A stretch of DNA of 64,000 nt, taken from contig CAYMBN010000003.1 of assembly GCA_964388715.1 (NCBI GenBank), positions 1-64,000 on the forward strand, in the 5' to 3' direction. This document shows, piece after piece, positions 1 through 64,000 of the stretch. How positions within the stretch are numbered: position 1 is the first letter of the stretch; each line of letters opens with the position of its first letter. The position numbers and the translations under genes were made by a program. The notes under the pieces were generated by a model that did not search any database, was not told the DNA's origin, and saw only the letters and a list, made by a program, of their open reading frames with translations. Origin of the DNA: an uncultured Methanosarcinales archaeon (lineage in GTDB: Archaea; Nanobdellota; Nanobdellia; Woesearchaeales; CAYMBN01).

Positions 1-100
1 AGCTCAAAATTTCGCAATTTATAAATGTTTCTATATTCATCACTAGTAAGTAGTTAAAAAGCGAAAGATTTAAATACTAGTAAATCGTACTATATGTAAA

Positions 101-370
101 ATGACAGGCTGTAATAAAGGATGTGAATCCTGTAATGATTTGGATCTTATTTCTAGTTTAGTTGATGTTCCTAAGAAAGAAGTTATTGTAGAAAATGAAG
201 AGGAAGAAGTGAAATTAGAAGATGAAAAGGTTGAAGAAGTTAAGAAATCTGTTTGGAGGGTTTTTACTGAAACAGAAGATTATATTGATCCTGTTACTGA
301 AGAATACAAACTTCACATGAATAATAAGCATGGTACAGAAGTTTGGGAAATGAAAAAAGAAGAAGAATAG
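101..370 (+). CDS. Small acidic hypothetical protein with N-terminal Cys cluster
   Basis: 89-aa ORF with CNKGCESC; TTTAAATA TATA-like box ~30 nt upstream. Confidence 0.55.
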   Translation: MTGCNKGCESCNDLDLISSLVDVPKKEVIVENEEEEVKLEDEKVEEVKKSVWRVFTETEDYIDPVTEEYKLHMNNKHGTEVWEMKKEEE

Positions 371-371
371 T

Positions 372-947
372 TTATCTTACTTTTCTCATATAAGCAGCGT
401 GTTTACTTGGTCTTAGTTTTTCTGCACCTTTACCTTTATTTCTTAGACCTCGTGCTTTTCTTGCTGAACTTGTAAGTCCTCTATGAGCTCTTCCTTTTTG
501 TTTACTGATCCAGTTTAGGTTTTTGTTTGATCTAATTGCAGGATGTGCTCTATCTACAAGAATGATTTCATACCATTTGTATTTGCCATCTTCTGCAACC
601 CAATAACTGTTGAGAACTTCGCAATTAACATATTTCTTACTTGTTCTTTCTTCTGCAACTTGTTGATAATTCTTGTCAAGGACTAATCTTCTACGTTGTG
701 TCTTAGGTCTTCTACCTTTTTTATTGCCAGGTCTTGTGTGGCCACCTTTTAGAACACGTTGTCTTATAACAAAAATACCTTGTTTTGCTTTGTAACCAAG
801 AGATCTTGCTCTGTCTAATCTAGTAGGTCTGTCAATCCTTAATGTAGAAGGTTCACGTCTCCATTTAATAAGTCTAGATTTCCAAAGTTCTTTAAGATCT
901 TGCTTTGGTCTTTTCCAAAGTTTCCTAATGTGTTTATACATACTCAT
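372..947 (-). CDS. rpl15e: 50S ribosomal protein L15e
   Basis: RPTRLDRARSLGYKAKQG, EVLNSYWVAEDGKYKWYEIILVD, RGLTS motifs; start moved to ATG 947 behind GGAGG. Confidence 0.97.
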   Translation of the reverse strand: MSMYKHIRKLWKRPKQDLKELWKSRLIKWRREPSTLRIDRPTRLDRARSLGYKAKQGIFVIRQRVLKGGHTRPGNKKGRRPKTQRRRLVLDKNYQQVAEERTSKKYVNCEVLNSYWVAEDGKYKWYEIILVDRAHPAIRSNKNLNWISKQKGRAHRGLTSSARKARGLRNKGKGAEKLRPSKHAAYMRKVR

Positions 948-1044
948 TTTGTTAGCCTCCATTTGTAAATTTTCATAAGATTCAGGTAAGCTACTACCCA
1001 CATCTCTTATTATATTGGTGAGAATAAGGAGTGGTTTATAAATG

Positions 1045-1884
1045 TTATGGAAAGAATTCTTTAGTAAACTCAGGGAGAATGAATGCTGCTTTGTGTATGT
1101 CTTTGTTGTAATATTTCAGTCCTGGGATTGGTTTTATTTCTTTGATTGCTAAAGGGTCATGTTTTTTAGAAGCAAACATGAAACCAATTTTGCCTGTTGA
1201 GTATGTTGGGACTAATGTGTAATAATATCTTGTTATTGGATACATATTTTTAAGGATTCCAAATACTTTTTCTATAATATCTTTGTAATTAAAGAAACTT
1301 TCTGCTTGTGAAACCATTATTCCATCTTCATTAAGGGCATTGTGTACGTTTTGGAAGAATTCTTTTTCAAATAATATTGTTGCAGGACCTACTGGGTCAC
1401 TTGAATCAATAATAATTATATCATATCCTTTGTTTTCTTTGACAAATTTTGCACCATCTTCATAAAAAATCTTTACTTTTGGATTGTCTAGTTGTGAAGC
1501 TGTAAGTGGAAGATGTTTTTTACAAACATCAATAACTGCTTTGTCTATTTCACACAAATGAACTTGTTCAATTGTATCATGTTTAAGTATTTCTCGAACA
1601 GTTCCACCATCACCACCACCTATTACAAGTACTTTTTTTGGATTAGGATGTGTGTTTAGTGCAACATGAGAAATCATTTCATGGTAACAGAATTCATCTG
1701 ATTCAGTTAACATGATTACTCCATCAAGAATAAGCATTTTGCCAAGGTTTTGTGTTTGATAAACTTGTATTTCTTGAAATTTGCTTTTGATTGATTCAAA
1801 TGTGTTTGTAATTTTTATGCCTAATGCTGCTCCTTCTTCTCTAAGTTCTTTTTGGTCGTGAAATACGAATTCTTTGTTAGTCAT
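1045..1884 (-). CDS. speE: Spermidine synthase (polyamine aminopropyltransferase)
   Basis: LDGVIMLTESDEFCYHEM, VLVIGGGDGG, IIIDSSDPVGP motifs. Confidence 0.95.
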   Translation of the reverse strand: MTNKEFVFHDQKELREEGAALGIKITNTFESIKSKFQEIQVYQTQNLGKMLILDGVIMLTESDEFCYHEMISHVALNTHPNPKKVLVIGGGDGGTVREILKHDTIEQVHLCEIDKAVIDVCKKHLPLTASQLDNPKVKIFYEDGAKFVKENKGYDIIIIDSSDPVGPATILFEKEFFQNVHNALNEDGIMVSQAESFFNYKDIIEKVFGILKNMYPITRYYYTLVPTYSTGKIGFMFASKKHDPLAIKEIKPIPGLKYYNKDIHKAAFILPEFTKEFFP

Positions 1885-1922
1885 ATTACTCTGAATTTTA
1901 TAGTTGTTTTTAAATTTTTTGT

Positions 1923-2633
1923 TTAACCAACATAACTTAATTGTTTTTTTCTTTGTTCTTGTGTTGCTTTCTGGCCTTTTTGCATTAAACCTTTTAGTTT
2001 TTCTTCAAATTTCTCTGCTTCTGCTAGTAATGGTTTGTAATCTATTTTAAATCCAAGGTATTTGTCAAGTATTTCAACTATTTTTGCAGCTGCTTTACTA
2101 TCAGGCAGGTTACTTTGTGTTTCAACAAAGAAGCATGTAGAAATTAGTTTTTCTGCCTTTAACATGACTGAGCCTGTAACACCCATGATAATTCCTTCCT
2201 TGAGTGGTTTAAGTTTAAGATTTTTTAGTTTTTCTTCTGTTTTTTTATTGTTTGTGTAGTAATATACTGATGGTTGTAGAGATGGGACAGCACTTCCTAC
2301 TCCTTCTAAGCTGATAATTTCTTTTGCACCAACTTGTTTTGCAATGTTAACAATTGCATCAGCTATCTTCCATTCAGAGCCTGTTATTGATGTTATGCCA
2401 TGAATTAAAACTGCATTGTATTTTTTGTTATAGAATATTCCGATTGGTTCAACAACTTTGTTTTCGTGTATTGCGACCATTGCGGGAATTTTATCAAACC
2501 AGATTCTTCCGATTTGTTCACATTCTAAATGATCCATTAAGAATTCTGTTGCAATTGTACCAACAAGGCCAAATCCTGGGAAACCTTCAATAATGATTGC
2601 ATTCTTAGGTTTTTTATTGAGAGTAATATCCAT
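1923..2633 (-). CDS. PAC2-family proteasome assembly chaperone
   Basis: IEGFPGFGLVGTIA, PDSKAAA motifs, C-terminal SYVG tail; ATG 2633 behind GAGGTG. Confidence 0.9.
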   Translation of the reverse strand: MDITLNKKPKNAIIIEGFPGFGLVGTIATEFLMDHLECEQIGRIWFDKIPAMVAIHENKVVEPIGIFYNKKYNAVLIHGITSITGSEWKIADAIVNIAKQVGAKEIISLEGVGSAVPSLQPSVYYYTNNKKTEEKLKNLKLKPLKEGIIMGVTGSVMLKAEKLISTCFFVETQSNLPDSKAAAKIVEILDKYLGFKIDYKPLLAEAEKFEEKLKGLMQKGQKATQEQRKKQLSYVG

Positions 2634-2679
2634 TAAAACCACCTCTTTAAGTTAATAGTTATTTGTTTATATATAAATA

Positions 2680-3177
2680 TTATGTTTGAGAAAGAGACTT
2701 TATCTTCTCATAATATTTGTCAAATCGTTTTCCGTGGAACTTTGACATGTATCTTTTTGTGAAGGTGTGTTTTTCTTTTGTGAATTGTTTTTTTGTGACA
2801 AAATTCTTGTCAACATTTACTTTTATACCAACTTTTTTGCACATGTCTTCATCAGTGTAAAGTTTTTTCATTACTTCCCCTCTAAATTCTTTGTCATATT
2901 CTTTATCTGGCTGAAATCCATGATAATATGTCTTTTTTTCATATCTTTTCCAGTTCTTTGTTAGTCTTCTAGTGCATTCTTCAAAATCTTGTTTTTTTGT
3001 TTCTAGTTGAACTGATTTTTTTATTTGTTCCTGATGATTTGAGAAAATTGGTTTTGAGTTGTAGATTATGTATGTTTTTGCTGGAAATACTTTTTCATGT
3101 GTATAAGTTACTATAACTTCTTCTGCTACAACAGAACTCATTACAAGTAATAATATAATAACACCCCAATATTTCAT
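2680..3177 (-). CDS. Secreted basic hypothetical protein
   Basis: Signal peptide MKYWGVIILLLVMSSVVA from ATG 3177. Confidence 0.6.
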   Translation of the reverse strand: MKYWGVIILLLVMSSVVAEEVIVTYTHEKVFPAKTYIIYNSKPIFSNHQEQIKKSVQLETKKQDFEECTRRLTKNWKRYEKKTYYHGFQPDKEYDKEFRGEVMKKLYTDEDMCKKVGIKVNVDKNFVTKKQFTKEKHTFTKRYMSKFHGKRFDKYYEKIKSLSQT

Positions 3178-3252
3178 ATTTAGCAGTAAGAAGTTATTGT
3201 TTAAATATTTATTGGGAAAATTATATAAAAAACAAAAATATCTCTCTTTACA

Positions 3253-3591
3253 ATGATAGAACATTATACTTTTGGGACATTTATTATTGATGGGAAACGT
3301 TATGAATCTAATGTGAAGTTAATAGGTGATAAAGCTAGTGCTGCTCGTTATTTAGAAGGGCATATTCTTAGGAAAGATGATTTTGATGAGTTGATTGGAG
3401 CAAAGCCTGATTATATTGTCATTGGCACTGGTGCTAATGGTGTTGTTAATGTGACTAGTGAGATTGAAGAATATATTGAGAGTAATGGAATTAAATTGAT
3501 TGTAGAGAAAACAGGACAAGCATGTGATCTTTATAATGAAATGTTAAAAAAAGGAGAAAAGGTTGCTTGTTTTTTACATAATACTTGTTAA
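3253..3591 (+). CDS. Mth938-like (DUF498) domain protein
   Basis: YTFGTFIIDG, IVIGTGANG, C-terminal HNTC. Confidence 0.9.
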   Translation: MIEHYTFGTFIIDGKRYESNVKLIGDKASAARYLEGHILRKDDFDELIGAKPDYIVIGTGANGVVNVTSEIEEYIESNGIKLIVEKTGQACDLYNEMLKKGEKVACFLHNTC

Positions 3592-3601
3592 TTAGAAAAA
3601 T

Positions 3602-3874
3602 TTAATTTTGTAATGGATAATCTCCTTTAGAAATTCTATCTTCAACTCTTTTTATTATTTTTAACCATTCTGCTACATAATCTCCTTCTTTACCATCTTC
3701 ATACCTTAGCTTAACTCTGTTATTGTCAAACCCACCATATTCTATAACTTCAGCAGCTCCTTTGAAGTGAGGTGGTTCTTCTCCAAATGCACTTTGGACT
3801 ATGTCTCCTATTCTAATACCATAATGTCTTCTTCTACTTACATTAGTATCTTGTGTAGCTTGATTCTTATCCAT
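3602..3874 (-). CDS. Hypothetical protein (possible SH3-like beta-barrel)
   Basis: 90-aa ORF, IRIGDIV pattern; TATA-like box ~30 nt upstream. Confidence 0.5.
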   Translation of the reverse strand: MDKNQATQDTNVSRRRHYGIRIGDIVQSAFGEEPPHFKGAAEVIEYGGFDNNRVKLRYEDGKEGDYVAEWLKIIKRVEDRISKGDYPLQN

Positions 3875-3927
3875 TGTGTTTTGGGTTTAAATAAATTAAT
3901 TTATAAATTTTTCTACAAAGTAATAAA

Positions 3928-4659
3928 TTATCGATAATTAATAATCTTCTCAAACTTTTCAACATCTAATGCTGCTCCGCCAACTAGAACACCGTTTATG
4001 TTTGGTTTGCTCATTAATTCTTTGATGTTGTCTGGTTTAACACTGCCACCATAAAGAATTTTGTAAGAGTTTGCTGTTTCTTTGCCATATATTTGTCTTA
4101 TTATTTCTCTAATGTAAAGGTTCATTTCTTCTGCTTGGTCTGGAGTAGCTGTTTTGCCTGTGCCAATTGCCCAGATTGGTTCGTATGAAATAATTATTTG
4201 TTCTGTTATGTCTTTGAGAGCTTTTCTTATTCTGCTTTCAATTACTGCTCTTGTTAAATGGTTTTCTCTTTGTTCAAGTGTTTCTCCAACGCAAAGAAGT
4301 GGTGTAAGATTATTTTTTAGTGCTGTTTTGATTTTTTGGTTTACTGATTCGTCTGTTTCTGAGAAATAGGTTCTTCTTTCTGAATGGCCAATTAGTACGT
4401 GTGTACAACCAACATCTTTTAACATTTGTGCTGAAATTTCTCCTGTGAATGCACCGTTTTCTTCAAAATACATGTTTTGTGCTGCTATCATGATTTTTGA
4501 GTCTTTTGTTAGTTCTGATGCTTGTTTTAGAGAAGTAAATGGTGGACAAATCAGAACTTGTGTGTTATCTGGGATTTGAATCTGTTTTATTTTGTCAATA
4601 AACTCTGTTGTTTGTGCAAGAGTTTTGTTCATCTTCCAGTTTGCAACTATAAGGTTCAT
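3928..4659 (-). CDS. tpiA: Triosephosphate isomerase, bacterial type
   Basis: ANWKMN, GAFTGEIS, IGHSERR, YEPIWAIGTG, LYGGSVKP, LVGGA. Confidence 0.97.
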   Translation of the reverse strand: MNLIVANWKMNKTLAQTTEFIDKIKQIQIPDNTQVLICPPFTSLKQASELTKDSKIMIAAQNMYFEENGAFTGEISAQMLKDVGCTHVLIGHSERRTYFSETDESVNQKIKTALKNNLTPLLCVGETLEQRENHLTRAVIESRIRKALKDITEQIIISYEPIWAIGTGKTATPDQAEEMNLYIREIIRQIYGKETANSYKILYGGSVKPDNIKELMSKPNINGVLVGGAALDVEKFEKIINYR

Positions 4660-5759
4660 TCTAGGTATTTTGCACTGTCTTTTGCTTTGAATGCTTTGAA
4701 AAACATTAGTGCGTCTGCATATGCTCTTGCTTCGATTGCGTCAATGATTTCTGGTTCAAGTGAATATAATTTGTCAAAGAAAACTTTTGTTGCATATTTA
4801 CCTTGTTTTCCAACAATTTCATTATCTTTTTTACCTGGCATCTTGTCTTTATAGTTTTCAATTGTCCAATTAAACATTTCCTTGTACAATTCTGGTTTGT
4901 AAACTTTGATTATGTCCCAGACTAAGTTTTGCCAGAATGTTCCAACATTGCCTTTGATTATCGTTCCATGCGGAAATTTTGTGTAAATTAATTCAAGTGG
5001 TGTTCCTGTAATTCCATGTTGTGCAATCTTAACATTGAATGGTTTTAATGCTTCTGCAACTTTGATTGTTTGTGGGATGTCAACAGATACTTGTTCAATT
5101 AAATTTCCATCTTTATCATAGGTGTTACCATGAGCTGAGCCATTTGCAATTGCAATTACTTGTGGAAAAATATTGTTGTTGTTAAGTGCTTTAATAAAAG
5201 TGGTTGCTTCTTCTGGTTTTGTTAGTATTCTACCATCTGTATCTTCTTTACCTATTTCACCAACTTCAACTTCTAGGCCAAACTCGTCGCTGCCATATTG
5301 TGATTTTATGTAATTTGTAAGTTCTGTTGTAACTTCAATATTTCTTTTTAATTGTTCTTCAACTGTTTGTGCATTTATGTTGAATAAATATGAAGCATCG
5401 ATTGCAAAGCTTGTGTAACCTGCTTTGATTTGTGCATCAATAAGATCTTTTGCACTTTGGATTTCTTCAGGAGAATCTTTTTTTATTGTGATGTGGTCTG
5501 CGTGGAGTACAAATTTGTCAAAGCCTACTTCTTGTGCAATATCTTTTACAAATTTTCCATATGTTTCTGGTGTTAAGCCTGTGTAACCTATGTTTGGATT
5601 GCATTCTGATTTTGCAAGTTCCATTATAACTGCTGCGTTAAGATGTTTTGCAGCTCTGAAAATTCCTTTTACAACACCTGGAACAATTCTTGTGTTGCAT
5701 GCCATGATTATCATGTTTTTATCTGTTAAGTTTTGGAAGAATTTTTTACCCTGAAGCAT
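4656..5759 (-). CDS. fba: Class II fructose-bisphosphate aldolase
   Basis: HADH, EVEVGEIG, GSAHG, QHGITG, KGNVGT metal/substrate motifs; lies between glpX and tpiA. Confidence 0.9.
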   Translation of the reverse strand: MLQGKKFFQNLTDKNMIIMACNTRIVPGVVKGIFRAAKHLNAAVIMELAKSECNPNIGYTGLTPETYGKFVKDIAQEVGFDKFVLHADHITIKKDSPEEIQSAKDLIDAQIKAGYTSFAIDASYLFNINAQTVEEQLKRNIEVTTELTNYIKSQYGSDEFGLEVEVGEIGKEDTDGRILTKPEEATTFIKALNNNNIFPQVIAIANGSAHGNTYDKDGNLIEQVSVDIPQTIKVAEALKPFNVKIAQHGITGTPLELIYTKFPHGTIIKGNVGTFWQNLVWDIIKVYKPELYKEMFNWTIENYKDKMPGKKDNEIVGKQGKYATKVFFDKLYSLEPEIIDAIEARAYADALMFFKAFKAKDSAKYLE

Positions 5760-6680
5760 TTAAATCACCCTGGTTGTTTTTATGAAACGGATTGTTTTTG
5801 TTTTATTATCTGTTACAAGAGAATGTGTTGTGATTTTGTTGTCTGTTTTTTTTATTCCTTGCAGTATGTCACCATCTGTTACACCTGTTGCAAAGAATTT
5901 TACATCATCACCTTTTACAATTTCATTGATTGTGAATATTTTGTTCAAATCTTCTATTCCCATTTTTTTTGCACGTTCTTGATCTTTATCTTTTTTGAAC
6001 CAAAGTTTACCTTGGAAATCTCCGTCCATTGCTTTTATGCAGGCAGCTGCAAGAACTCCTTCTGGTGCAGCACCTATTCCCATTAACATGTCAATTTTTA
6101 AGTTTGGAAAACATGTTGAAATTGCACCAAAAACATCACCATCTTTGATGAGTTTTGTTTTTGCACCTGTTTCATGGATTTGTTTGATTAATTCTGCATT
6201 TCTATCACGGTCCATTGCAATAATAACCATTTCTTCTGGTTTTTTACCAAGTTTTTCTGCGACTGACAGAATATTTTCTTTTGGAGTTTTGGATAAATCA
6301 ATTGCTCCTTTTGCTTTTGAACCAACTGCAATCTTATTCATGTAAGTGTCAGGTGCTCCTAAAAGATTTCCTCTTGGTGCATATGCAAAAACACTTATAG
6401 AATTTGGTAGATTCATTGCGCACATGTTTGTTCCTTCTAATGGATCAACTGCAATATCTATCTCAGGACCATTTTTTGTGCCTAACTCTTCCCCAATAAA
6501 TAGCATTGGTGCTTTATCACGTTCACCTTCACCAATTACAACTTTGCCATGGATATCTAATAAGTTAAATGCTTTTCTCATTGCATCTGTAGCTGCTTTG
6601 TCTGCTGCTTTTCTATCTCCTTTTCCAATCCAATCATGGCAGGCAATTGCAGCTTGCTCTGTAATACTAAGGAAGTTCAT
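5760..6680 (-). CDS. glpX: Class II fructose-1,6-bisphosphatase (GlpX)
   Basis: VVIGEGERDKAPMLFIGE, DIAVDPLEGT, DGDV, GIGAAPEGVLAA, ATGVTDG. Confidence 0.96.
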   Translation of the reverse strand: MNFLSITEQAAIACHDWIGKGDRKAADKAATDAMRKAFNLLDIHGKVVIGEGERDKAPMLFIGEELGTKNGPEIDIAVDPLEGTNMCAMNLPNSISVFAYAPRGNLLGAPDTYMNKIAVGSKAKGAIDLSKTPKENILSVAEKLGKKPEEMVIIAMDRDRNAELIKQIHETGAKTKLIKDGDVFGAISTCFPNLKIDMLMGIGAAPEGVLAAACIKAMDGDFQGKLWFKKDKDQERAKKMGIEDLNKIFTINEIVKGDDVKFFATGVTDGDILQGIKKTDNKITTHSLVTDNKTKTIRFIKTTRVI

Positions 6681-6712
6681 TATTTTGAGTTGGTTTGTTG
6701 TTGTTTAAAAAG

Positions 6713-6979
6713 TTAATGTACTCTTACAGGTTCTGGAACTAATATTGGGTGGCTTTCTAGGTATTCCATAATGTAATCTCTTATTACACTGTCAGGAATC
6801 TTTTCATATATTCTTGGGTCAAAACCTTCATAAGTTCCTGTTTTTGTGTCTCTTACATAAACTATGTCTTTTCTTGGTTTTCCATTTTCATCATGGACAG
6901 ATAGAACTTCTAATGGGTTTTGTGTGTTTAAATCTGTTCTCCATGTTTGAACAGCACTATCAATTGGCATTTTTTTCAC
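6713..6979 (-). CDS. Hypothetical protein
   Basis: 88-aa ORF (GTG start), GAGGTG nearby. Confidence 0.5.
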   Translation of the reverse strand: MKKMPIDSAVQTWRTDLNTQNPLEVLSVHDENGKPRKDIVYVRDTKTGTYEGFDPRIYEKIPDSVIRDYIMEYLESHPILVPEPVRVH

Positions 6980-6992
6980 CTCATTTTTTAAA

Positions 6993-7135
6993 GTATGATG
7001 TTATCATACCTTTGTAGAATTAACTTATATTTAAATGTTTTGATTTATCATACTTTATCATACTATTTTAAAATGAGGGTATGTAATTCCATATAGACAT
7101 TTAAAACATAATCTTTAAATAGTATGACATCATAA
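6993..7135. promoter_or_regulatory. Putative operator array (GTATGA/TCATAC half-sites) in divergent promoter region
   Basis: GTATGATgttATCATAC 6993-7009; TTATCATACT twice 7045-7064; GTATGAcaTCATA 7122-7134 just after TATA box CTTTAAATA. Confidence 0.55.
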
Positions 7136-7160
7136 GATAGAAATTGTAAGGGGTGTTAAT

Positions 7161-7970
7161 GTGAAAGAAAGAATAACAATAACTCTTGATGAAGATCTTA
7201 TTAAAGAAATTGATGAAAAGGTTGATGGTTTTTTAATAAAAAACCGTTCACATGCAATTGAATCTTATTTATTTAAAGTTCTTGGTATAAATAAAATTAG
7301 AAAAGCTGTTGTTTTATCTGGTGGTCAATCAAAAAAGATTCAAGCATTGACAAAGGTTCATGGTAAGTTTGTTATTGAACATATTCTTGAACTGTTGAAG
7401 AAGTTTGGTGTTAGTGAAATTATTATTATACTGAGCGATAATCGGCAAAAGATTAAGGATGAATTAGGTGATGGTACAAGGTATGGTTTGTCTATTACTT
7501 ATATACCAGAGTCAGCACCACTTGGTACTGCAGGTGCACTTAAGTTAGCTACTAAGTTTTTAACAGAACCTTTTATTGTAACTAATGATGATGAGCTAAA
7601 GAATATTGATCTGGCAGAGATGTTTAAAGAACATAAAGTAAGAGAGTCTGTTGCAACAATTGCTCTTACAACTGTTAGTAATCCAAGCAAATATGGTGTT
7701 GCAAGAATGCAAGGTTCAAACATACTTGAGTTTGTTGAAAAACCAAAAAAGGATGCACCTTCAAATTTAATTAACTCAGGACTGTATATTTTTGAGCCTG
7801 ATATCTTAGATGTTATTCCTGATAAATTTTCTATGTTAGAAAAAGATATCTTTCCAAAACTAGCAAAAAAGAGGCAACTTAATGGGTTTATTTCAGCAGG
7901 GCAATGGTTTGACCTTGATACAAATAAATCAGTAGAAATTGCAAAAAGCAAGTGGAAGGAAATTGAATGA
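7161..7970 (+). CDS. Ribbon-helix-helix + NDP-sugar nucleotidyltransferase-like protein
   Basis: N-terminal KERITITLDEDLIKEID...NRSHAIE (RHH); PLGTAGAL, YGV, FVEKP, INSGLYIF, WFDLD; GxGxR signature degenerate. Confidence 0.85.
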   Translation: MKERITITLDEDLIKEIDEKVDGFLIKNRSHAIESYLFKVLGINKIRKAVVLSGGQSKKIQALTKVHGKFVIEHILELLKKFGVSEIIIILSDNRQKIKDELGDGTRYGLSITYIPESAPLGTAGALKLATKFLTEPFIVTNDDELKNIDLAEMFKEHKVRESVATIALTTVSNPSKYGVARMQGSNILEFVEKPKKDAPSNLINSGLYIFEPDILDVIPDKFSMLEKDIFPKLAKKRQLNGFISAGQWFDLDTNKSVEIAKSKWKEIE

Positions 7971-9295
7971 ATCCTAAAATTTTTAAAGCGTATGATGTGA
8001 GAGGAATTTATCCTGATGATCTTGATGAAGATAGTGCTTACAGGATAGGTAAAGCTTTTGTTAAATTTCTTAATTGTAAAAATGTTGTTGTGGCAAGAGA
8101 TATGAGAGAGAGTTCTGATCAATTGTTTGAGAATCTTGTTAAAGGTATAATTGATATGGGAGCTGATGTAATTGATGTTGGTTTGGTTACATCACCTATG
8201 CTTTATTTTACTGTTGGGAATTATAATTATGATTCTGGGATTATAATTACTGCTTCACATAACCCTGGAAATTATAATGGATTTAAACTTTCAAAAGAAA
8301 ATGTAATTCCAATTGGTAAGAATAATGGAATGGATAAGATAAAAGAACTAGCTTTTAGTGAGATTTCTGTTTTAGATAGGAAGGGATCTGTAATTAAAAA
8401 AGATATTAAACAAGATTATCTTAATTTTTTGAAAAAGTATTCTGATGGGATTAAACCGCTTAAGATTGTTATTGATGCTGCAAATGCAATGGGGTCAATA
8501 ACTGCAAAAGATGTTATTGCAATGACTCCTTGTACTTTAGTTCCTTTATTTTTTGAACTTGATGGAAGTTTTCCAAATCATGAAGCAAATCCACTTAAGG
8601 TTGAGACTTTAGATGTTTTAAGTAAGACTGTTGTTAAAGAAGGAGCTGATCTTGGTGCTGCATATGATGGTGATGCGGATAGAGTTGGTTTTGTTGATGA
8701 GAAAGGTGAAGTTATAACAGGTGACATGATTACTGCACTTCTTGGTTGTGAATTGTTAAGAGATAATCCTGGTGCGACAATACTTTATGATTTAAGGTCA
8801 AGCTGGTCAACAAAAGAAGCAATTGAAGAAGCAGGTGGGAAGGCTGTACAGTGTAGGGTTGGTCATGCTTTTATTAAAAAACAATTAAGAGAAGAAGGTG
8901 GGTTATTAGGTGGAGAATTATCTTCTCATTATTATTTTAAAGCTAATTTTTGTACTGAATGTAGTGATTTAGTTGTTTTGATGTTATTGAAAATGATTTC
9001 CAGGGAAGGTAAGCCGATTTCTGAGATTGTTAAACCTTTGAAAAGGTATTTTGCAAGTGGTGAGATTAATTCAGAGGTTGAAGATAAAGAAGCTGTTATG
9101 AAAAAGTTGGAAGAGAAATATAAAACAGGTAAAGAAATCTATTTCTTAGATGGAATTTCTATTGAGTTTGATGACTGGTGGTTTAATGTTAGGCCATCAA
9201 ATACAGAACCTTTGTTACGGTTGAACTTAGAAGCTAAGAGTAAAGAATTAATGGAACAGAAAAGAGATGAAGTTTTGGATTTGATTAGAGGTTGA
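7967..9295 (+). CDS. Phosphomannomutase/phosphoglucomutase
   Basis: FKAYDVRG, ITASHNP, DGDADR, GELSSH, VRPSNTEP. Confidence 0.96.
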   Translation: MNPKIFKAYDVRGIYPDDLDEDSAYRIGKAFVKFLNCKNVVVARDMRESSDQLFENLVKGIIDMGADVIDVGLVTSPMLYFTVGNYNYDSGIIITASHNPGNYNGFKLSKENVIPIGKNNGMDKIKELAFSEISVLDRKGSVIKKDIKQDYLNFLKKYSDGIKPLKIVIDAANAMGSITAKDVIAMTPCTLVPLFFELDGSFPNHEANPLKVETLDVLSKTVVKEGADLGAAYDGDADRVGFVDEKGEVITGDMITALLGCELLRDNPGATILYDLRSSWSTKEAIEEAGGKAVQCRVGHAFIKKQLREEGGLLGGELSSHYYFKANFCTECSDLVVLMLLKMISREGKPISEIVKPLKRYFASGEINSEVEDKEAVMKKLEEKYKTGKEIYFLDGISIEFDDWWFNVRPSNTEPLLRLNLEAKSKELMEQKRDEVLDLIRG

Positions 9296-9329
9296 AACAG
9301 AAAGGTATATAAAGTTGTGATGCTTAATT

Positions 9330-9515
9330 ATGTGTATGATATTCAAAGATTTTATTTTGTCATTAATTGTTGCGGCGATTGGTGTGTATCTTCTTTTGCC
9401 TAAGTTTGGTTTTAGTTTTTCTTTAGGAAATAATATTGAACCAATCTTATACGGATTTCTTGTGTTAGCTGGTGGTTACATAGCTTTCACTAGTATAAGT
9501 GCTGTTGAAGAATGA
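9330..9515 (+). CDS. Small two-TM membrane protein
   Basis: Two hydrophobic segments in 61 aa. Confidence 0.5.
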   Translation: MCMIFKDFILSLIVAAIGVYLLLPKFGFSFSLGNNIEPILYGFLVLAGGYIAFTSISAVEE

Positions 9516-9764
9516 TTATTTTATACAGTCAACTGCAATTATATTAAGACTTTGGTTTCCAACTAGTAAAGGTACTTGGTTACATGTTGCTGCTTGTTGT
9601 GCTATTTGTAGGATTGCTTGTTCATATCCTTTTTGAGCACCTTGTTGAATCAATTCTTGTTCTTTTTGTTCTTTGTATGTTGTATACTTGTCAATCACAA
9701 TGTATCCTACTGCTAAAATTAATAAAATTGCTAGGACAATTGTTAACTCTTTTTGATTTTTCAT
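9516..9764 (-). CDS. Small membrane-anchored hypothetical protein
   Basis: N-terminal TM, two C-terminal Cys; GGGGG SD-like motif upstream. Confidence 0.65.
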   Translation of the reverse strand: MKNQKELTIVLAILLILAVGYIVIDKYTTYKEQKEQELIQQGAQKGYEQAILQIAQQAATCNQVPLLVGNQSLNIIAVDCIK

Positions 9765-9902
9765 AATAATCCCCCCAGTGATATGGTTTTGAAAGTATTA
9801 TTTAAATTTTTCTGAGAAAATTTTAAAGAATTGTAATTTGATACTTCTTTAGAGTGGTAATCTGGGAAAAGATTTATAAATAGCTCTTAATTCATCGAGA
9901 AT

Positions 9903-10700
9903 ATGGTAAATGTAAATCAATTAATAAAAGATTATGAGGAAAAGACTGGGATTAATCTGCTTGATCGTTTAAGAGGCAAGGCTGAAAAACGTCTTGATGA
10001 GGTTAATGATGGTGAGTTAGCTGATTTTGAAAAATATCTTAGAGTATGTCTTGGACATAAGTTTAGGAATGATCGGCTTTTTTATCAGAATTCTGGGAAT
10101 GGAGTTGGTCGTTATGAACGTCAGATAATTGATGAAGTAATGGATAGAATTATTGCTAATCATATAAGAAAAACTGAGACAGAAACAAGACCAATAACAA
10201 AAGAAGGATTACTTAAACTGGTTAGAAAAAGATATAGAATTACTCTAGAAAATATGAGGATTATTGGTGAAGGTAATTTGGATAGGGAATTAAGTCAAAA
10301 TGATTGGTGGATTTATGAATTGATAAAAGATGCATCTTCTGTTACTGAATTCTTTCCATCAGGAATAATTCAAGAAGCAAAGGGAATTGAGCAAGAATAT
10401 GCTGACTTATGTTCAAGATGTGAACGTGAAGCTTTTTTGGAAAGTGAATATGTGCAAAAGGAATTAGTAGAAGCTTATGGTTTTGAGTGGGATGAAACTA
10501 AGAATTTTGTTGAGAATGCTGATAGACCTCATCCTGCTGATGATCGTGAAATTCCATTAAGGCCAGCAGTATCTCAAGATATGAAGTATGAAATTTTTGG
10601 AGAAGCTCTTAGGAAATGTCAGGCTCATCCATTTCTCAAAGACATTTACGAAAGAAAAGAAGCACTGGAAAGGAGAATGATTCACTGTTTGGAAAGATGA
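9903..10700 (+). CDS. Hypothetical protein
   Basis: 265-aa ORF; TTTATAAA box ~30 nt upstream. Confidence 0.7.
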   Translation: MVNVNQLIKDYEEKTGINLLDRLRGKAEKRLDEVNDGELADFEKYLRVCLGHKFRNDRLFYQNSGNGVGRYERQIIDEVMDRIIANHIRKTETETRPITKEGLLKLVRKRYRITLENMRIIGEGNLDRELSQNDWWIYELIKDASSVTEFFPSGIIQEAKGIEQEYADLCSRCEREAFLESEYVQKELVEAYGFEWDETKNFVENADRPHPADDREIPLRPAVSQDMKYEIFGEALRKCQAHPFLKDIYERKEALERRMIHCLER

Positions 10701-10712
10701 AAAGAAAAAATA

Positions 10713-11231
10713 TTACCCACCCATTTTTAATTTGCTAAATTCTTGATAGATTTCGGATTCTAGATCTTTTCCTGAGTATCTTCTGACAAAATACACATAT
10801 GCTCTTTCTCTTAGATGTGGATTTTGTGTCATAAAATTTTCTAATTGTGCTTTGTTTGTTATTTTTCCTATATCAATTCTTTCTGCAATTCTTACTGCTC
10901 TTTGATAAAGTGCTCTATACTCACCTAATCTGCTTGTGATTGTATTTATGTATTCACCATATTCTTCGACTGATATATGTGTTGTTGGTTTTTGATAAAC
11001 TTGCTCAGCTGCTTCAGATACAATTTCACTTATTTTTTCAGTAGTAGGAGGTGTTCCTTTTAATTCCCTGGATAAACATACAAATTTATTTCTAGCATAA
11101 TATAGAACATATTCTATAAAAACATTATAATTAGTTATTCCTCCTTCACGTTTTGCTGCTTTTTCACGGATCTTTGCAAGTACATTAACCCGATTCATTA
11201 ATCTGTCTGTTCTACGCCTTTTCCGTCTCAT
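10713..11231 (-). CDS. Basic hypothetical protein
   Basis: 172-aa ORF with Arg-rich N-terminus; TATA-like box upstream. Confidence 0.65.
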   Translation of the reverse strand: MRRKRRRTDRLMNRVNVLAKIREKAAKREGGITNYNVFIEYVLYYARNKFVCLSRELKGTPPTTEKISEIVSEAAEQVYQKPTTHISVEEYGEYINTITSRLGEYRALYQRAVRIAERIDIGKITNKAQLENFMTQNPHLRERAYVYFVRRYSGKDLESEIYQEFSKLKMGG

Positions 11232-11357
11232 GCAATAAATGTGATTCTGGTTTTGTTTTTAAATGTTTTGTAAATAGATTTCTCCCAAAAACCCAAAGTT
11301 TTATAAATATCCCAATATTCTCTGTTTGTTGAAGAGAGAGAGACAAGCGAGGTATAT

Positions 11358-11714
11358 ATGTCTTCTCAGTTAATGAAAACTGTTATGGTGTTTAAAATTA
11401 AATCATTAAAACCGTCAATGCGGGAAAAGAAAAGATACCTAATGTATGAAATTATTAGTGATAAACCTGTTACTAATCCTAAGAAAGATATTTATAACAC
11501 ACTTTTGAAGTATTTAGGTGTTTTTGGATATGCTAAAGCAGGGATTATGTTTGTAACATACAAGAATAATAAAGGTATATTAAAAGTAGGACATAAGCAT
11601 GTTAATGAGTTAAAAGCTGCTTTGATGATGACTAAAAAGATTAATAATCAAAATGTCATTGTGAAAAGCATAAAAACAAGTGGAATTTTAAAAAAAGTTA
11701 AGGAGGCGTTTTGA
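11358..11714 (+). CDS. rnp2: RNase P protein Pop5/Rpp14
   Basis: LKPSMREKKRYL, KTSGILKK; position before psmA. Confidence 0.9.
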   Translation: MSSQLMKTVMVFKIKSLKPSMREKKRYLMYEIISDKPVTNPKKDIYNTLLKYLGVFGYAKAGIMFVTYKNNKGILKVGHKHVNELKAALMMTKKINNQNVIVKSIKTSGILKKVKEAF

Positions 11715-12451
11715 AAATGCAAGGAGCAATGGAACATCAAATGATGGGATATGATAGGGCTATCACAATGTTTAGTCCAGATGGTAGATTATTACAAGTT
11801 GAGTATGCTAAAAAAACAGTTAGACAAGGTTCAACAGCAGTAGGTGTTGTTTGTAAGGATGGAGTTGTCCTAGTTACAGATAAAAGAATTGTTGATACAT
11901 TGATTGTGCCAGAAGCTGTTGAAAAGATATTCAAAATTGATGAACATATTGGGGCAACTGCTTCAGGTATTATATCTGATGCAAGAGTTTTGATTGAACG
12001 TTCACAGTTAAGAGCGCAACAAAATAGAGTTACTTTTGACAGTCCAATAGATACATTGTCAATTGTAAAAGATATTTGTTCATTAAAACAAACATGTACA
12101 CAATATGGTGGATTAAGACCATTTGGTGTGTCAATTTTAGTTGCAGGAGTGGATGCAGATGGACCTAAGTTGTTTGAGACAGATCCAACTGGAATTTATT
12201 TTCAATACAAAGCAACTGCGATTGGTGAAGGTGATCAAGAGATTGAAGATGTTCTGCATAAAGAATACAAACCTGAACTATCAATTGAAGATGCAACCAA
12301 GTTAATTATTAAAGCACTTACTAAAGTTCTTGATAAGAATTTTAATGCAGAGAGATTAGATGTTGCTTACATAAAGACAGATGGAAAACAATACACAAAG
12401 ATGGAGAAAGCACAGGTTGAGAAGTTGTTGAGCGGAGTTAAGAAGAAATAG
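11711..12451 (+). CDS. psmA: Proteasome alpha subunit
   Basis: GYDRAITMFSPDGRLLQVEYA, TQYGGLRPFGVS. Confidence 0.98.
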   Translation: MKMQGAMEHQMMGYDRAITMFSPDGRLLQVEYAKKTVRQGSTAVGVVCKDGVVLVTDKRIVDTLIVPEAVEKIFKIDEHIGATASGIISDARVLIERSQLRAQQNRVTFDSPIDTLSIVKDICSLKQTCTQYGGLRPFGVSILVAGVDADGPKLFETDPTGIYFQYKATAIGEGDQEIEDVLHKEYKPELSIEDATKLIIKALTKVLDKNFNAERLDVAYIKTDGKQYTKMEKAQVEKLLSGVKKK

Positions 12452-12462
12452 GGTGATAAAAA

Positions 12463-13158
12463 ATGTCAGATCAAATTTATATTGCGAAATTGAAGAAGGA
12501 AGGACATACCTTTGAGATAGATATTGATCCTGATAAAGCACTTGCTTATAGAGATGGATCAAACACAGACATTAAGTCAACTCTAAAAGCAGAGAACATC
12601 TTTTCTGATGTGAAGAAAGGTAAACTTGCAAGTTCAAATGTTTTGAAAGAGGTTTTTGAGACAGAAGATCCTTTGCAGGTAGCGTCTATTATATTAAAGA
12701 AAGGTGAGATACAAACAACAGCTGAACATAGGCAGAAACTTAGAGATATGAAAAGGAAAAAGATTCTTAATATAATTCATACAAATGCTGTTGATCCAAA
12801 AACACATTTGCCACATCCAATGACAAGACTGGAATCTGCATTTGAAGAAGCAAAAATAAGGATTGCAGAGGATGAACCAGCTGAAAAACAAATACAACCA
12901 ATAATAAAAAAATTAAGACCTATTTTACCTATTAAGTTTGAGGTAAAGGAGATTTTAGTTAAGATTGGTTCATTATATGCTGCAAAATCTTATTCAGCAA
13001 TAAAATCTTTTGGGAAAATGATGAAAGATGAATGGCAGAATGATGGTTCATGGATTTGTCAGGTTGAAATACCTGGAGGATTAGAAGAAGATTTTTATGA
13101 TAAACTAAATTCACTTACACATGGAAGTGTTGAAACAAAAGTGATTAATACACGATAA
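12463..13158 (+). CDS. Ribosome maturation factor SBDS/SDO1
   Basis: FEIDIDP, IFSDVKKG, VDPKTHLPHP, LRPILPIKFE. Confidence 0.95.
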   Translation: MSDQIYIAKLKKEGHTFEIDIDPDKALAYRDGSNTDIKSTLKAENIFSDVKKGKLASSNVLKEVFETEDPLQVASIILKKGEIQTTAEHRQKLRDMKRKKILNIIHTNAVDPKTHLPHPMTRLESAFEEAKIRIAEDEPAEKQIQPIIKKLRPILPIKFEVKEILVKIGSLYAAKSYSAIKSFGKMMKDEWQNDGSWICQVEIPGGLEEDFYDKLNSLTHGSVETKVINTR

Positions 13159-13167
13159 ATAGGAGGA

Positions 13168-13887
13168 ATGAAAATGGGAAAACTATTAGTGAAAGATAAA
13201 GAAGTTGTTGTGCCCGGAGAAATATTAGCAGATGGAATGGATTATCTGCCTGGAATGGGTACATACAGAGATGGGGATAAAATATTATCTTCAAGATTAG
13301 GATTAACATCTGTAGAAGGAAGAGCTGTTAAACTTATTCCTTTAACAGGAAGATATAATCCAAAAAGAGGGGATACTGTTATTGGGAAAGTTACTGAAAT
13401 TTTTCCAGCTGGATGGAGAGCAGATATAAATTGTGCATATCCAGCAATGGTGCCATTAAAAGATGCGTCAAGTGATTATATTGCACGTGGTGCTGATTTA
13501 ACCAAATATTATACATTTGGTGATTATATTGTGGCAAAGATAACAAATGTTACATCACAGAAATTGATTGATTTATCAATGCGTGGTCCTGGGCTAAGAA
13601 AGCTTAGCGGTGGAAGAATTATTAAAATTACTTCAACCAAAGTGCCAAGGATAATTGGTAAAAAAGGTTCAATGGTTTCAATGATTAAACTAGCTACAGG
13701 CTGTAGGATTGTTGTAGGACAAAACGGTGTAGTTTGGGTAAGTGGTGAAGAACCTGATAAAGAACTTCTTGCAGTTGAAACAATAAAGAAGATTGAAAAA
13801 GAAGCTCATATTGCAGGGTTAACAGACCGTATCAAAGAATTCCTTGAAAAAAAGACAGGAACTAAAATTGAAATGAGGAGTGATTAA
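13168..13887 (+). CDS. rrp4: Exosome RNA-binding subunit Rrp4
   Basis: VVPGEIL, S1 domain, KH motif VPRIIGKKGSM, VGQNGVVW. Confidence 0.96.
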   Translation: MKMGKLLVKDKEVVVPGEILADGMDYLPGMGTYRDGDKILSSRLGLTSVEGRAVKLIPLTGRYNPKRGDTVIGKVTEIFPAGWRADINCAYPAMVPLKDASSDYIARGADLTKYYTFGDYIVAKITNVTSQKLIDLSMRGPGLRKLSGGRIIKITSTKVPRIIGKKGSMVSMIKLATGCRIVVGQNGVVWVSGEEPDKELLAVETIKKIEKEAHIAGLTDRIKEFLEKKTGTKIEMRSD

Positions 13888-13889
13888 AA

Positions 13890-14597
13890 ATGGGATACTC
13901 AAAACGTGTAGACGGAAGAAAAGCTGACGAAACAAGAAAGATTGAAGCAGAAGTAGGAATAATTCCAAATGCAGATGGTTCTGCAATGTTCAAAATAGGT
14001 AATACTGTTGCATACGCAGCTGTTTACGGACCAAAAGATCTTTATCCAAGATTTTTGAAAGATCCAGAACGTGGTCTTCTTAGATGTCATTATAATATGA
14101 TGCCTTTTTCAGGTCATGGTAACAGAGTTAGACCTGGCGGTTCTAGAAGATCAAAAGAAATTGCAATGGTAACTCAAAAAGCATTGTTGCCTATTATTGA
14201 TCTTAAAGAATTTCCAAATGCAGTTGTGGATGTTTTTATTGAACTGCCTCAAACAGATGCAGGTACAAGATGTGCAGGAATATGTGCAGCATCAATGGCT
14301 TTAGCAGATGCAGGATTTACAATGAAAGATTTAGTTGCATCAGTTGCAGTTGGAAGGGTTGATGATAAAATTGTTGTTGACTTAAACTATGATGAAGAAG
14401 CATATGAATGTGATAGTGGAGTAGCTGATATTCCATTAGCAATTTTACCTAATTCAGGTAAAATAACATTACTTCAAATGGATGGACATCTAAAACCTGA
14501 ACAACTTAAAGAAGCATTTGAAGCAGGTAAAAAAGTAGCAATGAAAATATATGATATACAGAAAGCAGCGCTGAAGAAGAAATTTGAGGTGAAATAA
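13890..14597 (+). CDS. rrp41: Exosome exonuclease Rrp41
   Basis: RVDGRK, NADGSA, YNMMPFS, DAGTRCA, LLQMDG. Confidence 0.96.
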   Translation: MGYSKRVDGRKADETRKIEAEVGIIPNADGSAMFKIGNTVAYAAVYGPKDLYPRFLKDPERGLLRCHYNMMPFSGHGNRVRPGGSRRSKEIAMVTQKALLPIIDLKEFPNAVVDVFIELPQTDAGTRCAGICAASMALADAGFTMKDLVASVAVGRVDDKIVVDLNYDEEAYECDSGVADIPLAILPNSGKITLLQMDGHLKPEQLKEAFEAGKKVAMKIYDIQKAALKKKFEVK

Positions 14598-14598
14598 A

Positions 14599-15372
14599 AT
14601 GACACAAACAATGAAAAATTACATTAAAAAATTACTTGATAAAGAAACAAGGCTTGATGGAAGAAAAACAGATGAATACAGAAAACCAATCAAAGTGGAA
14701 TATGGTGTTGTGAATTCAGCTGAAGGTTCTGCTCGTGTTACAATTGGTGAAACAGTTGTTTTGGCAGGAGTTAAACTTGAAGTGATTGCACCTTATCCAG
14801 ATGTTCCTAATAAAGGGACAATTATTGTTGGAGCAGAATTATTACCATTATCAAACCCAGAGTTTGAACCTGGTCCACCTGGAATACAAGCAATTGAAAT
14901 AGCAAGAGTTGTTGACAGAGGGATAAGAGAAAGTGAAGCACTTGATTTTGCTAAAATGTGTATCACACCTGGTGAAAAAGTATGGGCTTGCTTAATAGAT
15001 ATTTGTCCTATTAATGATGCAGGTAATCTGTTTGATGCAGGTGCATTAGCAGTTTTAGCAGCATTAAAAGATGCAAAATATCCTAAGTATGACGGTGAAA
15101 AAATTGATTACAGTGAAAAAACAAAAGAGTCATTGCCATTGTCAAAAGAACCATTATCATGTACTGTTCTTAAGATAGGTGATCATTATGTTGTTGATCC
15201 TGTTACTGAGGAAGAAAAAGTATATGATGCAAGGCTATCTGTAGCTGCACTTAAAGATGGTTCATTATGTGCAATGCAGAAAGGTGGTGAAGAGCCATTA
15301 ACATCAGAGCAATTGCTTGAAATGGTTGATCTTGCTGTTAAGAAAACAAAGGAATTAAGAAAAAGTATGTAG
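14599..15372 (+). CDS. rrp42: Exosome subunit Rrp42
   Basis: RLDGRK, AEGSARV, FEPGPP, EIARVVDRGIRES, AMQKGG. Confidence 0.96.
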   Translation: MTQTMKNYIKKLLDKETRLDGRKTDEYRKPIKVEYGVVNSAEGSARVTIGETVVLAGVKLEVIAPYPDVPNKGTIIVGAELLPLSNPEFEPGPPGIQAIEIARVVDRGIRESEALDFAKMCITPGEKVWACLIDICPINDAGNLFDAGALAVLAALKDAKYPKYDGEKIDYSEKTKESLPLSKEPLSCTVLKIGDHYVVDPVTEEEKVYDARLSVAALKDGSLCAMQKGGEEPLTSEQLLEMVDLAVKKTKELRKSM

Positions 15373-15376
15373 TAAA

Positions 15377-16363
15377 ATGGATTTGTTTTACAAACAAGGT
15401 AAAGGAAGTAAATTCATTAAAAAAGTAGCAACATTAGATGATTATCCTAAAGTTGAAGGATATGATTTTAGTAAAAAGTTTAATTTTAATGAATTTATTG
15501 ATTCTTTTTTTTCTACTGGGTTTCAAGCGACAAGATTAAAGGTTGCAGTGGATGTAATCAAACAAATGCGTGATAACAAAGCAAAGATTACATTTGGTTT
15601 TACTTCTAACATGATTTCATCTGGTTTGCGTGAGATAATAACTTATCTTGTCAAGAATAAGATGGTTGATCTTATTGTGACTGCAGCTGGTGGGATTGAA
15701 GAAGATATGATCAAAACATTGAAACCGTTTGTGATTGGGACGCAAAGAATGCCTGGTTCTATGTTGTTAGAGAATGGAATTAATAGAATAGGTAATATAT
15801 TTGTACCTAATGATCGTTATCTTTACTTTGAAAAGAAGTTTGTGCCTTTTTTGGAGGAGGTATATAGGAAAAAGAAGTCAATAAGTGGTGTTGAGTTTTT
15901 TAGTGAGCTTGGTAAGTATGTTAATGATAAAAGTTCTTTTCTTTATTGGGCTTACAAGAATAAGATTCCTGTGATATGTCCTGCAATAACAGATGGTGCA
16001 TTAGGTGATATGTTTTATTTTTTTAAGAAAAAACACTCTGATTTTAATGTTGATGTTATAAGTGATATGGTAGAGATAGTTGATAAAACAATGAATGCAG
16101 AGAAATCTGGGTTGATTGTTTTGGGAGCAGGTGTTGTAAAACATCATGTTCTTAATGCAAACATATTCAGAGAAGGAGCTGATTATACTGTTTTGATTAA
16201 CACAGGGAATGAGTTTGATGGTTCTGATTCTGGAGCTGACCCTGAAGAATCTGTATCATGGTGTAAGATAAGGCCAAATTCAGAATATGTTAAAGTAAAT
16301 TGTGATGCAACAATTGCATTTCCTTTGATTGTGAAAGCTGGGTTTGTTGATTATAAAAGTTAA
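15377..16363 (+). CDS. dys: Deoxyhypusine synthase
   Basis: TSNMISSGLRE, GGIEED, NRIGNIFVPN, DGSDSGA, ESVSWCK active-site Lys. Confidence 0.96.
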   Translation: MDLFYKQGKGSKFIKKVATLDDYPKVEGYDFSKKFNFNEFIDSFFSTGFQATRLKVAVDVIKQMRDNKAKITFGFTSNMISSGLREIITYLVKNKMVDLIVTAAGGIEEDMIKTLKPFVIGTQRMPGSMLLENGINRIGNIFVPNDRYLYFEKKFVPFLEEVYRKKKSISGVEFFSELGKYVNDKSSFLYWAYKNKIPVICPAITDGALGDMFYFFKKKHSDFNVDVISDMVEIVDKTMNAEKSGLIVLGAGVVKHHVLNANIFREGADYTVLINTGNEFDGSDSGADPEESVSWCKIRPNSEYVKVNCDATIAFPLIVKAGFVDYKS

Positions 16364-17223
16364 TCATAAAGAACTTGTTGTAAACCTTGTTTTTTATATT
16401 CTAATCTGAGCAGGTCTAGTCCTCTTTTAATGATTTTCATCATATCATCAAGAGTTGTATTGAATTTTTCAGCTGTTTGGGTTAAGGTTTTATACTCACC
16501 ATCAGTAAAACCAAACTTATATTCAATTGCCTTTCTTGCTTTTTCATCTAATTCCGGTAAAGCACTACGTATTTTTTGCCTGAAAATATTATTAATTGCT
16601 TCTTGTTGAACATCTACTGAAGTATCAATGATTACATCTTCGAGATATTGGCCATCACCAGTTGGAGTGTAGAATGGTATTGGTGTTTTGGTAGCTGTCA
16701 TAACTTTCTTAACTTCTTCATAAGGTAGTCCTGATTCTTCAGAAAGTTCACGTAAACTTAGATGTCTTCCATATTGTTTTGCGAGTCTTGTTGATAATCT
16801 TTTTAGTTTACTTGCACTTTCCCAAATATGAACTGGTACTCTTATATCTCTTCCTTGGTATTGAATCTCTCTTCTAATTGCTTGTTTTGCATGCCAGAAA
16901 AGTTTACTCCTTAGTTGATCTCCTGTTTTTCCCTTAAAATTCTTAATTACTTTAATTAAAACTTTATTTGCAGCTTGAATATAATTAATAAAACTGTCTT
17001 GTGAATAAGAATATCTTTTTGCTACATTTACAGAAATCATTAGATAATCTTTTACTAATTTATGAACTGCTTCAGGATCTCCTTGTTTTGCTAATGCAAT
17101 TAATCTTTCTTTATCATGAGGATTAAGTCGTGGAATTCTTCTAACTTCATTAAGATATTGTTTGACAATATCTTCTGTGAAAGTGTCTTTTTCTCCTAGG
17201 AAATCTCTTATTCTGTATATCAT
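16360..17223 (-). CDS. Divergent sigma70-family protein (copy D)
   Basis: Region 1.2 DIVKQYLNEV, WHAKQAIRREI, RDIRVPVH, region 3 and region 4 KFGFTDGEYKTL; regions 2.2 and 4.2 degenerate. Confidence 0.88.
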   Translation of the reverse strand: MIYRIRDFLGEKDTFTEDIVKQYLNEVRRIPRLNPHDKERLIALAKQGDPEAVHKLVKDYLMISVNVAKRYSYSQDSFINYIQAANKVLIKVIKNFKGKTGDQLRSKLFWHAKQAIRREIQYQGRDIRVPVHIWESASKLKRLSTRLAKQYGRHLSLRELSEESGLPYEEVKKVMTATKTPIPFYTPTGDGQYLEDVIIDTSVDVQQEAINNIFRQKIRSALPELDEKARKAIEYKFGFTDGEYKTLTQTAEKFNTTLDDMMKIIKRGLDLLRLEYKKQGLQQVLYD

Positions 17224-17245
17224 TTTTAGAAAGAATAGGTGTTAT

Positions 17246-17253
17246 TTTATAAA
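17246..17253 (-). promoter_or_regulatory. Archaeal BRE/TATA promoter of sigma copy D
   Basis: GATAAAA-TTTATAAA starting 30 nt upstream of ATG 17223 (leaderless spacing). Confidence 0.65.
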
Positions 17254-17258
17254 TTTTA

Positions 17259-18152
17259 TCAATCTAAAGGATATTCTCTTATTTCTCTTATTCTGCTAGA
17301 GTGTCTTAGTCTTAGTGTTGCTTTTGCTTCAATACCAATTATTTCTTTTGTTGTTACTCCAAATTGTTTGCATACTTCTTCTAATGAGTGTTGTGTACCA
17401 TCTTCAAGACCAACTCTGTATTTGAGAATGTTTGCTTGTCTTTCTGTTAAAAAGTCTAAAACATCTTTAACTCCTACTTTAAGACTTGATTGGTATGCAT
17501 TATCCATTGGTGTTTGTGCTTGTCTTTGTTCAGGAAAATCTCCTAGCAAAGAATCTTGTTCACCTATTGGTGTTTCTAGTGAGATTGGATCCATTGCTGT
17601 TTTTAGGATTTCTTTTACTTTTTGGACTGGGAATTGAGCTGACCTTGCGATTTCTTCATGAGTTGGATTTCTTCTATAATCTCCTGTTAGTCTTTCTGTT
17701 ATTTTTCTTATTTTGTTTATATCATCAACAAAATTTCTAGGTATTCTAATTGTTTTTTCTTGCTCTGCAAGTGCTCTTGTGATTGCTTGTCTAATGTGCC
17801 AAATAGCATATGATTGGAATTTGTATTTAGGATTGTAATTATATTTTTCAATTGCTTTTATTAATCCTTGATTGCCTTCTGCAATTAAATCAAGGAGAAA
17901 ATATCTGTTGTTTGCATATCCTCTTACAATGTTTGGGACAAGTTTCAGGTTTGCATTGATAAGTTTTTGTCTTGCTTCAAGATTCATGTTTTTGAATAAT
18001 CTTTTTTCTTCTTGATAAGGAAGATTAGGAACTTCACTAACTGCTCTTAGATACATTTTCACTGAATCTTCTAAAGGTTGTTCTCTATTTTGATCTATGA
18101 CTCTTGTTTTTTGAGCTATTCTTCCCTGTCCTGGTTTATTGTTTTTATACAT
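17259..18152 (-). CDS. Sigma70-family protein (copy C), altered -10/-35 recognition residues
   Basis: [61 protein letters not shown]. Confidence 0.93.
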   Translation of the reverse strand: MYKNNKPGQGRIAQKTRVIDQNREQPLEDSVKMYLRAVSEVPNLPYQEEKRLFKNMNLEARQKLINANLKLVPNIVRGYANNRYFLLDLIAEGNQGLIKAIEKYNYNPKYKFQSYAIWHIRQAITRALAEQEKTIRIPRNFVDDINKIRKITERLTGDYRRNPTHEEIARSAQFPVQKVKEILKTAMDPISLETPIGEQDSLLGDFPEQRQAQTPMDNAYQSSLKVGVKDVLDFLTERQANILKYRVGLEDGTQHSLEEVCKQFGVTTKEIIGIEAKATLRLRHSSRIREIREYPLD

Positions 18153-18197
18153 TTTATTAAGATATCGCCTCTAATTTATAGTGAATTATGGCTTTTA

Positions 18198-18205
18198 TTT
18201 ATAAA
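18198..18205 (-). promoter_or_regulatory. TATA box upstream of sigma copy C
   Basis: TTTATAAA in the 82-bp intergenic region; second TATAAAT at 18174-18180. Confidence 0.5.
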
Positions 18206-18234
18206 TTTAATTGAAAAATAGTGGTTTTTTAGAA

Positions 18235-19350
18235 TTAGTCTAAGTAATAATCTCTTAATTCTTTTGCTCTGCTTGGGTGTCTTAGTTTTCTTAATGCTTT
18301 TGCTTCAATTTGTCTGATACGTTCTCTTGTGACACCAAATAATTTACCTACTTCTTCTAATGTGTGTGGCACACCATCTTCTAAACCAAATCTATATTTG
18401 AGTACTTTTGCTTCTCTATCTGTTAATGTTCCTAGAACTCTTCTAATTTGTGCTTTGAGCATTGATTGAAATGCACCGTCCATTGGACTTTCTGAATCCT
18501 TATCTTCAACAAAATCAGCAATAGTACTATCACCTCCTCCAACAGGTGTTTCTAAAGGAACTGGATCTTTACCTCTTTCTAGAGCTTGTTGAACTTTGTA
18601 AATGGGTTGTCCTGAAGCTTTTGCAATTTCTTCATAAGTTGGATCTCTGCCATATTCTTGGGTTAATTTTCTTGCTGTTTTTCTTAATTTATTTATTGTT
18701 TCAACCATGTGAACAGGAATCCTAATTGTTCTTGCTTGGTCTGCAATTGCTCTTGTAATTGCTTGTCTAATCCACCAGATGGCGTATGTTGAAAATTTGA
18801 AACCTTTTCTGTATTTAAATTTTTTAACAGCTTTTAATAATCCTCTATTCCCTTCTTGAATTAAGTCAAGGAAAAGTAATCCTCTTTTTAGGTATTTTTT
18901 TGCAACAGATACAACTAATCTTAAATTTGCATTGATTAGTTTTTGTCTTGCTTCATAACTCCCTTGTTCAATAAGTTCTGCTAAATCTCTTTCTTCTTTT
19001 TCATTAAGAAGTGGAACTTCACCAATTGATTTTAAATACATTTTAACTGAATCTTCTAATGTGGCTAGTTCAGTGTGTTGATCAGGTGCTTGTTTTTTTG
19101 GTTTTTTTGTATATGGTTTTTCTTCTTTGTATCTAACTTCAACACCAGCTTTTAATATCTCTTCAAGAACATATTCCATTTGTGTTGAAGTGATTCCATC
19201 TGGTAAATCATCACTTAACCAATCATATTTTAAAGAATTTCCTGATTGTTTACCTTGTTGAATATAGGTTTTAATATATGGATTAAGTGCTTTTTCCCAT
19301 TGTGATCTTTCAGTAATATCCTCTAACTTTGTTTTTTTTGGATTTGACAT
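18235..19350 (-). CDS. rpoD: RpoD/SigA-like primary sigma70 factor (copy B)
   Basis: Region 1.1-like [105 protein letters not shown]. Confidence 0.97.
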
Positions 19351-19385
19351 TCTTCTATCTATGACTTGCTGAATTGAATTCTATA

Positions 19386-19393
19386 TTTATAAG
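19386..19393 (-). promoter_or_regulatory. TATA box upstream of sigma copy B
   Basis: CTTATAAATA ~43 nt upstream of ATG 19350. Confidence 0.55.
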
Positions 19394-19440
19394 GTTAATT
19401 GAGGAATATTTTAGTTTTTACCAAGAATTAGGGACAAATT

Positions 19441-21495
19441 TTAACCTAAATAAAATTCTCTTAATTGTTTGCTTCTGCTCGGATGTCTTAGTTTTCTTAA
19501 TGCTTTTGCTTCAATTTGTCTGATACGTTCTCTTGTAACACCAAATATTTTGCCAACTTCTTCTAATGTATGTGGACAACCATCTTCTAAACCAAAACGG
19601 TATCTGAGGACTTTTGATTCTCTTTCTGTTAAAGAATTAAGAACTCTCCTTATTTGTGCTTTTAACATTGATTGGAATGCAGTGTACATTGGATCTTCTG
19701 TTTTTTTATCTTCAACAAAATCTCCTAATGTTGAATCTTCGTCACCAATTGGTGTTTCTAATGATATTGGGTCCATTGCTGTTTTTAGGATTTCTTTTAC
19801 TTTGTGTACTGGAAGTTGAGCTGCTTTTCCAATTTCTTCATGAGTAGGATCTCTACCATATTCTTGTGTTAATTTTCTTGCTGTTTTTCTTAGTTTGTTT
19901 ATTGTTTCTACCATGTGAACTGGTATTCTTATTGTTCTTGCTTGGTCTGCAATTGCTCTTGTTATTGCTTGACGTATCCACCAGATTGCGTATGTTGAGA
20001 ATTTGAAACCTTTTCTGTATTTGAATTTTTTAACAGCTCTGATTAAGCCTTGGTTGCCTTCTTGAATTAGGTCCAGGAAAAGTAAACCTCTTTTTGTGTA
20101 TTTTTTTGCAACAGATACTACTAAACGTAGATTTGCCTCGATTAGTTTTGTTCTTGCTTCTAAGTTTCCTTGTTCAACAAGCACTGCTAACCTATATTCT
20201 TCTTCTACTTCAAGAAGTGGAACTTCACCAATTGCTTTTAAATACATTTTGACTGAATCTTCAAGAGCTTCTTTACTTAATTCAATACCAAACTGATTTA
20301 CTTTTTGTTTTCTTCTTCTTGCTGCTTTTAGTAAGGTATGTTTTCTTCTTTGTTCATCTTGTACTTCAATACCTGCTTCCATTATTGATGCAAGAAGTTC
20401 ATTAAGTGTGACTGTTTCAACTGCATCTGGTAGGTTATCATTAATCCATTTGTATGAAATAACTCCTGTTTTTTGTCCTTCTGCAAGGCATTGGTCAAGG
20501 AATATTTGCATACTTTTTTCTGAAGATACCTTTTTGTATTCAACATATTCTTCAGCAACTTTTTTAGCAGTTGTGCTAATTTCTTGATCTGTTAAAGGTT
20601 TTGTATATTGTTCAATATCTTGTTGTTGTTGCCAGTTATTTTTTACATCTTTAATGAATTTGTCAACTTGTGCTTCGAGTTTTGATTCATCTCTGTCTTT
20701 TAGAAGCCAGGTGAAGTCATAATCCTTTTTGAGAAAATAGTATGCTTTATTGACCTTTTCTAATCCTCTAAGTTTTTTTAAAAAACTTTCAGCATCATAT
20801 TCTTTTTTACCAGAAACCCTTAGTTTAATACCTGTGAGATTCTTTAAAACATTTTTAACAGATAGTTCGTTTTTTTCTTCTTCTGTAGACATACTTTTAG
20901 CTAGATGTGTATTAATACCATAACATTCTAATGTGTACCAATTAATCTCATCTCCATATTGTTCAAGTTCTGTTAGAAGTCTGTTAATGATTGTTGCGTA
21001 TTGTTTAGCTGTGTATTCTGGTTGAGGTTGTTTTTTTGCTTTGTATTCTAACAGGTTGGTTACAGTTGCTGTTTTTGTTACTGGTTCTTTTGTTAAGACT
21101 TGTTTTAATCTTTTGAGACTTTTTGTTGGGATGACATCATACTCTTTTCCTTTGTATTCAACTGTTTCAACTACATCTTCTTCATATAATTCTGCAACTT
21201 GTTGAATTGTGAGATTGAGTGCTTTTGAAATTTCTCTGATATTACAATACTTGATTAAAGTAAGTGCTTCTGAATCAAATCTTTCAAATACATCTCCTAG
21301 CATATGGTATAATAAACTTATTCCTAAGAATTGGTTATCTTCTGATAATATGTGATCAAGATCTGCTTTTAGGCCTTTTCTATACTTGAATGGTAGAATT
21401 CCCATTGGGTATAATTCATATGGGTTGATCTCTGTTTTTAATGGTGTAACTGTGCCTACTTTAGACTGATATTCTCCTCTTTTTGGTTTAACCAT
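19441..21495 (-). CDS. rpoD: RpoD/SigA-like sigma70 factor with ~320-aa N-terminal extension (copy A)
   Basis: C-terminal regions 1.1 ([18 protein letters not shown]), 1.2, 2, 3, 4 intact; extension has HTH-like [20 protein letters not shown]. Confidence 0.96.
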
Positions 21496-21517
21496 AATGT
21501 GTAAGAAAGAATGAGCA

Positions 21518-21525
21518 TTTTTAAA
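21518..21525 (-). promoter_or_regulatory. Archaeal BRE/TATA promoter of sigma copy A
   Basis: AAAGC-TTTAAAAA starting 30 nt upstream of ATG 21495. Confidence 0.6.
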
Positions 21526-22384
21526 GCTTTCGTCTTAACATTACAAAACTATTGTCCTGTGCGACTTGTAGTTTAAAGTAGTCTGAATATGTTATTTGAT
21601 CTTCTAGTGGTTGGATTTGGTTTAGGTAGTTTTCTGTTTCTGTGATACTGTCAACAACTTCTTGATATATTCTTTCTCCAATGAAATGTACTAAAAAACG
21701 TAAAAGTTTACCTTGTTTTGAATCAATTCTTCCTTTTATATGTTCATTGTTGATGTAATAATTGTTATCATCAAATGATATATCTCCTACATCTCTTGGA
21801 GGGTAGACTCTTTTAGCAAGGATAAATTGTTTAAAATAATCATCAATTGATTTTAGTTGGATAAGGTCTCCTAAGTCATCTTCTAATACTTTGACTTTAT
21901 TAGATTCCATTGCCTTTAAGATGTCTATGATTGATATTTTTGAGTAGATTTCTTGTTTTCTTAGCTCTTTGAAGATCTGTCTTACAGGAAGGTATTTATC
22001 TTGTTGTGCTTTTTCTAGTTGTTTTTGGATGATTTGTTGAGGAGATGGTTTATACAAGTCATTTAGGATAGGGAGGTCGCTACATAATATAAAATCTTCA
22101 TTATTAATTTCTTCTACAACTACTTCAATGCCAGTGTAGAGATCATCTTGGTTGACATTTGGCATTAGGTCCATGATTAAGAATGGATCAATATGTGTAT
22201 CATAATCTGGGTTTGTTTCACGCTGTTGTAAGTAATCAATAAAAAAACCAGGAATAACAAACTTTTTATTTGATTCTAGGAAAAATGTTTTTTCTAGATC
22301 TCCTAAAATAGATGGATCTTTTAAAATGCCTTGATTTATTATTTCATCAATCTTGTAATTTTGTTTTAAATTAATTTGTGTCAT
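21521..22384 (-). CDS. Protein with shared N-terminal [11 protein letters not shown] domain plus one Xis-like wHTH
   Basis: N-terminal ~110 aa paralogous to the 765- and 1062-aa neighbours; [11 protein letters not shown]...[11 protein letters not shown]. Confidence 0.8.
22121..22198. repeat. 78-bp perfect repeat, copy 1 (copy 2 at 24414-24491)
   Basis: Identical from tacttcaatgccagtgtagagatc to ggatcaatatgtgt, inside a ~165-bp highly similar block. Confidence 0.92.
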
Positions 22385-24668
22385 TTTTGTTTGTTATATA
22401 TTTTTGTGTTAACAATCTTGCTTGTTCTAGTTCAGGATTAAGTTCACAAGCTTTATCTAGGCTTCCTGCTTGAGTTATTTGTGAGTAATAGTCCAGGAAT
22501 GCTTTATGAATCCATATTTGAACACCAGATTTAAAAGATATTCTTGGAATTTTAAGTCCTTTAATATATTGTAAATATTTGTTAGAATCACTGATTTTAT
22601 TAAACTTTCTAAAATAATCTATAGCTCTGTTTCCTGTCATGAATTCAGGTCTAGTTATTACTTCTATTTTTAGCTTTAATTGTACTAAGTAATTTTTTAA
22701 TTCTGTTTTTTCTCTATGATAAGTGCTAATAGAGATTGTTTCTTTTACTTCTTCGTAGCTTACTTCTTCATTCCAGTTAACTGTTTTTAGAACTCTTAGA
22801 ACTTTTTGGTATTTTTCATCTTGCTTTAGTTGAGTTTGCCAATCAATATCTTGTGTTTCATCTAGTTTTTCTTCTAAACTTTGTTTTTGTTTGATTAAAC
22901 TGTTTACCTCAACACCTGCTTGTTTTAATTGTGGATAAAGTTCATATGCTTTTTTTAAGCTTCCAGCATCTACTATTTTCTGATAATGATCAAGGAACAC
23001 TTTGTGATACCATTTTGCCACTCTTCTTCCATGTAAAATTGGAATTTTGAATTTTTTAGCAAATTCACGCAAAGATTTTGCAATTACACCTCTTTTGCCA
23101 GTATATACTAAATAATCTAAAGCTATTTCTGTCCTTACAAAATTAGGATTAGCTTTTATTTCCATAATTAGTTTTTCTCTTAGTAAGTACTCATTAAGGT
23201 TTTTCCTTACTCTGTAAAAGGTATTTTCAGAAATTACATCCCATACTGACCCACATTCAATCTCTTCTTTGTTTTTGATTCTTTCTAGAAGTTTTACTAA
23301 TCCTTTGTATCTTTTATTTTTATTTAATTTATCTTGCCAATCAATATCTCCTGTTTCAGCAAGTTTTTTTTCTAAGTTTTTCTTTATTTGGATTATTCTG
23401 TTGACTTTTTTACTTATTTCTTTTAGTTCTGGATAAAGTTCATAAGCTTTTTCTAAGCTTCCTGCTTTAACTATTTGTTTATAATATTCAATAAACTTTT
23501 TGTGAATCCATTGGGTTTTGAATTTTCCACGTATTATTGGAATTTTGAATTCTTTGATAAAAGCAGAATATCCGTCATACCGGATTCCTTCACGTTTTCT
23601 GAAATATATAGAGCCTCTGTCTAAACCTAGGAAATTGTGGTCTGCTTTTAGTTCTAAACATAGTTTTAGGTCTAACAAATAAGTTTTCATTTTTCTTCTG
23701 AATCTTCTGTAACATGTGTTCTCCATAATATCTTCAACAGCTTTTAATCCTTGTTCTATTCCATCTGCAACTATGTTTAATGCCTTAATTATAGCTTGAT
23801 ATTTTTTGTTTTGTTTCAAATCAAATCCATCCAGTGTTTCTTCTTCTAAACTTTGCATTTGATTATTTATTTTTTCTGTTAGTGATTTTGCTTTTTCTAA
23901 CTCTGGAAATAATTTGTAAATTTCTTTTAGGTTATCGCTTTCTATTATATCATTATAATGGTCAAGAAATTTTCTATGGGTCCATTTAGTCTTTCCTGTG
24001 CCATGGATTATTGGAACTAGTTGAAGAAATGCTGTATAATCATTAGAACATAGAGTGGTAGTAATATTTGTTCTAGCATATTCTTCACCTTGTCTAGCTT
24101 TAAAAAAATCTGGATTGGCTTCTAATTCCATATTGATCTTTTGTTTTGTTAGGAATTTGTGCATGCTGAATTTATGTCGTGTGTAGCTGCAATGTGACAT
24201 AATTGGTTTAACCATTTTATAATCAATTTTTTCATCATCTATGTTTAGAAGTCTTAAAATTTTTTGATATTTTTCATCTTGTTTTAGTTCAGTCATCCAT
24301 TCTGGTTCAAAATGTTTGAAAATCTCTTGTTCAATTTTTTCACCATACAACTCATTTAGGATAGGTAAGTCACTGCATAATATAAAATCTTCATTATTAA
24401 TTTCTTCAACAAGTACTTCAATGCCAGTGTAGAGATCATCTTGGTTGACATTTGGCATTAGGTCCATGATTAAGAATGGATCAATATGTGTGTCATAATC
24501 TGGGTTTGTTTTACGTTTTTGTAGGAAGTCAGCGAAAAACCATGGTACCCAGAATTGGTTTTCATCTTCTACAAAAAATACATTATCTAAGATATTTGGT
24601 CCTTTTATAATATGATTCTCTACTAAATCATCAATACTGTATAATTGTTCTTGTTTGATTAGTATCAT
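22371..24668 (-). CDS. Shared N-terminal domain plus four ~160-aa tandem repeats with Xis-like wHTH
   Basis: Repeat LKQDEKYQK...ANPDF...IPII.G...W.HK.FLDHY...AGSL.KAYELYPEL occurs four times. Confidence 0.85.
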   Translation of the reverse strand: MILIKQEQLYSIDDLVENHIIKGPNILDNVFFVEDENQFWVPWFFADFLQKRKTNPDYDTHIDPFLIMDLMPNVNQDDLYTGIEVLVEEINNEDFILCSDLPILNELYGEKIEQEIFKHFEPEWMTELKQDEKYQKILRLLNIDDEKIDYKMVKPIMSHCSYTRHKFSMHKFLTKQKINMELEANPDFFKARQGEEYARTNITTTLCSNDYTAFLQLVPIIHGTGKTKWTHRKFLDHYNDIIESDNLKEIYKLFPELEKAKSLTEKINNQMQSLEEETLDGFDLKQNKKYQAIIKALNIVADGIEQGLKAVEDIMENTCYRRFRRKMKTYLLDLKLCLELKADHNFLGLDRGSIYFRKREGIRYDGYSAFIKEFKIPIIRGKFKTQWIHKKFIEYYKQIVKAGSLEKAYELYPELKEISKKVNRIIQIKKNLEKKLAETGDIDWQDKLNKNKRYKGLVKLLERIKNKEEIECGSVWDVISENTFYRVRKNLNEYLLREKLIMEIKANPNFVRTEIALDYLVYTGKRGVIAKSLREFAKKFKIPILHGRRVAKWYHKVFLDHYQKIVDAGSLKKAYELYPQLKQAGVEVNSLIKQKQSLEEKLDETQDIDWQTQLKQDEKYQKVLRVLKTVNWNEEVSYEEVKETISISTYHREKTELKNYLVQLKLKIEVITRPEFMTGNRAIDYFRKFNKISDSNKYLQYIKGLKIPRISFKSGVQIWIHKAFLDYYSQITQAGSLDKACELNPELEQARLLTQKYITNKNDTN
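24414..24491. repeat. 78-bp perfect repeat, copy 2
   Basis: Identical to 22121-22198. Confidence 0.92.
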
Positions 24669-27600
24669 TTTCTTTTCTTTGGTTGTGGAACTGATAAAAA
24701 TAATAATGGAAGGCTTTGATAAATATCACTTTTACTTATGTATGTTATCACATCACTTTTTTTGTAGGGTTGACCTTGTTTATTTAATCTAGGTGTTCCG
24801 TTGTCATATGCAGCACTTTTGATTGTATCTTTATTTAATCCAGAAAGTTCTGAAAGTTCATCATAAGTAAACATTTCCTGTTGTTCAAATGCTAATATTC
24901 TTTCATCAATGAAATTTTTTAATGAGTTTAAGTTATATGATCCTTGCTTCTGACGTATTTTAGTTCTTTTTATAAGTTTTTTAAAGTGTGTTTCTCTGAA
25001 CAATTGAAAATCTAAGATAATTGTTCTTTTTCTTCCTACATATTGGGTGGCTTTTTGTGAGAGTTTTTCACCTAAGTATTCCAAAATGTACATTATTGCT
25101 AGTTTTTCAGGAAGAAATTCTGGTTCTTGTTTGAGTTGTTCTTTGTGTTTGTTGATTATTTCTGCTTGACAATAGCCTGCTTGGATGTTAAACTCATGTT
25201 CTCCTAATTCTTGTAATCTTTGTGTGAGTAAGCTCTTTTTAACACCTTGTTCTTTGCATATTCTTTTGATGGTATATAATAAGTCTTTTCCATGTTTGTC
25301 TTTAATTACTCCTAAATCTTGCACTTTTTCAATAACTCTGTTTACTTTTGTTTTTTTATAAAAATTTACTTTTTTTCCAGTAAGAGGACTAATAACTTGT
25401 TTGTCCATATCAAAAAGTTGTGGGAAGTAAAAATTAAATGCTTTTGAACTACCGTATCTTTTTGTAACTAAAGCATTTCCTAGTAAATGTACTGCTCTTC
25501 TTTTATTGTAGTAGTTTATGTGATTCTTATAATATGCAATGAACCTGTCAATAAAAATCATTAATTCTTCGGCAATTCTTCTTATATTTTCGTATTTTCT
25601 GATGTTTATTCCTTTTACTCTTAGTGTTGGAAAATTCTTTTCTTCTCTCCAATCTAATTTTTGATCAAGATCTTTTTCAAGTTGAACAATGTGTTCTAGT
25701 GCACCTAAATATCTGTCGGCAAAATTATATCTTATCTCTTTGTCATTACATTGTTTGGCTACTTCTATACATTCTAATTTCTTATCTAAAATATATTGGG
25801 ATATGTCTTCTTTTGTGATTTGTTTTTTTGTAGTCTTTCCTAAAATATGGTCAATTGATTCAACAAAACAAAATCCTTCCTCAAGTAATTCTTTATCTTT
25901 TTGTCCACCTAATAACATTAAGATACCTTGTTTTTCTAGTTTAGTCATCTGTTTGACTTTCTCTAATGTGTAAAGGAAAGGGTTGCCTTCAAAGTCAACT
26001 AGGATTCCTTCTTCATCCAGTTGTTTTTTTATTTCTTCAAGTTCTTGTTCAATAGAAGGATTGTAAAAACCTACTACTTCACCAGAAATTGGATGTTGTA
26101 ATTGGTGATCTGGTGTTAGGTCAATATGTTTTCTGTATAATTCATAAGCTGAATTATGTTCTCCAATTAGTTCATATTTTATTTTTGACTCAATTCTTTT
26201 ATCCATAACATAATTTACTTGGGCGTTATTAAAATCAATTTCTACTCTGATCATGTGTTCTATGTCTTTTATTAATGGATGTAATTTTCTCCCAATAAAT
26301 GTGAGATCTGACCTTCTTACTTTACTTAAATTTACATCCCCTCTTTTTAATATATAATCTGGGCCATTTTCAGTTAAATCAATTAGTTGTCTGAATACAT
26401 CTAGTTTAGGTTCTGTTGATCTTTTTACTCTAAATCTGAGGGTTTCATCTGTAATATTTTCTAATTCATCTTGTAAATTATTATATCTTTCAAGTAATCG
26501 TTCTTTGTTAAATTCGTACTCTAACTCTCTTCTTGCTTCATCATGTTTAGAAAATTCTTTTTCAACAACACCTTCCTTATGATATCTAAGCAATTCTTGT
26601 TTGTCAACAACCTCAAGAGCTCCTATTCTTATTGTTTTAAGTTTTTTAACTTGTCTTATTGGGACTAATCGCTTGTGTTTTACAAATCTAATTGGGATAT
26701 ATTCAAAAGGGTAATCTTGGATATAATATATTTTTTCTCGTCTTTTTTGTTTATGTTTTTTACGTGTTGGTTTGTATCCTGGTTTAAATATCTCTGGGTT
26801 GTCTTCTTTTAAAATAACTTCTTCAAGTCCGTTAGGGTCAAGGGATATATTTCTTGTTTTAATTTTCCAAGTCCTAACCTGCTGTGCAACTGATTCTGAA
26901 GTTACTTTCAATAATTCAGCCAATTCAACAAAATTGTATTTTTCTTTTCCAACACATCTTAATTCTTTTATTTGTTCAATTTCATCTTGATATAATTGGT
27001 TATCTTTATCTAAACTGATAAGGCCTTGTCTTACAGATCTTATAAAAATTTGTTCACAAGTTCCTAATTCTTTACCTTTTATTCCAAGTGATGCAAAAAA
27101 ATGTCCATAGAATCTAAATAGACTTCTTTTTAGTTTGATAATCTCTGATTCAGGGATTCTTATTGTTTTTGTTTTAAAATTATATGCTTGGGCTTCTCCT
27201 TTTTTTGTATAAGAAGCAACTGTGTTATCAGTCACTCCTATTATTTCATTTACAGTTTTTCTATCAAATAATCTTTCACCAAAATGTTCTTTTTTAAATC
27301 CAAAATGTTTTTCTAGTTTTGTTTCAAGTTCTTGTCTTTCATATACAAAAGGATTGGCACCAAATGTTTTTTTTACTTTTTTTCCTGGTTTTTTTCTTTT
27401 TATATTACATTTCTTTTTCATGTGTTCCCATACTATAATGGAAACATTCAGTAATTTGAGTATTTCTGGTGTTGTATATTCATCTTGAATGAATTTTTCA
27501 ACTATGACTGGTTCATCATACAATGTGTTTAGGATTGATAATTCACTCGCTGGGACAAAATCTTGGCCTTCTATTTCTTCTACAAGGACTTCAAGGCCAG

Positions 27601-27853
27601 TAAAGAGATTATCTTGGTTGACATTATGCATTAGGTCTAAAATTATGAATGGGTCTATGTTTGTATCATAGTCTGGGTTTGTTTCACGTTGTTTTAAGAA
27701 TTCAAGAACAAAGCCTGGGATTAGTGTTCCATTGTTATGTGACTTTAAAACAAATGTTTTTTCCTGGTCCCATAATACAGTTGGGTCTTGTAATACATTT
27801 GATTCTAATAAATAAGTAAGATTGTAAAGCTTCTGCTCTTGAATTCTTATCAT
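24665..27853 (-). CDS. 1062-aa protein: shared N-terminal domain plus multiple Xis/MerR-like HTH modules
   Basis: FDRKTVNEIIGVTDNTVASYTKKGEAQAY...IRIPESEI, YNFVELAELLKVTSESV, FTYDELSELSGLNKDTI; internal ~235-aa duplication. Confidence 0.85.
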   Translation of the reverse strand: MIRIQEQKLYNLTYLLESNVLQDPTVLWDQEKTFVLKSHNNGTLIPGFVLEFLKQRETNPDYDTNIDPFIILDLMHNVNQDNLFTGLEVLVEEIEGQDFVPASELSILNTLYDEPVIVEKFIQDEYTTPEILKLLNVSIIVWEHMKKKCNIKRKKPGKKVKKTFGANPFVYERQELETKLEKHFGFKKEHFGERLFDRKTVNEIIGVTDNTVASYTKKGEAQAYNFKTKTIRIPESEIIKLKRSLFRFYGHFFASLGIKGKELGTCEQIFIRSVRQGLISLDKDNQLYQDEIEQIKELRCVGKEKYNFVELAELLKVTSESVAQQVRTWKIKTRNISLDPNGLEEVILKEDNPEIFKPGYKPTRKKHKQKRREKIYYIQDYPFEYIPIRFVKHKRLVPIRQVKKLKTIRIGALEVVDKQELLRYHKEGVVEKEFSKHDEARRELEYEFNKERLLERYNNLQDELENITDETLRFRVKRSTEPKLDVFRQLIDLTENGPDYILKRGDVNLSKVRRSDLTFIGRKLHPLIKDIEHMIRVEIDFNNAQVNYVMDKRIESKIKYELIGEHNSAYELYRKHIDLTPDHQLQHPISGEVVGFYNPSIEQELEEIKKQLDEEGILVDFEGNPFLYTLEKVKQMTKLEKQGILMLLGGQKDKELLEEGFCFVESIDHILGKTTKKQITKEDISQYILDKKLECIEVAKQCNDKEIRYNFADRYLGALEHIVQLEKDLDQKLDWREEKNFPTLRVKGINIRKYENIRRIAEELMIFIDRFIAYYKNHINYYNKRRAVHLLGNALVTKRYGSSKAFNFYFPQLFDMDKQVISPLTGKKVNFYKKTKVNRVIEKVQDLGVIKDKHGKDLLYTIKRICKEQGVKKSLLTQRLQELGEHEFNIQAGYCQAEIINKHKEQLKQEPEFLPEKLAIMYILEYLGEKLSQKATQYVGRKRTIILDFQLFRETHFKKLIKRTKIRQKQGSYNLNSLKNFIDERILAFEQQEMFTYDELSELSGLNKDTIKSAAYDNGTPRLNKQGQPYKKSDVITYISKSDIYQSLPLLFLSVPQPKKRK

Positions 27854-27854
27854 T

Positions 27855-27914
27855 TTTCATTTCAAATTTCTTTGAAATTTGTAATTAATAGGAAATTCCA
27901 TTTCCAATTCATTT
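27855..27914 (-). repeat. 60-bp intergenic double-hairpin repeat, copy 1
   Basis: 53/60 identical to 52025-52084; minus strand GGAAAT-GGA-ATTTCC and CAAATTTC-AAA-GAAATTTG. Confidence 0.85.
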
Positions 27915-27916
27915 GA

Positions 27917-30817
27917 TTAAGTTTTCTGCATTAATCCTCTAAGAATAATTTTAGCTCCTTCTCTTTTAACTGTTCCAGAATCTGGGAAATCTTCTATGTT
28001 AGTTGCTTTTCTGCTTTGGACTGCTCTAAAAACATCTCTTTTTTGAATAGATGGGTCTAATCTTGTAGCAGTGGATGGAAGTGATCTAACAAGGATTTCA
28101 TCTCCTTCTAGCATAGAATCGATTTTTGAGTCAATACTATCTGCTTGAGCAGCAGCTGGTTCTGGTGCTGCAGGTTTAACAGGAGGGATTGGTTCTTGTA
28201 CTGCTACTGGTTCAGCTCCTGCTTCAGCTGGAGTGCCTGGTTTGTAAGGTGTTTCTGGTTTTTTTGGAACAGGTGTTACTTTTATTGGTGGTTTACCTCT
28301 TGTTCCTTTACCTCTTTCACTAATTATTCCCTCAATTTTGTTTCCATATTGTTCTTTTACTTTTTCAATATTACCAGTTTCTAGAACAAATATTTCTCCT
28401 TTATATCCATGAACCCTTTGTTTTTTAATTAAGCCTGATAAACCATCTGTGTTTTTATATAATTTCTGAAACTCTGTAACATCTAAATTAAAAATTGTTG
28501 CAACTGGTTTTGAACCTATAATGTGCTTTGATGTTGGAGTTAAATGATCTTTATAATATTCTTTAGCTTTATTTATTATCTCATCTAATTCTGCTCTTGT
28601 TGCAACACACACAGGAACCATATTTTGACCAACTAGTTTATCTTCTTTTTTTGGTTTACCAATTACTTCTTTTCTTATTAAAAATTGATATTTTGAAATA
28701 GTAAAATCAAAGTCAAGCTTTCCATTGATATAATCTATATGTTCTTTTTGACCATATATCTTTTCTTCTGTTGGTTCTTCTGGTTTAGTTCCTTCTATCT
28801 TAGCTAAAATATCTGAAAGTTCGCCTGTTTCTTGTTCAGCTTTTCTTTTGAGATATTCTGTTATTTCTGGCATGTTGTGGCTGAGTGAAACTATTTGCTT
28901 TGTGTCAATGTTTCTTTTTAATTCAAGATAAGCAAAACTCAAAAGTTTGTCAAGTGCAATCTTTTGTTCTCCATCAATTTGTTCTATTATAGGAAGATAT
29001 TCTTCCCATTTCTCAGAATCATCTGGTGAATGTCCAAATAGGGTTGCTACTTGATCTCTTGATAAATATATTTCACCATTAAGTCCTTGTTCTCTTTCTT
29101 CTTTAACCTTTTTATCAATCCTTACATAATCATCTATAGTCTCAATAGCATCAAAAACACTATCTGGATTCATGTACTCTTCTTTTTCTTTAATTCCTTG
29201 GCTATTAAGGATTCTTACAAATAAATTTTCAAATTTGTCTAGATCAATATCTTTAGAATAAAATTCTGTTAGTGATTTCAAAACATCTAGTATATTATAT
29301 ATTGTTTTGTGTTTTTCATCTTGGCTGGCTGCATCTTCTCCAACAGTTTTATTGATCTCTATTTCTATCTGAGAGTATCGTGCTTCTACTTCTGGTAGAT
29401 CTGGTTCTGGAGGGATTGTAGCTGGTTCTTCTTCCTTACTAACTTCACCAACAAACTTATACTTTGTTTCAATTTTTTCATCAGTGATTAATTTTTCTAG
29501 AACACTTGTATTCATTACTTTTCCAATTCTATGCTTAAAACTCCTTCTACTGGGTTCATTTTTGTATTCTTCAGAAGCGTCTTGTAGTAGATTTGAATAT
29601 TTTCTACGCACTGTTTCAGCACTTATACCTAAAATATCAGCAGTTAAAGCTATACTTATTTCTGTGTTTCTTGTTAAATTGTAATCAATTTTTGGTTCTG
29701 CTGTTGCCTTAGGATGTCCTGGAGTGAATAATTCTGAATATTTTAATATTTGAGTTGCGGTTATCCCTTTTTTGTAATCTAATTTCTTAACTCCTCTTTT
29801 TTTGTTGTGTCTTTTTACTCTTGAAAATAATGTTTTATAGTTTACACCAGATAATTTTTCTATTTGTGAAAGAGTGTACTTCTTTCTTGGGTGACTTCTG
29901 TCAAGCCAAGGTAGGATTTCTTCAGGAACTTTAGGTTTAGCTTTTTCAACTGTTTTATCAATTGTTTCAGAAACAATAGGTTCTGTTGGAACAGCTTTAT
30001 GTTCCTTCCCAGTAATCTGATCTACAACACTAGCAGGACAGTAACCCATCTTGATAAGATTTTCATGTACTTTGGATTCTTGTTGCTTTTTGATTAATTC
30101 TTCTTTGTTTAAACCAGTTAGTTCAACAGCTTTATCAAGTGAGTATAGTAATGGTTGACCAGCAACATCCATTACTTCAGGTAGTTTTTCTCTTACAACA
30201 TGCTTATATAATGATGATCTGTTGACTGGTGTTGGTCTTACATCAAATGTAATATTGTATTTTTTACCAAATTCTTGTAATGCATTAATAATAACTTGGC
30301 TTATTTGTTCATATTTATCAGCAGGGTGTCCTTCTTGTTGTGTATCCAACACAAATCTTTTGAAGTATCTGTTATCTTGTTTAGTTTCAATACCTTCTAG
30401 AGTTAAATTATTGAGTAATTCACTTTCACCGAGGATAGGTAAGATTACTTCAAAAGTATGACCATGGTTAGAAAGAACAAAATAGGTTGGGATTGTGTTT
30501 TCTTCATCAAAGCATGCAAACTTTTCCATTAATCTTTTTTCTCCTTCAGAAAGGTAGCTTTCGTCTAGTTCAATGGAATCTTGATTTAATTCTTGTCTAA
30601 ATGCTTTGAATCTTTCATATAAAAGTAATTCTTGATCAAATTTTTCAGGATCTTCTTGTCTAAGTGCTTCAACATGTTTGATTCTTTTATCAACTTCTTG
30701 GTATAATTTTTCAACAAGATCTGTTATGAGAAGATTTTTTCCTCTTATTGTGTTATCATGTGATTTTGAGTCTATTTGAGAAAAACCATTTGCAAAATAA
30801 TCAGCATTAATTTCCAT
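27917..30817 (-). CDS. 966-aa multi-HTH protein
   Basis: ATG 30817 behind GAGGTG; YSLDKAVELTGLNK, YTLSQIEKLSGVNYKTL, ISIALTADILGISAETVRRKY; Pro/Ala-rich linker near C-terminus. Confidence 0.82.
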   Translation of the reverse strand: MEINADYFANGFSQIDSKSHDNTIRGKNLLITDLVEKLYQEVDKRIKHVEALRQEDPEKFDQELLLYERFKAFRQELNQDSIELDESYLSEGEKRLMEKFACFDEENTIPTYFVLSNHGHTFEVILPILGESELLNNLTLEGIETKQDNRYFKRFVLDTQQEGHPADKYEQISQVIINALQEFGKKYNITFDVRPTPVNRSSLYKHVVREKLPEVMDVAGQPLLYSLDKAVELTGLNKEELIKKQQESKVHENLIKMGYCPASVVDQITGKEHKAVPTEPIVSETIDKTVEKAKPKVPEEILPWLDRSHPRKKYTLSQIEKLSGVNYKTLFSRVKRHNKKRGVKKLDYKKGITATQILKYSELFTPGHPKATAEPKIDYNLTRNTEISIALTADILGISAETVRRKYSNLLQDASEEYKNEPSRRSFKHRIGKVMNTSVLEKLITDEKIETKYKFVGEVSKEEEPATIPPEPDLPEVEARYSQIEIEINKTVGEDAASQDEKHKTIYNILDVLKSLTEFYSKDIDLDKFENLFVRILNSQGIKEKEEYMNPDSVFDAIETIDDYVRIDKKVKEEREQGLNGEIYLSRDQVATLFGHSPDDSEKWEEYLPIIEQIDGEQKIALDKLLSFAYLELKRNIDTKQIVSLSHNMPEITEYLKRKAEQETGELSDILAKIEGTKPEEPTEEKIYGQKEHIDYINGKLDFDFTISKYQFLIRKEVIGKPKKEDKLVGQNMVPVCVATRAELDEIINKAKEYYKDHLTPTSKHIIGSKPVATIFNLDVTEFQKLYKNTDGLSGLIKKQRVHGYKGEIFVLETGNIEKVKEQYGNKIEGIISERGKGTRGKPPIKVTPVPKKPETPYKPGTPAEAGAEPVAVQEPIPPVKPAAPEPAAAQADSIDSKIDSMLEGDEILVRSLPSTATRLDPSIQKRDVFRAVQSRKATNIEDFPDSGTVKREGAKIILRGLMQKT

Positions 30818-30963
30818 ACTAAACACCTCTGAAAAGCAAAAATCGTTTATCTTATTTAAATTTTTTCTTTGATTTGTCGTCGGAAAAAGTGGTAAAAACA
30901 GCAATATTTTATCTAAAATTTTAAATATGAATTAGTATTTATAATTGAATTAGAGGTGTTCAA

Positions 30964-31914
30964 ATGAAAAAAAGTGTTTTTGTTATACTATTCTTGTTAG
31001 TAGTTCCAATTGTTTTTAGTTTAGAAATTAGTGAGATTGCTGTTTATGTTAATGGTGACAAAGATATTGTAAGAGATAAAGGTACTATATATGATGTTCA
31101 GCCTGATTCTGATGTCAAGTTGAGGATAACTGTTGATAATGAAAAATCTACTGAAGTTGAAGATGTTAAGATTAAAGCAGTGATTTATGATATTGATGAT
31201 CATGATGATCTTGATGATGAAACATCTCATTTTGATATTGAAGGGCATGATGATAAAACAAAAACACTTGAGTTTGAGGTTCCTTTAGAAGTTGAATCAG
31301 GAACTTATAGATTGGCTATTACAGCTGAATCTAATTATGGTGAAACAGATTCTGCAACACTCAATCTTGAATTGGATAAGAATTCTCATGATGTTAGGGT
31401 TTTTCAATTATCACTTTCACCTGAAAGAGTTAGATGTAAAAGAAATTTTTATCTTTCATTTAAAGTTATTAATGTTGGGGAAGATAATGAAGATGTTGTG
31501 TTAACTGTTAATAATGAACAATTGGAAATTAATGATGTTCATAAGTTTTGGTTAAGTAAAAGTGTTGGTGATGATGATAATGAAAAAAGAAAAATGTATT
31601 CTTATTCTTTGAATGGTGCAAGGCCAGGAGATTATATTATTAATGTTAATTTGCAATATAAAACAAAATTACAAACTTATAAAGTTCCATTAAGAATTGA
31701 AAAGTGTACTAAGGAATATTCTATTGATGGTGAAGTTGAATATTTGAAAGCTTATAGAATTGATGATGAAAATGTTCCACCTGAAGTTACTTCTTTTGTA
31801 ACAAAAACAGTAACAAAAGAAAAAACAGATAACACTTTAACACTTTTAGTTGTGAGTGGGTTGTTAGGATTTATTGTAGTTGTGTTTTTATTGATGTGGT
31901 TGTTGAAGAATTAA
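30964..31914 (+). CDS. Cell-surface protein, two Ig-like domains, C-terminal TM anchor
   Basis: Signal peptide, acidic beta-rich repeats, C-terminal TM; paralogue of 42083-43063. Confidence 0.8.
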   Translation: MKKSVFVILFLLVVPIVFSLEISEIAVYVNGDKDIVRDKGTIYDVQPDSDVKLRITVDNEKSTEVEDVKIKAVIYDIDDHDDLDDETSHFDIEGHDDKTKTLEFEVPLEVESGTYRLAITAESNYGETDSATLNLELDKNSHDVRVFQLSLSPERVRCKRNFYLSFKVINVGEDNEDVVLTVNNEQLEINDVHKFWLSKSVGDDDNEKRKMYSYSLNGARPGDYIINVNLQYKTKLQTYKVPLRIEKCTKEYSIDGEVEYLKAYRIDDENVPPEVTSFVTKTVTKEKTDNTLTLLVVSGLLGFIVVVFLLMWLLKN

Positions 31915-31941
31915 TTTTTTTATAGTCAAACATAATTATTG

Positions 31942-32955
31942 TTATACTTTTATTGATTCTAATTTTGAAGTGTTAACCTTCTTTTCAGCTTCTTTCATAT
32001 CTTTTGTGCTAAAAGTGCGGAGGTAATTGAATTTTTTATCAAATAAAATTATCCAACTATTTTCATCAGTATATTTACCTCTTAAAATCATTCCATGTTG
32101 AAGTTTTCTTGCATCAATTACTTCATTATTTTCATCAACTTTGATCCAGTAATAGTGATACTTTTTGCCTTCTACAGTATAAGTCATTGACCTTCTATTA
32201 TAGACAATCTTGTCTGGTGCAAAAGGACTAACAAATTTTCTGGAATATTTAATCTTTCCAATTTTTATTGGTTTTTGTTTGTATATTTTAATGTATATTT
32301 CAGCATGATCATGGCAGTTTTTAAAATAGATTATTTTTTGGAATGAAGGACTTTTAGGGGGGTCAGTGAGAATATAATCTAGAACAATTCCTCTGGTAAA
32401 AAGACAAACAGTTACAAGGGCATATTTTTTATCAATAGCATAATTACTAAATGCTTTTGCATTGAATAGAATCTCTGCTCTGCGAATACCTTGTTCATAT
32501 AATCCAAAAATCATCTTTTTTTCTTCTGAGCCTAGTTTTAGTTTTGTCACTAAATATTTTAGTAAAGCAAATAATGGTTTGTATTCTCTGGCTGCATATT
32601 GTTCACAATCTTTACATTTTTTAATAATATCTTCAATTGATCTTTGTTTTTCATTGGGTGGTAATTTAAACAGATTATCAATTCCTTCTACTTTTCCAGG
32701 TTCAAATTGTTTTAAAACAAATCTATTGTTTTGGTTATCATGGAAAAGATAAAAGTGATATAATGTGTCTTCTTTGTATTGTTGTTCAAATAAACTTACT
32801 AAGTCTGTTGTTTTTGTTGTATCTACAACATTAAAGTATTTGAACTCTTTAGAAAAAAATTTTTGAATACAATCTAAAATGTATAATGAATAATCATCTG
32901 TTTCATAATCTCTAAAAAATCTTCCAATAATTGGGATTCTTGATAAGTCAAACAT
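31942..32955 (-). CDS. Hypothetical protein
   Basis: 337-aa ORF; TATA-like box ~30 nt upstream. Confidence 0.7.
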   Translation of the reverse strand: MFDLSRIPIIGRFFRDYETDDYSLYILDCIQKFFSKEFKYFNVVDTTKTTDLVSLFEQQYKEDTLYHFYLFHDNQNNRFVLKQFEPGKVEGIDNLFKLPPNEKQRSIEDIIKKCKDCEQYAAREYKPLFALLKYLVTKLKLGSEEKKMIFGLYEQGIRRAEILFNAKAFSNYAIDKKYALVTVCLFTRGIVLDYILTDPPKSPSFQKIIYFKNCHDHAEIYIKIYKQKPIKIGKIKYSRKFVSPFAPDKIVYNRRSMTYTVEGKKYHYYWIKVDENNEVIDARKLQHGMILRGKYTDENSWIILFDKKFNYLRTFSTKDMKEAEKKVNTSKLESIKV

Positions 32956-33217
32956 AAAATTTTTTATTGTTAGGTTTTATTTAAATTTTTTCTTTTTTTC
33001 TAAAAAAATTAATTTTTTGTTTATTTTTTTATCGTCGAGAAAATTTTTTCCAAAAAATTGTAAAAACTTTTATAAAAAAAATTCTTATTTTTTTCAATTT
33101 TTTTCTAATTTTTTCCGACGAGGAATTTTATAAATAAAAACATTTATATACTACTTTTTTTATAATTATATTATAAAAATAAAAAACACACAAAAAAATA
33201 AAAAGAGGTCAAAATTA

Positions 33218-34174
33218 ATGGTTGATTACAAACTTGAGGTTGTAACTGATATAAAACAGTGCGAAAAAGTTTGGAAAACTGTAAGTACAAACAAAAAAAT
33301 TTCTGAAATGTGGGAATTTAAATTATGTTTTCATAAATCTTTTGATCACAGTCCTTATTTTATTGTTCAAAAAAAGGGGGATGAAATTGTGGGTTTACTT
33401 CCTCTTTCTTTTGACAAAATAAAAAACTGTTTTAGATTTTTTCCAGGTGATGAAGAATGGATTGAAAAGAATCCTATCTTTTTCAAAAATAGAAATACCT
33501 TGAAAAAACTTATTGCAAGTGTTCCACAAAATACAATTCTTACATGTATTGAAGAAAATCCTATTTATAATAGATATTTTAATGAAGAGTATTGTACTTA
33601 TTCATTAATGCCACCAAAAATGGATTATGATATTAATAATTATTTTAAGTTGTTTAATAAAAAACATTTGAAAAATATTATGAGAGATATTAAAAGACTT
33701 GAAGAACAAAAAATAGAAGTTTCAATGGAAACAAGGAATAAAAGGCTTTACAAGAAAATGATTGAATGGAATTTGAAAGCTTTTGGAGAAAAATCTTATT
33801 TTTATGATGGTAAGTTCAATAAAGCGTTTTGGGAACTTTTTGATTTTTTCAAGAAAAAGGACATATTATACATGGTGAGTATAAAGATTGATGGAGAATT
33901 AGCTGCTGTTGATTTTGGATGTGTATACAATAATGTATTGACCGTACTGGTTGGTGGAGTTAATCCAAGATACAGAGATTTGGGAGTTGCAAAATTCATT
34001 AATTTTGAACATATCAAGTATGGTTTTAATAATAAGCTTGATAGAATTGAATTCTTAGGTTTTGATTTTAATTGGAAAGAGCATTGGCATCTAATGAAAG
34101 AAAAAATGTTTAAGTTTTGTAATAGTAAGAGACTTGAAAAAATGATGCAAAAACATTCAGATCAATATCTTTAA
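33218..34174 (+). CDS. GNAT-fold (FemAB/BcsL-like) acyltransferase
   Basis: IVGLLPL, YFKLFNKKHLKNIMRDIKRL, IDGELAAVDFG, LGVAKFI, KEHW. Confidence 0.82.
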   Translation: MVDYKLEVVTDIKQCEKVWKTVSTNKKISEMWEFKLCFHKSFDHSPYFIVQKKGDEIVGLLPLSFDKIKNCFRFFPGDEEWIEKNPIFFKNRNTLKKLIASVPQNTILTCIEENPIYNRYFNEEYCTYSLMPPKMDYDINNYFKLFNKKHLKNIMRDIKRLEEQKIEVSMETRNKRLYKKMIEWNLKAFGEKSYFYDGKFNKAFWELFDFFKKKDILYMVSIKIDGELAAVDFGCVYNNVLTVLVGGVNPRYRDLGVAKFINFEHIKYGFNNKLDRIEFLGFDFNWKEHWHLMKEKMFKFCNSKRLEKMMQKHSDQYL

Positions 34175-34213
34175 AGGTTAATTTTATATATTTCTGGAGT
34201 ATTTTGAGACATA

Positions 34214-35089
34214 ATGTTTAAGATTATTAAAGATATTAAGAAATGTGAAGAAGTTTGGAAAAAGTTTTCCTTAAATAGCACTCTGTGGGATTTGTGGGAA
34301 GTTAATTATTGTTTTTATAATCCTAAACTGTTTGATCTTTATTTTATTGTTGGTACTAATGGAAAGGAAGGTGTTTTACCTTTATGGTTTGATAAAGAAC
34401 AAGATATTTATGGTTTTTTTGGTGGTGAATTTCCTGAGAAGAGAACTTTTTTTGTAAAAGATAAGAAACATATTCAATCTTTTATTGATGAAATGCCTGA
34501 ACATACTAATTTAATGTATATTGATCCAAATGAAATAAAATATATTGAACATGAAGGGCTTGAACCTTGTGATACAAGGTTTTTTATTGATTTAAAGAAG
34601 TTTGATTTTGATTTGGACAATTATTTTAAAACTTTTAATAAAAAACATAGAAAGAATTTGAGATATGACTTAAGACAGTTAGAAAAGTTGGATTATGAAA
34701 TTAAATTTGGTAATAAAAAGGATTTTGAAAAACTGATTGAATTTAATGTTAAGAGATTTGGTAAAGAATCTGATTTTAATGATCTAGATTTTGTTAATTC
34801 AATGAAAAAACTTATTAATTTCTTAGATGAAAAAAAAATGTTGTATGTTATTAGTGTAATCATTAATGGAAAAATTGAAGGTGTTGAAATTGCAGCATTG
34901 TATAATGATATTTATTATGTGTTTAATGCTGGAAGTAATCGTGAAATAAAAAATTTAGGAAAACTTTTGATTATGGAACATATTAAGAATGCAATTAAGT
35001 TAAAAGTTCCAATTGTTGATTTTTTATCTGGTGAGTCTGGTTGGAAAAAACTTTGGAATTGTGAAGAAGAGTTACTTTATGAGGTTTAG
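34214..35089 (+). CDS. GNAT-fold acyltransferase, tandem paralogue
   Basis: YFKTFNKKHRKNLRYDLRQL, NLGKLLI, VDFLSGESGWKKLW. Confidence 0.82.
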   Translation: MFKIIKDIKKCEEVWKKFSLNSTLWDLWEVNYCFYNPKLFDLYFIVGTNGKEGVLPLWFDKEQDIYGFFGGEFPEKRTFFVKDKKHIQSFIDEMPEHTNLMYIDPNEIKYIEHEGLEPCDTRFFIDLKKFDFDLDNYFKTFNKKHRKNLRYDLRQLEKLDYEIKFGNKKDFEKLIEFNVKRFGKESDFNDLDFVNSMKKLINFLDEKKMLYVISVIINGKIEGVEIAALYNDIYYVFNAGSNREIKNLGKLLIMEHIKNAIKLKVPIVDFLSGESGWKKLWNCEEELLYEV

Positions 35090-35090
35090 A

Positions 35091-36002
35091 ATGAAATTGA
35101 TTAAAAATATTGATGATGGTAATAAAGAAATTGTAATTAATGCTATTAAAAAGTTTGGTAGTCAACCAGAACATCATTTTCCGCATTTCTTGAATATGGA
35201 AGATAAAGGTAAAACTAAATGTATGTTTTTTCATTTTGATGATGAAACAGGTTTTATGGTACACAAACATAAAACAGGTTTATGGGAATTTCTTGTTGAA
35301 CCGCTTGCTCCAAAAGAAAAACGGTTAAAGGTTGCTGCTGAAGTTCTTGATTATGTTTTGAATCTGCCTGATACGTACAAAGCATTGGTTGAGTTTACAC
35401 CTGAATTGCGTAAAGCTTTGATTAAGTTTAATAATGAGGATAGGAATAAATGGATAATCAGAAGGCCTTGTTATATATATCATTGGCCTGTTTATGATTT
35501 AAAAGAATGGGATCCTGAGTTAAAAGGTAAAAAATGGAAAAAGTTAAGGCATAAGATTAATCTTTTGAAAAGAGATAATGATGTTAAAGTAGTTGATTCT
35601 AGGACAGTTGATAAAAAAGAATTAATGAGGATTTTTGATGAGTGGAGTGAAAAAAGGAATGATGATGATTTTATTGAGCATGCACATTATCATAATGCAA
35701 TTGAGAATGGATTTAAAGGATATGATTTTGCTCGAACAGTTGTTGTTAATAATGTTCCAAGAACAATAACAGCAGGATGGCAGATTGGTGATACTGGTTA
35801 TTATTATTCTTCATTTGGTGTTTCTGATTATTCGATGGAAGGATTAGGTGAATATTCTAATTATGATGATTTAACTCATCTTAAGAATAGTGGGATGAAG
35901 TTTGCTGATTTTGGTGGAAGTGATAAAGCATTGCTAGAATTTAAGATGAAATTTAGGCCATGTAAGATTTACAAGACATTTTTGTTTTATGTTGTGAAGA
36001 AT
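35091..36002 (+). CDS. GNAT-fold protein, DUF2156/aminoacyl-transferase-like; 3' end lost in gap
   Basis: VYDLKEWDPELKGKKWKKLRHKIN, ADFGGSDKALLEFKMKFRP; ATG 35091. Confidence 0.7.
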
Positions 36003-36102
36003 NNNNNNNNNNNNNNNNNNNNNNNNNNNNNNNNNNNNNNNNNNNNNNNNNNNNNNNNNNNNNNNNNNNNNNNNNNNNNNNNNNNNNNNNNNNNNNNNNN
36101 NN
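36003..36102. other. Assembly gap (100 N)
   Basis: Run of N between two convergent genes whose stop codons are missing. Confidence 0.99.
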
Positions 36103-37368
36103 TTTAACAATTCCTCTTAAATCTATATCTGTTACACTCATTATCTTGACATCTACTTCTTGGCCTAGGATGTTTTGGTCAAAGAATACTATTACTGGTC
36201 TGTATGCATAGTTTCTTCCGACAAATGTGTTGTTTTTTCCTATTTCATCAATGAAAATCCTTCCTTGCCAATTTAACCATTTTTTATTGTTTTCTTTTGC
36301 AAGTTCTTTAAAGACTTTTTCTAGTTTTGTTGAACGTTTTTTTGTTTCTTTACCATGAATTTGGTTTGGCATTTCTGCTGCCTCTGTTTTTGGACGTGGC
36401 CAGAACCTTGATCTGTTAAGAACATCTGGTTTTGTTTTTTCTATTAATTTGATTGAATCTTCAAATTGTTCTTGGGTTTCGCCTGGAAAACCACAAATAA
36501 TGTCTGTTGCAATTGTTATGTCTGGGAATTGTTTTCTGAATTTAGTTATTATTTCTTCATATTGTTCAACAGTATACTTTCTTTTCATTTTTTTAAGTAT
36601 TTGATTGTTGCCTGATTGTACAGGTATGTGAAGGAATTTGAATATTTTGTTTGATTTGTAGACTTCTATTAGTTCGTTAAGATATTCGTAAACATGATTA
36701 GGATTAAGCATTCCTAAGCGAATCTTGAAGTTTCCTGGAATTTTAATTATTTTTTTCAGTAATTGTGGTAAAGATGAATTAATGTCTTTGCCATAGCAAC
36801 CAGTATCTTGAGCTGTTAACCAAATTTCTTTAACTTCTTCAGAAGCGTCAGCAACTCTTTTCATAATTAAGTTTGGATCATAGGAAAAAAGTTCTCCTCT
36901 TGCTGATTTTACTTTACAATATGCGCATGGATCACCAAGGCAACCTTCACAGATTGGGATGATTTCAATGTGTTTGTTTTTTCTTATTCTTGGTAGGTTT
37001 AGTCTTGGATTTTTTTCTTTTGCAATAAGTGTAACTTGATTATCTTGTAATGTTTCATCAATAACATCGATTATTTTGTCTATTTGAGATGTGCCTAAGA
37101 TTGAATATTCTTTTAATGTTTCTGGGTCTGTTTGTGGAATGCAACCTGTTATGATGATTTTCTTGTTTTTAGGCAGTTTTTTTAGTCTTTTGAAAAGATT
37201 ATTTTCAGTAGGTGTCTTAACTGTGCATGTGTTAATTATGATTACATATGCATCATCTGGATTGTTAACTAGTTCATAACCTCGCTTTTTTATGATTCCA
37301 GCCATTATTTCAGAATCTGCTTGGTTTACAGCACATCCATATGTTTCAATGTATACTTTTACTGTCAT
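36103..37368 (-). CDS. tRNA methylthiotransferase, MiaB-like archaeal e-MtaB type; 3' end in gap
   Basis: ETYGCAVN, NTCTVK, TGCIPQ, radical SAM CLGDPCAYC, HIPVQSG, DIICGFPGET, C-terminal TRAM. Confidence 0.92.
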
Positions 37369-37410
37369 AGTAGGATTTTTTGGGTTATTTATTATAAATC
37401 TTTTGTAAAA

Positions 37411-37547
37411 AAGTGTATGCATAGTACCATGCCAATCAAAAACACAAAAACCTGATTTTTTGGATTAAGGTTTTTGACACTATTGTCTTACGATACGAAT
37501 ATTTGTTTTTGATAGAAATACGGCAAAGGTACTATGCATATACACTT
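37411..37547 (+). repeat. ~135-nt structured intergenic element, copy 1 (ncRNA or MITE-like)
   Basis: Terminal stem AAGTGTATGCATAGTACC / GGTACTATGCATATACACTT with nested stems; homologous to 56817-56949. Confidence 0.85.
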
Positions 37548-37591
37548 AATAAATAGAAATATTTTTAAACTTGTTCTGATTTGTTAATAAT

Positions 37592-38671
37592 ATGAAAAAA
37601 GAGGTAATTAAAGATATATTCAAAACAATAAGTCCACTTCTTATTAATCCTACTAAAACTTCAATAACTTTAAGTTTGTCAAGGAGATTCTTTTTATTTC
37701 AAATCCTTCAGAAATTAGCAAAAGAGATTGAAGAAGAACCCTATCTTAACTTTCTTACTGTACTAAAGAATTATAAGTTGGTTGGAAGGGTTTTGCATGG
37801 GACAATAAAAGAAATGTACAAAGATAGAAATAAATTTTATTTTAAGAATTTCTTTTTAGATAGAGATCTTTATGAACTGGTAAAAAAGGATATTGAGGAA
37901 TTATATCCTAAATACAAAGAAATTAATGTGATCCTTTCAAAACATGGAACTATAATATATGATAATTACAAAAAAAATAGTTTTAATGTGTTATTATTAA
38001 CAATTCATGCAGGGCAATGGGTTCCTAAAGAAATTGAAAATAAGATGTGCTTACCAAAAATATTTAGAAAAAAGGAAGAAGATAAAGATTCTGATAAATT
38101 ATACTCCTTAGTTGTCTTAGAAAAAGGTGGTATTTGGGTAAGTACAAAACTTTCAAGATTTGTTTGTGACCTTAATAGGCCACAGAACCGTTGTATTTAC
38201 TTTAAGGATAAAGAAAAATGGTTACATAGAAAAGTATGGAAAGATGATCTTAAAGAAAATGATATTAAAAAGATTTGTTCATGGCATTTAGAATTTTATG
38301 CAACTCTTGAAAAGCTTCTTGAATCTTATAGTTTTAATATTATTTTTGATGGCCATACAATGAAAGATAAACCTGATAGGCCAAGAGTCAGTATTGGTAC
38401 AAAATATATCTCCTCCTTTTATATGCCAATTGTAAGATCAATGAGAAATAAGCTAAGTAATTTAGGTTATAAGCCTGTACTTTTTAATAAACCTTACGGA
38501 GGTGGATTTATTCTTAAATGGCTTAAAGCAAAATTTCCTGATAGATTTATTTTTTCGATGGAGTTTAATAAAAAATTATACATGAAGCCTAATAGGAGAG
38601 TAACACTTAAAAGGAAGCTTAATAAAATAAAAAAGGATATGCCTAAAGTATTTGAGTTGGAGCTAGAATGA
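37592..38671 (+). CDS. N-formylglutamate amidohydrolase-family protein
   Basis: TIHAG, EED, SRFVCDLNR, DGHTM, NKPYGGG, MEFNKKLYM. Confidence 0.82.
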   Translation: MKKEVIKDIFKTISPLLINPTKTSITLSLSRRFFLFQILQKLAKEIEEEPYLNFLTVLKNYKLVGRVLHGTIKEMYKDRNKFYFKNFFLDRDLYELVKKDIEELYPKYKEINVILSKHGTIIYDNYKKNSFNVLLLTIHAGQWVPKEIENKMCLPKIFRKKEEDKDSDKLYSLVVLEKGGIWVSTKLSRFVCDLNRPQNRCIYFKDKEKWLHRKVWKDDLKENDIKKICSWHLEFYATLEKLLESYSFNIIFDGHTMKDKPDRPRVSIGTKYISSFYMPIVRSMRNKLSNLGYKPVLFNKPYGGGFILKWLKAKFPDRFIFSMEFNKKLYMKPNRRVTLKRKLNKIKKDMPKVFELELE

Positions 38672-40050
38672 AGATAGTTAATATTGCAAAGAAACAAAAC
38701 AAGAAAAAACCTCTCAAAAGGTCTATGACTGGTTTAGAAGTTGAGATGCATATAATAGATTCTGAAGGTGGTATTACTAATAGAGGATTTGAACTTGTAA
38801 AAAAGGTTAAGGAAAAATTTCCTAAAGTAGAAGTTGTAAAAGAGTGTGGTATGAATATGTTAGAACTTGGTTGTTATCCTGATATTTATACTTTTAACCC
38901 AGCATTAAATATTATAAGTTATATTGAGAAAGTTATTAAAGTTGGAGATGAACGAGGTTTAAGAATTTATCCTTTTGGAACTTATCCTGGTAAATACAAA
39001 CCAAAGTTAACTCCTCGCTCTGATGGTCATTATAAGATGAAGGAAAAGATATTTGGAAAAGATAAATTTGTTTATGCTCCTAAAGCTACTGGTTTTCATC
39101 ATCATTATGCACTTCCAAAAGGAGTTTTTGATAAAGAAAAAAAGGAATTAAAGTTGTTGATTAGTGGAAAATTGAAGAGGAGTTTGTTAAACAGTTATAA
39201 TTTTGAGATTGCTATTGATCCAATATTGACTTTGTTAACACAATCTTCTCCTTTTTATGATGGGAAACAATTAGCTAAAGATTCAAGAATTTTAATTTCT
39301 AGGGGAGGTAAAAAATTAGGTTATCCAGGATATTATGGTGAATATCAACAATTAGGAGGTCTTCCACCTTACAAACAAACAGAGACAGATCTTATACACA
39401 GTTTTATGAAGAGGAGAAAAAGATGGCAAAAATTGATTAAGAAGGCTGATCCTAATGCTAATTTTAATAAAATGTATCCTTACAAATTAGACATTTCATG
39501 GAATCCTATTAAGGTTAACAAGCATGGTACTCTTGAGCAAAGAGGAATGGATATGAATTATATGAGTATAATACTAGCTGTATCTGCTATGATTAAATTT
39601 TGTCTTAAAAAAATACAAAGAGATTTTATTGAGGTTATACCAGCTGATATGGGTATTGATGAACCTTTTAGAATAAAGAAAGGTATTATGTTTATTCCTC
39701 CACATACTTATGTGAGGAATATTTTACAGAAGGCAAGCGCATATGAAGGGTTTAGTAATCAGGCATTGTATGAATATACCAAAAAGTGGTATAGATTTGT
39801 AAGATCACTTACTCCAGATAGTTATCTTCCTTTGATTGTAAAGATAAAGGATATGATTGATAAGAGAAAATCTGTTTCAGATGAAATGGTGGAATATGCA
39901 AAACGAAGGAATTTGCTTAATAAATATGGGAATATTTCTAATGCTAATGCAAAAATTCTTGCATTACATTTTTCTAATAAGTTTGAAAAGGATCTGAGAG
40001 AAACAAAGAAGATTGTGAAAGAAGTTGCTAGAAAACATCAAATGATTTGA
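38668..40050 (+). CDS. Glutamate-cysteine ligase family 2 (GCS2) carboxylate-amine ligase
   Basis: GLEVEMHII, GFHHHY, QSSPFYDG, TLEQRGMD; 4-nt overlap with upstream gene. Confidence 0.82.
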   Translation: MKIVNIAKKQNKKKPLKRSMTGLEVEMHIIDSEGGITNRGFELVKKVKEKFPKVEVVKECGMNMLELGCYPDIYTFNPALNIISYIEKVIKVGDERGLRIYPFGTYPGKYKPKLTPRSDGHYKMKEKIFGKDKFVYAPKATGFHHHYALPKGVFDKEKKELKLLISGKLKRSLLNSYNFEIAIDPILTLLTQSSPFYDGKQLAKDSRILISRGGKKLGYPGYYGEYQQLGGLPPYKQTETDLIHSFMKRRKRWQKLIKKADPNANFNKMYPYKLDISWNPIKVNKHGTLEQRGMDMNYMSIILAVSAMIKFCLKKIQRDFIEVIPADMGIDEPFRIKKGIMFIPPHTYVRNILQKASAYEGFSNQALYEYTKKWYRFVRSLTPDSYLPLIVKIKDMIDKRKSVSDEMVEYAKRRNLLNKYGNISNANAKILALHFSNKFEKDLRETKKIVKEVARKHQMI

Positions 40051-40089
40051 GGTTCTTGTTTAATATAAAAAATAAAAGAAAAATAATAC

Positions 40090-40371
40090 TTACAATTTGT
40101 TAAGAGTTATCTCAATTGTAGATACTCTTACTTGTTTACCTTCTTTGTTTTCAAATTCTTCGCTGTTGATTGCTATACCTTTTACAGCTATTTGACCTAC
40201 AAGAAATCTTTTACTTGCAACCTCTGCGATATCTACTGCTCTGCTGATAAACTTTCCTCTTGCTTTTATAATCACTTCATCTACATTTTTTGTGGTAAAC
40301 TGCATTACTATTCCTGTTACATAATTCATAAATGGTTTTCCACCAACAAATATTGTGTTGTCTGCGCCCAT
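40090..40371 (-). CDS. alba: Chromatin protein Alba
   Basis: KPFMNYV, IKARGKFISRAVDIAE, VSTIEITL. Confidence 0.97.
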   Translation of the reverse strand: MGADNTIFVGGKPFMNYVTGIVMQFTTKNVDEVIIKARGKFISRAVDIAEVASKRFLVGQIAVKGIAINSEEFENKEGKQVRVSTIEITLNKL

Positions 40372-40383
40372 TTTTCATCCCCC

Positions 40384-40575
40384 CTATTGTTCCTTGTTTT
40401 TGGTTAATCTAGTTGCATAACCAGCGATAACATTTCTAATTTTTTTAGATTTGACATCAGTTAGCTGGTTCACTATCTTTTTATTTTCTTCAAAATTATC
40501 TTTAAACTTGTCACTATACTTTTCCATCATGTCTTGTGTTATTCTCTTTGTCATTTGTGTTTTTATTCTTCCCAT
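40384..40575 (-). CDS. rps17e: 30S ribosomal protein S17e
   Basis: MGRIK, FEENKK, SKKIRNVIAGYATR. Confidence 0.96.
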   Translation of the reverse strand: MGRIKTQMTKRITQDMMEKYSDKFKDNFEENKKIVNQLTDVKSKKIRNVIAGYATRLTKNKEQ

Positions 40576-40673
40576 TGTATATTCTGTGCTTTTAATAGGG
40601 GTTGCTTATTTAAATTTTGTGGTTTTTATGAGGAAAATAGTAAGATTTAAATATATAACTTGTATAGATATAT

Positions 40674-40767
40674 TTGTTGCTGATGGAGCTACTTAGACAT
40701 TGATTTTGTTTCGGCAATTTTGATAAATGAGTCTTCGGATTCATCTAAGCTCTGACATTGGTAATAA
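40674..40767 (+). ncRNA. Unannotated structured RNA with a canonical bulge-helix-bulge motif and two UUCG hairpins
   Basis: Own TATA (TTTAAATA 40646-53); 12-bp outer stem, GAGC/GCTC central helix, TAC and TGA bulges, TTAGA/TCTAA helix; ATGAGTC-TTCG-GATTCAT. Confidence 0.75.
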
Positions 40768-40820
40768 GTTTCTATTTTAACATAAATCTTATAAATGAGA
40801 TGTATTAATATACTATCTAT

Positions 40821-40913
40821 GGGCCTATGGTGTAATGGATTAGCACAATTGGCTTCGGATGTGTTTATCACAGATGATACCAGTTAATCAGGGTTCGAAT
40901 CCCTGTAGGCCTA
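40821..40913 (+). tRNA. tRNA-Arg(UCG) with 20-nt intron at 37/38 (40859-40878)
   Basis: GGGCCTA/TAGGCCT acceptor, ATTGG-CTTCGG^A-CCAGT anticodon arm, GGTTCGAATCC T arm, relaxed BHB; TATA at ~40788-96; no encoded CCA. Confidence 0.93.
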
Positions 40914-40961
40914 TTTTTTCTATGAAAAATTTTATAAATAAACTGTGGTTTTGATGCAAAC

Positions 40962-41951
40962 ATGGATTTTGATGATCATATTAAAGAACAACTAGCAACT
41001 TTTGATCAGGTTGAAGATTTGGTTGGTAAAGAAGCAAATTCAACTCCTATGGACAGATATTATACTAGACCTGATGAAACAGCTGAAGAACATCAGCAAC
41101 GTATGAAACGGGAAGAGGATTTTCTTGATCTTCAAGCTAAGATTATTGGTTTTATTAGTGATAAATCAACTAATAATTATTATGACCTGGGGTTGCCTTT
41201 ACCAACAAGTTTTTTTGGAGAGATTTTTGGGTTGCCAATTCTTGAAAATTTTTTTATAGAACAAGAGGTTTTGGGTCATTCTCTAATTGATAAAATTGAA
41301 AGACATTTTTTAGAGTTTCCAGAAGGGGAGGGAACTATTCCCAAGCGAGGGACGCCTTTAGGAGATTTTGTCTGTGAGCTTCATTATGATTTTAACCCTG
41401 ATATTTTCTATTCTGCACATACAATGACTCATGCTGAACTTGATGGTAAGGAATATCATCTATCTATACTAAGAAAAGGTTCATTAAGACCAGGGGATAA
41501 AAGGTTAATTGTTCAAAGGGCTAATCGCTTGCTCAACATACTTTCTTATTCTGAAGATTTTTATAAGTATGAAATTAACGAAAAAAGTCCTTGGGAAGGA
41601 TTAATTAGGAAGATTCAATTAATATCTTTGCGTGCGGATCCAATGCAAAATGTAAATTATGCAAATACTGGTAAAGTAATTGGTTGGTGTAAATATGATA
41701 AACATATGTATGTCGAAAGTTTTCATGTTGAATTTGTAAAATTATTAAATGGAAAAACTGTTCATCTTCGTGAAGGTACTGTAACCCTTGATAATTGTGA
41801 TAATCAAGAAAAATATGGGTTCCTTAAGGGAAGGTTAGTAAGATATCTTTTCTTAGGAAATAATATTGAAGGATTGCCTTATGGGAGGCTTGTCTCTACG
41901 AGTATTACTCCTTTTATTGATGATACCTTAAGTCTTCCGGCTCCAAAATAA
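40962..41951 (+). CDS. Hypothetical protein
   Basis: 329-aa ORF downstream of tRNA-Arg; TTTATAAA ~30 nt upstream. Confidence 0.7.
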   Translation: MDFDDHIKEQLATFDQVEDLVGKEANSTPMDRYYTRPDETAEEHQQRMKREEDFLDLQAKIIGFISDKSTNNYYDLGLPLPTSFFGEIFGLPILENFFIEQEVLGHSLIDKIERHFLEFPEGEGTIPKRGTPLGDFVCELHYDFNPDIFYSAHTMTHAELDGKEYHLSILRKGSLRPGDKRLIVQRANRLLNILSYSEDFYKYEINEKSPWEGLIRKIQLISLRADPMQNVNYANTGKVIGWCKYDKHMYVESFHVEFVKLLNGKTVHLREGTVTLDNCDNQEKYGFLKGRLVRYLFLGNNIEGLPYGRLVSTSITPFIDDTLSLPAPK

Positions 41952-42082
41952 AAACTCTTTTCTTTTATCACTATCTTCAAATAACAGTTTCAAATGACTA
42001 TTCTAGAATAATAAACTTTATAAATGATGAGGCAATATATTCTCTATAAACAATAAAATAAAAATCATACGAGGTGGTTTAA

Positions 42083-43063
42083 GTGAAAAAAGTTTTTTTG
42101 TTAATGGTTGTTGCTTTACTTGTGATAAGTATGGTTTCAGCAAGCAACCTACAGTTTAAAGAAATAAAAGCCTATGTCAATGGTGACAAAGAAAGTGGAA
42201 TCAGTAGGACAGGCGGAACAATTGATGCTGAACCTGATTCTAGGATTAAATTAAAAGTAGAAGTAGAAAACACATATGCAGAATCAACTGATAGAACAAT
42301 TGAAGATGTTTTTGTGACAGCAGAGTTTGAATTAGAAGACCAAGAATTTGAAAGTGATGACGATGATGTAGATGCTGGTGATGACCAAAGGTTTACATTT
42401 TACTTTGATGTGCCTTTAGTAGTTGAAGAAGATGACTTTGATCTTGATTTGATTCTTGAAGGAGAAGACAATAACACTAAATTAAAAGAGAAAGTTACTT
42501 TGAAAGTTGAGGTTGACAAGAAAAACCATAAACTTAACATAAGAACAGCAGAAATAAAGCCTGAAACAGTTGATTGTGAAAGAGCTGTTAATATGGAAGT
42601 GGAAGTTCTTAATATTGGTGCAAAAGATGAAGAAGAAGTTGAATTATCAATTTCAAATGATGCACTAGGAATGGACTTTACAACAACATTTGAACTTGAA
42701 GAAGGTGTTGAAAGTAATTCAATGAAAAAAATCAACCAATTCTTTGAAATCAGTGATGATGTAAGAATCGGTAGTTACCCTGTTGATATTAGTGCTAAAT
42801 ATGGTAACTATGAAGAAGAAAGGCAATTATTCTTAGCTGTAGAAAAATGTGAAGAAGAAGAACCTGAAGAAGTAATTGTCGTTGAAGATGAACCTGAAGA
42901 AGAAACTGAAGAAGAAGACGACTTTGAAGCAGAACTTCTTGCTACAGAAGATGAAGAAAGCTTTACAGAAAGTAACACATATCTGTATTTAATAATTGGT
43001 GCTGAAGTATTGATTGTATTGATAATTGTTGCACTGATATTAACATTCAGAAAGAAAAAATAA
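42083..43063 (+). CDS. Acidic cell-surface protein, two Ig-like domains, C-terminal TM
   Basis: Signal peptide, YVNGDK shared with 30964-31914, acidic linker, TM plus RKKK. Confidence 0.82.
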   Translation: MKKVFLLMVVALLVISMVSASNLQFKEIKAYVNGDKESGISRTGGTIDAEPDSRIKLKVEVENTYAESTDRTIEDVFVTAEFELEDQEFESDDDDVDAGDDQRFTFYFDVPLVVEEDDFDLDLILEGEDNNTKLKEKVTLKVEVDKKNHKLNIRTAEIKPETVDCERAVNMEVEVLNIGAKDEEEVELSISNDALGMDFTTTFELEEGVESNSMKKINQFFEISDDVRIGSYPVDISAKYGNYEEERQLFLAVEKCEEEEPEEVIVVEDEPEEETEEEDDFEAELLATEDEESFTESNTYLYLIIGAEVLIVLIIVALILTFRKKK

Positions 43064-43202
43064 AATATTTTTTCTCTTTTTCTTTTTTGTTATTACTTTA
43101 CCATAGCAAAAAACCGAAACATTTATAAACATAATGTGGTTTATCAGGGTAATCAAAAGGGGTTCTTAGAATTATAGATTATTATTGAGGAGGCTTGGTA
43201 AA

Positions 43203-43979
43203 ATGATTGTACAAAAACAATTTTTAGAGAAGATTAAGAAGTACTTTAGTTTAAATATTTATGAAGTAAAAATATGGACTGCTTTGCTTAGCAGAGGAAT
43301 TGCATCTGCAGGAGAACTTTCTGAGGTAAGTAATGTTCCTAGGTCAAGAAGTTATGATGTTCTTGAAAGTCTTGAGAAAAAAGGTTTTGTAATCATGAAG
43401 ATTGGAAGACCAATTAAATATATTGCTGTTCAACCTGAAGAAATTGTTACAAGAATAAGAAAAAATGTTTCTAATGAAATTCAAAAAGATCTTGAAATAG
43501 TTGACAAGCTAAAAGAAACAAATGTTTTTAAGGAGCTTGAACTGTTACATAAACAAGGTGTTGAACATGTTGATGCAAGTGAATTAACAGGTTCAATGAT
43601 TGGCAGAAAAAAGCTTTATGCACAACTTGAATCAATGTTAAAAGGTGCAAAAGAGTCTGTGCTAATTGTTACAACTTCTAAAGGTCTTACACGAAAGTAT
43701 AATGCTTTGAAGAATACTCTGAAGAAACTTAATAAGAGAGGAGTAAAGGTTACTGTTGCTGCTCCTTTAAACAAAGATACAAAGAAAACAGAGAAATTAC
43801 TTGCAAATATTGCTGAAGTTAAACATGTTGATAAATTAAAAGCAAGGTTTGCTATTGTTGATGATAAGGAAATGATTTTCATGACAAGTGATGACAAAGT
43901 ACAACCTGGATATGATTCAGGTGTATGGGTTGATTCACCATTCTTTACACAAGCAGTGAAAGGAATGTTTGAGTTTTAG
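43203..43979 (+). CDS. TrmB-family transcriptional regulator
   Basis: LNIYEVKIWTALL, VPRSRSYDVLESLEKKGF, GRPIKYIAV, ARFAIVD. Confidence 0.93.
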   Translation: MIVQKQFLEKIKKYFSLNIYEVKIWTALLSRGIASAGELSEVSNVPRSRSYDVLESLEKKGFVIMKIGRPIKYIAVQPEEIVTRIRKNVSNEIQKDLEIVDKLKETNVFKELELLHKQGVEHVDASELTGSMIGRKKLYAQLESMLKGAKESVLIVTTSKGLTRKYNALKNTLKKLNKRGVKVTVAAPLNKDTKKTEKLLANIAEVKHVDKLKARFAIVDDKEMIFMTSDDKVQPGYDSGVWVDSPFFTQAVKGMFEF

Positions 43980-44015
43980 GAAAGTTTTAAATACCCTTAT
44001 TCTTTCTTTTTTTAT

Positions 44016-45026
44016 ATGATATCGATTGAAAAAATACGTGAGGAAATAAGGAATTGTAAGAAACCATTGATATTCTTTCATGATGATCCTGATGGTTTTT
44101 GTAGTTTTCTTCTCCTATACAAGTTTATTGGAGATGGAAGAGGGTTTGTTGTGAAGACAACTCCTAGGATTACTGAGAAATTTGTGAGACAGGTTGAAAT
44201 GTATCAACCTGATAAGGTTATTATTGTTGATATTGCTGTTGTTGAGCAAGAGTTTATCGATAGTGTTAAGGTTCCTATTGTGTGGATTGATCATCATCAA
44301 CCATTGAAGAGACATGGTGTAAAATATTATAATCCAAGAGAGATTGGGAAAAAGGTTCCTGCTTCTTATGTTTGTTATCAAATTACACAAGAAAATGTTT
44401 GGTTAGGTATGTGTGGTACAGTAGGAGATTGGCATATGCCTGATTTTAGAAAGGATTTTGTTAAAGAATATCCTGATTTGCTTGGAAAAGATGTTAAAAA
44501 AGCGCAGGATGCTTTGTATAATTCAAAACTAGGAAAACTTGTCAAGATTATTGCGTTTTTATTAAGAGGTCAACATTCTGATGTAAGGAAATGTATAAAA
44601 ATTATGACAAGGATTAAAGATCCTTATGAAATTCTTGATGGTGAAACATCTTCTGCAAAGTTTTTACATAAACGTTATAATATGGTGAATAGTGAATATG
44701 AAGATTTGTTAAAAAGTGTTAAAGTTCCTAAGGATAAGTTACTTGTTTTTACTTACACTGCAAAAAGAATGAGTTTAAGTGGCGAGTTAGCTAATGAACT
44801 ATTATACAAACATCCTGATAAAGTGGTTATTATTGCGCGTGAAAAAAGTGGAGAATTTAAGTGTAGTTTGAGAAGTCCGCTTAATATTAAGCTAAATAAG
44901 ATTCTTGAGAAAGCTTTAGAAGGATTAGAAGGTTTTGGTGGTGGACATGAGCATGCATGTGGCGCAGTAGTTAAAAAAGAGGATTTTGATGAATTTATTG
45001 AGAGAATAAGGCAGGAAATAGCTTAA
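44016..45026 (+). CDS. DHH/DHHA1 phosphoesterase
   Basis: HDDPDG, IVD, IDHH, SLRS, GGGHEHACG. Confidence 0.92.
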   Translation: MISIEKIREEIRNCKKPLIFFHDDPDGFCSFLLLYKFIGDGRGFVVKTTPRITEKFVRQVEMYQPDKVIIVDIAVVEQEFIDSVKVPIVWIDHHQPLKRHGVKYYNPREIGKKVPASYVCYQITQENVWLGMCGTVGDWHMPDFRKDFVKEYPDLLGKDVKKAQDALYNSKLGKLVKIIAFLLRGQHSDVRKCIKIMTRIKDPYEILDGETSSAKFLHKRYNMVNSEYEDLLKSVKVPKDKLLVFTYTAKRMSLSGELANELLYKHPDKVVIIAREKSGEFKCSLRSPLNIKLNKILEKALEGLEGFGGGHEHACGAVVKKEDFDEFIERIRQEIA

Positions 45027-45136
45027 AACCTCTATATTCAACTAATACAAACTGTTATCGCTTTATTAAAACTAATATACATAATAGTAACATTTATATA
45101 CTAGGAGTTCTTAAATAAGGAATTGGGGGTAACGAT

Positions 45137-45532
45137 ATGGTAATACTATTTGACCAATTCAATTTACCTGAAAATATATTTGAGATAATATTTGCAACAG
45201 AGCAGCAAGTTATTGTAGCTAAACTTCTTATTAAATATATTAAAGATAATGGTGGTGAAATAGGTAAGACAGAGATGTCTTTTTTTGCAACTAAATTACA
45301 TGAAGGTAAACTTATGGTTGATGATGAACCAAAAGGTCCTATTCCTACAAGAAAATTGCCACCAATTTCATATAATAAAAGACAGTTTTATGATAGGATT
45401 TTGACTCCAATGAAATCAATGGGTTTAATTGATTATGATCTTTACAAGAAAACATACAGGATTTCTGATAAATTCAATAAAAATATGATACATGTTGGGT
45501 TACTTTGGTTAAGACACCTAAGAAAAGCATAA
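45137..45532 (+). CDS. Hypothetical protein, probable winged helix
   Basis: FYDRILTPMKSMGLIDYD pattern; GGGG SD-like motif upstream. Confidence 0.7.
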   Translation: MVILFDQFNLPENIFEIIFATEQQVIVAKLLIKYIKDNGGEIGKTEMSFFATKLHEGKLMVDDEPKGPIPTRKLPPISYNKRQFYDRILTPMKSMGLIDYDLYKKTYRISDKFNKNMIHVGLLWLRHLRKA

Positions 45533-45569
45533 AAATTTTTATATTAAATAATAATTACTTTCTATTAAT

Positions 45570-45775
45570 GGGCTGATAGCTCAGCCTGGTGTGGTTTGTA
45601 TTTATACAAACTACGGGCATTAGAGCGTTCGGTTGGCAATCGAGAGGCCTCGGGTTCGAATAAGTGTTAGAGTTGAAGAAAGTGATGTTTTGATAACATT
45701 AAAGCTTTCGGGTTGATAGTGGAATTCAAAACGTAAACTGCTCTCTCTTCACTTGCGAAGGTCCCGATCAGTCCA
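45570..45775 (+). tRNA. tRNA-Ala(GGC) with introns in the D loop (45590-45620, 31 nt) and T loop (45661-45761, 101 nt)
   Basis: GGGCTGA/TCAGTCC-A with G3:U70; TTCGG-TTGGCAA-TCGAG; removing both introns gives AGCCTGGTAGAGC and GGTTCGAATCCCG (74 nt). Confidence 0.92.
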
Positions 45776-45786
45776 TTAAATAAAAA

Positions 45787-46590
45787 ATGATAACTAAAAA
45801 AGTCTACTTTAAAAACAGTAACGGTAAGAAGTTGTGTGGGATATTGCAATTACCTGATGAAAAAGGTAAGTTTCCTGTTGTGATATATGTTGCAGGGTTT
45901 AGAAGTAATAAAGATGTTTCTACAACTGGTTTGAATTTAGCAGAAGTATTGCCAAAAAAGGGAATTGCTTTGTTAAGATTTGATCTTTCTGGTTTAAATG
46001 AAAGTGAAGGTGATTTTATTGACACAACTGTTACTGAAAATGTTGATGATTTGAAATGTGCAATTGATTTTGCTGAAAAACATGAAAATTTAGATGAAAT
46101 AGGTGTTGTTGGAAGTAGTTATGGTGGTTTTATTACAGTGTTGCAAGCAGAAAGAGATGATAGGATTAAGTGTTTGGTTTTAACATTGTCACCAAGCAAG
46201 TTTCCTTGGAGTAATAAGGAACAGTATACAAAAGAAGGGCTTAAAGAATGGAAAGAAAAAGGTTTTATCATGACATATGGGCAAAGTGCAAAGAAATATT
46301 TTAAACTGGGTTATGGGTTTTATGAAGATGGATTAAAACATGATACTTATAAGAATGCAGACAAAATCAAATGTCCTGTTTTGTTTATACATGGAACAAA
46401 AGATGAGGATGTTGATATTGAACAAGCATTGAAATTGTTTGAATTGTTAAAAACACAAAAGAAATTCAATAAGTTTGGTGGAGAAGGACATAAATTTTCT
46501 GGAAGAGCACAGAAAAGAAAGGTTGAATTAATAATACAATGGTTTAAGAAGTGGCTTTGTCGAAAAATTTATAAACAAAAAGATTCCTAA
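45787..46590 (+). CDS. Alpha/beta hydrolase
   Basis: LRFDLSG, GSSYGG nucleophile elbow, IHGTKDEDV, GEGH. Confidence 0.9.
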   Translation: MITKKVYFKNSNGKKLCGILQLPDEKGKFPVVIYVAGFRSNKDVSTTGLNLAEVLPKKGIALLRFDLSGLNESEGDFIDTTVTENVDDLKCAIDFAEKHENLDEIGVVGSSYGGFITVLQAERDDRIKCLVLTLSPSKFPWSNKEQYTKEGLKEWKEKGFIMTYGQSAKKYFKLGYGFYEDGLKHDTYKNADKIKCPVLFIHGTKDEDVDIEQALKLFELLKTQKKFNKFGGEGHKFSGRAQKRKVELIIQWFKKWLCRKIYKQKDS

Positions 46591-46597
46591 ATATACT

Positions 46598-46741
46598 ATG
46601 GCAAAACCAAAGTTTAGATGTACAAGGTGTAAGTATGAGTTCTTCTTACTTCCAGGAAAGAATGATCCTCCTAATGTTTGTCCTTACTGCGGTAGAAAAA
46701 ACACTGTTGATTTTAAAAAGCATATTTTAGAAGAGATTTAA
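46598..46741 (+). CDS. 47-aa Zn-ribbon protein (not in ORF track)
   Basis: Manual translation MAKPKFRCTRCKYEF...VCPYCGRKN; TTTATAAA 30 nt upstream. Confidence 0.8.
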   Translation: MAKPKFRCTRCKYEFFLLPGKNDPPNVCPYCGRKNTVDFKKHILEEI

Positions 46742-49254
46742 CCTTTTAATTTTTCTTTGAATTCTTGTAATTCTTTTAAGAAACGTTGTATTGTTTTGTC
46801 AATGTGCTCTGGTTGAGTGCTGAGGATGATTGCTGTTTCTTCTAATATGTTTTCACTGTGTGATGTTTCGTCTGATGTTAGTTCAAGTTCTTTTAAATCA
46901 ATCTTTTTGCCTTTTTTAACTGCTTTACGTGCTGTTTTCCATTTGTTAAACAGTTCTTTTGCTCTAGCAGGAACCATGTTTTGTTCAACACCAAGTTGAT
47001 TAGCAACCTTTTCTAGCAAATCACTTTGCTCTTGTTCTTGTTTAATAGCTGCTTTGCCTGCAGTAAAAGTGATTCTTACAATACCATCTTGGATCTTGGT
47101 TGCTTTGAGTATTTTTATCTGTCCAACTTTACTAGTATATTTAACATGTGTTCCACCACAAGCTTCAACATCAACTTCTGGGATTTCAATTATTCGAATC
47201 TCTTTGCCAGGCACTGCACCACCTTGGTAAATTGCCATACCAAACTTTTTTTCTGCTCTGTTTCTTGACATAAAGTTTGAATGTACTGGTAGGTTTTCGT
47301 CAACAATCTTGTTAGCTATTTTTTCAATTTTGTCAAGTTCTTGATTACTGATTGCTTGGTAATGTGTAACATCAAGATGTGATTTGTCTATTGTTTTTTT
47401 TGCACCTGCTTGATTAATATGTTTTCCAAGTACTCGTTTTGCAGCTGCGTTTACAATGTGTGTTGCAGTATGATGTTGTGCTAATTGAAGTCTTCTATCA
47501 AAATTGATTTCACATTGAACTTGTTCACCTTCTGAAAATTCGTGATCATCTTTTAGTTCATGTACAATAACATGTGCTTTTTTATGTACTTCAACAACCA
47601 TTTTACCTTGGATTGTTCCTGTGTCATGCATTTGACCGCCTGATGTTGGATAAAAATATGTTTTGTCAAGTACTAGATATTTACCTTTAACTCGCAAAAC
47701 CTTTGCTTTGAACACAACTCTTGAATAATCTTCATGGTATAATACTCTTGTTTCTTGTAAATCACTTACATCAATATCAAGTTCTTTTTCAGTTGCATGT
47801 TCTTGTTCTTTTTTCTCATGTAATTCAGCAACTTTTGCATAGAAATTGTCAGGAACTTTAACATTAAGACCTGCTTTAACTAACATTTCCGGTGGAATTC
47901 CGTGTGAATCATACAATTGAAGTAATTTTTGTTCATCAACATTTTGAAGTTTTTCAACGATTTGTATTGCCTTTTGTTTTGAGTTCATGTATTTTTCTTT
48001 TTCAACATGAAGTATTTCCTTAACTTCGTTAAGATTATCACTTAATTCTGGAAATATTGGTTTTAGATAGTCAGCATGCCATTTGCAAACATCAAATAAA
48101 GATAACTTCCAACCATATTTGTCAATAAATGAAAGAGCTCTTCGTAAGATAACCCTTAAATTATAGCCTCCGCCTGTGTTACTAGGAAGAGCACCATCAC
48201 TTAATGCAACTAGTAATGTTCTAGCATGTTCCCCAATAGAATATAATGCTGCTAAAGGAAGTATCTTTTTTCTTAATTCTTCAACACTTAAATTAACTTT
48301 TTCTGCAACATCTTGCCATGCTTTATCAATATCTTCAACTTCGTCAACATTAAGGTAAGAAGCATAAGGTAAAAATTTTTTCATTAATTTTTTATCAACT
48401 TTGATTCCTGTTGCGTTTTTTAGTTTTTCGCAAACAGTTGGGAATACTGCTTCATAACTTGTTGAGGTTGCTTTTGCAAACCATGCATTACGTTCATGAC
48501 CCATGCCCATGTCAAGTACCTTAAGTTTTAGTTCTTTAGGACCATCTTTTGTTTGTTCGTATAACATGTAAACTTGATTACCTAATTCAAGACCTCTGCT
48601 GAAAAACTCCATGCAAGGACCAAAGTTTCCACCACCTGCCCATGCATCTTCATGGAATGTTATTTCTTCTTTAGCTAAACCTAATCCTTCAATTAACCAA
48701 TTGTAAATGTCAGTGAAAACTTTATCCTGATCCCATTCTTCTTTAGGAACAAATTGATGTTGACCAATCATTACAAAACCGGTGAAATGTGCACCTGTAA
48801 TACCAACATTATCTATGTCATTGAATCTTAAACAGAATTGCGGGACAACTAACGGGTTTGCAGGAGGAGCAACTTCTCCAGACACAACATAAGGTTGGAA
48901 ATCATAGATAGAAGCTTGTACAAAGTCTGTATCATCTCGCCAACGTGCTACTACTGGATATCTTTTTATTGGTGTATAACCCCATTTGTTGAATAAATCA
49001 GCAAACTTTTTCCATACTCCAATATAATCCATGTCATTCTTTGCAGGACTATTTCCTATAAATTTAAAACCTCCTGCACATGCAGGGTCACCACAAACAA
49101 GTTGGTTTTTGTTTACTGTCCAAAAAAATGTGCCACATTTACATTGTTTTCTTTCAAAATCATGTTTTTTAAGAACATTAGTAGCATAATAAGTATCAGG
49201 ATCAAGTGACGCTTTTTTCTTGAATTCCTTTTTAACCTCTTTGTCAGATAGCAT
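46738..49254 (-). CDS. alaS: Alanine--tRNA ligase, archaeal type
   Basis: RYPVVARWRDD, ASIYDFQP, WAGGGNFGP, HHTATH editing motif, EACGGTH. Confidence 0.97.
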   Translation of the reverse strand: MLSDKEVKKEFKKKASLDPDTYYATNVLKKHDFERKQCKCGTFFWTVNKNQLVCGDPACAGGFKFIGNSPAKNDMDYIGVWKKFADLFNKWGYTPIKRYPVVARWRDDTDFVQASIYDFQPYVVSGEVAPPANPLVVPQFCLRFNDIDNVGITGAHFTGFVMIGQHQFVPKEEWDQDKVFTDIYNWLIEGLGLAKEEITFHEDAWAGGGNFGPCMEFFSRGLELGNQVYMLYEQTKDGPKELKLKVLDMGMGHERNAWFAKATSTSYEAVFPTVCEKLKNATGIKVDKKLMKKFLPYASYLNVDEVEDIDKAWQDVAEKVNLSVEELRKKILPLAALYSIGEHARTLLVALSDGALPSNTGGGYNLRVILRRALSFIDKYGWKLSLFDVCKWHADYLKPIFPELSDNLNEVKEILHVEKEKYMNSKQKAIQIVEKLQNVDEQKLLQLYDSHGIPPEMLVKAGLNVKVPDNFYAKVAELHEKKEQEHATEKELDIDVSDLQETRVLYHEDYSRVVFKAKVLRVKGKYLVLDKTYFYPTSGGQMHDTGTIQGKMVVEVHKKAHVIVHELKDDHEFSEGEQVQCEINFDRRLQLAQHHTATHIVNAAAKRVLGKHINQAGAKKTIDKSHLDVTHYQAISNQELDKIEKIANKIVDENLPVHSNFMSRNRAEKKFGMAIYQGGAVPGKEIRIIEIPEVDVEACGGTHVKYTSKVGQIKILKATKIQDGIVRITFTAGKAAIKQEQEQSDLLEKVANQLGVEQNMVPARAKELFNKWKTARKAVKKGKKIDLKELELTSDETSHSENILEETAIILSTQPEHIDKTIQRFLKELQEFKEKLKG

Positions 49255-49334
49255 AATTATAGAGAGTAGGGTTTTTATTTATAAATCTTCTGCTGAAAAG
49301 AAAGATTAATAAACACTAGAAAGTTACTATTATT

Positions 49335-50084
49335 ATGTTTTATCATAACCTTAATCCGGTGATTGTTAAATTAGGTTTTCTTGAGATTAGATGGTATTCT
49401 CTTGCATATATATTTGGAATTCTTTTGACTTACTTTATATTAAGGAAAATAGCAAAGCAAGGAAGGGTTAAGAATCTTACTTTGGAGAAAGTAGATGATC
49501 TTGTTGTTTACCTTACGTTAGGTTTGATTATAGGTGCAAGATTGTTTTACTTTATATTTTATAATCCAGCTTATTTTTGGACAGATCCTTTGGAAATATT
49601 TCAGATATGGCATGGTGGAATGTCTTTTCATGGTGGATTAATTGGAATGATCCTTGGAATGGTTTATTTTTCAAAGAAGTTTAAGGTTAAATTCTATGAT
49701 GTTGCTGATATTGTTGTGATTCCTGTTTCATTAGCATTGTTTTTAGGCAGAATCATGAATTTTATTAATGTTGATATGCTTGGAACTGTTAGTAATTTAC
49801 CTTGGTGTGTGAAGTATAGTGGTGTTGAAGGGTGTAGACATCCTATTTCAATATATGAGGCTTTGAAGAATCTTGGAATATTCTTTATTTTAGCTTTTAC
49901 TTATCAGAAAAAGAAGTTAAAGTCAGGCAGATTGTTCTGGTTGTTTGTGTTATTGTATGGAGTTTTGCGTTTTGTGATTACTTTTATGAGAGATGATCCT
50001 GTTTATTTTGGATTTAATATCGGACAGTGGTTGTGTTTAGTAATGATAGGGGTTAGTGTTGTTTTTCTTGTGAAGAAGAATTAG
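49335..50084 (+). CDS. lgt: Prolipoprotein diacylglyceryl transferase, bacterial type
   Basis: IRWYSLAY, IGARLFY, WHGGMSFHGG, LGRIMNFIN, RHPISIYE, YGVLRF. Confidence 0.93.
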   Translation: MFYHNLNPVIVKLGFLEIRWYSLAYIFGILLTYFILRKIAKQGRVKNLTLEKVDDLVVYLTLGLIIGARLFYFIFYNPAYFWTDPLEIFQIWHGGMSFHGGLIGMILGMVYFSKKFKVKFYDVADIVVIPVSLALFLGRIMNFINVDMLGTVSNLPWCVKYSGVEGCRHPISIYEALKNLGIFFILAFTYQKKKLKSGRLFWLFVLLYGVLRFVITFMRDDPVYFGFNIGQWLCLVMIGVSVVFLVKKN

Positions 50085-50331
50085 CAGCTGCAAGTTCACT
50101 AAATGTTTGATATAAATCTAGGTAACCTGTTTCTGTTATACCTTCTCCACTTGTTGACATTCTGTCAAATAACTTTTGAATTTCCTTATGCATTTCCATA
50201 ATAGCTTCAAGATTTTCTGGACTTGGTAAAATTTTTGTTCTATCATAAACATCTATCACTATATGGGGATTTCTACTACAAATAGCTAATGAATATCTTG
50301 CTTGGATTGTATCATATGATGGATTTGGCAT
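50053..50331 (-). CDS. Hypothetical protein
   Basis: 92-aa ORF overlapping the lgt 3' end. Confidence 0.45.
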   Translation of the reverse strand: MPNPSYDTIQARYSLAICSRNPHIVIDVYDRTKILPSPENLEAIMEMHKEIQKLFDRMSTSGEGITETGYLDLYQTFSELAAANSSSQEKQH

Positions 50332-50347
50332 TTTTTAGAAATTCTTT

Positions 50348-50914
50348 TTACTTGCTTCTTCTTTCTCTGGCGATTAATCTTTGGAGTGCGTCTATCTTTC
50401 GCATTAGTTCGAGTTTTTCTTGGTCTGCTTCAAATATCTTATTTGAAAACTTTTCTAGTGCAAAGTCTTTTTCTTTAAGGTTTCTGCTTATTGCAGTGAA
50501 CTTATTTATTTCACCTGAGAGATTTTCTATATGAGAAGAGATTGTGTTAACTTGGTTCTTTAGCTCATTGTAACTAGCAACATCTGCTTTGATTCTTTCA
50601 AGTGAATCTTTGAGTTCGTTTTCTCCTTGTTCCATCATTTGTTTTTGCATGTTGGTTTTTTGTAGTTTAAAATCTGTGATTTCTTTGTCAAATTCTTGTC
50701 GTGATTCGTTGATTTGTTTAATGATTACAGAATTGCTTGCTATGAATTCTTTTTGTTGTGACTTCATCTCTTGTAAATCTGTGTTAAATTGTTGTTTTAT
50801 GTTTGTTAATTCAGATTTAACAGGATCAAATTCTTGTTTTAAGTTAGTGATATCATTAGTTAAATTATCTATTAATTCCTTTATCTGCATTAAGTCCTTT
50901 ATCTTTTGTATCAT
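50348..50914 (-). CDS. Coiled-coil protein
   Basis: Continuous heptad pattern over 188 aa. Confidence 0.75.
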   Translation of the reverse strand: MIQKIKDLMQIKELIDNLTNDITNLKQEFDPVKSELTNIKQQFNTDLQEMKSQQKEFIASNSVIIKQINESRQEFDKEITDFKLQKTNMQKQMMEQGENELKDSLERIKADVASYNELKNQVNTISSHIENLSGEINKFTAISRNLKEKDFALEKFSNKIFEADQEKLELMRKIDALQRLIARERRSK

Positions 50915-50926
50915 TGTAGAAAAAAG

Positions 50927-51511
50927 TTACTTTTCTTCTTGTCTTCTTGTCATTCGATTGTCAGCATTACTGAATATTTTTTCAATGCAAACATCTTCTG
51001 ATTTGAAATGACCTGTTCTTTGTGATGGTTCTTGTTTAGGTTGTTGAGCTGGTTGTGGTTGCTGCACAGGTTGTGGTTGTTGGATAGGTTGTTCAACTGG
51101 TTGTGGTGCTTCTTGTTTGACAGGTTCTTCAACCTTTGGTTCTGTTTTTATTGCGCCACTTTTTAGCTGTGATATTGCTAATTGTATTTGTGATAACTGA
51201 TCTTTTAAAGCATTAACATCTTTTGCTAGGTCTGTTACTTTACTAAATTGGTTTTGTTTATATTCCATAAAAAATTTTCCAAAATCTTGTAGAACATCTT
51301 CCATTTTTTTGACTCTTGCAACCATATTAGGGTCAATAGAAGCTTGTTCAGATGTTTGATTTGTATTATTTTGTTGAGTTTCTTGTGCCATTTTTTCCTC
51401 TTTCTGTTTTCTTATTTTTCTTAAAGCATCATCAATACTAGACGCTAGACCGTTCTGAACCATTGATTTTGCTAACATCATGTCTTTTTGTAATTCTTCC
51501 ATATTATTCAT
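50927..51511 (-). CDS. Coiled-coil protein with Q/P-rich linker
   Basis: QQPQPVQQPQPAQQP low-complexity segment; C-terminal EDVCIEKIF motif. Confidence 0.75.
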   Translation of the reverse strand: MNNMEELQKDMMLAKSMVQNGLASSIDDALRKIRKQKEEKMAQETQQNNTNQTSEQASIDPNMVARVKKMEDVLQDFGKFFMEYKQNQFSKVTDLAKDVNALKDQLSQIQLAISQLKSGAIKTEPKVEEPVKQEAPQPVEQPIQQPQPVQQPQPAQQPKQEPSQRTGHFKSEDVCIEKIFSNADNRMTRRQEEK

Positions 51512-51547
51512 TTCATTACTTAAAAAACAATAATTCTTATTTAAATT

Positions 51548-52030
51548 TTATTGTTTTCTTCTAAATAGGTTGGTAATTCGCTTGTGAAATCTGTACCAAA
51601 ATGGTCCTAGAAAGATTATGTTCAAGAATATAAGTACTATGTAAATTACAATGTCATATGATATTCTTGACCAGTATAATTGTAGTGGGTTACAGCCAAT
51701 ACCTGCTGTACCACAGGTTATTATGATTCCTATTTCATCTGCAATTAAGCCAAGACCAACACCAAACAATGCAGCAGAAATTCTTTTTAAAACTCTATCA
51801 TCACTAACAAGAGCAACCCAGTTTGATATGACTAATAAAGCTATTCCATAATAAAAATGGTGTATATGGTACTTAAATATGAATAAATTGAGTTTTGGAA
51901 ATAAGTATACAATCATTCTTGCAATAAAGAATGATAATAAAAAGAATATGAATATAATAAAAGGTGTAACCTTTTTTCTTCTAATAATATCATTGTACAA
52001 TAACGAATGAAGGTGTTTTACGAATTTCAT
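51548..52030 (-). CDS. Integral membrane protein
   Basis: Four TM segments; HIHHFYYG and GLGLIADE motifs; ATG 52030. Confidence 0.78.
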   Translation of the reverse strand: MKFVKHLHSLLYNDIIRRKKVTPFIIFIFFLLSFFIARMIVYLFPKLNLFIFKYHIHHFYYGIALLVISNWVALVSDDRVLKRISAALFGVGLGLIADEIGIIITCGTAGIGCNPLQLYWSRISYDIVIYIVLIFLNIIFLGPFWYRFHKRITNLFRRKQ

Positions 52031-52084
52031 TTCAAATTTCTCCAAAATTTGTAATGAATTAGAAATTTCATTTCCAATTCATTT
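52025..52084 (-). repeat. 60-bp double-hairpin repeat, copy 2
   Basis: 53/60 identical to 27855-27914; minus strand AATGAATTGGAAAT-GAA-ATTTCTAATTCATT and CAAATTTT-GGA-GAAATTTG. Confidence 0.85.
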
Positions 52085-52918
52085 TATTGTGTTTTTTAAT
52101 GCGTGGATTGCAACCTCCAATTGTTTATTATCTGGTTCACTTGTTGTTATTTTTTGTAAAGCTAAACCAGGAAAGATTAGTACTTTAAAGAATATGTTGT
52201 TTTTATATTTATCTGCTAGTTTGAGTAATTCATATGATATTGAAGCTATTACTGGAATTAAAACTACTCTTGATGCTAACTTGATCCAAAGGTTTGGGCT
52301 TGTGATTAGTGAAAACAAAAGAATACTTATCACTAGTACAAGTAGTAAGAATGAAGTTCCACACCTTGGGTGAAGTGTTGAGAAAGATTTACAATTTTGT
52401 GGTGTTAATTTTTTACCTGCTTCATAGCAATTAACTGCTTTATGTTCTGCACCATGGTATTCAAATAATCTTTTTACATCTTTCATTAATGAAATTGCTA
52501 GGATGTATAATACAAATATTATTATTCTTATTACTCCATCTATTAAATTGAACATGATTCCTCTGTCAACTGTTACTAGTTTTGTAAGGTATAGTGGAGC
52601 AACGACAAATAAAAGTAATCCAAAAATGATTGAGCCTGTTATTAAATAAAACATTTCCCAGAATGTGAATTCTTCTTCATGTTCACCTGTTTGTTGGTTA
52701 GCTGACCAAATCAATGTTTTATAACCTAGGCCAAGAATTTCAACCAGGTTTGTTATACCTCTTACAAAGATCCATTTTGAATATTTAGAAGGTTTAAGTG
52801 TTTGTTTTTTTGTGATAATTTTCTTACCTTTTCTGACAGAAGTAGTTACTTTAGTATCAGATTTCATCATAACTCCTTCAATTACTGCTTGACCACCTAC
52901 TTTTTTACATTTGTCCAT
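52079..52918 (-). CDS. DUF1385 membrane protein
   Basis: VGGQAVIEGVMM, FEYHGAEHK, HPRCGTSF, LQKITTSEP. Confidence 0.93.
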   Translation of the reverse strand: MDKCKKVGGQAVIEGVMMKSDTKVTTSVRKGKKIITKKQTLKPSKYSKWIFVRGITNLVEILGLGYKTLIWSANQQTGEHEEEFTFWEMFYLITGSIIFGLLLFVVAPLYLTKLVTVDRGIMFNLIDGVIRIIIFVLYILAISLMKDVKRLFEYHGAEHKAVNCYEAGKKLTPQNCKSFSTLHPRCGTSFLLLVLVISILLFSLITSPNLWIKLASRVVLIPVIASISYELLKLADKYKNNIFFKVLIFPGLALQKITTSEPDNKQLEVAIHALKNTIK

Positions 52919-52949
52919 TATAAAGAAAGAAGGATAGGTTATTTAAAAG

Positions 52950-53034
52950 GTTTTCGACGAAGTCGAAACTCTTTGAAATCAAAGATTTCTAAGATGCTCA
53001 GAAACTCCTTGCGTTTCCGACACATTTAGAAATT
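52950..53034. repeat. Intergenic multi-hairpin palindromic element
   Basis: TTTCGAC-GAA-GTCGAAA; GAAATC-AAA-GATTTC; ATTTCTAA...TTAGAAAT enclosing GAAAC/GTTTC. Confidence 0.6.
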
Positions 53035-53035
53035 T

Positions 53036-53614
53036 TTAATTTCTAAAGGTTTTCTTTAATATATTGGAAAGGTTTTTGTCTTTCTTATACTCTTTAGCTG
53101 CTTTAATTACCTGTTTTTTGTTGATTTTGAAACCTTTTTTATTAAGGAGTTTTTGGTTTCTTCTGATATATTGACAGAATTGTGTGACATTTTTTGGATC
53201 TTTTGTGTAATAACAACGTTCAAAGTCAACAAGATGTGCTTTTAATCTTGGTGTTATAATGATGTGTTTGAATGGGTTGTGCATTTCTAGTTTGTTAATG
53301 CCTAATTTATCCATTTTATAACATTGTTCAAAGACTTGTTTTAGGATTTTTTTGATTTTTGTCTTTGATTTTTCTTTTTCAAGAAATTCTTTGATAAAAA
53401 TGCCATTGATAAATTTGTATGTAAAGGAATCTTTTGTGTGTTTAAGTATTTTTGGACCAATTTTGTGTTTATTTAGGATTTTTAAGAATTTTATTTCGTT
53501 TTGAATTCTGTCAATAGCTTCTGATCTGGGAAGTTTCTTTTTTATTGCAACTTTTATTCCTTTGTACTTTGTAAGATAAATTATTCCTCGATGACCATGC
53601 ATGAATTCCTTCAT
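53036..53614 (-). CDS. Atypical Ser/Thr kinase (RIO/Bud32-like, COG2112-type)
   Basis: GHRGIIY, VAIKK, IGPKI, LVDFE. Confidence 0.78.
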   Translation of the reverse strand: MKEFMHGHRGIIYLTKYKGIKVAIKKKLPRSEAIDRIQNEIKFLKILNKHKIGPKILKHTKDSFTYKFINGIFIKEFLEKEKSKTKIKKILKQVFEQCYKMDKLGINKLEMHNPFKHIIITPRLKAHLVDFERCYYTKDPKNVTQFCQYIRRNQKLLNKKGFKINKKQVIKAAKEYKKDKNLSNILKKTFRN

Positions 53615-53635
53615 GAGAAATAGATTGGTTTTAGG

Positions 53636-54172
53636 TTATTTAAACTTTACTAAATATACATACAATTCTTCGAAAAACATCTTGTGTTTGTCAAGTTGTT
53701 TGAATTGATAGTTATTTTTTTTAAGGATTTCATTAATTTTTTCTTTGTTTGTTAATGAGCTGAAAAGGAGAAGTATGATTCCATGTTTTTCTAAGTGATT
53801 TTTTGCTTGGTTTAGGAATTTTTCAATGATTTCATAACCATGTTTTCCACCTGTTGTTGCTAGAGAAGATGCTTTATCTTCTATTTTATCTTCTGGAAGG
53901 TATGGTGGATTAAAGATGATTGTATTGAACTTGTTTTTTATGTTTTTGAATAAGTCAGATTGAAGGAAGGTAAGATTTTTGAATGTGTTATGCTTTTTAC
54001 AATATTCAATTGCTTCTGGATTTATGTCAGTGGCTGTGATTGATTTGACTAATGGTGCAATGCTAAAACTGATAAAACCAGAGCCACAGCCGATTTCTAA
54101 TACATTGGCTTTTGCATGTTTTTTTGCTTGTTTGAGGAGCATTTCAGAATCTTCTCTTGGTTTGTATATCAT
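53636..54172 (-). CDS. HemK2/PrmC-like SAM methyltransferase
   Basis: YKPREDS, LEIGCGSG, FNPPYLP. Confidence 0.92.
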   Translation of the reverse strand: MIYKPREDSEMLLKQAKKHAKANVLEIGCGSGFISFSIAPLVKSITATDINPEAIEYCKKHNTFKNLTFLQSDLFKNIKNKFNTIIFNPPYLPEDKIEDKASSLATTGGKHGYEIIEKFLNQAKNHLEKHGIILLLFSSLTNKEKINEILKKNNYQFKQLDKHKMFFEELYVYLVKFK

Positions 54173-54217
54173 TTTTTAATGAAAACTTTTTTAAATTAAT
54201 TAAGTTTTCTATTTTTT

Positions 54218-54817
54218 ATGTATCAAAAGAGTGATAGTATTAATAACCATGAATTTGTAGTAGTTGATATAGAAACAACTGGATTGTCTTATTCTTATAA
54301 TAAAATTACTGAGATTGGTGCTGTTAAACTAAAAAATGGTAGTGTTGTTGATAGGTTTGAGACATTGGTTAATCCTGGGGTTGGGATTCCTAGATTTATA
54401 ACAAAACTAACTGGGATTGACAATGAAATGGTAAAGGATGCGCCAAAGATATATCAGGTTATGCCAAAGTTTATGAAGTTTTTAGGATTTAGAACGTTTA
54501 TTGGGCATAATGCTACATTTGATTATAACTTTATTGATTATAATGTACAAAGATATCAAAATTTTTCTTTAAAGAATGAAAAAGTGTGTACTTGTAGATT
54601 AGCAAGAAGATTGTTGCCTGAATTGGCAAGTAAAAGATTAGCAAGTGTTTCAAATCATTTAGGTGTTTCAGAAACAACAGAGCACAGGGCAATGGCTGAT
54701 GCAATGATTACAGCAAGGATATTTATGAATTTTGTTGATCAGTTAAAAGAAAAGAATGTTAATAATGTAAGTGAATTAGTAAAATTTCAAGCGAGTAAGA
54801 TACCTAAATTATTCTAA
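54218..54817 (+). CDS. DEDDh 3'-5' exonuclease (PolC/DnaQ-like)
   Basis: VDIETTG, GHNATFD, HRAMADA. Confidence 0.93.
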   Translation: MYQKSDSINNHEFVVVDIETTGLSYSYNKITEIGAVKLKNGSVVDRFETLVNPGVGIPRFITKLTGIDNEMVKDAPKIYQVMPKFMKFLGFRTFIGHNATFDYNFIDYNVQRYQNFSLKNEKVCTCRLARRLLPELASKRLASVSNHLGVSETTEHRAMADAMITARIFMNFVDQLKEKNVNNVSELVKFQASKIPKLF

Positions 54818-55321
54818 ACGTTTATTAAGAAGAATTGGAATGTTAAATTCTATATCTGTTCCTGTAATACTTATTACTTGGTTAATTTCTATTTGATTTT
54901 GGTCAGGACATTTGGTGGTGATGAAAAATGTAATTTCTCTTGAAGATAAAGGTGGGACTGATATTTTGTTAGGAGGAATTATATCAATATATTCATGTTT
55001 TTTTGTGTTAAAATCTAAATCTTTTATAACATACTTATCATGATTAATTAATTTTATTGTGATATCTTTTTTTTGGTAACACTTTAAATTTAATTTGTCA
55101 GGGATGTTGTCAATTGATAATTGGGCTTTTTTTGAATATAAATAAGCTTTTCCAACTGAATCTTCAATTATTTTTGTGTTCATTATTTTAAATTTAAAAT
55201 CTTCTTGGTTAATCATATCAATACGATCATATTCTGAAGGGGTGGAAAAATAGACTACTGATAGACAAAAACATACTATAGTCAGTATTGCTAATATTGT
55301 TTTTTGGTTATCTTCTCTCAT
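54809..55321 (-). CDS. Membrane-anchored protein with Ig-like domain
   Basis: N-terminal TM, beta-rich C-terminus; overlaps the upstream deacetylase gene. Confidence 0.7.
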   Translation of the reverse strand: MREDNQKTILAILTIVCFCLSVVYFSTPSEYDRIDMINQEDFKFKIMNTKIIEDSVGKAYLYSKKAQLSIDNIPDKLNLKCYQKKDITIKLINHDKYVIKDLDFNTKKHEYIDIIPPNKISVPPLSSREITFFITTKCPDQNQIEINQVISITGTDIEFNIPILLNKRLE

Positions 55322-56771
55322 TTTTGATTTTTAAATATTGTCTAGTTGTTACAGGAATTCTTGCTTGTTCTCCTATTAATGACATCCATTTTTTGAATAG
55401 ATGAATTTTTGCTTGTTCAGATTCTTCTAAGTAAGTTGGGTTTGATTTTTCTATGAATAATATTTCCCAGGGATGTGATAAATAAATGTTTAATATAGGA
55501 TCTTTTTTATTTTCAAAAAAATCTACTTTAACAAAATACATAGAAGGATCATTAAGAGCTAAATAATTGCATGATTCATCTCCTTTACAAAAAGATAAAG
55601 CAACTTCATTATCAACATCAACATATTCTTTCATAAATTTGTTTGAAATATAATTAATTGGTAAATCAAGGTATGGTGCTCTAAATTGAATAGGGTTTTT
55701 GTTAAATACACTTTGAAAGATCTTGTAATTTTGGTTTAATGTTAGTTTTACAAATTTGGGTGTGACTTTTGCAATGTTTGTATGGTACATTGTGTGTAAG
55801 CCTAGATCTAAGAATCCTTTTTCTTCATATTCTTTAACTTTTTCTAGTAACTCTGGTTTTGATGTCATTGCGATAATAGAACTTCCTGTCATGTGCCATG
55901 TTACTGGGAAACCATATTTTTCAATGAATTCATTAAGTAGGATTGGTGTTCCGATTAATACACCGCAATAAGGATAACAATCTGGATATATAATCTTGTC
56001 TTGTTTAATAACTGGTGTATACCAAGCAACTTCATAAGAAGAATAATGTTTTGTTTTATAATCTGCAGGTAGAGTGCATGATTCATTATAACAAATTGGG
56101 CTAAAAAGTTTTGGGTTTATTCCTATGCTTTTAACATCTTTGTTGACAGTGTCTTTGTCATGTGTATATTCTTCTGAGAATACTGGTCTATCACTTTCAT
56201 AGTCCATTGTGAATGTAACATATTGTTCTTGTTCAGGTTTTTGAGCTTTCCATTCAATAATATGTTCAAAATAATTTTGTTGAATTAAGTATTCATTCTT
56301 AATATAGCCTGAACTTGATTCGTCACTTATCATTTTTGCTAAAAGGTATAAAAAGTCTGCATTGGAGATATAACAATTGTCAATCTTGATTGCCAATGGT
56401 GCTTGGTTTTTCTCTTCAAAATATTTTTGTAGTTTTAGAATACTTAATATAATATCCTTAGATTTTTTATTACATTCTTTCTTTGTTCTAAAATAATTTT
56501 TTTTAAAATTAATGTTTGGAATAGTTTGATCGCTTGAATATGAAAGGTACTGGGTGAACAATGTATAGGTTTCAGCTAGGTTTTTTACTTCTTTGTTATA
56601 AATAACATATTTAGGAGGGTGTCCAAAATAATTAGAATAATCAATAAAAAAGTTAGCAGAACGTTGAATATGGGTTTTTTGTTGGTCAATGTTGTTTGAC
56701 ATAGCGTAAATAGATTGAATTAATAGTAGAAATATTATAATAAAGGTAATTACCTCTTTTGATTTAGTCAT
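55308..56771 (-). CDS. Secreted NodB/CE4-like polysaccharide deacetylase with putative pseudomurein-binding repeats
   Basis: Signal peptide; YFGHPPKYV and EKNQAPLAI...FLYLLAK repeats; FTMDYE, LHTMYH, FRAPYL, SHPWE. Confidence 0.75.
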   Translation of the reverse strand: MTKSKEVITFIIIFLLLIQSIYAMSNNIDQQKTHIQRSANFFIDYSNYFGHPPKYVIYNKEVKNLAETYTLFTQYLSYSSDQTIPNINFKKNYFRTKKECNKKSKDIILSILKLQKYFEEKNQAPLAIKIDNCYISNADFLYLLAKMISDESSSGYIKNEYLIQQNYFEHIIEWKAQKPEQEQYVTFTMDYESDRPVFSEEYTHDKDTVNKDVKSIGINPKLFSPICYNESCTLPADYKTKHYSSYEVAWYTPVIKQDKIIYPDCYPYCGVLIGTPILLNEFIEKYGFPVTWHMTGSSIIAMTSKPELLEKVKEYEEKGFLDLGLHTMYHTNIAKVTPKFVKLTLNQNYKIFQSVFNKNPIQFRAPYLDLPINYISNKFMKEYVDVDNEVALSFCKGDESCNYLALNDPSMYFVKVDFFENKKDPILNIYLSHPWEILFIEKSNPTYLEESEQAKIHLFKKWMSLIGEQARIPVTTRQYLKIKNERR

Positions 56772-56816
56772 AATATAAGTTTAAATATAATGTGATTTAA
56801 AAGTTTTTTCTCTTTT

Positions 56817-56949
56817 GGTATGTGCATAGCACCATGCCTGTAAAAAACACGGAAACTTGTTATTAAGCATTAAGGTTTTCGACACAATGGTCTTACGAAC
56901 CAAACACTTGTTTTTGACAAAAAGTTGGCATAGGTGCTATACACATACT
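56817..56949 (+). repeat. ~135-nt structured intergenic element, copy 2
   Basis: GGTATGTGCATAGCACC / GGTGCTATACACATACT terminal stem; compensatory changes relative to copy 1. Confidence 0.85.
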
Positions 56950-57019
56950 CTCTATTCACTAGATTACAATAATATTTATAAGTGAATTCTGTATTTTATT
57001 GAACTAAGTGGGGGTTTTG

Positions 57020-60000
57020 ATGAAGAAAAAGGTTATTTTGTTTATGTTAATAATAGTTCTAATTATAGGTCTTTTTTTTGTGAATTTTTTGGTTTTTGAG
57101 AAATTGAGTAAAGAAAAAGTTATACAAAAGAAAATTGTGCAAAGATCTATTCCTTCTGATTCAATTGTTACACTAAAAAAAGATACACCTAAGGAAGTTA
57201 AAGAAATATTTTCAAATGATTTTGAGGAAATATCTGATAATGTGTATAAGAAAAAGAGTTCTTCAAGATCATCAGGAGGATCATCAGGTGGTTCTTCTGG
57301 TGGAGGAAGTGGTGGAGGTGGTTCTGTTAGTTATCCTGAGGAAACATCTTTACCAGCTGATCCTAGTACTTATGTTCAAGTTGAACATGATCAAATGATT
57401 GAGTTATTGGATTTTGAACCTTTAGTTTATGATGTTTTTTTTAATACAAATAGTGTTGATTGGAATATTGAAAAAACAAATGCTCATAATGTATGGGATG
57501 AAACAAAAGGGGATGATATAAAAGTTGCAGTGCTTGATACTGGTGTTGCAGTGCATGATGATTTGGTTATTTCTGGTGGTGTTTCTTTTGTTGATGATAA
57601 TTATTATGATATGATTGGCCATGGTACAATGGTTAGTGGAGTTATTGTTGGAGTTGCACCTGAGATTGAACTTTATTCTGTGAAAATAATGGGTTATGAA
57701 GGTAAATTAAGTAATGCATTGCTTGGTTTGAGATGGGCAATTGATAATAATATGGATATTGTTACAATGAGTTTTGGTTTTGATGATTATTCTCTTGCAT
57801 TTGAACAATTGGTTAGTGAAGCTAGTGAAAATGGAATTACATTAGTTGCAGCTGCTGGTAATACTTATGGTGAGTTAATGTATCCTGGAAAATATGATGA
57901 AGTGATTTCAGTTGGTGCAGTTGATGAGAATAATCTTGTTGCTAATTTTAGTAGTCAGGGTGAAGAGTTAGATTTTGTTGAGCCTGGTGTTAATATAACA
58001 TCAACATATCTTAACAATGGTTATGCAAAAGCATCTGGTACAAGTTTTGCAGCACCTCATTTAGCAGGGATTGTTGCTTTGTTAAAATCTTTTGGAGAGG
58101 AAAATGTTAAACAAAGGTTGATTAATGATGTTGTTGACTTAGGTCTTGAAGGAAAAGATAATCTTTATGGTTATGGTTTAGGTATTGTTAATTTAACACA
58201 GAATGGAAACATTGTTGTAGAATTGTCTGGGGAATCAAGAATTGAGGTTTACAAAGATGATGTTTTATTATATAATTTAAGTTTTTTAGAAAGTATAAAT
58301 TATTCTTTATCACTTGAACCAGGAACATATTTAATTAAAAGGTATATTGGTAATAAAAAAGTTGAAAAGTTTGTGACTGTTGGAAAAAGTGAAGAAGTTG
58401 TTGTGCCATTGTATGTTAATACATATGCAAAAGATTTACGTGCAGATGCACCATGGCGTGTTAAAAATAAAGATTCAGTTATTCCTTTTGTTTTTATTAT
58501 TGCTGATGCTGGTGTAAATGATATTGACCAGTTACATAATATTAAGATTTATGATGTAACTAATGGGGAAAGTTTGGTTGCATATTATGATTTTAATGAT
58601 ATTACAATTGGCGATGATTATGAAGAAAAAATTCTTTGGATCTATGAAACACACAAGGATGAAGTAGGGAATGATATTACTCCTTCATTGTATGGATATA
58701 ATAATGGTGATGATATTAGGTTTAGGGTTGACTTTTCATATAATGATGTAGGTGAAGAAACTAATTCTATTTATCTACAGGTTCATGTTGCTGAGTCAGA
58801 AATGCCTAGAATGGATAATTGGTATTATGGTGATGTTAATTATCATTCTTTATATACAAAAAATATTGCTAATTTTGGTGCGCCATTACATACAAGTTCA
58901 ATAATGGCTGATGCACTTGAGATGGATTGGTTGTTTGTTACAGATAGTTCATATGATCTTGATGAAGATTCATTTAGTTACAAGATATTTTATGATGGTC
59001 AGTGGCATGTTAAAGGTGATACAGGAAAAACAAGATGGGAAAATTTGCAACAGGAAATTGTTGAATATTCAACTCAAGAGTTGGGTTTGTTTTTAGGAGA
59101 AGAGGTTGCAACAAAACGATTAGGAACTGGTGACTGGGATGTTAACAAGACAATACATATGTTGGTTTATGATAATGATTATATTGAGGCAAAAGGTGAT
59201 GGTTCACAATGGGTTGGTGAAGAGCCAAGAGCAATGTTAGAAGTTTTAGAAGAAGTTGAAACTGGTATTTCTTATGCATCACATCCGTATGAAACATTAA
59301 GTGGTTGGAGTCGAGGTGGTTATTGGCATAATTCTGAGATTGAGAATGCTAAAGAAAATGAACATTTTAAAGGTTTACAGATATGGAATACAAGAACTAC
59401 TAAAACAAGTTCTAATCAGGATAATCCTTTTGATTCATGGCAGGATGATAATGAGTTTTTTAGTGGTCTTGAAGATGGGATTAAAGAGTGGGATTTTGTT
59501 TTAGTAGATGGTTTAAGAAATCCTGGTTATAGAAAGGTTTTTGTGAGTGGTGGTTCTGATTCACATGGTGATTTTAATTATATGACTTACAGACTTGATG
59601 ATTTGAATTCTATTGCTGTTGATAATGCGTTTGGTAAAGTAAGGACAGTAGCTTTTGCTCCTGATAAATCTAAGTCTAATATTGTGAATGCATTAGCAAA
59701 TGGTAATTCAATTATAACAGATGGGCCATTGGTTGTGTTTGGTGTTGATGATAAGAATGTTGTTGTAGGAGATGATTTTGAATTTGTTTCTGGTGATACT
59801 TTTAATATTAAATGGAGTTCAACAAATGAATTTGGAAATGTAGATGAGATTAAAATATATAGAGCAGGTAGTTATGATTGTTTACCTTTGTCACCTGTGT
59901 TAACTCTTAATCCAGGTAGTTTGAGTGGGGAGCAAGAAGTTAATATTGGTGGGATATTGCCTGATTATAAAGGTGTTTTTTATTATAGGATAGAAGCGTT

Positions 60001-63000
60001 TACTGATAAAGGATATAGGGTTTATACAAATCCAATTTGGGTTGAGAATAATTTAGGAAGTAGTGTTGTGCCTAATAAATGTAATGAGATACGTGGGCAA
60101 GTTTTTGATAAGGATCATGTTGCAATGTTTGGGTTAACAGTTAAATTGGATTGGTCTGATAATGTTTCTATACTTGAATCTGGATTATATTCTGCATGTG
60201 AGTATGATAATTATTTTTCAGATAAAACAGATGAGAATGGTTATTATTCTTTTTCGAAAAAGATAGTTGAGAATTGTGTTAATTTTAAACCAGAAGCTAA
60301 GATTAAGTTTTTTTCTGGTGATGAGTTTGTTACTGAAATGATTTTTGTTTATAATCAGAGTGATTATGTTTATGACAAGGAGATGGATTTTGTGCATCAT
60401 GTTTTTGATAGTATGTTTTGGCATGAACAAGGTAACAAAACTTCAATGTTAAAAGTGCCTAGTGTGATTGGGGTTGATAATAAACCTATTCTTTTGGTGC
60501 ATGGTGTTTTTGGTAAAGATGGGTATTGGAAAAATGGTTTTGTTGATAAGTTAAGTGGGGAAGGTTTTGATGTTTGGGAAATTTATTATCCTAATAATGA
60601 TGATATAATAAAAAATTCTGAGATTCTTGGAAGAAATGTTGATTATTTGTTGAGTAATTATGATTCTGATAGTGTTAATATTGTTGCGCATTCAATGGGA
60701 GGTCTTGTTTCTCGTGCTTATACTCTTGGTTTAGGAGATTATAATTATAAAAATGATGTTGATAAATTATTAATGTTAGGTACGCCTAATTTTGGTAATG
60801 CATGGACAAAAGGTGTTGTTGATGGATGGGAATTACCAATATATGGGACTTATACTAATGCAGAAGAAAATGCAATTGGAAGAGGGTTTGATCCTGATGC
60901 GCCTGTGTATAAACAAATGAGTCCTGGTAGTAGGTTTTTGTGGGACTTGAATTACAAAAATGTTAATACTGATGTTGATCACTTGGTTGTTGCTGGGACT
61001 GATTCTAGTATTGTATGGTTTAATTTAGAGGATTTTATGCACGAGGAAACAAAGGATGATAAAGATGATGGTGTTGTTGCAGTTGCAAGTGCATCATTAC
61101 TGAATAAGAATGTTTCTCTTGCAACTATTAATAAAAATCATTTAACAGAAACAGTGTATGATAATGGTCGATTGATAAATATTGTTAAAGCTTTTGTTAA
61201 TGGACAACAGATTCCTATTGGAAATGATGGTGTTGATGAATTTTTTGATTGGCAAACTGTTACTGGTAATGATTTGGTGGATAATGGTTATGGTATGGGT
61301 GGCATAATTATGAAAATACTTGATGAGAATGGTACTGAAAAAGCAGGAGGGATTAGTTTGGTTAATGATGGGTTAACTGTTGTTCTTGATATTAATCAAA
61401 ATCCTGCACTAAATGAAACAGTACCTGCTGATGAGTTTGAAGGGCCTAGTATTTATTATCATTATAATAAAGAGGATGATGATCAAGATGCTTATCTTTC
61501 AATTCCAAATGGTGAATATAATATTTTTGAAGATAGTATTAATATTGGAAGTGTTACTGTTGAACCTGGTAGAACAGTTGTTGTTAAGATTGGAAATATA
61601 AAGCCTGTGATAAGTTTTGCAGGAAGTGTTTTTGGTAATGTAGGTGAACAAGTTAATTTTGATGCAGATGTTGAAGGTTTTATTGTGAACTATGAATGGG
61701 ATTTTGATGGTGATGGGATTTATGATTATAATTCTGAGTCAAGTGTTGAGACTACTTATGTTTATGATTTTTCTGGCACTTATGATGCTGTATTAAGGGT
61801 TACTGATAATAATGGTTTAGTGGATCAAGAATCGTTAAAAGTTTATGTGTATGATAATTCTGATCCTGTTTTTGTTTCAGGGCCAAATGTGCAAGCTTAT
61901 TCAAGGATGGTAAAGATTGGTTTTGTTGCAAATGAACCTGTGAAAGTTGAGATTGATTATGGTTTAACTGATTCATATGGTATGACAAAAACTTTTTATG
62001 GATACCAAAGAGAACATAAAAGAACTTTGGTTGGACTTGAACCTTCTACTGTGTATCATTACAAAATAAAGGTGTATGATTTCAAAGATCATTTGGTTGA
62101 GTCTGATGATCATTTTTTTACAACTGAAGATGAAGAGGTTGTTGTGATCAGTTCAACAGGTGGTTATGATTTTGATGGAACACATTCTTACACAAATAAA
62201 AGATTGTATTTAGATCTTACTGGATCTGGAACTGATGTGAATATTAATGGTATGCTTGACCTTACCTCTGTGTATATTGATTCAAGTTATGGATATCATC
62301 TTAAGATGGATGGTGGTAATTTGATTGTTGATGGTGCTGAATTTGAGAATGTTCTTAGTTTGGATTTGTTGGATGATAATTCTTTGGTAATTAATAATTC
62401 TAAGTTTTTTCAGGGGGACTCTTCAAATTCTGTGTTTAATCTAGAAGCTCCAATAATAAAAATTGATAATTCTTTGATTGATAATTCTTATTCCACTTCT
62501 GATTTTAATTGGGAGCATCATATTACTATTACTTCAAACAATTTAGAAATTGTTGATTCTGAACTTAATGCTGAAACAGTACAAACAGTTGATCATCTTA
62601 ATCAGATTAGAGCTATTATTGGGATTATTTCTGATGAAGTTAATATTAAGAATTCAAAATTAGTTAGTTATGCTTATATTCCTGCTAACAAGTATCAATA
62701 TTCAAATGTGGTTATAACTTCACCTAAAATAAATCTGCTTGATTCTGATGTGCGGTCATTAGCAAATGAAAACTTGGCAAGTGATAAAGATGATAATATT
62801 TTTGTTAGGTTAACTGCAACTAATGAACTTAATTTAATTGGAACTACTCTTTATAGTGATTATTTTATGGACATTAATGGTGGAATAATTGATGCTGAAG
62901 ATAGTTTGATTAATGCAAGAAACCCTTATAATTATGCAGGTGCAACTATTGATTGTAGTGATTTGTTATTTGAGAATTCAGATTTATGGTTTAGTAAAGG

Positions 63001-64000
63001 AAAGGTTGATTGTGATGGCGTTTTGTTAAAAGATTCTGAATTGACAGGAGGTTTTGTTTTGGATATTGATGGTGAGAATGATAATATGGTTGTTGGTTCT
63101 GTAATTAAGTTAGAGAAAGATGCTGGTACAATAGATCTTATTGGAAAGAGTAATGTGATTAATAATTCAAATATTTCTTTGAATAGGTATTATACTGTAA
63201 TAAGAATTGATTCTACAGAAGATCTTGTTTTGTCATCTAGTGTGATTAATTCATCTTATTATCCAACTGGTTCAACAGGGCAGGCTTTGAATTTGTATGG
63301 GAATAATATTTTTGTTGAAGATAGTTTTTTGGAATCATCTGCTCACAGAGAAACTTCTGGAGGTTCAACAGGATCTATTATTAGGTTTATAGGAGAAAAT
63401 GCAGAAGTTGTTGGGTCAACAGTTTATACATCTGCTTATTGTCAATATGAAAGTTGTTTGTCTGAGATGAATTTTGATTTGAATAATTTAAAGATTGTTA
63501 ATTCTGAAATTAATTCATTTAAGGTTGGAGGTTTTGCAGATACTGATATTGAGATTAGTAATTGTGATGTTGTTGTTAATTCTTCACGTATTGTTTCTTC
63601 AACTGATGAAACTATTTCAGCTAATGAGTTTAAGGTTTATGATTCTGTTATTGGGATGAGTTTGGAGAGTTTTAATGGTAATGATAAGGTTTATCTTTAT
63701 AATACAAGTGTTGAAGTGGTTCCAAGTGAGAGTGCTTTGGTTAGAAAATATTGGTATCTTGATTTAAGTGTTGAAGAAGGTGCTGGTATGGTTTTAAGTA
63801 ATTCTGAGCAAATGTTTGTTAATGATGGAAGGTTAGTTGTTTTAGGTTCTAAAATTGATTCTTCAGGGGAGGATGTTCTTGATCAGAACTTGATTGTGAG
63901 TAAATTAGGTTATACTACACACAATGAAATGTTTAATATTTTTGATAATATGGTTAAAAATGTTGTTTTGGATAAAATTAATTATGCTCCTGTTTTAGAA
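57020..64000 (+). CDS. Giant multidomain surface hydrolase (>2327 aa, truncated): S8 subtilase, PHP/CehA-like, lipase-type alpha/beta hydrolase, PKD, FN3, beta-helix-like
   Basis: Same frame as ATG 57020 for VLDTG (57530), HGT (57620), GTSFAAPH (58037), WYYGD (58820), GGSDSH (59549), AHSMGG (60686), WDFDGDG (61697) and the last codons of the window; N-terminal TM. Confidence 0.9.
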   Translation, partial: MKKKVILFMLIIVLIIGLFFVNFLVFEKLSKEKVIQKKIVQRSIPSDSIVTLKKDTPKEVKEIFSNDFEEISDNVYKKKSSSRSSGGSSGGSSGGGSGGGGSVSYPEETSLPADPSTYVQVEHDQMIELLDFEPLVYDVFFNTNSVDWNIEKTNAHNVWDETKGDDIKVAVLDTGVAVHDDLVISGGVSFVDDNYYDMIGHGTMVSGVIVGVAPEIELYSVKIMGYEGKLSNALLGLRWAIDNNMDIVTMSFGFDDYSLAFEQLVSEASENGITLVAAAGNTYGELMYPGKYDEVISVGAVDENNLVANFSSQGEELDFVEPGVNITSTYLNNGYAKASGTSFAAPHLAGIVALLKSFGEENVKQRLINDVVDLGLEGKDNLYGYGLGIVNLTQNGNIVVELSGESRIEVYKDDVLLYNLSFLESINYSLSLEPGTYLIKRYIGNKKVEKFVTVGKSEEVVVPLYVNTYAKDLRADAPWRVKNKDSVIPFVFIIADAGVNDIDQLHNIKIYDVTNGESLVAYYDFNDITIGDDYEEKILWIYETHKDEVGNDITPSLYGYNNGDDIRFRVDFSYNDVGEETNSIYLQVHVAESEMPRMDNWYYGDVNYHSLYTKNIANFGAPLHTSSIMADALEMDWLFVTDSSYDLDEDSFSYKIFYDGQWHVKGDTGKTRWENLQQEIVEYSTQELGLFLGEEVATKRLGTGDWDVNKTIHMLVYDNDYIEAKGDGSQWVGEEPRAMLEVLEEVETGISYASHPYETLSGWSRGGYWHNSEIENAKENEHFKGLQIWNTRTTKTSSNQDNPFDSWQDDNEFFSGLEDGIKEWDFVLVDGLRNPGYRKVFVSGGSDSHGDFNYMTYRLDDLNSIAVDNAFGKVRTVAFAPDKSKSNIVNALANGNSIITDGPLVVFGVDDKNVVVGDDFEFVSGDTFNIKWSSTNEFGNVDEIKIYRAGSYDCLPLSPVLTLNPGSLSGEQEVNIGGILPDYKGVFYYRIEAFTDKGYRVYTNPIWVENNLGSSVVPNKCNEIRGQVFDKDHVAMFGLTVKLDWSDNVSILESGLYSACEYDNYFSDKTDENGYYSFSKKIVENCVNFKPEAKIKFFSGDEFVTEMIFVYNQSDYVYDKEMDFVHHVFDSMFWHEQGNKTSMLKVPSVIGVDNKPILLVHGVFGKDGYWKNGFVDKLSGEGFDVWEIYYPNNDDIIKNSEILGRNVDYLLSNYDSDSVNIVAHSMGGLVSRAYTLGLGDYNYKNDVDKLLMLGTPNFGNAWTKGVVDGWELPIYGTYTNAEENAIGRGFDPDAPVYKQMSPGSRFLWDLNYKNVNTDVDHLVVAGTDSSIVWFNLEDFMHEETKDDKDDGVVAVASASLLNKNVSLATINKNHLTETVYDNGRLINIVKAFVNGQQIPIGNDGVDEFFDWQTVTGNDLVDNGYGMGGIIMKILDENGTEKAGGISLVNDGLTVVLDINQNPALNETVPADEFEGPSIYYHYNKEDDDQDAYLSIPNGEYNIFEDSINIGSVTVEPGRTVVVKIGNIKPVISFAGSVFGNVGEQVNFDADVEGFIVNYEWDFDGDGIYDYNSESSVETTYVYDFSGTYDAVLRVTDNNGLVDQESLKVYVYDNSDPVFVSGPNVQAYSRMVKIGFVANEPVKVEIDYGLTDSYGMTKTFYGYQREHKRTLVGLEPSTVYHYKIKVYDFKDHLVESDDHFFTTEDEEVVVISSTGGYDFDGTHSYTNKRLYLDLTGSGTDVNINGMLDLTSVYIDSSYGYHLKMDGGNLIVDGAEFENVLSLDLLDDNSLVINNSKFFQGDSSNSVFNLEAPIIKIDNSLIDNSYSTSDFNWEHHITITSNNLEIVDSELNAETVQTVDHLNQIRAIIGIISDEVNIKNSKLVSYAYIPANKYQYSNVVITSPKINLLDSDVRSLANENLASDKDDNIFVRLTATNELNLIGTTLYSDYFMDINGGIIDAEDSLINARNPYNYAGATIDCSDLLFENSDLWFSKGKVDCDGVLLKDSELTGGFVLDIDGENDNMVVGSVIKLEKDAGTIDLIGKSNVINNSNISLNRYYTVIRIDSTEDLVLSSSVINSSYYPTGSTGQALNLYGNNIFVEDSFLESSAHRETSGGSTGSIIRFIGENAEVVGSTVYTSAYCQYESCLSEMNFDLNNLKIVNSEINSFKVGGFADTDIEISNCDVVVNSSRIVSSTDETISANEFKVYDSVIGMSLESFNGNDKVYLYNTSVEVVPSESALVRKYWYLDLSVEEGAGMVLSNSEQMFVNDGRLVVLGSKIDSSGEDVLDQNLIVSKLGYTTHNEMFNIFDNMVKNVVLDKINYAPVLE

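Follow-up and report, generated by a model that had tools for sequence, protein, structure and literature searches.

Eight contiguous, co-oriented open reading frames (g1-g8) occupy the minus strand between positions 16360 and 30817 of the window, the 64-kb stretch of DNA analyzed here, bearing out the arrangement proposed in the initial annotation (Table 1). The gene overlaps it had listed, 24665/24668 (an ATGA junction) and 22371/22384, are both real, and the end coordinate it had chosen coincides with the ATG of g8 at 30817, which has GAGGTG upstream and is more likely to be the start codon than the TTG at 30904. Also in agreement with that annotation, g1, g2, g3 and g4 are all members of the sigma-70 family, as identified with Pfam models for regions 2, 3 and 4 (r2, r3, r4) and with the NCBIfam RpoD models.

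Table 1. Genes and DNA motifs at the sigma-70 locus; positions are those of the window.
Feature	Position	Strand	Remarks
g1	16360-17223	minus	ORF; 287 aa
g2	17259-18152	minus	ORF; 297 aa
g3	18235-19350	minus	ORF; 371 aa
g4	19441-21495	minus	ORF; 684 aa
g5	21521-22384	minus	ORF; 287 aa
g6	22371-24668	minus	ORF; 765 aa
g7	24665-27853	minus	ORF; 1062 aa
g8	27917-30817	minus	966 aa from ATG 30817; 995 aa from TTG 30904 (ORF 27917-30904)
TATA-box-like TTTATAAA	17246-17253	minus	30 nt upstream of g1 start
TATA-box-like TTTATAAAT	18197-18205	minus	53 nt upstream of g2 start
TATA-box-like TTATAAAT	19385-19392	minus	42 nt upstream of g3 start
TATA-box-like TTTAAAAAT	21517-21525	minus	30 nt upstream of g4 start; overlies g5 stop codon
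TATA-box-like TTTAAATAA	30852-30860	minus	43 nt upstream of g8 ATG; GAGGTG precedes start codon
26-nt motif	27888-27913	minus	between g8 and g7; second copy at 52058-52083

The locus is native DNA of an archaeon of the DPANN type, a group of ultrasmall archaea with reduced genomes. Its left flank carries archaeal genes for L15e, PAC2, Pop5, proteasome alpha, SBDS, Rrp4, Rrp41, Rrp42 and deoxyhypusine synthase, the last of which converges on g1 with a 4-nt overlap, while the right flank carries an archaeal-type AlaRS (TIGR03683, 869.6 bits vs a cut-off of 744.7), a MiaB-like-B protein, a TrmB-like protein and a 95-nt tRNA-Arg. An assembly chimera or a mis-binned bacterial fragment might be suspected because sigma factors are typical of bacteria and all of the 80 best genome matches are bacterial. 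We disfavor this explanation and regard it as extremely unlikely, given the archaeal genes on both sides, the overlap with the convergent deoxyhypusine synthase gene, the uniform composition and codon usage along the locus (GC, GC3 and codon usage of g1-g8 all lie inside the archaeal core-gene range), the archaeal TATA boxes in front of the sigma genes, the occurrence of g5 on three contigs and of g3 on two, and the identity of at most 66% to every bacterial sequence among the matches listed. Flanking markers, composition and TATA boxes thus place the sigma genes truly inside an archaeal chromosome with no chimeric join, as the initial annotation had supposed, and its statement that no integrase or phage structural gene is visible agrees with the lack of any such PHROGs match among the 10 proteins scanned. 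The window also holds genes of bacterial-envelope type, namely two for FemAB-like Acetyltransf_6 proteins and those for LPG_synthase_C, a polysaccharide deacetylase and Lgt.

The TTTATAAA octamer is intergenic in 26 of its 30 occurrences, vs an intergenic share of 10.6% of the window, and motifs of this type also stand in front of the L15e and AlaRS genes; the layout around TTTAAAAAT is, as judged by eye, akin to that in front of genes 44016 and 52079. Each sigma gene is predicted to be transcribed from an archaeal TATA-box promoter of its own, and since g1, g2, g3 and g4 each have such a box, the eight genes do not form one operon. The 26-nt motif has two matches in the window vs none expected from 100 shuffles; the copy at 52058-52083 forms a 14-bp hairpin (-12.4 kcal/mol, z -4.83), and the copy between g8 and g7 folds weakly.

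Both g4 and g3 match the full domain order of bacterial RpoD/SigA, r1.1-r1.2-r2-r3-r4, with all five regions of g4 above the Pfam gathering score and all five found in g3, and both exceed the NCBIfam cut-off for the RpoD C-terminal part (RpoD_Cterm, TIGR02393; 376.8 and 365.1, respectively, against 354). Among solved structures, both come closest to SigA/RpoD chains (lowest E 9e-110 for g3), and the two proteins are 67% identical to each other. When columns at least 95% conserved across 114 bacterial homologues were taken as near-invariant (154 columns), g4 was found to keep 149 and g3 145 of them (94-97%), with 100 kept in g2 and 59 in g1, the sample of homologues called bacterial being biased because it consists of the nearest matches of one search, many without a source name. 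Between g4 and g3, pN is 0.117 vs a pS of 0.396 over sigma2-sigma4; since pS is near compositional saturation at a GC3 of ~0.15, dN/dS values are rough upper bounds. With an end branch of 0.22 in the tree, g4 is the slowest-evolving copy and probably the ancestral one, and g3 is a near-intact duplicate; that both have been kept under purifying selection in the archaeal lineage is part of the overall explanation that we tentatively prefer.

Besides their archaeal host, several features distinguish g4 and g3 from bacterial RpoD/SigA. With 480 and 456 bits, respectively, they stay below the full-length equivalog cut-off of 572, and region 1.1 and the linker, strongly acidic in bacteria, are uncharged in both. 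The net charge of the r1.1-aligned segment is 0 in g4, -1 in g3 and -1 to -2 in the homologous metagenome proteins P0007-P0009, whereas among 113 bacterial homologues it is -8 or lower in 108 and -2 or higher in just 2; judged from sequence, the uncharged region 1.1 is an unusual, derived trait of the clade to which g4, g3 and P0007-P0009 belong. In addition, g4 bears an orphan N-terminal extension of ~320 aa (residues ~1-320), which has no family match and for which a homologue search found nothing. Residues 322-683 are 87% identical to P0008, the nearest g4 relative found, but the extension cannot be aligned to that protein, and the bridging fusion is therefore specific to this lineage. The initial annotation had described this gene as an HTH-containing N-terminus joined to a complete RpoD; the complete RpoD is there, but the HTH signals of the extension are all sub-threshold. 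MzaA, the sigma-70 family protein of the MZA anti-phage system, is likewise a long protein whose RpoD-like part sits at the C-terminus, behind an N-terminal part that is not sigma, and g4 matches the sigma part of that protein (NCBIfam NF041931 residues 475-713, PADLOC PDLC02203). Yet g4 reaches 342 bits where the cut-off is 800, its N-terminal part is unmatched and the 10 proteins scanned include no further MZA component.

The remaining two sigmas have diverged much further. At 51-58% identity to g3 and g4, g2 has Pfam matches for r2, r3 and r4 and none for region 1.1, and it carries changes in the WW pair, the PVHMVE motif and the TRERIRQ helix; with an end branch of 3.38, g2 has, on its alignment, lost region 1.1 and altered the residues predicted to read the -10, extended -10 and -35 elements. 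In g1, r3 and r4 are above and r2 is below the gathering score, yet a custom r1.2-r2 profile gives 61.3 bits, so that sigma2-sigma3-sigma4 is still detectable in a protein that is 32% identical to g3 and g4 and has diverged almost past recognition. In retention of near-invariant positions the four proteins form a decay series, g4 > g3 > g2 > g1, with g2 and g1 providing an internal control for relaxed or redirected evolution at the same locus. The group 2 sigmas of cyanobacteria and actinomycetes are paralogues close to the primary sigma, some without region 1.1 and with altered promoter preference. These families likewise combine one primary sigma with close paralogues, whereas the present array is strictly tandem, lies in an archaeon and includes in g1 a member far more degenerate than is typical.

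The clade uniting g2, g3 and g4 with P0007-P0009 has an SH-aLRT of 98, and a topology in which g1 joins it is not rejected (p-AU 0.625). At the DNA level, identity among g2, g3 and g4 is 69-81% over their 3' 300 nt, and g4 and g3 share their codon at 175 of 235 conserved-residue sites vs 141.8 expected from codon usage. Together, g1-g4 look like a single acquired rpoD duplicated in place. In all six bacterial loci sampled (from 80 fetched), the sigma homologue is immediately preceded by dnaG; unlike there, no dnaG precedes the sigmas here, and an orphan gene holds its position. One bacterial primary sigma gene (rpoD/sigA type) would thus have been taken up horizontally minus its usual dnaG neighbor, with g4 as the conserved founder that would later have gained its lineage-specific extension. 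Should P0007-P0009 be of bacterial origin, g4 might have arrived more recently, and its recency would explain part of its conservation.

The four upstream proteins were said in the initial annotation to carry repeated Xis/MerR-like winged HTH modules. A shared N-terminal domain (N-domain) is present in three of the four, g5, g6 and g7, but is absent from g8; it is 91% identical at the DNA level between g5 and g6 over 195 nt, and its profile retrieved three matches from 1.84 billion representative proteins, all of them sequences or fragments from the organism itself. The acidic g5 (pI 4.75) consists of the N-domain (residues ~1-115) and a C-terminal part without a match; it has no Pfam, NCBIfam, PHROG or PADLOC match, a search for near-length homologues matched g5 alone and its AF2 model has a pLDDT of 41. 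In g6, the N-domain is followed by four tandem repeats of ~160 aa, each recognized by the repeat HMM at an E of ~1e-71 to 1e-76, with nothing significant elsewhere in the window; an AF2 model of a single repeat is mostly helical (pLDDT 58.9). The best HTH match belongs to g7, in which, after the N-domain, residues 203-243 cover positions 9-48 of the 51 in HTH_17, an Xis/excisionase-type model of a MerR-like clan, at 23.1 bits vs the Pfam gathering score of 27. This protein also matches PHROG 6401 (DNA binding protein) at an E of 4.8e-6, and its best solved-structure chain, the 58-aa phage protein 4j2n 'Gp37', is not significant (E 1.5). A module of ~55 aa occurs twice in g7 and once in g8; g8 has no Pfam or NCBIfam match at threshold, and neither g7 nor g8 has a match among phage records. 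When g5-g8 and the g4 extension were cut into 84 overlapping 80-aa fragments, seven matched an HTH model at E ≤ 0.1, all sub-threshold. The repeated HTH modules are thus not upheld at curated thresholds, and the other proposed modules are undetected by profiles. These proteins may bind DNA, and as part of our tentative overall explanation we take g5-g8 to be fast-evolving, locally duplicating orphan genes.

That the eight genes constitute one system, in which the multi-HTH N-domain proteins act on the sigmas as regulators, tethers or partners, for instance in the role of an unconventional anti-sigma factor or cofactor, would be in keeping with their adjacency and shared orientation, the local duplication in both gene sets and the weak HTH signals in g7, g8, g6 and the g4 extension. 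Moreover, DPANN are not known to have a conventional anti-sigma factor (PMC8204110), and a novel regulator is therefore conceivable. Against it, the N-domain has no relative outside the organism among 1.84 billion representative proteins and the g4 extension has none either, so that the linkage is not a conserved one; every sigma gene also has a predicted promoter to itself, P0008 lacks a g4-type extension and neither g5-g8 nor the extension contains a recognizable domain derived from a sigma. We therefore judge one system to be improbable: g5-g8 are linked to the sigmas by adjacency alone, and the single functional module of the initial annotation, with its orphan upstream proteins, separate TATA boxes and lineage-specific fusion, is not supported.

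Nor is the proposed reading of the locus as a candidate new system supported, since sigma-70 genes in DPANN, especially prevalent in Woesearchaeota, were published in 2021 (PMC8204110), where mis-binning was excluded and an anti-sigma factor was not found. The family described there (fam00359, module 15; Castelle et al. 2021, PMC8204110) is likewise bacterial primary-sigma-like (K03086) and on otherwise archaeal contigs, and no anti-sigma factor is found in either case. The text consulted is silent on tandem arrays, graded paralogue decay, N-terminally extended forms, promoters and region 1.1 charge. What the window adds is the apparent duplication in place of one acquired rpoD, the decay series, the uncharged region 1.1 of g4 and g3 and the lack of -35/-10 enrichment.

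Promoters of the -35/-10 type are not in excess in the cluster region (86 sites vs 78.3 ± 10.3 in shuffles), the best -35/-10 scores in the 100-nt upstream stretches of 51 genes average 8.31 vs 8.35 ± 0.11 for shuffled sequence, and TTGACA and TATAAT are intergenic in the window at the background rate (7/67 and 13/152). With no -35/-10 enrichment in the window, no target promoters are therefore seen. Sigma motifs bind the bacterial core and read the -10 and -35 elements. The sigmas, made in the archaeal cell, might reach a bacterial partner or host where the cells touch and act on its core RNA polymerase, with g4 and g3 mimicking its primary sigma and g2 and g1 redirecting the enzyme. The near-complete motif retention of g4 and g3, core-binding and promoter-reading motifs included, is consistent with such a role, as are the unenriched intergenic regions of the archaeon in the window, the several envelope-type genes and the question, raised in PMC8204110, of whether bacterial hosts exist for some DPANN. 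However, inspection by eye found no signal peptide or export motif in the four sigma N-termini, a housekeeping sigma copy would be redundant in a bacterium and loss of the acidic region 1.1, kept in 108 of 113 bacterial homologues, would be unexpected in a bacterial holoenzyme. As we also know of no route for sigma transfer from an archaeon to a bacterium, we consider action in a partner unlikely. A bacterial-type core polymerase (rpoA/B/C) encoded elsewhere in the genome and served by the four sigmas as in a bacterium would be the simplest account of full motif conservation and several paralogues, but it is very improbable in our estimation, as no such gene lies in the 64-kb window and the main text of PMC8204110 does not contain the term 'RNA polymerase' and, in naming the bacterial systems of DPANN, mentions sigma factors and no bacterial core.

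The explanation that we prefer, tentatively, is a four-sigma tandem family descended from one horizontally acquired primary sigma, with its own archaeal promoters and the archaeal RNA polymerase as partner. The absence of a -35/-10 promoter excess in the window speaks against this mechanism, a bacterial-type core polymerase would account no less simply for the near-perfect retention of core-binding and -10/-35 motifs, and we know of no precedent for sigma binding to an archaeal RNA polymerase. In the preferred mechanism, g4 and g3 would still be RNA-polymerase-binding, promoter-reading and DNA-melting factors in an archaeal cell, docking most likely at the clamp coiled-coil of the RNA polymerase that the archaeon itself has, a surface in common with bacterial beta-prime. 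Their targets would be a minority class of -35/-10-type promoters beyond the window, and the loss of acidic charge from region 1.1 would be an adaptation to the archaeal setting.

Eight contiguous open reading frames occupy positions 16360-30904 on the minus strand and are numbered g1 to g8 from the 3' end, g1-g4 being sigma-70 paralogues and g5-g8 adjoining orphan genes (Table). The observations of the initial annotation on this cluster were largely right. Its end of the cluster at 30817 corresponds to the ATG of g8, which has GAGGTG immediately 5' and is a better fit than the TTG at 30904, and the gene overlaps that it reported were confirmed for g7/g6 (ATGA) and g6/g5 (14 nt). No RNA families or tRNAs were found within the g1-g8 region. 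We conclude firmly that the locus is native archaeal and consists of tandem genes that all descend from an acquired rpoD, together with orphan neighbors.

Table. Coordinates of the sigma-70 genes and the adjoining orphan genes.
Gene	Coordinates	Strand	Length	Assignment
g1	16360-17223	-	287 aa	sigma-70 paralogue
g2	17259-18152	-	297 aa	sigma-70 paralogue
g3	18235-19350	-	371 aa	sigma-70 paralogue
g4	19441-21495	-	684 aa	sigma-70 paralogue
g5	21521-22384	-	287 aa	orphan
g6	22371-24668	-	765 aa	orphan
g7	24665-27853	-	1062 aa	orphan
g8	27917-30904	-	995 aa from TTG; 966 aa from ATG 30817	orphan

Directly to the left of the locus lie the genes for L15e, the PAC2 proteasome assembly protein, Pop5, proteasome alpha, SBDS, Rrp4, Rrp41, Rrp42 and deoxyhypusine synthase, the last of which converges on g1 with a 4-nt overlap. 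To the right are an archaeal-type alanyl-tRNA synthetase (TIGR03683, 869.6 bits versus a cut-off of 744.7), an archaeal/eukaryal MiaB-like-B enzyme, a TrmB-like regulator and RecJ-like DHH proteins, so that the sigma-70 genes are found among archaeal co-encoded informative genes, the setting looked for in DPANN sigma-70. In GC content (0.29-0.32), in GC3 (0.13-0.22) and in their choice of synonymous codons, g1-g8 are within the range of the archaeal core genes, no compositional break was seen at the locus, and in the protein collection g5 is present on 3 contigs and g3 on 2. Given the archaeal genes on both sides, the uniform composition and the multiple contigs, we rejected an assembly chimera or mis-binned bacterial fragment, which would require two invisible joins and is extremely improbable. 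The DPANN affiliation itself we infer from the low GC content, the presence of genes of bacterial type and PACE-CTERM-like matches below threshold, not from phylogeny. A provirus or mobile element was also considered and rejected, as no integrase, structural or packaging genes and no compositional break were found; PHROGs searches with 10 window proteins returned only sigma families and weak HTH matches, and g7 and g8 had no tblastn match among 50,697 phage records.

Several other features of the contig were recorded. Bacterial cell-envelope-type genes at 33218-36107, 49335-50084 and 55308-56771 encode two FemAB-like Acetyltransf_6 proteins, an LPG_synthase_C-like protein, a polysaccharide deacetylase and the prolipoprotein diacylglyceryl transferase Lgt (TIGR00544, 176 bits versus 118.9); within the first segment, the ORFs at 34214-35089 and 35013-36107 (+) overlap by 77 nt, and since the second begins with TTG its true start may be further downstream. 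More bacterial-type genes, at 3928-6680, 52079-52918 and 54218-54817, encode a glpX-type fructose-1,6-bisphosphatase, a class II aldolase, a DUF1385 protein and a DnaQ/PolC-type DEDD exonuclease, and several of them have TATA-box-like upstream motifs, judged by eye, as in archaeal genes. Two genes at 30964-31914 and 42083-43063 (+), the former divergent from g8, match the NCBIfam PACE-CTERM 'putative S-layer protein' model below threshold, at 63.8 and 38.9 bits versus 110. A giant ORF of >2330 aa (57008-64000, +), open at the window end, contains subtilase, an alpha/beta hydrolase region and PKD. To the right of the locus, a tRNA-Arg (TCG) at 40820-40914 (+) is 95 nt long and matches 71/71 Rfam model positions, implying that an intron of ~22 nt follows the anticodon. 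Two copies of a 26-nt motif, AATGAATTGGAAATGRAATTTCYWAT, are present, at 27888-27913 and 52058-52083 (-), with 0 expected in 100 shuffles. The first copy lies between g8 and g7 and folds weakly; the second, just 5' of a hydrophobic 165-aa ORF (51548-52045), forms a 14-bp hairpin (-12.4 kcal/mol, z -4.83). The motif may be a shared operator or terminator.

Bacterial transcription initiation is defined by sigma factors, and the four paralogues resemble these to different degrees. Pfam regions 1.1, 1.2, 2, 3 and 4 were all found in g4 and g3, with region 1.1 scoring 28.6 bits in g4 and 25.9 bits in g3 versus 22.5; g2 and g1 are without it. Regions 2-4 exceed the gathering scores in g2, and regions 3-4 in g1, whose region 2 was missed by Pfam and recovered at 61.3 bits by a profile built from homologues. 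Sigma2, sigma3 and sigma4 thus occur in the order characteristic of the sigma-70 family. RpoD models ranked top in NCBIfam for all four proteins. The RpoD C-terminal model TIGR02393 (cut-off 354) gave 376.8 for g4, 365.1 for g3, 250.3 for g2 and 123.4 for g1, so that g4 and g3, and not g2 or g1, combine region 1.1 with this model as primary sigmas do, while the full-length RpoD equivalog NF006666 (cut-off 572) was reached by none (480.4, 455.9, 288.0 and 134.3, respectively). The best solved relatives of g3 are SigA/RpoD chains (best E 9e-110). Pairwise identities are 67% for g4-g3, 58% for g4-g2, 51% for g3-g2 and 26-33% for g1 versus the others. The anti-phage system MZA was rejected as an assignment, with MzaA at 342.2 bits versus a cut-off of 800; only its sigma part is matched by window proteins (NCBIfam, PADLOC), and PADLOC found no partner Mza proteins among 10 window proteins. 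Genes for a bacterial core polymerase (rpoA/B/C) are absent from the 64-kb window.

In a collection of 5.8 billion proteins, the nearest non-self matches of g3 were four proteins, P0007-P0010, at 65-75% identity, followed at 54-60% by RpoD proteins labelled as Wallbacteria, Riflebacteria, Muiribacteriota, Atribacteria and others. A g3 search of genome contigs returned at least 598 stretches, the best 80 of which were all bacterial (51-66% identity). P0007-P0009 proved to be relatives of g4: residues 322-683 of g4 align with P0008 without gaps at 87% identity over 362 residues, and the N-terminal parts of the two proteins do not align. A maximum-likelihood tree of 40 rows, comprising the four window sigmas and 36 of the 120 listed matches (the closest and the named ones), joined g2, g3 and g4 with P0007-P0009 (SH-aLRT 98), with end branches of 0.22 for g4, 0.92 for g3, 3.38 for g2 and 10 for g1. 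Constraining g1 into the g2-g4 clade gave a tree 0.70 log-likelihood units better (p-AU 0.625), so that membership of g1 is compatible with the data, which is not proof of the clade. The 3' ends of g2, g3 and g4 are DNA repeats (69-81% identity over 300 nt), and conserved residues share the same codon at 175 of 235 positions between g4 and g3 (141.8 expected from codon usage), at 105 of 155 between g4 and g2 (89.9 expected) and at 54 of 88 between g4 and g1 (47.3 expected). In six of six bacterial loci sampled from the 80 fetched, the primase gene dnaG lies directly 5' of the sigma homologue; directly 5' of g4 is the orphan g5 instead. The sigma gene alone is kept of the bacterial neighborhood, and the locus is most simply explained by a single acquisition and subsequent tandem duplications on the spot. 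No sigma-derived domains representing decayed copies were found in g5-g8 or in the N-extension of g4, the ~320 aa preceding its sigma part.

The constraint on the four copies was assessed by aligning g1-g4 with 114 homologues (P0011-P0124), many of them nameless and taken as bacterial, among which 154 columns are conserved at ≥95%. These near-invariant columns are retained at 149 positions in g4, 145 in g3, 100 in g2 and 59 in g1, and at 150 in each of P0007-P0010. Four stretches of g4 and g3 are identical or nearly so to the bacterial consensus, and we take them to be those for core binding (2.2), -10 recognition and melting (2.3-2.4), extended -10 recognition (3.0) and -35 recognition (4.2). 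In g2, changes affect the WW pair at its second tryptophan, the PVHMVE stretch, and the TRERIRQ helix at five residues; g1 is changed all along. Across sigma2-sigma4, g4 and g3 differ with pN 0.117 and pS 0.396, a ratio of ~0.23 that is a rough upper bound because synonymous sites are near compositional saturation at GC3 ~0.15. The intactness of g4 and g3, set against the drift of g2 and g1 as a same-locus control, argues for purifying selection on g4 and g3 in the archaeal lineage, an argument that would be weaker if P0007-P0009 were bacterial and the transfer young. It is firm that two copies are under strong constraint and that two are drifting or being retargeted.

The strongly acidic region 1.1 and linker typical of primary sigmas are lacking in g4 and g3. 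The net charge of this segment is 0 in g4, -1 in g3 and -1 to -2 in P0007-P0009, versus -8 or lower in 108 of the 113 other homologues in which this segment spans 60 residues or more (median -14), only two of the 113 being at -2 or above; in the g4/g3 clade the linker is basic in place of acidic. In bacteria, the acidic region 1.1 fills the channel for DNA and prevents free sigma from binding DNA. A neutral region 1.1 suggests a changed working environment.

In Pfam, NCBIfam, PHROGs and PADLOC alike, g5-g8 stayed below the curated thresholds, and no known anti-sigma family was found in them at Pfam or NCBIfam threshold. A ~115-residue N-terminal domain is common to g5, g6 and g7 (52-66% identity) and absent from g8, and its profile had three matches among 1.84 billion representative proteins, namely g6, a fragment with the same sequence as the beginning of g7, and P0004, a 123-residue variant of g5. 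P0004 is identical to g5 over the first ~96 residues, continues in a divergent acidic tail, and may represent the g5 locus in another strain or a variant produced by assembly. The DNA encoding this domain in g5 and g6 is 91% identical over 195 nt, indicating local duplication or conversion within this family as well. A search for near-length homologues of g5 returned only g5 itself, and a search with the g4 N-extension returned zero matches, g4 itself included, so that the 684-aa form may be absent from that collection. Behind its N-terminal domain, g6 consists of four ~160-residue repeats; a ~55-residue module, present twice in g7 and once in g8, is unrelated to the g6 repeat by hhalign (probability 0.4%).

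Of the repeated HTH modules claimed for these proteins, the one plausible candidate is an Xis-type HTH in g7 (residues 203-243), which is itself sub-threshold (HTH_17, 23.1 bits versus a gathering score of 27) and further matches a PHROG 'DNA binding protein' (E 4.8e-6), PADLOC mad1 (E 3.7e-6) and, not significantly, a phage Gp37 chain among solved structures (E 1.5). Matches were weaker in the g4 N-extension (DUF7645, and MerR_2 at 12.5-15.5 bits versus 29), in the fourth g6 repeat (Mga) and in g8; g5 had no HTH match, and jackhmmer from the g7 segment recruited no additional module. The HTH-like strings picked out in the initial annotation may be correct. Comparison of the g6 repeat, the 55-residue module and the g7 HTH segment with solved structures gave nothing significant, and AF2 models of the g6 repeat (pLDDT 58.9) and of g5 (pLDDT 41.0) were too poor for judging the fold owing to the lack of relatives, with Foldseek finding no match to the g6-repeat model at E≤0.001. 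As leads only, the best ESM Atlas matches were viral hypothetical proteins for g7 (0.85) and hypothetical proteins of candidate-phyla bacteria for g5 (0.90).

There are 30 copies of the octamer TTTATAAA on the two strands, 26 of them in intergenic sequence, which makes up 10.6% of the window, and the octamer is located 30-60 nt 5' of housekeeping genes, among them the L15e and AlaRS genes. The same octamer or a close variant is found at -30 of g1, -53 of g2, -42 of g3, -30 of g4 and -43 of g8, indicating that the sigma genes are separate transcription units with native promoters of archaeal type; g5-g7 appear to form a single operon. Promoters of the -35/-10 type are not enriched in the cluster region (86 sites versus 78.3 ± 10.3 in shuffles) or upstream of 51 genes (mean best score 8.31 versus 8.35 ± 0.11), and TTGACA (7 of 67 intergenic) and TATAAT (13 of 152 intergenic) occur at background rate. 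Nothing resembling a primary sigma target was found within the 64 kb.

We infer that g4 and g3 still work as sigma factors, binding a multisubunit polymerase and recognizing and melting promoters. It is possible, and tentatively our favored reading, that the sigmas act inside the archaeon on its own polymerase with targets outside the window, in which case g4 and g3 would serve that polymerase at promoters beyond the 64 kb. Favoring this are the production of the sigmas from archaeal promoters, their lack of an export signal, the clade-specific remodelling of region 1.1, and the existence of paralogues with changed DNA-reading residues, as expected of regulators of the own genome. The almost full retention of core-binding and promoter-reading motifs and the absence of sigma-type promoters from the window are also consistent with action on the polymerase of a bacterial partner, which we consider unlikely, and with a bacterial-type core polymerase encoded elsewhere in the genome, which appears very unlikely. 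The proposal of the initial annotation that all eight genes form a new, coupled functional system gained no support, given that the neighbors are orphans and the sigma genes have separate promoters, and seems quite unlikely.

A broader and doubtful proposal is that fully competent bacterial primary sigmas under purifying selection in an archaeon with TATA/BRE promoters constitute either a sigma-programmable archaeal RNA polymerase or cross-domain effectors on the polymerase of a bacterial partner. A sigma-programmable archaeal polymerase, if true, would be a bridge between two initiation machineries, with the uncharged region 1.1 as an adaptation and g2 and g1 as new specificities. Under either reading, the neighboring multi-repeat orphans could have the role of lineage-specific regulators of the sigmas.

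The occurrence of sigma-70 in DPANN archaea is an already published phenomenon. According to Castelle et al. (2021, PMC8204110), sigma-70 genes (fam00359; module_15, K03086 in the supplement row) are present in DPANN genomes and 'particularly prevalent in Woesearchaeota', mis-binning was ruled out via phylogeny of co-encoded proteins, anti-sigma factors were not found and the mechanism was called unclear; the paper closes by raising the question of bacterial hosts for some DPANN. Archaeal initiation is described in PMC7289017 as relying on TBP, TFB and TFE. A full-text literature search outside subscription journals returned no other papers on archaeal sigma factors, nor did it turn up any account of archaeal sigmas in tandem arrays, of decaying paralogues, of their promoter context or of the charge of region 1.1.

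With the phenomenon already published, the value of the locus lies in detail and testability, not in discovery. It is a useful and puzzling case in which constraint, region 1.1 and promoters supply concrete testable hypotheses, and a good test case because two intact and two diverging copies stand side by side as internal controls; the neutral region 1.1 is a clade-specific change amenable to bench testing. A long-kept intact archaeal sigma would imply a hitherto unknown interaction between sigma and the archaeal polymerase, an unseen bacterial-type polymerase, or action on a bacterial partner, each of which would matter for understanding how transcription evolved or for the biology of DPANN symbioses.

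Follow-up and report, generated by a model that had tools for sequence, protein, structure and literature searches.

The closest described counterparts of the locus are the DPANN sigma-70 genes, first reported by Rinke et al. in 2013 (as cited in PMC6126073). As family fam00359 they occur alongside TBP/TFB, with mis-binning excluded, and in the available text of Castelle et al. (2021, PMC8204110) no anti-sigma is identified and their function is left unexplained. The present locus is like these in having bacterial sigma70 genes with archaeal markers on the contig and TBP/TFB in the genome, but it carries four tandem copies, one of them close to the housekeeping sigma of a specific bacterium. 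For fam00359 a donor, polyphyly, tandem arrays, residue analysis and neighbouring orphan genes are not given in that available text. Since sigma70 in DPANN and Woesearchaeota is already described there, the term 'new system', applied to the cluster in an earlier note on this DNA, overstates the sigma part; what is new here is the tandem set and a donor match that is nested in a bacterial clade yet written in archaeal codons. The archaeal sigma and host-pairing literature searched, mostly outside subscription papers, gave no donor matching, polyphyly or effector role for DPANN sigmas.

Two questions are touched by the locus, the role of sigma70 in archaea without a bacterial core and whether Woesearchaeota have bacterial hosts, the latter left open in the accessible part of PMC8204110. 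The locus has a sigma close enough to one bacterium's housekeeping factor to name the donor lineage, and a natural series running from intact to promoter-blind sigma copies. With a nameable donor and graded copies, both questions become directly testable.

The cluster and its upstream orphan genes

The window is the whole 64,000-nucleotide stretch of DNA analysed. The eight contiguous ORFs claimed for it are present from 16360 to 30817 or 30904, all on the minus strand (Table 1), as are the overlaps at 24665/24668 and 22371/22384; the other spacers are 25–90 nt. The first gene encodes 966 aa from ATG 30817 or 995 aa from TTG 30904. The flanks are archaeal housekeeping genes, for exosome Rrp4/41/42, proteasome alpha, SBDS and deoxyhypusine synthase (DHS). 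As the earlier note had stated, no integrase or phage structural gene is to be seen, none being found among the 51 window proteins by an NCBIfam scan. No flanking direct repeat was found among the 20 largest repeat families, and the GC content is host-like; these traits do not point to an integrated mobile element.

A chimeric join with a bacterial contig had been named as a possible flaw. The join is not chimeric, single contigs bridging both borders of the cluster. Contigs from runs X1 and X2 span 14154/14193–17619 with 0 differences (Rrp41/42, DHS, sigma287 and part of sigma297) and 30327–32100 with 0–1 differences, at a depth of about 4–10 in most bins with a few local peaks; these runs may be the source sample of the assembly, and the listed contig pieces each span less than the whole cluster. 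The chance of an assembly or binning artefact is negligible, even for a metagenome assembly whose best supporting runs are possibly its source and in which no piece crosses the whole cluster. Both borders are bridged at similar depth, codon usage is host-like, the genome is 95.75% complete with 0.47% contamination, and sigma genes are also found in complete or near-complete relatives (one in a single contig, G016, and one in three, G028). The eight genes are real and archaeal.

Table 1. Coordinates of the genes, motif and TATA-like boxes of the cluster.
Feature	Position	Strand	Description
sigma287	16360..17223	-	most diverged paralogue; without region 1.1
TATA-like box TTTATAAA	17246..17253	-	30 nt before sigma287
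sigma297	17259..18152	-	without region 1.1; most core-binding residues retained
TATA-like box TTTATAAA	18198..18205	-	53 nt before sigma297
sigma371	18235..19350	-	complete group-1-type sigma70, diverged region 1.1
TATA-like box CTTATAAA	19386..19393	-	43 nt before sigma371
sigma684	19441..21495	-	~325-aa N-terminal extension and complete RpoD (residues ~322–684, window 19441–~20530)
VLxxLTGIKLR motif in sigma684 extension	20815..20862	-	common to G496 RpoD N-terminal extension
287-aa orphan	21521..22384	-	acidic; N-terminal NPDYD domain (~22050–22384); no Pfam family
765-aa orphan	22371..24668	-	NPDYD domain and four ~166-aa all-helical repeats
1062-aa orphan	24665..27853	-	basic; NPDYD domain; one sub-threshold HTH_17 (residues 203–243)
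966-aa orphan	27917..30817	-	without NPDYD domain; two HTH-start-like motifs
TATA-like box TTTAAATA	30853..30860	-	43 nt before ATG 30817

Repeated Xis/MerR-like wHTH modules had been proposed for all four upstream proteins. This is weakly supported for two of them: the 1062-aa protein has one HTH_17 stretch, which at 23.1 bits falls short of the cut-off of 27, and the 765-aa protein gives a weak match to an Mga HTH (E 0.002); no HTH was found by Pfam in the 287-aa and 995-aa proteins. An iterative HTH profile search did not grow, and a genome-wide HTH_17 search missed even the known stretch of the 1062-aa protein. The 166-aa repeat, predicted to be helical, has no fold match (best Z 5.3; none by Foldseek), the single-sequence structure model of the 1062-aa protein is unusable at pLDDT 33, and the ESM Atlas returned unnamed clusters alone, with low recognition. 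The 966-aa and 1062-aa proteins share weakly similar stretches (phmmer E 1e-9).

Three of the four upstream proteins carry the NPDYD domain, about 110 aa long, and its copies in the 765-aa and 287-aa orphan genes have 91% DNA identity over 195 nt. Co-occurrence of this domain with sigma70 failed on inspection, the domain being present in none of the 300 further genomes of the order that were searched. No homologue of an upstream protein lies beside 60 other archaeal sigma loci, and homologue searches returned the organism itself or nothing; one search, which also missed P0009 (the closest bacterial RpoD, below), was limited in sensitivity. The proposal of one functional module is not borne out by these absences or by the presence of a TATA-like box for each sigma gene. 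The TTTAAATA box is likely to be the promoter of the upstream block. Homology of NPDYD to archaeal sigma N-terminal extensions was considered and rejected (HMM E 0.74; hhalign probability <2%; leave-one-out ranks of 196–393 or unlisted).

Immediately ahead of the sigma gene, a Pfam-less soluble ORF of at least 500 aa is present for 6 of 14 long sigmas and for none of 46 short ones, against a background of 1.9% (Fisher p=6e-5). When the length threshold is varied, p is 5e-4 at 500 aa, 0.009 at 450 and 0.07 at 400, with thresholds set after seeing the data and loci picked by score. A large orphan gene ahead of a long sigma is a layout that recurs without sequence homology.

Donor and divergence of the sigma70 paralogues

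The four sigma70 paralogues that had been claimed are borne out by Pfam regions and RpoD models, and all four reading frames are intact. Sigma684 and sigma371 have regions 1.1, 1.2, 2, 3 and 4 above the Pfam cut-offs and score 376.8 and 365.1 bits against TIGR02393, over its cut-off of 354. Sigma297, with regions 2, 3 and 4, and sigma287, where regions 3 and 4 alone pass the Pfam cut-off, score below the TIGR02393 cut-off (250 and 123 bits); RpoD models match sigma287 at E 6e-39. The 684-aa gene had been described as an HTH-containing N-terminus fused to a complete RpoD, of which the RpoD was found and the HTH, in a Pfam search of the extension, was not.

Over regions 1.1 to 4, sigma684 is 87% identical to P0009, the RpoD whose gene follows dnaG in the 5.7-Mb genome of bacterium G496 (phylum of Riflebacteria). 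In region 1.1 the two are 82% identical, where G496 and a second bacterium, G489, are 55% identical to each other; both bacteria have three primary-type sigma paralogues. Three window sigmas nest within a bacterial clade of 10 rows (98/92), sigma287 having been left out of the tree as a long branch. At four-fold sites the GC of the window sigma is 0.10, with a genome median of 0.099 and values of 0.60–0.76 in the G496 and G489 sigmas; beside these sigmas its pS is saturated and dN is 0.09–0.11. The codons of sigma684 are fully archaeal despite the bacterial donor. On the tree and codon comparisons, an ancestor is shown to have captured a housekeeping rpoD from the G496/G489 lineage, whose named neighbours within the phylum of Riflebacteria are Wallbacteria and Muiribacteriota. 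By the same comparisons the captured gene is shown to have been recoded to archaeal codon usage, lengthened at the N-terminus and expanded to the four tandem paralogues, and selection to have held one copy near-identical to the donor protein. The VLxxLTGIKLR motif is probably where the segment taken from the bacterium begins; its alignment has a local score of 52, reached by 1.5% of 3000 shuffles, and the pair is the best among the proteins compared and among 3041 ORFs. An origin of sigma371 from a second bacterial paralogue, based on a common one-residue insertion in region 1.1, was rejected, with identity of 27% versus 24–30% for others.

Searching metagenomes twice for the context of P0009 yielded either nothing or 10 chance matches that lacked a sigma gene, and a viral scan gave 0 matches. 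The donor of a gene need not be the host.

Residues were compared at positions taken to serve core binding and -10 and -35 recognition. Sigma684 and sigma371 retain the core-binding D403/Q406/E407/N409, melting Y430/W433/W434, Q437/T440 and R584/E585/R588, and in sigma371 every listed -10 and -35 recognition residue is intact. The tested core, melting and promoter residues are partly lost in sigma297, which retains D403, E407 and N409, has Q406 changed to A and no longer has W434 or the recognition helix of region 4.2. They are mostly lost in sigma287, which is altered at the E. coli-equivalent Y430, W434, D403, E407 and R584/E585/R586/R588/Q589. Donor-conserved sites are changed at 24/262 positions in sigma684, 48/262 in sigma371, 95/259 in sigma297 and 167/257 in sigma287. 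Read from these residues, the tandem copies diverge stepwise and two are without promoter recognition. Sigma684 and sigma371 differ by dS 0.52 and dN 0.14 (dN/dS ~0.27).

Sigma70 is found in 125 of 401 genomes of the order, with long and varied N-terminal extensions in many relatives. The 11 archaeal rows of the tree show at least 4 label changes and a single clade is rejected (AU p=4.8e-49); on this tree archaeal sigmas are polyphyletic, by repeated capture. Most are strongly diverged, 75 of 98 archaeal rows having <50% identity to the bacterial consensus, a pattern that decay or a different job would explain equally well. That the captured rpoD is a passenger in decay, duplicated and drifting, with orphans that have no link to it and share a variable site behind the exosome operon, is distinctly unlikely. 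It would account for the stepwise changes and the patchy, polyphyletic distribution, and the exosome operon adjoins sigma genes in 2 of 60 other loci and the sigma of one relative, G050, has an internal stop. However, the intact frames, the dN/dS value, full synonymous recoding with the protein kept, and retention of such genes in about a third of genomes argue against it.

In a comparison of 98 archaeal rows, which are not independent, retention is 0.84 at polar core-binding positions (other invariant polar positions 0.61, p=0.0009) and 0.78 at -35 positions (p=0.002); the -10 residues do no better than other invariant positions (p=0.09; polar only 0.42). The strong conservation of the -35 helix would suit stand-alone DNA-binding regulators or chromatin proteins acting in the archaeon itself, with sigma region 4 (and 2) reused and the basic orphans belonging to the same set. 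The four sigmas and two upstream proteins are basic (pI 8.8–9.5), and the varied long extensions and the lack of an export signal would also fit. This explanation is nevertheless unlikely. The core-binding D403, G408, G411 and E407 are among the best-kept residues, and region 1.1, which keeps free sigma from binding DNA (bioRxiv 2020.09.07.285775, from its accessible text), is retained at the identity given above. TTGACA is enriched neither upstream of genes (16 vs 17) nor genome-wide (984 vs 990).

The archaeal polymerase and a possible bacterial partner

A bacterial-type RNA polymerase elsewhere in the genome had been offered as one partner for the sigmas. This option is not supported: at 95.75% completeness the genome shows a single Rpb2-type and a single Rpb1-type locus, each of archaeal kind, and it encodes a TBP and TFB system. 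Across 510 upstream regions there is no excess of sigma70 -35/-10 promoters (43 vs 34.9 +/- 5.8), with the TATA motif at 153 vs 27 expected, and a sigma70 promoter scan of the cluster gave chance level (78 vs 68 +/- 9). A role for sigma in archaeal transcription regulation was left possible by Castelle et al. in the available text of PMC8204110, and the clamp coiled coil is homologous between the two polymerases and aligns gap-free, so that sigma might dock there for a TBP/TFB-independent start. Service as such a cofactor is highly improbable. At nine published sigma-contact positions the archaeal clamp matches 2, against 9 of 9 in G496; the changes include R275I, R281E, E295L and A302H. Among 29 relatives, whether they have sigma or not, the archaeal clamp hardly varies and is unadapted in the sigma-bearing genomes; nor are sigma70 promoters enriched.

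The donor match and retained core surface would be accounted for without sigma export if the host RNA polymerase core were imported through a cytoplasmic bridge, the archaeon's own sigmas then transcribing a few genes or stripping host core. This is very unlikely given the full TBP/TFB system and the lack of sigma70 promoter excess, and we know of no precedent for import of a ~400-kDa enzyme.

The remaining option, effectors aimed at the RNA polymerase of a bacterial partner or host, has indirect support, and it is tentatively preferred at a little short of an even chance: the cluster would comprise host-directed sigma mimics and decoys. In its favour are the donor match to a single lineage, purifying selection in the archaeon, repeated capture, the retained core and -35 positions, the clamp mismatch, the absence of sigma70 promoter excess and the upstream-orphan layout. 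The genome also has an SLT protein and an SLT+M23 protein, peptidoglycan hydrolases with N-terminal hydrophobic leaders, and SLT-type proteins are read as a hint of bacterial hosts in the accessible part of PMC8204110. Weak -10 retention, high family divergence and the failure to find an export route count against it. None of the eight cluster proteins has a hydrophobic segment as export leader (maximum 19-residue hydropathy 1.08), and no VirB4-type ATPase in the genome is over the cut-off; four matches to pilus/T2SS-type ATPases are.

Under host-directed action, the DPANN archaeon, of Woesearchaeota type judging from its genome size and gene content, would live on a bacterium and the cluster would be a transcription-interference kit, its sigma proteins acting on the partner's RNA polymerase, the sole core that fits them. 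Sigma684 and sigma371 would join the core as holoenzyme and recognise ordinary -35/-10 promoters, and could keep host housekeeping transcription going beyond host control or redirect it by means of the N-terminal addition. The role of core-binding decoy or altered-specificity competitor would fall to sigma297 and, with less certainty, to sigma287. The four soluble upstream orphans could be effectors delivered along with the sigmas to bind DNA or polymerase, and the NPDYD domain might serve as a shared tag for export or docking. As the domain is missing from the 966-aa protein and the sigmas, and is not significantly homologous to sigma extensions, the export tag is a guess.

The locus may point to a possible host identity. 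It is possible, although more doubtful than the reading of the cluster itself, that Woesearchaeota repeatedly capture their hosts' primary sigma as delivered cross-domain effectors. The locus would then be a mimic, a variant, two decoys and tagged orphans, and the least-diverged sigma would label the host, here the G496 lineage of the Riflebacteria/Wallbacteria group. If the effector reading is true, hosts could be predicted from sigma phylogeny for about one third of the order.

Comparison with known systems

In regions 1.1 to 4 and at the tested residues, sigma684 and sigma371 are like group 1 sigmas without the non-conserved region (SigA/RpoD; B. subtilis SigA, PDB 7ckq_F; the G496 and G489 RpoD). 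Unlike these, they are in a genome without a cognate bacterial core, outside a dnaG operon and in AT-rich archaeal codons. Sigma684 has its long extension, two paralogues are without the promoter-recognition helix, and the genome's promoters have an excess of TATA instead of -35/-10. The bacterial group 2 expansions of G496 and G489 share with the window the graded divergence of paralogues from one primary sigma. However, the paralogues in those bacteria lie on separate contigs and still have their region 4.2 helix, whereas those of the window are in tandem and two have lost it.

T4 gp55 and AsiA/MotA are phage examples of an encoded sigma and of sigma appropriation. Huge phages also encode sigma70 (PMC7162821, from its available text). 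The likeness lies in a parasite-encoded sigma for a host core that is not self-encoded. In the window, however, the carrier is itself a cell and belongs to a different domain, so that what would have to cross the envelopes is the protein and not its gene; the sigma would also closely copy the primary factor of the host. If the effector reading is true, a cell of one domain reprograms transcription in another, until now a strategy of phages.

The sigma cluster and its surroundings

Eight contiguous minus-strand ORFs, with both overlaps described in the earlier note, are present in the window. In coordinate order they encode 287, 297, 371, 684, 287, 765, 1062 and 995 aa, the last being 966 aa when begun at ATG 30817. 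The first four are sigma70 proteins, as had been claimed, and are named here by length. The window corresponds to contig C3 in the 1.30-Mb genome (95.75% complete, 0.47% contaminated) of an archaeon that is probably of Woesearchaeota type. To the left of the cluster is an archaeal exosome/proteasome operon with deoxyhypusine synthase (DHS) and to the right an S-layer-like gene. This archaeal context held when a chimeric join was checked: contigs of the seawater sequencing runs X1 and X2 bridge both borders with 0–1 differences at similar depth, some containing Rrp41/42-DHS-sigma287-sigma297 and others crossing the right border. X1 and X2 are possibly the source sample itself; among the pieces listed none covers the whole cluster. 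The locus is real and of a kind already known, though unexplained, and an assembly or binning artefact is scarcely credible.

A sigma70 gene adjoins the exosome/proteasome operon here and at 2 of 60 other sigma loci, L177 (G185:C18) and L186 (G360:C12), in the latter directly 3' of Rrp42 on the same strand. This spot is a possible insertion hot spot. Elsewhere in the window are bacterial-type genes (lgt, PolC-like DEDD exonuclease, speE, tpi, class II aldolase and glpX) and a giant ORF strongly skewed in composition relative to its neighbours.

Locations of the cluster, its surroundings and related features
Feature	Location	Strand	Remarks
Exosome/proteasome operon	window 11358-16363
Eight-gene cluster	window 16360-30904	minus
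Giant ORF	window 57008-64000	plus	>2331 aa, open at window end; by eye subtilase, PHP-like, lipase-like and PKD parts
Bacterial-type genes, in places	window 1045-1884; 3928-6680; 49335-50084; 54218-54817
Peptidoglycan-hydrolase candidate, SLT+M23	C9:24736-29811		1691 aa; N-terminal hydrophobic leader
Peptidoglycan-hydrolase candidate, SLT	C4:8129-10312		727 aa; N-terminal hydrophobic leader
Orphan repeat protein directly 5' of long sigma	L160:10457-13297		~110-aa unit, about five copies
Orphan repeat protein directly 5' of long sigma	L112:11902-13566		three HTH-like units
Orphan repeat protein directly 5' of long sigma	L155:10598-12721
Orphan repeat protein directly 5' of long sigma	L169:11744-13933

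Bacterial origin and divergence of the four copies

The closest named proteins are RpoD of Wallbacteria, Riflebacteria and Muiribacteriota, with four unnamed proteins closer still. A 100% match to P0009 was found in G496, among 81 genomes from the phylum of Riflebacteria genome G481, and P0008 was located in G489. Both genes are directly 3' of dnaG and are therefore housekeeping sigmas. Over 362 residues sigma684 and the G496 RpoD share 86.7% identity (92% for regions 1.2–2.4, 82% for region 3, 95% for region 4). In region 1.1 the two share 82%, against only 55% between G496 and G489, and a short motif is common to the sigma684 extension and the G496 RpoD (p about 0.015). In a 43-row tree sigma684, sigma371 and sigma297 nest within the starred G496/G489 sigma clade (10 rows), and the remaining archaeal sigmas branch elsewhere. 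The tree has 11 archaeal rows, these three and eight others at at least 52% identity; unnamed database proteins were scored as bacterial, and the tree excludes sigma287, unpublished genomes and the G014 sigma suspected of being a contaminant. A single archaeal sigma clade was rejected (AU p=4.8e-49, subject to long branches and uneven bacterial sampling). The archaeal sigma of G028 also branches within the phylum of G496 and G489, with a best identity of 68%. G496 and G489 have three primary-type sigma paralogues each, on separate contigs (L244–L249); the second paralogue of G496 resembles sigma371 in having a short linker and, in region 1.1, one inserted residue.

A bacterial sigma was captured, recoded, duplicated and selectively retained. 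Four-fold-site GC is 0.08–0.10 in the four sigmas and 0.60–0.76 in G496/G489 genes, the genome median being 0.099 (556 ORFs). Compared with G496, synonymous sites are saturated while dN is 0.09–0.11, which an AT-rich donor outside the sampled set could also explain. Between sigma684 and sigma371, dS of 0.52 against dN of 0.14 points to purifying selection after duplication. Changes at sites where G496 and G489 agree number 24/262 in sigma684, 48/262 in sigma371, 95/259 in sigma297 and 167/257 in sigma287. Promoter-recognition residues and region 2.2 core-binding residues are retained in the first two; sigma297 retains most core residues, but its W434 and its region 4.2 helix are gone, and sigma287 has lost most core-binding and most promoter-recognition residues. 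That the set is a passenger in decay is improbable.

Across 98 archaeal rows (including four from the window and five from unpublished genomes, with G014 left out), retention is 0.76 for core-binding positions (p=0.008; random invariant positions 0.63), 0.84 versus 0.61 when only polar ones are taken (p=0.0009), 0.79 for -35 positions (p=0.003) and 0.71 for -10 positions (p=0.09); these rows are non-independent, and the residue lists were set down before the count and later partly confirmed. Reuse of the sigmas as stand-alone DNA binders is rather unlikely.

Transcription machinery and upstream proteins

The genome encodes one TBP and two TFB. There are 153 copies of TTTATAAA in 510 upstream regions versus 26.8 ± 4.7 in shuffles, and in the same regions -35/-10 pairs with at most 2 mismatches number 43 versus 34.9 ± 5.8. 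A TATA-like box is present 30–53 nt 5' of every sigma gene, so that these may have separate transcripts, and 43 nt 5' of ATG 30817. As one option the earlier note proposed a bacterial-type RNA polymerase elsewhere in the genome; the rpoB/rpoC search instead returned a single Rpb2-type and a single Rpb1-type locus, side by side and both archaeal. Use of a borrowed bacterial core is decidedly improbable. When the largest subunit of the archaeal polymerase is aligned to bacterial beta-prime, its clamp coiled coil matches with no gaps, keeping 2 of 9 sigma-contact residues where G496 keeps 9 of 9 (residues from excerpts of PMC10216364 and bioRxiv 2020.09.07.285775). This coiled coil is nearly invariant across 29 genomes, sigma present or absent. 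That the sigmas are cofactors of the archaeal polymerase is very improbable.

The cell keeps a donor-like sigma, core-binding helix and region 1.1 included, that suits neither its polymerase nor its promoters; the simplest explanation is that this sigma acts on a bacterial polymerase. The cluster sigmas may quite plausibly, if tentatively, be host-directed mimics and decoys on the polymerase of a bacterial partner; for this we infer their binding, export and expression and the identity of the host. The genome encodes two peptidoglycan-hydrolase candidates. An export route for the cluster proteins was looked for and none was found, the chief gap in the host-directed reading; nor were hydrophobic segments found in any of the eight proteins.

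Three of the upstream proteins have a common N-terminal domain of ~110 aa (NPDYD), two copies of which share 91% DNA identity over 195 nt. The domain was not found in any of the other genomes and protein sets searched. The 123-aa database protein P0004 matches the beginning of the 287-aa NPDYD protein exactly and differs in its acidic tail, being a variant allele or a misassembly. The 765-aa protein consists of four ~166-aa helical repeats, for which a fold search gave no match. Of the repeated wHTH modules suggested for all four upstream proteins, there remain one sub-threshold Pfam stretch and HTH-start-like motifs, with nothing above threshold.

Comparison with sigma70 loci of other archaea

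At E<=1e-10, TIGR02393 has hits in 125 of 401 genomes from the order, exceeding the cut-off in only 3, and at the phylum level in 70 of 201; both counts take in the present genome, and the former also nine unpublished ones (G111, G131, G370, G182, G244, G335, G209, G120 and G273). Castelle et al. (2021, PMC8204110), in the part cited here, describe sigma-70 as prevalent in Woesearchaeota, with mis-binning excluded, anti-sigmas absent and the role unclear. An excerpt of the review PMC6126073 credits the first archaeal sigma factors to Rinke et al. Tandem sigmas occur at 7 of the 60 other loci, including one triple; four in a row are found in the present cluster only. No neighbour families are common to the cluster and these loci.

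At 6 of 14 long sigmas versus 0 of 46 short ones, the ORF immediately 5' is co-oriented, soluble, Pfam-less and at least 500 aa long; the background rate, judged from 72 of 87 other large ORFs, is 1.9%, and thresholds were picked after the data had been seen. Six other genomes (five families) thus show the same arrangement, with no homology between the sequences. Several of these ORFs encode repeat proteins and one carries HTH_17.

Among the archaeal sigmas with a large insert after region 1.2 are L153, L155, L152 and L158 (G399, G256, G094 and G331), where it resembles the non-conserved region of other bacterial phyla; L153 and L155 look Planctomycete-like and L152 deltaproteobacterial. The L106 sigma (G014:C67), whose N-terminus is rich in lysine as is typical of bacterial primary sigmas, is on a 6.6-kb contig in a bin with 6% contamination; it is possibly a contaminant and was excluded from the counts.

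The locus is valuable for its donor match and its graded series of sigmas, which make DPANN sigma function and the question of a bacterial host testable. Phages provide a precedent for parasite-encoded sigmas (PMC7162821, in excerpt). In sequence the cluster sigmas resemble group 1 sigma factors, yet they do not qualify as the primary sigma of their own cell.

Follow-up and report, generated by a model that had tools for sequence, protein, structure and literature searches.

The use of sigma factors as opposed to TBP and TFB is the textbook divide between bacterial and archaeal transcription initiation, and phage-carried sigma factors redirect the polymerase of their host. Sigma-70 genes of DPANN archaea have reportedly been in print since 2013, when Rinke et al. 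are said to have described genes of this family in the group. In Table S3 of its source, the sigma-70 family fam00359 is listed in 39% of 196 Woesearchaeota genomes and, more broadly, in 38-39% of Woesearchaeota, Pacearchaeota, and Aenigmarchaeota genomes, with a median length of 280 aa and 49% of its members annotated as primary sigma (Castelle 2021). Since about 39% of Woesearchaeota genomes are already reported there to carry the family, the kind of locus described here is known, and the initial annotation was right that presence alone is not new. A Woesearchaeota-type archaeon with four bacterial sigma-70 copies, two of them almost unaltered, is a known oddity of the group.

The window, by which we mean the whole 64-kb stretch of DNA analysed, contains four tandem sigma genes, S1 to S4, on the minus strand within about 5 kb. 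As with other DPANN sigma-70 genes, their bacterial-type identity goes together with verification by archaeal neighbours: these sigma-70 family proteins of a DPANN genome are encoded beside archaeal genes that are taxonomically informative. Unlike typical fam00359 members, two full-length copies with a region 1.1 and two short, diverged copies stand in one array, and no tandem array of such makeup was found described in the accessible portions of the DPANN sigma-70 literature. Short Firmicutes-type RpoD/SigA (8x6f_E, 7ckq_F, 7l7b_F; 368-390 aa) have five regions, which recur in equal order in S3 and S4, and S3 (371 aa) belongs to the same length class; the residues with which bacterial SigA docks on the core, melts and reads the -10, and reads the extended -10 and -35 are identical in S3 and S4. 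Unlike bacterial SigA, S3 and S4 are encoded by an archaeon, lie behind archaeal promoters, have a non-acidic region 1.1 and a basic linker, fail the full-length equivalog cut-offs, and have no core genes nearby, and S4 bears a 333-aa orphan extension. The array is like the sigma genes of phages and DPANN viruses in that a sigma of one genome possibly acts on the polymerase of another genome, and in the presence of multiple sigma genes with differing promoter-reading residues; it differs in that no viral genes surround it and in that S3 and S4 are RpoD-like rather than RpoS. As a whole, the best explanation, to which we tentatively give a probability of about 35%, is that an rpoD was transferred and duplicated and that its products are sigma-active with a bacterial-type core.

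The sigma array and its archaeal setting

The two sigma open reading frames reported in the initial annotation, S3 (18235-19350, minus strand; 371 aa in the ORF list, a Firmicutes-SigA-like length) and S4 (19441-21495, minus strand; 684 aa in the ORF list), were confirmed together with the motifs quoted from them, which occur in both translations, and both genes encode complete RpoD/SigA-type sigma factors. The pair is real, but the range given for it takes in only two of the four tandem sigma genes. Overlooked were S2 (17259-18152, minus strand; 297 aa), a diverged paralogue without region 1.1, and S1 (16360-17223, minus strand; 287 aa), the most diverged paralogue, as well as two further features, the N-terminal extension of S4, which is an orphan, and the TATA-type archaeal promoters in front of the sigma genes.

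At its 3' end, S1 shares 4 nt with the deoxyhypusine synthase gene, and the gapless stretch that holds the array carries the archaeal markers L15e, proteasome alpha, exosome Rrp4/41/42-type, SBDS, and Pop5, and further PAC2, deoxyhypusine synthase, and TrmB; the sole N run in the window (36003-36102) lies 14.5 kb from the array. For AlaRS, all names attached to its best 120 matches (63-69% identity) were Ca. Woesearchaeota, Nanoarchaeota, or Nanoarchaeia archaeon. The genome has about 30% GC and stop codons are frequent, yet all four sigma ORFs are intact. The GC3 of the sigma genes (0.13-0.17) falls inside the host-gene range (0.13-0.28), GC and GC3 of the block are the same as those of its neighbours, and the codon usage of the sigma genes is fully host-adapted. 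A Pfam and family scan found no RNA polymerase core subunit gene among the genes of the 64-kb window, and, as for other DPANN sigma-70 genes, no recognised anti-sigma factor was found near the array.

Bacterial contamination or a chimeric assembly was considered, the sigma proteins being 54-66% identical to bacterial RpoD. Against it stand the gapless stretch flanked by archaeal genes, the host-like GC3, and the archaeal-type promoters, and no near-identical bacterial gene appeared among the best 120 of 7995 scored matches or among the best 80 of 597 confirmed loci. Near-identity to a bacterial rpoD, which had been named beforehand as the mark of contamination, was not encountered, the best bacterial-named match being about 60% identical to S3. 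On the strength of the host GC3, the physical linkage to archaeal genes, and the only moderate bacterial identity, contamination was ruled out as extremely improbable, and the family scores and linked archaeal genes bear out the earlier claim of group-1-type sigma factors in an archaeal chromosome.

A predicted archaeal TATA-type box lies upstream of every sigma gene. The box TTTAAAAAT (21517-21525, minus strand) stands 30 nt before the start codon of S4, a position that coincides with the window-wide TATA peak, and TTATAAATATA (19382-19392, minus strand) stands 42 nt before that of S3. Two TATA-like runs precede S2 (18172-18212, minus strand), TATAAATTA at -28 and AATTAAATTTATAAATAAAA from -60, and S1 is preceded by the run ATAAAATTTATAAAATAA (17242-17259, minus strand) with a TTTATA hexamer at -30. 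Across the window, 19 of 51 genes have a TATA-like hexamer at -33..-27; rotated upstream regions give an expectation of 4.2 +/- 1.9 such genes, and 0 of 2000 random rotations reach 19. Sigma-70-type promoters were not enriched either between 15000 and 33000 (94 sites vs 85.4 +/- 9.6 expected) or in the whole window (308 sites vs 357 +/- 18 in shuffles), where 11-of-12 matches numbered six, with 0 upstream of genes.

Domains, key residues, and N-termini of S3 and S4

Judged by their sequences, S3 and S4 are intact group-1-type sigma factors. In both, the Pfam regions Sigma70_r1_1, r1_2, r2, r3, and r4 follow in order, all over their gathering scores (Sigma70_r2 E-values of 4.6e-22 in S3 and 3.3e-22 in S4), and in S4 they span aa 334-671. 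Both proteins pass TIGR02393, the NCBIfam RpoD C-terminal equivalog-domain model (365.1 and 376.8 bits for S3 and S4; cut-off 354), and fail the full-length RpoD equivalogs NF006666/NF004208 (455.9/454.8 for S3 and 480.4/480.7 for S4; cut-offs 572/555) and the RpoS equivalog TIGR02394 (293.5 and 303.9 vs 378.7); by such scores they are much nearer to housekeeping RpoD than to RpoS. The solved SigA chain 8x6f_E aligns to residues 25-368 of S3 (E 9e-110), and S3 and S4 are 66% identical to each other.

Docking and -10 melting and reading belong to region 2, located in S4 at 19933-20145 (minus strand; aa 451-521; Pfam 78.5 bits) and in S3, with its key residues retained, at 18727-18939 (minus strand; aa 138-208; Pfam 78 bits). 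Region 4, with the -35 helix-turn-helix, lies at 19483-19644 in S4 (minus strand; aa 618-671; Pfam 85.1 bits) and at 18277-18438 in S3 (minus strand; aa 305-358; Pfam 68.4 bits), where the -35 readers are retained. The residues that we take to serve core docking (2.2), melting (2.3), and reading of the -10 (2.4), extended -10 (3.0), and -35 (4.2) elements were mapped on the fetched E. coli RpoD sequence, and all of those listed are retained in S3 and S4 save for the conservative Y425F, which occurs in Listeria too, and K414R in S4. The region 2.2 surface residues L402, D403, Q406, E407, and N409 are intact in both proteins; all listed residues in regions 2.2 and 2.4 of S4, together with W433, W434, Y430, and F427, match the RpoD of E. 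coli, Listeria, or Geobacillus, and S4 keeps R584, E585, R586, R588, and Q589 (E. coli numbering). When columns were built from 81 RpoD, mostly Bacillota, those conserved in at least 95% of bacterial RpoD were kept in 150/174 cases by S3 and 154/174 by S4, and the consensus was matched in 46/181 and 45/181 of the variable columns (about 25%), respectively.

When S3 is compared with S4, constraint is strongest in region 2 (pN 0.060 vs pS 0.34; pN/pS 0.18; 66/71 residues identical), followed by region 4 (pN 0.089 vs pS 0.29; pN/pS 0.31) and region 3 (pN/pS 0.39), and region 1.1 is without constraint (pN/pS 0.97). These ratios attest to purifying selection on regions 2 and 4, sparing region 1.1, since the S3/S4 duplication. 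Of the selection to work with a bacterial-type core that the initial annotation proposed, the selection itself is upheld by this rate check and by the conserved columns kept, and S3 and S4 are most likely working sigma factors.

The region 1.1 and linker of group-1 bacterial sigma factors are strongly acidic and mimic DNA, and region 1.1 blocks DNA binding by the free sigma. The description of the pair as near-textbook, region 1.1 included, holds insofar as the region is recognisable (PF03979, Sigma70_r1_1, 25.9 bits in S3 and 28.6 in S4; cut-off 22.5), but not as regards its non-acidic character, its pN/pS, and the failed full-length RpoD cut-offs. In S3 the region 1.1-like segment (19084-19275, minus strand; aa 26-89; Sigma70_r1_1 25.9 bits) has a net charge of +1, and the 95 residues preceding region 1.2 sum to -1 in S3 and 0 in S4, vs a mean of -16.4 +/- 5.7 over the same span in the 108 scorable of 196 other RpoD. 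S3 and S4 thus depart from group 1 in having no strongly acidic region 1.1 and linker; the loss of N-terminal charge is not diagnostic, because 7 of the 108 bacterial RpoD, mainly Lactobacillaceae, are also near neutral (above -6). Over the 30 residues that lead up to region 1.2, the charge is +7 for S4 and between +4 and +6 for the metagenome proteins P0003-P0005; the mean of the 108 other RpoD is -7.0.

The near-neutral region 1.1 and basic linker, along with weak MerR/HTH-like signals in the S4 extension, would suit polymerase-free regulators that bind specific DNA sequences through regions 2-4 and, in S4, the extension. We consider this quite unlikely: region 2.2 residues needed for core binding only are all kept in S3 and S4, region 2 is where constraint is greatest, and a neutral N-terminus is found in the same 7/108 bacterial RpoD.

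The extension itself, the first 333 residues of S4 (20497-21495, minus strand; aa 1-333), is non-sigma. It reads as coding: its frame has 0 stops, each of the five others has 8-37, and GC1/2/3 is 0.45/0.27/0.19. No homologue was found by a word-index search, by HMMER against 1.84 billion representatives (0 matches), or in the Atlas, and no significant match joins the extension to the upstream orphan ORFs U1-U4; aa 83-133 gave only sub-threshold matches to DUF7645 and MerR_2, the N-terminus of P0004 gave one weak local match (E 0.004), and the AF2 pLDDT is 35. The only PADLOC match for S1-S4 was MzaA, the member of the MZA anti-phage system that belongs to the sigma-70 family; it likewise is a long protein with an N-terminal extension ahead of the sigma-70 core. 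Identity with MzaA was rejected: NF041931 scored 339.1 for S3 and 342.2 for S4 vs 800, the sigma core alone being matched, and the other Mza components (MzaB-E) were absent among the 10 proteins scanned, where the only other PADLOC match, to the mad1 HTH, was weak and confined to U3 and U4.

Diverged paralogues and origin of the family

S2 and S1 depart from this pattern to different degrees. In S2, which is 51-54% identical to S3 and S4, Pfam finds r2, r3, and r4, 104/174 invariant columns are retained, and the changes include Q406A, W434H, H455N, R584T, E585K, R586E, R588I, and Q589G. In S1, Pfam finds r3 and r4 only, NCBIfam RpoD-type models match aa 14-283 under their cut-offs, and the superfamily model TIGR02937 is passed (48.2 vs 42.9); 68/174 invariant columns are retained, and D403N, E407A, Y430K, W434H, and every region 4.2 reader are among the changes. 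Both fail TIGR02393 (250.3 for S2 and 123.4 for S1; cut-off 354). The residues assigned to -10, extended -10, and -35 reading are altered in S2 and S1, and in S1 the putative core-docking residues as well.

The loss of so many invariant residues from S2 and S1, whose whole-gene pN/pS of 0.6-0.78 comes from saturated values, might be expected if the sigma genes were functionless, slowly decaying leftovers of a transfer. We regard such decay as highly improbable in view of four intact ORFs at about 30% GC, the strong constraint on regions 2 and 4 of S3 and S4, the promoter-like box retained before each sigma gene, and the recovery from another contig of a near-identical S3 fragment, P0002 (99% identity over 268 aa).

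In a quick tree of 59 rows and a careful tree of 40 rows from which S1 was omitted, S2, S3, and S4 form one clade with P0003-P0005 (SH-aLRT 98 and 98/91, respectively), and the joining of S1 to this clade was not rejected (p-AU 0.70). It is nested in turn, supported at 100 in the quick and 100/99 in the careful tree, among RpoD that bear the names Wallbacteria, Riflebacteria, and Muiribacteriota. These nearest named relatives (P0007, P0014, P0022, P0028, P0080, P0091, L001) are 56-60% identical over most of S3, the Muiribacteriota matches reaching 67% over 73-78%, and share with the sigma clade two derived residues, 381 and 571 in E. coli numbering; they are bacterial and, unlike S3 and S4, have acidic N-terminal regions (-9 to -19 in the sister sequences). 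Because the tree rows were picked from best matches, we only infer the name of the donor. S4 is the slowest-evolving copy and the closest to relatives elsewhere (end branch 0.14 in the careful tree), with 87% identity to P0004 over 362 aa and up to 62-64% to bacterial-type RpoD; archaeal names were absent among the best 120 database matches to S3. Only 5 columns set S4, S3, and P0003-P0005 apart from an at least 85% consensus of 196 other RpoD; 2 of these are common to sister bacterial sequences, and 0/5 fall on the listed docking or promoter-reading residues of regions 2.2-2.4 or 4.2. One bacterial rpoD would have been acquired by the Woesearchaeota lineage through horizontal transfer and then expanded by tandem duplication into the four-member family. 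Should P0003-P0005 be bacterial, S4 might have been transferred later than we assume.

The partner polymerase

In the explanation that we favour, S3 and S4 would dock on a multisubunit RNA polymerase, region 2.2 meeting the clamp helices and region 4 the flap; the region 2.3 aromatics would open a -10-like element, a -35-like hexamer would be read, and S2 and S1 would supply alternative specificities. The core would not be the archaeon's own polymerase, and could be that of a partner bacterium reached in trans or an unrecognised bacterial-type core elsewhere in the genome. Since the docking and DNA-reading surfaces of S3 and S4 are essentially those of sister bacterial RpoD, the partner most likely shows bacterial-type beta-prime/beta surfaces, and we lean toward a bacterial-type core rather than the archaeal polymerase, though this is the weakest step of the argument. 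In the literature, bacterial hosts are raised as a question for some DPANN (Castelle 2021) and Woesearchaeota are proposed to be predators of other cells, with peptidoglycan-degrading genes (Vigneron 2022), which favours the lean. Against it, no bacterial core gene is present in the window and none is reported for DPANN in the parts available of Castelle 2021, and cultivated DPANN all have archaeal hosts (PMC11291902). Moreover, the sigma proteins have, by inspection, no secretion signal, a known delivery route is lacking, and the -35 and -10 readers of S3 and S4 are those of the housekeeping sigma, so that no obvious redirection of transcription in a bacterial cell would result. Four home-grown paralogues fit regulation of the own genome more naturally, and the lost acidity of region 1.1 and the 333-aa extension of S4 depart from the bacterial mode.

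It is possible, although doubtful, that the sigma factors partner the RNA polymerase of the archaeon itself and serve as alternative initiation factors or regulators of its own genes, region 2 docking on the Rpo1N clamp coiled-coil, the site of TFE and Spt5. As a docking site, the clamp coiled-coil is conserved in all multisubunit polymerases, which counts in favour of the own polymerase, and so do the archaeal promoters and host codon usage of all four genes, from which it follows that the archaeal cell would be the place where the sigma proteins are made. A family that grew within the lineage and whose promoter readers have changed by degrees resembles a regulatory repertoire, and the non-acidic region 1.1 and the S4 extension could mark a new partner. 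However, set against sister bacterial RpoD, the docking residues of regions 2.2 and 4 have undergone no adaptive change, -35/-10 promoters are unenriched in the 64 kb, where TATA at -30 is dominant, and we know of no experiment showing a sigma bound to an archaeal polymerase. Castelle 2021 bears on both sides, with retention of the family in 38-39% of Woesearchaeota, Pacearchaeota, and Aenigmarchaeota genomes speaking for the own polymerase and the normal TBP, TFB, and TFE set of DPANN against it. An unlikely further form of this alternative is that the archaeon runs its own sigma repertoire, derived from one rpoD, on its RNA polymerase beside TBP/TFB in a hybrid initiation; of the four copies in the repertoire, one would be the conserved master, another a second full version, and the remaining two re-specified, and the non-acidic region 1.1 and the S4 extension would be adaptations.

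The locus leaves the divide between bacterial and archaeal initiation unchanged, and it is a good test object, since one 5-kb array unites two full copies, one of them nearly canonical, with two variants re-specified by nature. Identifying the bound polymerase would separate a cross-domain effector on bacteria from hybrid initiation inside an archaeon, and either outcome, if true, would be widely interesting; if the sigma proteins bind nothing, the puzzle of their conservation sharpens.

Directly upstream of the array and on the same strand are four orphan ORFs, U1-U4 (21521-30904, minus strand; 287, 765, 1062, and ~966-995 aa), all large, the first of which ends 25 nt ahead of S4. At threshold, U1-U4 matched no family of Pfam or NCBIfam, and U3 gave a sub-threshold HTH_17 match only. 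The array adjoins 9.4 kb of these repeat-rich ORFs with HTH-like signals, its top PHROG match is the phage sigma family phrog_351, and a 2025 study (PMC12647753) records an rpoS annotation for two genes of DPANN viruses, one being a prophage gene, all of which would fit a sigma array carried, like those viral genes, as cargo serving an integrated virus or mobile element. We nevertheless find this very unlikely. Capsid, terminase, integrase, and other hallmarks are absent among the 10 proteins scanned, PHROGs yielded, besides the sigma families of S1-S4, only a few matches to sub-domains, all of them weak (E 5e-6 to 5e-3) and located in U2 and U3, and no direct repeats flank the block. GC and GC3 are like those of the neighbours, S1 has its 4-nt overlap with a core archaeal gene, and the best phage-record matches are 55-65% identical, no nearer than bacterial RpoD. 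A ~110-aa N-terminal domain is common to U1-U3, and U2 contains ~160-aa repeats, of which the first has diverged further and the other three are clear.

Archaeal setting and expression signals of the sigma array

At the level of sequence, we show that the sigma-70 genes of this Woesearchaeota-like archaeon are real, expressed-looking and selectively maintained. The initial annotation had pointed to two sigma-70 genes, and both open reading frames are present with all the quoted motifs in their translations; the array extends to four tandem genes on the minus strand, namely S4 (19441-21495, 684 aa), S3 (18235-19350, 371 aa), S2 directly downstream of S3 (17259-18152, 297 aa) and S1 downstream of S2 (16360-17223, 287 aa). 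Pfam Sigma70 regions 1.1, 1.2, 2, 3 and 4 are found above gathering scores in both S4 and S3, regions 2, 3 and 4 in S2, and regions 3 and 4 in S1, whose residues 14-283 also match NCBIfam RpoD-type models with scores under their cut-offs. S3 and S4 score above the cut-off of TIGR02393, the NCBIfam model for the C-terminal equivalog domain of RpoD (365.1 and 376.8 bits; cut-off 354), and fail the full-length RpoD equivalog (455.9 and 480.4 bits; cut-off 572). Identity as RpoS (293.5 and 303.9 bits; cut-off 378.7) or MzaA (339.1 and 342.2 bits; cut-off 800) was rejected for both. Solved SigA chains align to S3 residues 25-368 (8x6f_E, E 9e-110), and 71 distinct PDB sequences match S3 at E <= 1e-20.

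Bacterial contamination as the source of these genes is hardly credible, and it was rejected, together with a chimeric assembly, because of the archaeal setting, the gap position, the GC3 and the hit lists. The window contains archaeal genes for ribosomal protein L15e, PAC2, proteasome alpha, Pop5, SBDS, deoxyhypusine synthase and TrmB as well as Rrp4/Rrp41/Rrp42-type exosome genes, and every name attached to the best 120 hits of its AlaRS (63-69% identity) is that of a Ca. Woesearchaeota, Nanoarchaeota or Nanoarchaeia archaeon. The tails of S1 and the deoxyhypusine synthase gene overlap by 4 nt, and the sole assembly gap in the window, an N run at 36003-36102, lies 14.5 kb from the array. The GC3 of the four sigma genes (0.13-0.17) is inside the span of the other window genes (about 0.14-0.28). 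The best 120 of 7995 scored hits of a database search with S3 include S3 itself, a 99% identical 268-aa fragment on another contig, metagenome proteins, three of them (P0003-P0005) at 65-68% identity, and named RpoD hits that are all bacterial (mostly 54-60%). In a scan of species-representative genomes with S3, at least 597 of 598 stretches were confirmed; the 80 best of the 597 loci, each a bacterial RpoD, match at 51-66% identity and include neither an archaeal relative nor the window's own genome. Near-identity to a bacterial rpoD, which the initial annotation had named, for a co-sampled gene, as a sign of contamination, was not seen among these hits.

TATA-like hexamers in the window peak at -30 to -26 from the start codon (17 of 51 genes; 0-7 in the other 5-nt bins), and such a hexamer at -33 to -27 precedes 19 of 51 genes, compared with 4.2 ± 1.9 under random rotation of each upstream region, where 0 of 2000 rotations reached 19. 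This pile-up about 30 nt before start codons fits leaderless archaeal promoters and suggests that transcripts in this genome are mostly of that kind. On the minus strand, TATA-like boxes precede S4 (21517-21525, at -30), S3 (19382-19392, at -42) and S2 (18172-18180, at -28), and a TATA-like run before S1 (17242-17259) has TTTATA at -30. Further examples in the window lie at 49256-49290, 40930-40945 and 52919-52950. Sigma-70-type promoters are not enriched between 15000 and 33000 (94 sites against 85.4 ± 9.6) or, in a re-implemented scan, over the whole window (308 against 357 ± 18 in block shuffles), nor are matches at 10 or more of 12 positions (61 against 64 ± 9.5 in the whole window); none of the six 11-of-12 matches in the window falls in the 150 nt preceding a gene.

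Relationships and origin of the four copies

The simplest history is the transfer of one bacterial rpoD followed by tandem duplications up to four genes. Pairwise identity is 66% between S3 and S4, 54% between S2 and S4, 51% between S2 and S3, and 25-31% between S1 and the others, and at the DNA level the paralogy is still traced by three-copy repeats with spacings of 976 and 1206 nt. For a quick maximum-likelihood tree, the four window proteins and E. coli RpoD were joined by 33 of 118 non-self S3 hits and 21 of 80 bacterial loci, 59 rows in all. It groups S2, S3 and S4 with P0003-P0005 (SH-aLRT 98) and nests this group in a 36-row clade (support 100) together with RpoD named by their sources as Wallbacteria, Riflebacteria, Ozemobacter and Muiribacteriota. 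In a careful tree of 40 rows, which excluded S1 on account of its long branch (10), support is 98/91 for the S2-S4/P0003-P0005 clade and 100/99 for the larger clade with bacterial RpoD; forcing S1 into the S2-S4 clade made the likelihood slightly better (+5.8) and was not rejected (p-AU 0.70). S4 is the short-branched copy (0.14), with 87, 82 and 79% identity to P0004, P0005 and P0003, respectively, and 62-64% to bacterial-type RpoD, and S3 (1.04), S2 (4.0) and S1 are progressively faster. The comparison with bacterial RpoD proposed earlier as a route to the donor or target lineage thus yields nesting among RpoD named Wallbacteria, Riflebacteria and Muiribacteriota, in trees whose rows were drawn from best hits, which limits inference of origin.

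S2 and S4 share a near-identical 20-residue stretch in region 3 (17560-17640 in S2 and 19740-19820 in S4, both minus strand), with 87% nucleotide identity over a 30-codon window; recent gene conversion is unsupported, since pS there (0.34) is not below that of other regions. That the array is cargo of a mobile element seems improbable to us. Genes annotated rpoS are reported from DPANN viruses (2025 paper, PMC12647753), and a prophage origin of the array was tested, with 10 proteins scanned for viral genes, and not borne out.

Constraint on the sigma regions and the S4 extension

Against 81 bacterial RpoD (80 loci, mostly Bacillota, and E. coli), which define 174 columns of at least 95% conservation and 181 variable ones, S4 keeps 154 conserved columns and the consensus at 45 variable columns, followed by S3 (150 and 46), S2 (104 and 33) and S1 (68 and 16). 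The residues that we take to be functional, in E. coli RpoD numbering, are L402, D403, Q406, E407 and N409 in region 2.2, F427, Y430, W433 and W434 in region 2.3, Q437, T440 and R441 in region 2.4, H455 and E458 in region 3.0, and R584, E585, R586, R588 and Q589 in region 4.2. Every one of them is retained in S3 and S4. S2 carries Q406A, W434H, H455N and E458D and retains none of the five region 4.2 readers, and S1 adds D403N, E407A, Y430K and T440R to the changes of S2. We infer that S3 and S4 have kept the ability to bind a multisubunit polymerase and to recognize -35/-10-like DNA; S2 and S1 would be variants of changed specificity or with partial loss of function. The clade formed by S4, S3 and P0003-P0005 diverges from the consensus (at least 85%) of 196 other RpoD at 5 columns only, 2 of which are also found in sister bacterial sequences.

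Saturation and compositional bias of the synonymous sites (GC3 about 0.15) make the whole-gene pN/pS of the sigma copies (0.44-0.78) uninformative, and regional contrasts were used instead. Between S3 and S4, pN/pS is 0.18 in region 2 (66/71 residues identical, pN 0.060, pS 0.34), 0.31 in region 4 (47/54, pN 0.089, pS 0.29), 0.39 in region 3 (50/74, pN 0.188, pS 0.48) and 0.97 in region 1.1 (16/58, pN 0.434, pS 0.45). Purifying selection has thus held the core-docking and promoter-reading parts of S3 and S4, and not region 1.1; the values for regions 2 and 4 bear out, its bacterial-type partner apart, the selection that the initial annotation had proposed. Beside this selection, decay of the sigma genes, to which the losses in S2 and S1 could point, is a very doubtful explanation.

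The description of S3 and S4 as near-textbook primary sigma factors including region 1.1 holds for the Pfam match to that region and fails for its character, which is non-acidic and, between the two copies, unconstrained. Net charge over the 95 residues preceding region 1.2 is -1 in S3, 0 in S4 and -2 to -5 in P0003-P0005, against -9 to -19 in seven sister-clade sequences and -16.4 ± 5.7 in the 108 of 196 RpoD that could be scored (the anchor motif is missing in 74, and 14 are too short); 7 of the 108, mainly Lactobacillaceae, likewise lie above -6. The linker immediately before region 1.2 is basic (+7 in S4).

Only residues 334-684 of S4 form its sigma part. Residues 1-333 are coding: their frame is free of stops, each of the remaining five has 8-37, and GC1/2/3 is 0.45/0.27/0.19. 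No homologues of this extension were found by word-index search or in Atlas, and HMMER gave 0 hits against 1.84 billion representatives; DUF7645/MerR-like signals are sub-threshold, the N-terminus of P0004 gives a single weak local match (E 0.004), and the single-sequence fold (pLDDT 35) is too low for a fold search.

Directly upstream of the array are four orphan open reading frames, U1-U4 (287, 765, 1062 and about 966-995 aa; 21521-30904, minus strand), with no family match at threshold. A domain of some 110 aa at the N-terminus is common to U1-U3, with 91% DNA identity between U1 and U2 over 195 nt; its fold from a 3-row alignment (pLDDT 43) is likewise too low for a fold search. U1 has borderline hypothetical-protein matches only in Atlas, and U3 and U4 share HTH-like segments, with a sub-threshold HTH_17 match in U3. 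In U2, three clear repeats of about 160 aa follow a first copy that is more diverged, and a profile of the repeat has no significant match in the S4 extension, U1, U3 or U4.

Possible partner polymerase and neighboring genes

Sigma-70 in DPANN archaea is already in print, the first description of archaeal sigma factors being credited by a review to Rinke et al. (2013). Castelle et al. (2021) report a sigma-70 family, fam00359, of 221 sequences (median 280 aa, 49% annotated K03086) in 39% of Woesearchaeota genomes (n = 196) and in 38% each of the Pacearchaeota (n = 90) and Aenigmarchaeota (n = 37) genomes, exclude mis-binning, found no anti-sigma factors, leave the mechanism open and ask if some DPANN have bacterial hosts. 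Predation on other cells by Woesearchaeota has also been proposed (Vigneron, 2022). In the literature searched, we found no experiment that tests what an archaeal sigma factor does. The locus adds useful detail in its arrangement of four genes, its map of constraint, the non-acidic region 1.1, the orphan extension of S4 and the archaeal promoters.

It is possible that S3 and S4 serve a bacterial-type core outside the window, with a bacterial partner cell as its most plausible location, a reading to which we give a probability of roughly 0.35. The docking surfaces, which are as in sister bacterial RpoD, and the lack of sigma-type promoter enrichment in the window lean weakly towards such a core. 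The main alternative, that S1-S4 act on the archaeon's own polymerase, is a serious but less favored possibility; a home-grown sigma repertoire with archaeal promoters would fit it, as would the changes in region 1.1 and the N-terminal extension that S4 has gained. Complex prediction of S4 regions 1.2-2 with residues 200-350 of a stand-in Methanocaldococcus Rpo1N, run without controls, scored 0.24 and 0.29, where the mark is 0.32, and carries no weight in either direction. DNA binding by the sigma proteins independently of any polymerase is unlikely in our judgment, the core-docking parts of S3 and S4 having been held along with those that read promoters. Overall, the sigma observation of the initial annotation stands and is extended, and its interpretation is supported in part: the selection stands, the textbook region 1.1 does not, and a bacterial-type core is a possible partner.

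Several other genes in the window merit mention. A 95-nt tRNA-Arg(TCG) lies at 40820-40914 (+), where the 71 positions of the Rfam tRNA model span 93 nt, consistent with an intron. Triosephosphate isomerase, class II fructose-bisphosphate aldolase and GlpX-type fructose-1,6-bisphosphatase, in bacterial-type forms, are clustered at 3928-6680 (-). At 33218-36107 (+), two GNAT Acetyltransf_6 proteins encoded side by side precede an open reading frame with an LPG_synthase_C match, a gene set of bacterial cell-envelope type whose third member has an unreliable end because it runs into the 100-N scaffold gap. Prolipoprotein diacylglyceryl transferase, Lgt, a lipoprotein enzyme that is typically bacterial, has a full-length match (E 7e-68) at 49335-50084 (+), as the divergent neighbor of alaS. 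An open reading frame of more than 2330 aa at 57008-64000 (+), open at the window end, carries subtilase S8, alpha/beta-hydrolase or lipase-like and PKD segments and probably encodes a protein that is secreted or sits at the cell surface. Together with these, a 487-aa protein at 55308-56771 (-) with a polysaccharide deacetylase domain enlarges the part of the window's gene content that relates to bacterial envelopes.

Follow-up and report, generated by a model that had tools for sequence, protein, structure and literature searches.

Between rps17e and a gene for tRNA-Arg(TCG), the 64,000-nucleotide stretch of DNA analyzed here (the window) carries a short segment whose RNA would fold into a bulge-helix-bulge (BHB) of the kind cut by the archaeal tRNA-splicing endonuclease (EndA). 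The question raised by this locus is whether the segment is an RNA gene in its own right and, if so, whether its transcript is cut and joined in the manner of a tRNA intron. A first-pass annotation had read it as a stand-alone RNA gene that would release a 63-nt circular RNA; of that interpretation, the substrate geometry, the non-tRNA nature of the flanks, and the promoter-like TATA box of its own stood, while no conservation was found in the 80 related loci searched. We conclude that the locus is probably a real small RNA gene restricted to its lineage. Excision by the endonuclease and circularization of the RNA are plausible on the modeled fold, and to the complete reading, an independent RNA gene whose product is cut and circularized, we give somewhat less than an even chance.

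Fold and splicing motif of the element

The element is noncoding and intergenic; no notable ORF covers the locus, and small ORFs of 6 and 17 codons in the region were set aside as lacking support. Its GC content is 36%, compared with 23% and 16% in its flanks and 25% in intergenic DNA overall. The TATA box, stems, bulges, hairpins, and box-like words named in the first-pass annotation were all recovered in place from the sequence and by folding. The parts of the element, together with the neighboring tRNA gene that serves for comparison, are as follows.

40672-40685 paired with 40756-40769, plus strand: outer helix H1, 14 bp including G-U pairs, pair probabilities 0.66-1.0
40686-40689 (GAGC) paired with 40749-40752 (GCTC), plus strand: central 4-bp helix H2, pair probabilities 0.86-0.90
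40690-40692, plus strand: 5' bulge TAC, with a predicted cut between A40691 and C40692
40753-40755, plus strand: 3' bulge TGA, with a predicted cut between G40754 and A40755
40693-40697 (TTAGA) paired with 40744-40748 (TCTAA), plus strand: inner helix H3, 5 bp, pair probabilities 0.25-0.64
40699-40724, plus strand: hairpin A, with a 5-bp lower stem, a 2x2 U-rich internal loop, a 4-bp upper stem, and UUCG at 40710-13
40727-40744, plus strand: hairpin B, with a 6-7-bp stem and a C(UUCG)G loop at 40734-37
40692-40754, plus strand: segment of 63 nt that, from the geometry, would be excised
40821-40914, plus strand: tRNA-Arg(TCG), interrupted at 37/38 by an intron of 20 nt (40859-78), with a separate TATA box at 40788-95; found by ARAGORN and Rfam

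The outer helix, first described as 40674-85/40756-67, extends to 40672 and 40769. The UUCG-capped upper part of hairpin A spans 40706-17, and the pair A40727-T40744 of hairpin B competes with the last pair of H3. Two box-like words lie within the element, CTGATGG at 40680 and CTGA at 40752. The description of the motif as a canonical hBHBh' was borne out: the 3-nt bulges lie on opposite strands with exactly 4 bp between them, and the handedness is that of a pre-tRNA, the 5' strand running through outer helix, central helix, bulge, and inner helix as it does in the tRNA-Arg intron of the window. An alternative register, GGAG/CTCT, would give a 65-nt product.

The minimum-free-energy fold of 40672-40769 (-26.1 kcal/mol) contains a 5-bp central helix in which U40690 pairs with A40748 (pair probability 0.71); the canonical 4-bp conformer, at -25.2 kcal/mol, lies 0.9 kcal/mol higher. 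This bears on the possibility that the locus gives rise to a real, transcribed, linear stem-loop RNA of ~95 nt that is no substrate of the endonuclease, the resemblance to a BHB being incidental, for example because the 5-bp conformer predominates. The minimum-energy structure and its extra pair favor such an RNA, and the promoter, the strand-specific fold, and the GC contrast described here would fit it equally well. However, the canonical conformer is nearly isoenergetic, and the motif is perfect, whereas hand parsing gave relaxed motifs for the tRNA-Arg intron and for the T-loop intron of tRNA-Ala; cutting by broad-specificity enzymes would be expected, and no alternative function is indicated. 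We regard an uncut linear RNA as rather unlikely.

The structure exists on the plus strand alone and rests on G-U pairs. The fold contains 8 to 9 of these, which become A-C mismatches on the other strand or in DNA, and the reverse complement folds to only -8.4 kcal/mol (z-score, +0.44; 134 of 200 shuffles were as stable).

Cut positions were predicted with a rule that places cleavage after the second base of each 3-nt bulge. Applied to the tRNA-Arg gene, which lies 150 nt downstream of the candidate, the rule gives exactly the intron borders called by ARAGORN (between 40858 and 40879); the central helix of that intron's motif contains one U-U, which makes the motif a relaxed one. For the candidate, the same rule reproduces the earlier estimate of a 63-nt product, whose excision is itself a prediction.

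A second intron-bearing tRNA gene, tRNA-Ala(GGC), lies unannotated on the plus strand at 45570-45776 with its own TATA box at 45538 and was missed by both ARAGORN and Rfam. It carries insertions of 30 nt in the D-loop (about 45590-45619) and of 101 nt in the T-loop region (about 45662-45762); when these were removed by script, ARAGORN called a 75-nt tRNA-Ala in 49 of 49 border variants. Hand reading gave a relaxed motif for the T-loop intron. Local alignment of the candidate with the tRNA-Ala introns was not above shuffles, 27 of 300 of which reach the score. Because two tRNA genes in the window carry introns, the host must have splicing machinery, and an endonuclease that handles noncanonical, relaxed introns should find a perfect canonical motif an easy substrate; genes for EndA and RtcB are not encoded within the window. 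The host, a Woesearchaeota-like DPANN archaeon, splices tRNA introns. Relatives of its rps17e protein number 189 in the protein collection; the best nonidentical one shares 71% identity, and those with names belong to Woesearchaeota/Nanoarchaeota.

Five related loci (L024, L026, L033, L038, and L042) carry, downstream of rps17e-Alba, intron-bearing tRNAs that ARAGORN labels "tRNA-SeC (tca)." In L033, L038, and L042 these sit at the place that tRNA-Arg(TCG) takes in other loci, and in L024 and L026 they lie 1.5-1.7 kb downstream. The motif of the L038 tRNA reads the anticodon TCG, and the label probably reflects mis-parsing of the intron rather than a suppressor tRNA.

Promoter, transcript ends, and local gene order

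The signals that could make the element a transcription unit of its own, and its divergent neighbor, are the following.

40384-40575, minus strand: rps17e, the divergent neighbor (Pfam PF00833, E 2.6e-16), with its own TATA box at 40607-14 on the minus strand
40639-40653, plus strand: promoter read from the sequence, a purine-rich BRE-like stretch and TATA box TTTAAATA (TATA at 40646-53)
40676, plus strand: predicted transcription start at the foot of the stem, ~30 nt downstream of the TATA box's first T
40770-40779, plus strand: T-rich stretch TTCTATTTTA, a possible, weak archaeal terminator

The separate TATA box that had been noted ahead of the RNA was confirmed at 40646-53, at the distance that this genome uses. 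Of 49 genes called by a crude procedure, 16 have a TATA word that starts at -30 (11 cases) or -31 (5 cases) from the ATG, and from this placement it follows that the genome uses leaderless mRNAs with a fixed TATA-to-start distance of ~30 nt. The same distance rule puts the start of tRNA-Arg 2-3 nt before G40821. With a crude PWM built from 13 such promoters, the candidate's promoter site ranks 556 among 127,940 positions and scores 4.7, against 5.7 for the tRNA-Arg promoter and 4.2 for that of tRNA-Ala. The candidate's TATA box is an inverted copy of the rps17e TATA box 30 nt away (inverted repeat I16), which suggests divergent promoters. Termination in archaea follows an oligo-T rule, the basis on which TTCTATTTTA is read as a putative terminator. 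On these signals, the balance tips toward a real transcription unit.

The promoters of four tandem sigma-70-family genes in the window (16363-21495, minus strand) were also inspected. The largest of these genes has regions 1.1 to 4, and the contig is otherwise archaeal. An archaeal TATA word stands at -30 in two of the four, 16363-17223 and 19444-21495, and at -53/-52 and -42 in the other two. Sigma-70 genes have already been reported as prevalent in Woesearchaeota (PMC8204110). Elsewhere in the window, a run of 100 N bases occupies 36003-36102, and in 56772-64000, a region of strong GC skew (0.37-0.42), the crude caller finds no complete ORF; a single very long ORF beyond 56.8 kb may continue past the edge of the window.

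Gene order around the candidate was compared with that of 80 related loci, fetched with an alignment of 40 rps17e relatives; all are from Woesearchaeota/Nanoarchaeota MAGs, with a best identity of 67%. In 72 of the 80 loci, Alba lies on the strand of rps17e and no more than 3 kb behind it, and in 21 of the 80 a tRNA-Arg follows rps17e-Alba on that strand within 1.5 kb, often past a small conserved ORF. In the window, tRNA-Arg lies upstream of and divergent from rps17e, so that rps17e-Alba is inverted relative to tRNA-Arg (40090-40914). Because this order is inverted with respect to relatives, the candidate sits at a junction that is new in the lineage of the window. None of the window's other neighbor genes is shared with the 80 loci. 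That relatives have a small ORF, and no RNA, upstream of tRNA-Arg counts against reading the candidate as an independent gene.

The small ORF itself, ~40-50 codons long, lies between Alba and tRNA-Arg in many relatives (for example, L034 10505-10887, L045 10503-10729, and L068 1750-1935) and is absent from that place in the window. It ends in a motif of Tyr, Ile/Val, Trp-Val-Gly, an acidic residue or Gln, Gly, two residues, and Pro-Phe.

Chance, known RNA families, and the search for relatives

How readily such a motif arises by chance was assessed with a strict scanner that accepts a 4-bp central helix and 3-nt bulges with an outer helix of at least 4 bp and an inner helix of at least 3 bp. 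It returned 702 matches on the plus strand and 188 on the minus strand of the window, among which the two registers of the candidate rank first and second. The candidate's pair-weighted score is 47; in dinucleotide shuffles of the whole window, on both strands, a score of 47 was reached in 4 of 100 and a score of 45 in 9 of 100. Across the 80 related loci (990,539 bases, both strands; 10,266 matches), the maximum was 43, a score shared by two intron-bearing tRNA-Arg genes (L004 and L007) and a low-complexity, AT-rich match (L018). The plus-strand fold has a z-score of -2.47, with 4 of 200 shuffles equally stable. Among 242 intergenic 98-nt windows of the genome, several places reach z-scores of -3 to -3.9, so that the candidate's z-score by itself is unexceptional for the intergenic DNA of this genome; two of these low-scoring places are real or likely RNAs. 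When motif matches in the window scoring at least 28 were required to have a TATA word 22-40 nt upstream, the candidate (in both registers) and one weak match remained. Six motif matches with an upstream TATA word occur in the related loci; all are weak, and none was convincing.

These figures bear most directly on the view that there is no functional RNA here, and that the element is an inverted repeat that arose by chance or persists as a relic in intergenic DNA that has been rearranged. Shuffled sequence does occasionally attain the motif score, comparable fold z-scores occur elsewhere in intergenic DNA, the searches described below found neither conservation nor a paralogue in the 80 loci and the window, and the junction is a new one in a lineage whose relatives, in 21 of 80 loci, keep tRNA-Arg downstream of rps17e-Alba on the same strand. 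However, a top-ranking motif, an intergenic site, a properly spaced promoter-like site, and a fold confined to the plus strand would coincide with a probability that we roughly estimate at ~1e-4 (0.04 x the intergenic share x about 0.03). The arms also match poorly as a DNA repeat, with 8-9 transitions, all of which are G-U on the plus strand. On balance we hold a chance or relic origin to be rather unlikely, if slightly less so than an uncut linear RNA.

A strong hairpin of ~70 nt was noted on the minus strand at 52922-53038 (98-nt window, -27.5 kcal/mol; z-score, -3.6), between two minus-strand genes and just upstream of the TATA box of the next gene. It has no Rfam match at gathering thresholds and could be a terminator-like element or a small RNA.

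The first-pass annotation had not recognized an RNA family, and a check against Rfam 15 agreed: no family overlaps the candidate, even at an E value of ≤10. Over 40550-40950, Rfam at an E value of ≤10 gave 4 matches, all in the tRNA-Arg region, and over the whole window at gathering thresholds it gave nothing at the candidate locus. No rRNA family matched in the window at gathering thresholds or in 40550-40950 at an E value of ≤10. The element is not an H/ACA RNA, since no ACA follows 40769 and the sole ACA (40755-57) lies within the stem. The statement that the flanks are not a tRNA also held, in that ARAGORN finds tRNA-Arg alone in the window and the Rfam tRNA model has no match in 40672-40769 at an E value of ≤10. 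That the same window holds a two-intron tRNA-Ala overlooked by both programs leaves some room for a fragment of a tRNA gene that is split, permuted, or interrupted by several introns and escapes tRNA finders. However, neither the exons nor the insert has a T-arm or anticodon-arm signature, and 63 nt is too short for a permuted tRNA; in the doubled (circular) 63-nt segment, ARAGORN found 0 tRNAs in its standard and mitochondrial modes. We regard a disrupted tRNA gene as highly improbable.

The alternative that had been offered, a box C/D guide sRNA, fared poorly, as neither the box spacing nor the K-turn geometry fits. As an atypical C/D RNA, the element would use CTGATGG 40680-86 as box C, TTGA 40700-03 as D', TTGATAA 40720-26 as C', and CTGA 40752-55 as D. 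Such words do lie at the ends and in the middle, the D box CUGA is exact, and, on a reading of the sequence, the putative C'/D' could form tandem sheared G-A pairs with A-U replacing the usual G-C. However, the C-like box agrees with RUGAUGA at 5 of 7 positions, and where spacers of about 12 nt are expected the element has 13 and 25 nt, the second being mostly a 7-bp hairpin. No terminal K-turn with a 3-nt loop and an unbroken stem can form. The stem that would come after such a loop has mismatches, so that the box bases stay fully paired, as ordinary stem bases, in the stable fold. Complements of the presumed guides had no exact target in the window or the 80 loci, the scope of these data (rRNA lies outside it), besides the opposite strand of the gene itself and one 12-nt match in L018. 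A strict C/D pattern run over 81 sources gave 1 match, in a coding-like repeat, so that the lineage offers no reference set. A K-turn in hairpin A was also considered but is not claimed, since tandem G-A pairs are possible there but the loop has 4+2 nt rather than a 3-nt bulge. We judge a guide RNA of this class to be very unlikely.

Searches for relatives of the candidate covered the window, the 80 related loci, and mobile elements. In the 80 loci, blastn-short gave just 12-17-nt word matches and nhmmer gave 0 matches. A covariance model (R1), made from the single sequence and the canonical structure, found the self match alone in 1,054,539 bases at an E value of ≤10; with filters off on the window, the next best match scored 14.1 bits (E 0.25) and lay inside coding sequence, so that no paralogue was found. 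Phage and plasmid collections gave no match at an E value of ≤1. The covariance search beside rps17e that the first-pass annotation had proposed thus returned no relative in the 80 loci. Because these relatives are remote (their rps17e is no more than 67% identical) and do not share neighbors, the result falls short of the lack of conservation that the first-pass annotation had named as refuting, and the absence of homologues speaks weakly against function; with no homologue found, the fold is without covariation support. When the 63-mer was tried for antisense pairing against pre-tRNA-Arg, rps17e, Alba, and the downstream ORF, it did no better than shuffles (106-152 of 200), so that complementarity to neighboring transcripts points to no function.

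Two look-alikes among the related loci were examined and rejected. L054 shares the 9-mer TGATGGAGC upstream of tRNA-Arg, which has 7 occurrences in the 80 loci, approximately the number expected by chance; its fold gives no support for the motif, and its 3' arm overlaps the TATA box of the tRNA. L078 has a GC-rich, motif-flanked 100-nt insert (1971-2093, minus strand) that is noncoding and without an Rfam match. Its position matches that of the candidate in the window, 98 nt ahead of a divergently oriented rps17e. This insert was rejected as an analogue, with a z-score of -1.06, 34 of 200 shuffles as stable, and a minimum-energy fold that lacks the motif.

Comparison with known endonuclease substrates

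In the reading that we prefer, the locus would be a small RNA gene of ~95-100 nt, starting near 40676 from its own TATA box and probably ending at the T-rich stretch after 40769. The two termini of the transcript would pair as a long processing stem that presents the canonical BHB. Cleavage by EndA behind the second base of either bulge would free the 63-nt segment, which an RtcB-type ligase would then close end to end. In circular form the RNA would keep both UUCG-capped hairpins, and its 5-bp stem would be capped by a loop of 7 nt that spans the junction. The flanks, about 16 and 20 nt long, look like processing arms and nothing more. Our best guess for its role is a stable protein-binding or regulatory small RNA restricted to the lineage. 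One frame of the 63-nt circle is open all the way round, as would be expected by chance about half the time.

There is precedent for such processing outside tRNA genes. In published reports, EndA cuts non-tRNA substrates whose products circularize, among them rRNA stems, an intron in a Haloferax 5' UTR, and a permuted SRP RNA (PMC7714728, PMC7994747, PMC4731332). The natural substrates known for the enzyme are few; those described comprise tRNA introns, 16S/23S processing stems, the cbf5 mRNA intron, the HVO_1309 5' UTR, a 16S-like precursor, and permuted SRP RNA and tRNAs (PMC7714728, PMC7994747, PMC12558985, PMC3326292, PMC4731332). The candidate has the same bulges, 4-bp spacing, handedness, and cut positions as archaeal tRNA introns, in which EndA excises the intron from an hBHBh' motif and RtcB circularizes it, and its predicted product is close in size to the intron of Sulfolobus tRNA-Trp, for which a stable circle of 65 nt is described (PMC3326292). 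Unlike tRNA introns, however, the candidate has "exons" of ~16 and 20 nt that form a stem alone, a promoter of its own, and flanks that are not tRNA.

A second comparison is with the 16S/23S processing stems. Circular intermediates have been described for archaeal pre-rRNA, and there too a long helix of the 5' and 3' flanks presents the motif, so that what it encloses becomes the product while the flanks are lost (PMC12558985, PMC12918454). The candidate differs in that its enclosed RNA is 63 nt long and not rRNA, and in that it forms a monocistronic unit. The permuted SRP RNA of Thermoproteus and permuted tRNA genes resemble the candidate in being free-standing, with ends that form the motif and with cutting followed by ligation into a circle (PMC7994747, PMC4731332, PMC3978253); in these cases the circle restores a known RNA, whereas the circle predicted for the candidate matches none. 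In Haloferax, a 46-nt segment of the HVO_1309 5' UTR was found as a circle and cut in vitro, and Crenarchaeota have an intron in the cbf5 mRNA (PMC7714728). Like the candidate, these introns are small, motif-flanked segments of a non-tRNA transcript (PMC7714728), but by the same account they leave a functional spliced mRNA, whereas the candidate's transcript has no downstream ORF and tRNA-Arg is separately promoted. Box C/D sRNAs, including those of the tRNA-Trp intron and circular or permuted forms, share with the candidate a similar length, box words at the ends, and an association with circular forms (PMC7994747, PMC3491384), but the cuts predicted for the candidate would separate its C box from its D box. 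By analogy, then, the candidate would work like a miniature rRNA processing stem, and on this comparison it belongs to none of the substrate kinds described. Among the titles and text passages searched on stand-alone BHB RNAs, none describes a promoter-driven BHB small RNA gene of this kind.

A stronger form of this reading, which we think quite improbable, is that the locus is a free-standing, promoter-driven "intron-only" gene whose sole product is a stable 63-nt circular RNA made by the tRNA-splicing machinery. If so, the RNA could act in trans; more boldly, the locus might be a free-living master copy of the mobile BHB introns found in the tRNA genes of the lineage.

The prediction made by our preferred reading is sharp, in that it names one exact back-splice junction (40754 to 40692). 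If it is true, a dedicated gene that uses the motif solely to release a small circular RNA would constitute a new class of EndA substrate, and its RNA would provide a naturally occurring small circle from DPANN archaea, a group in which RNA biology has hardly been studied. Such a gene could also bear on the origin and spread of BHB introns.
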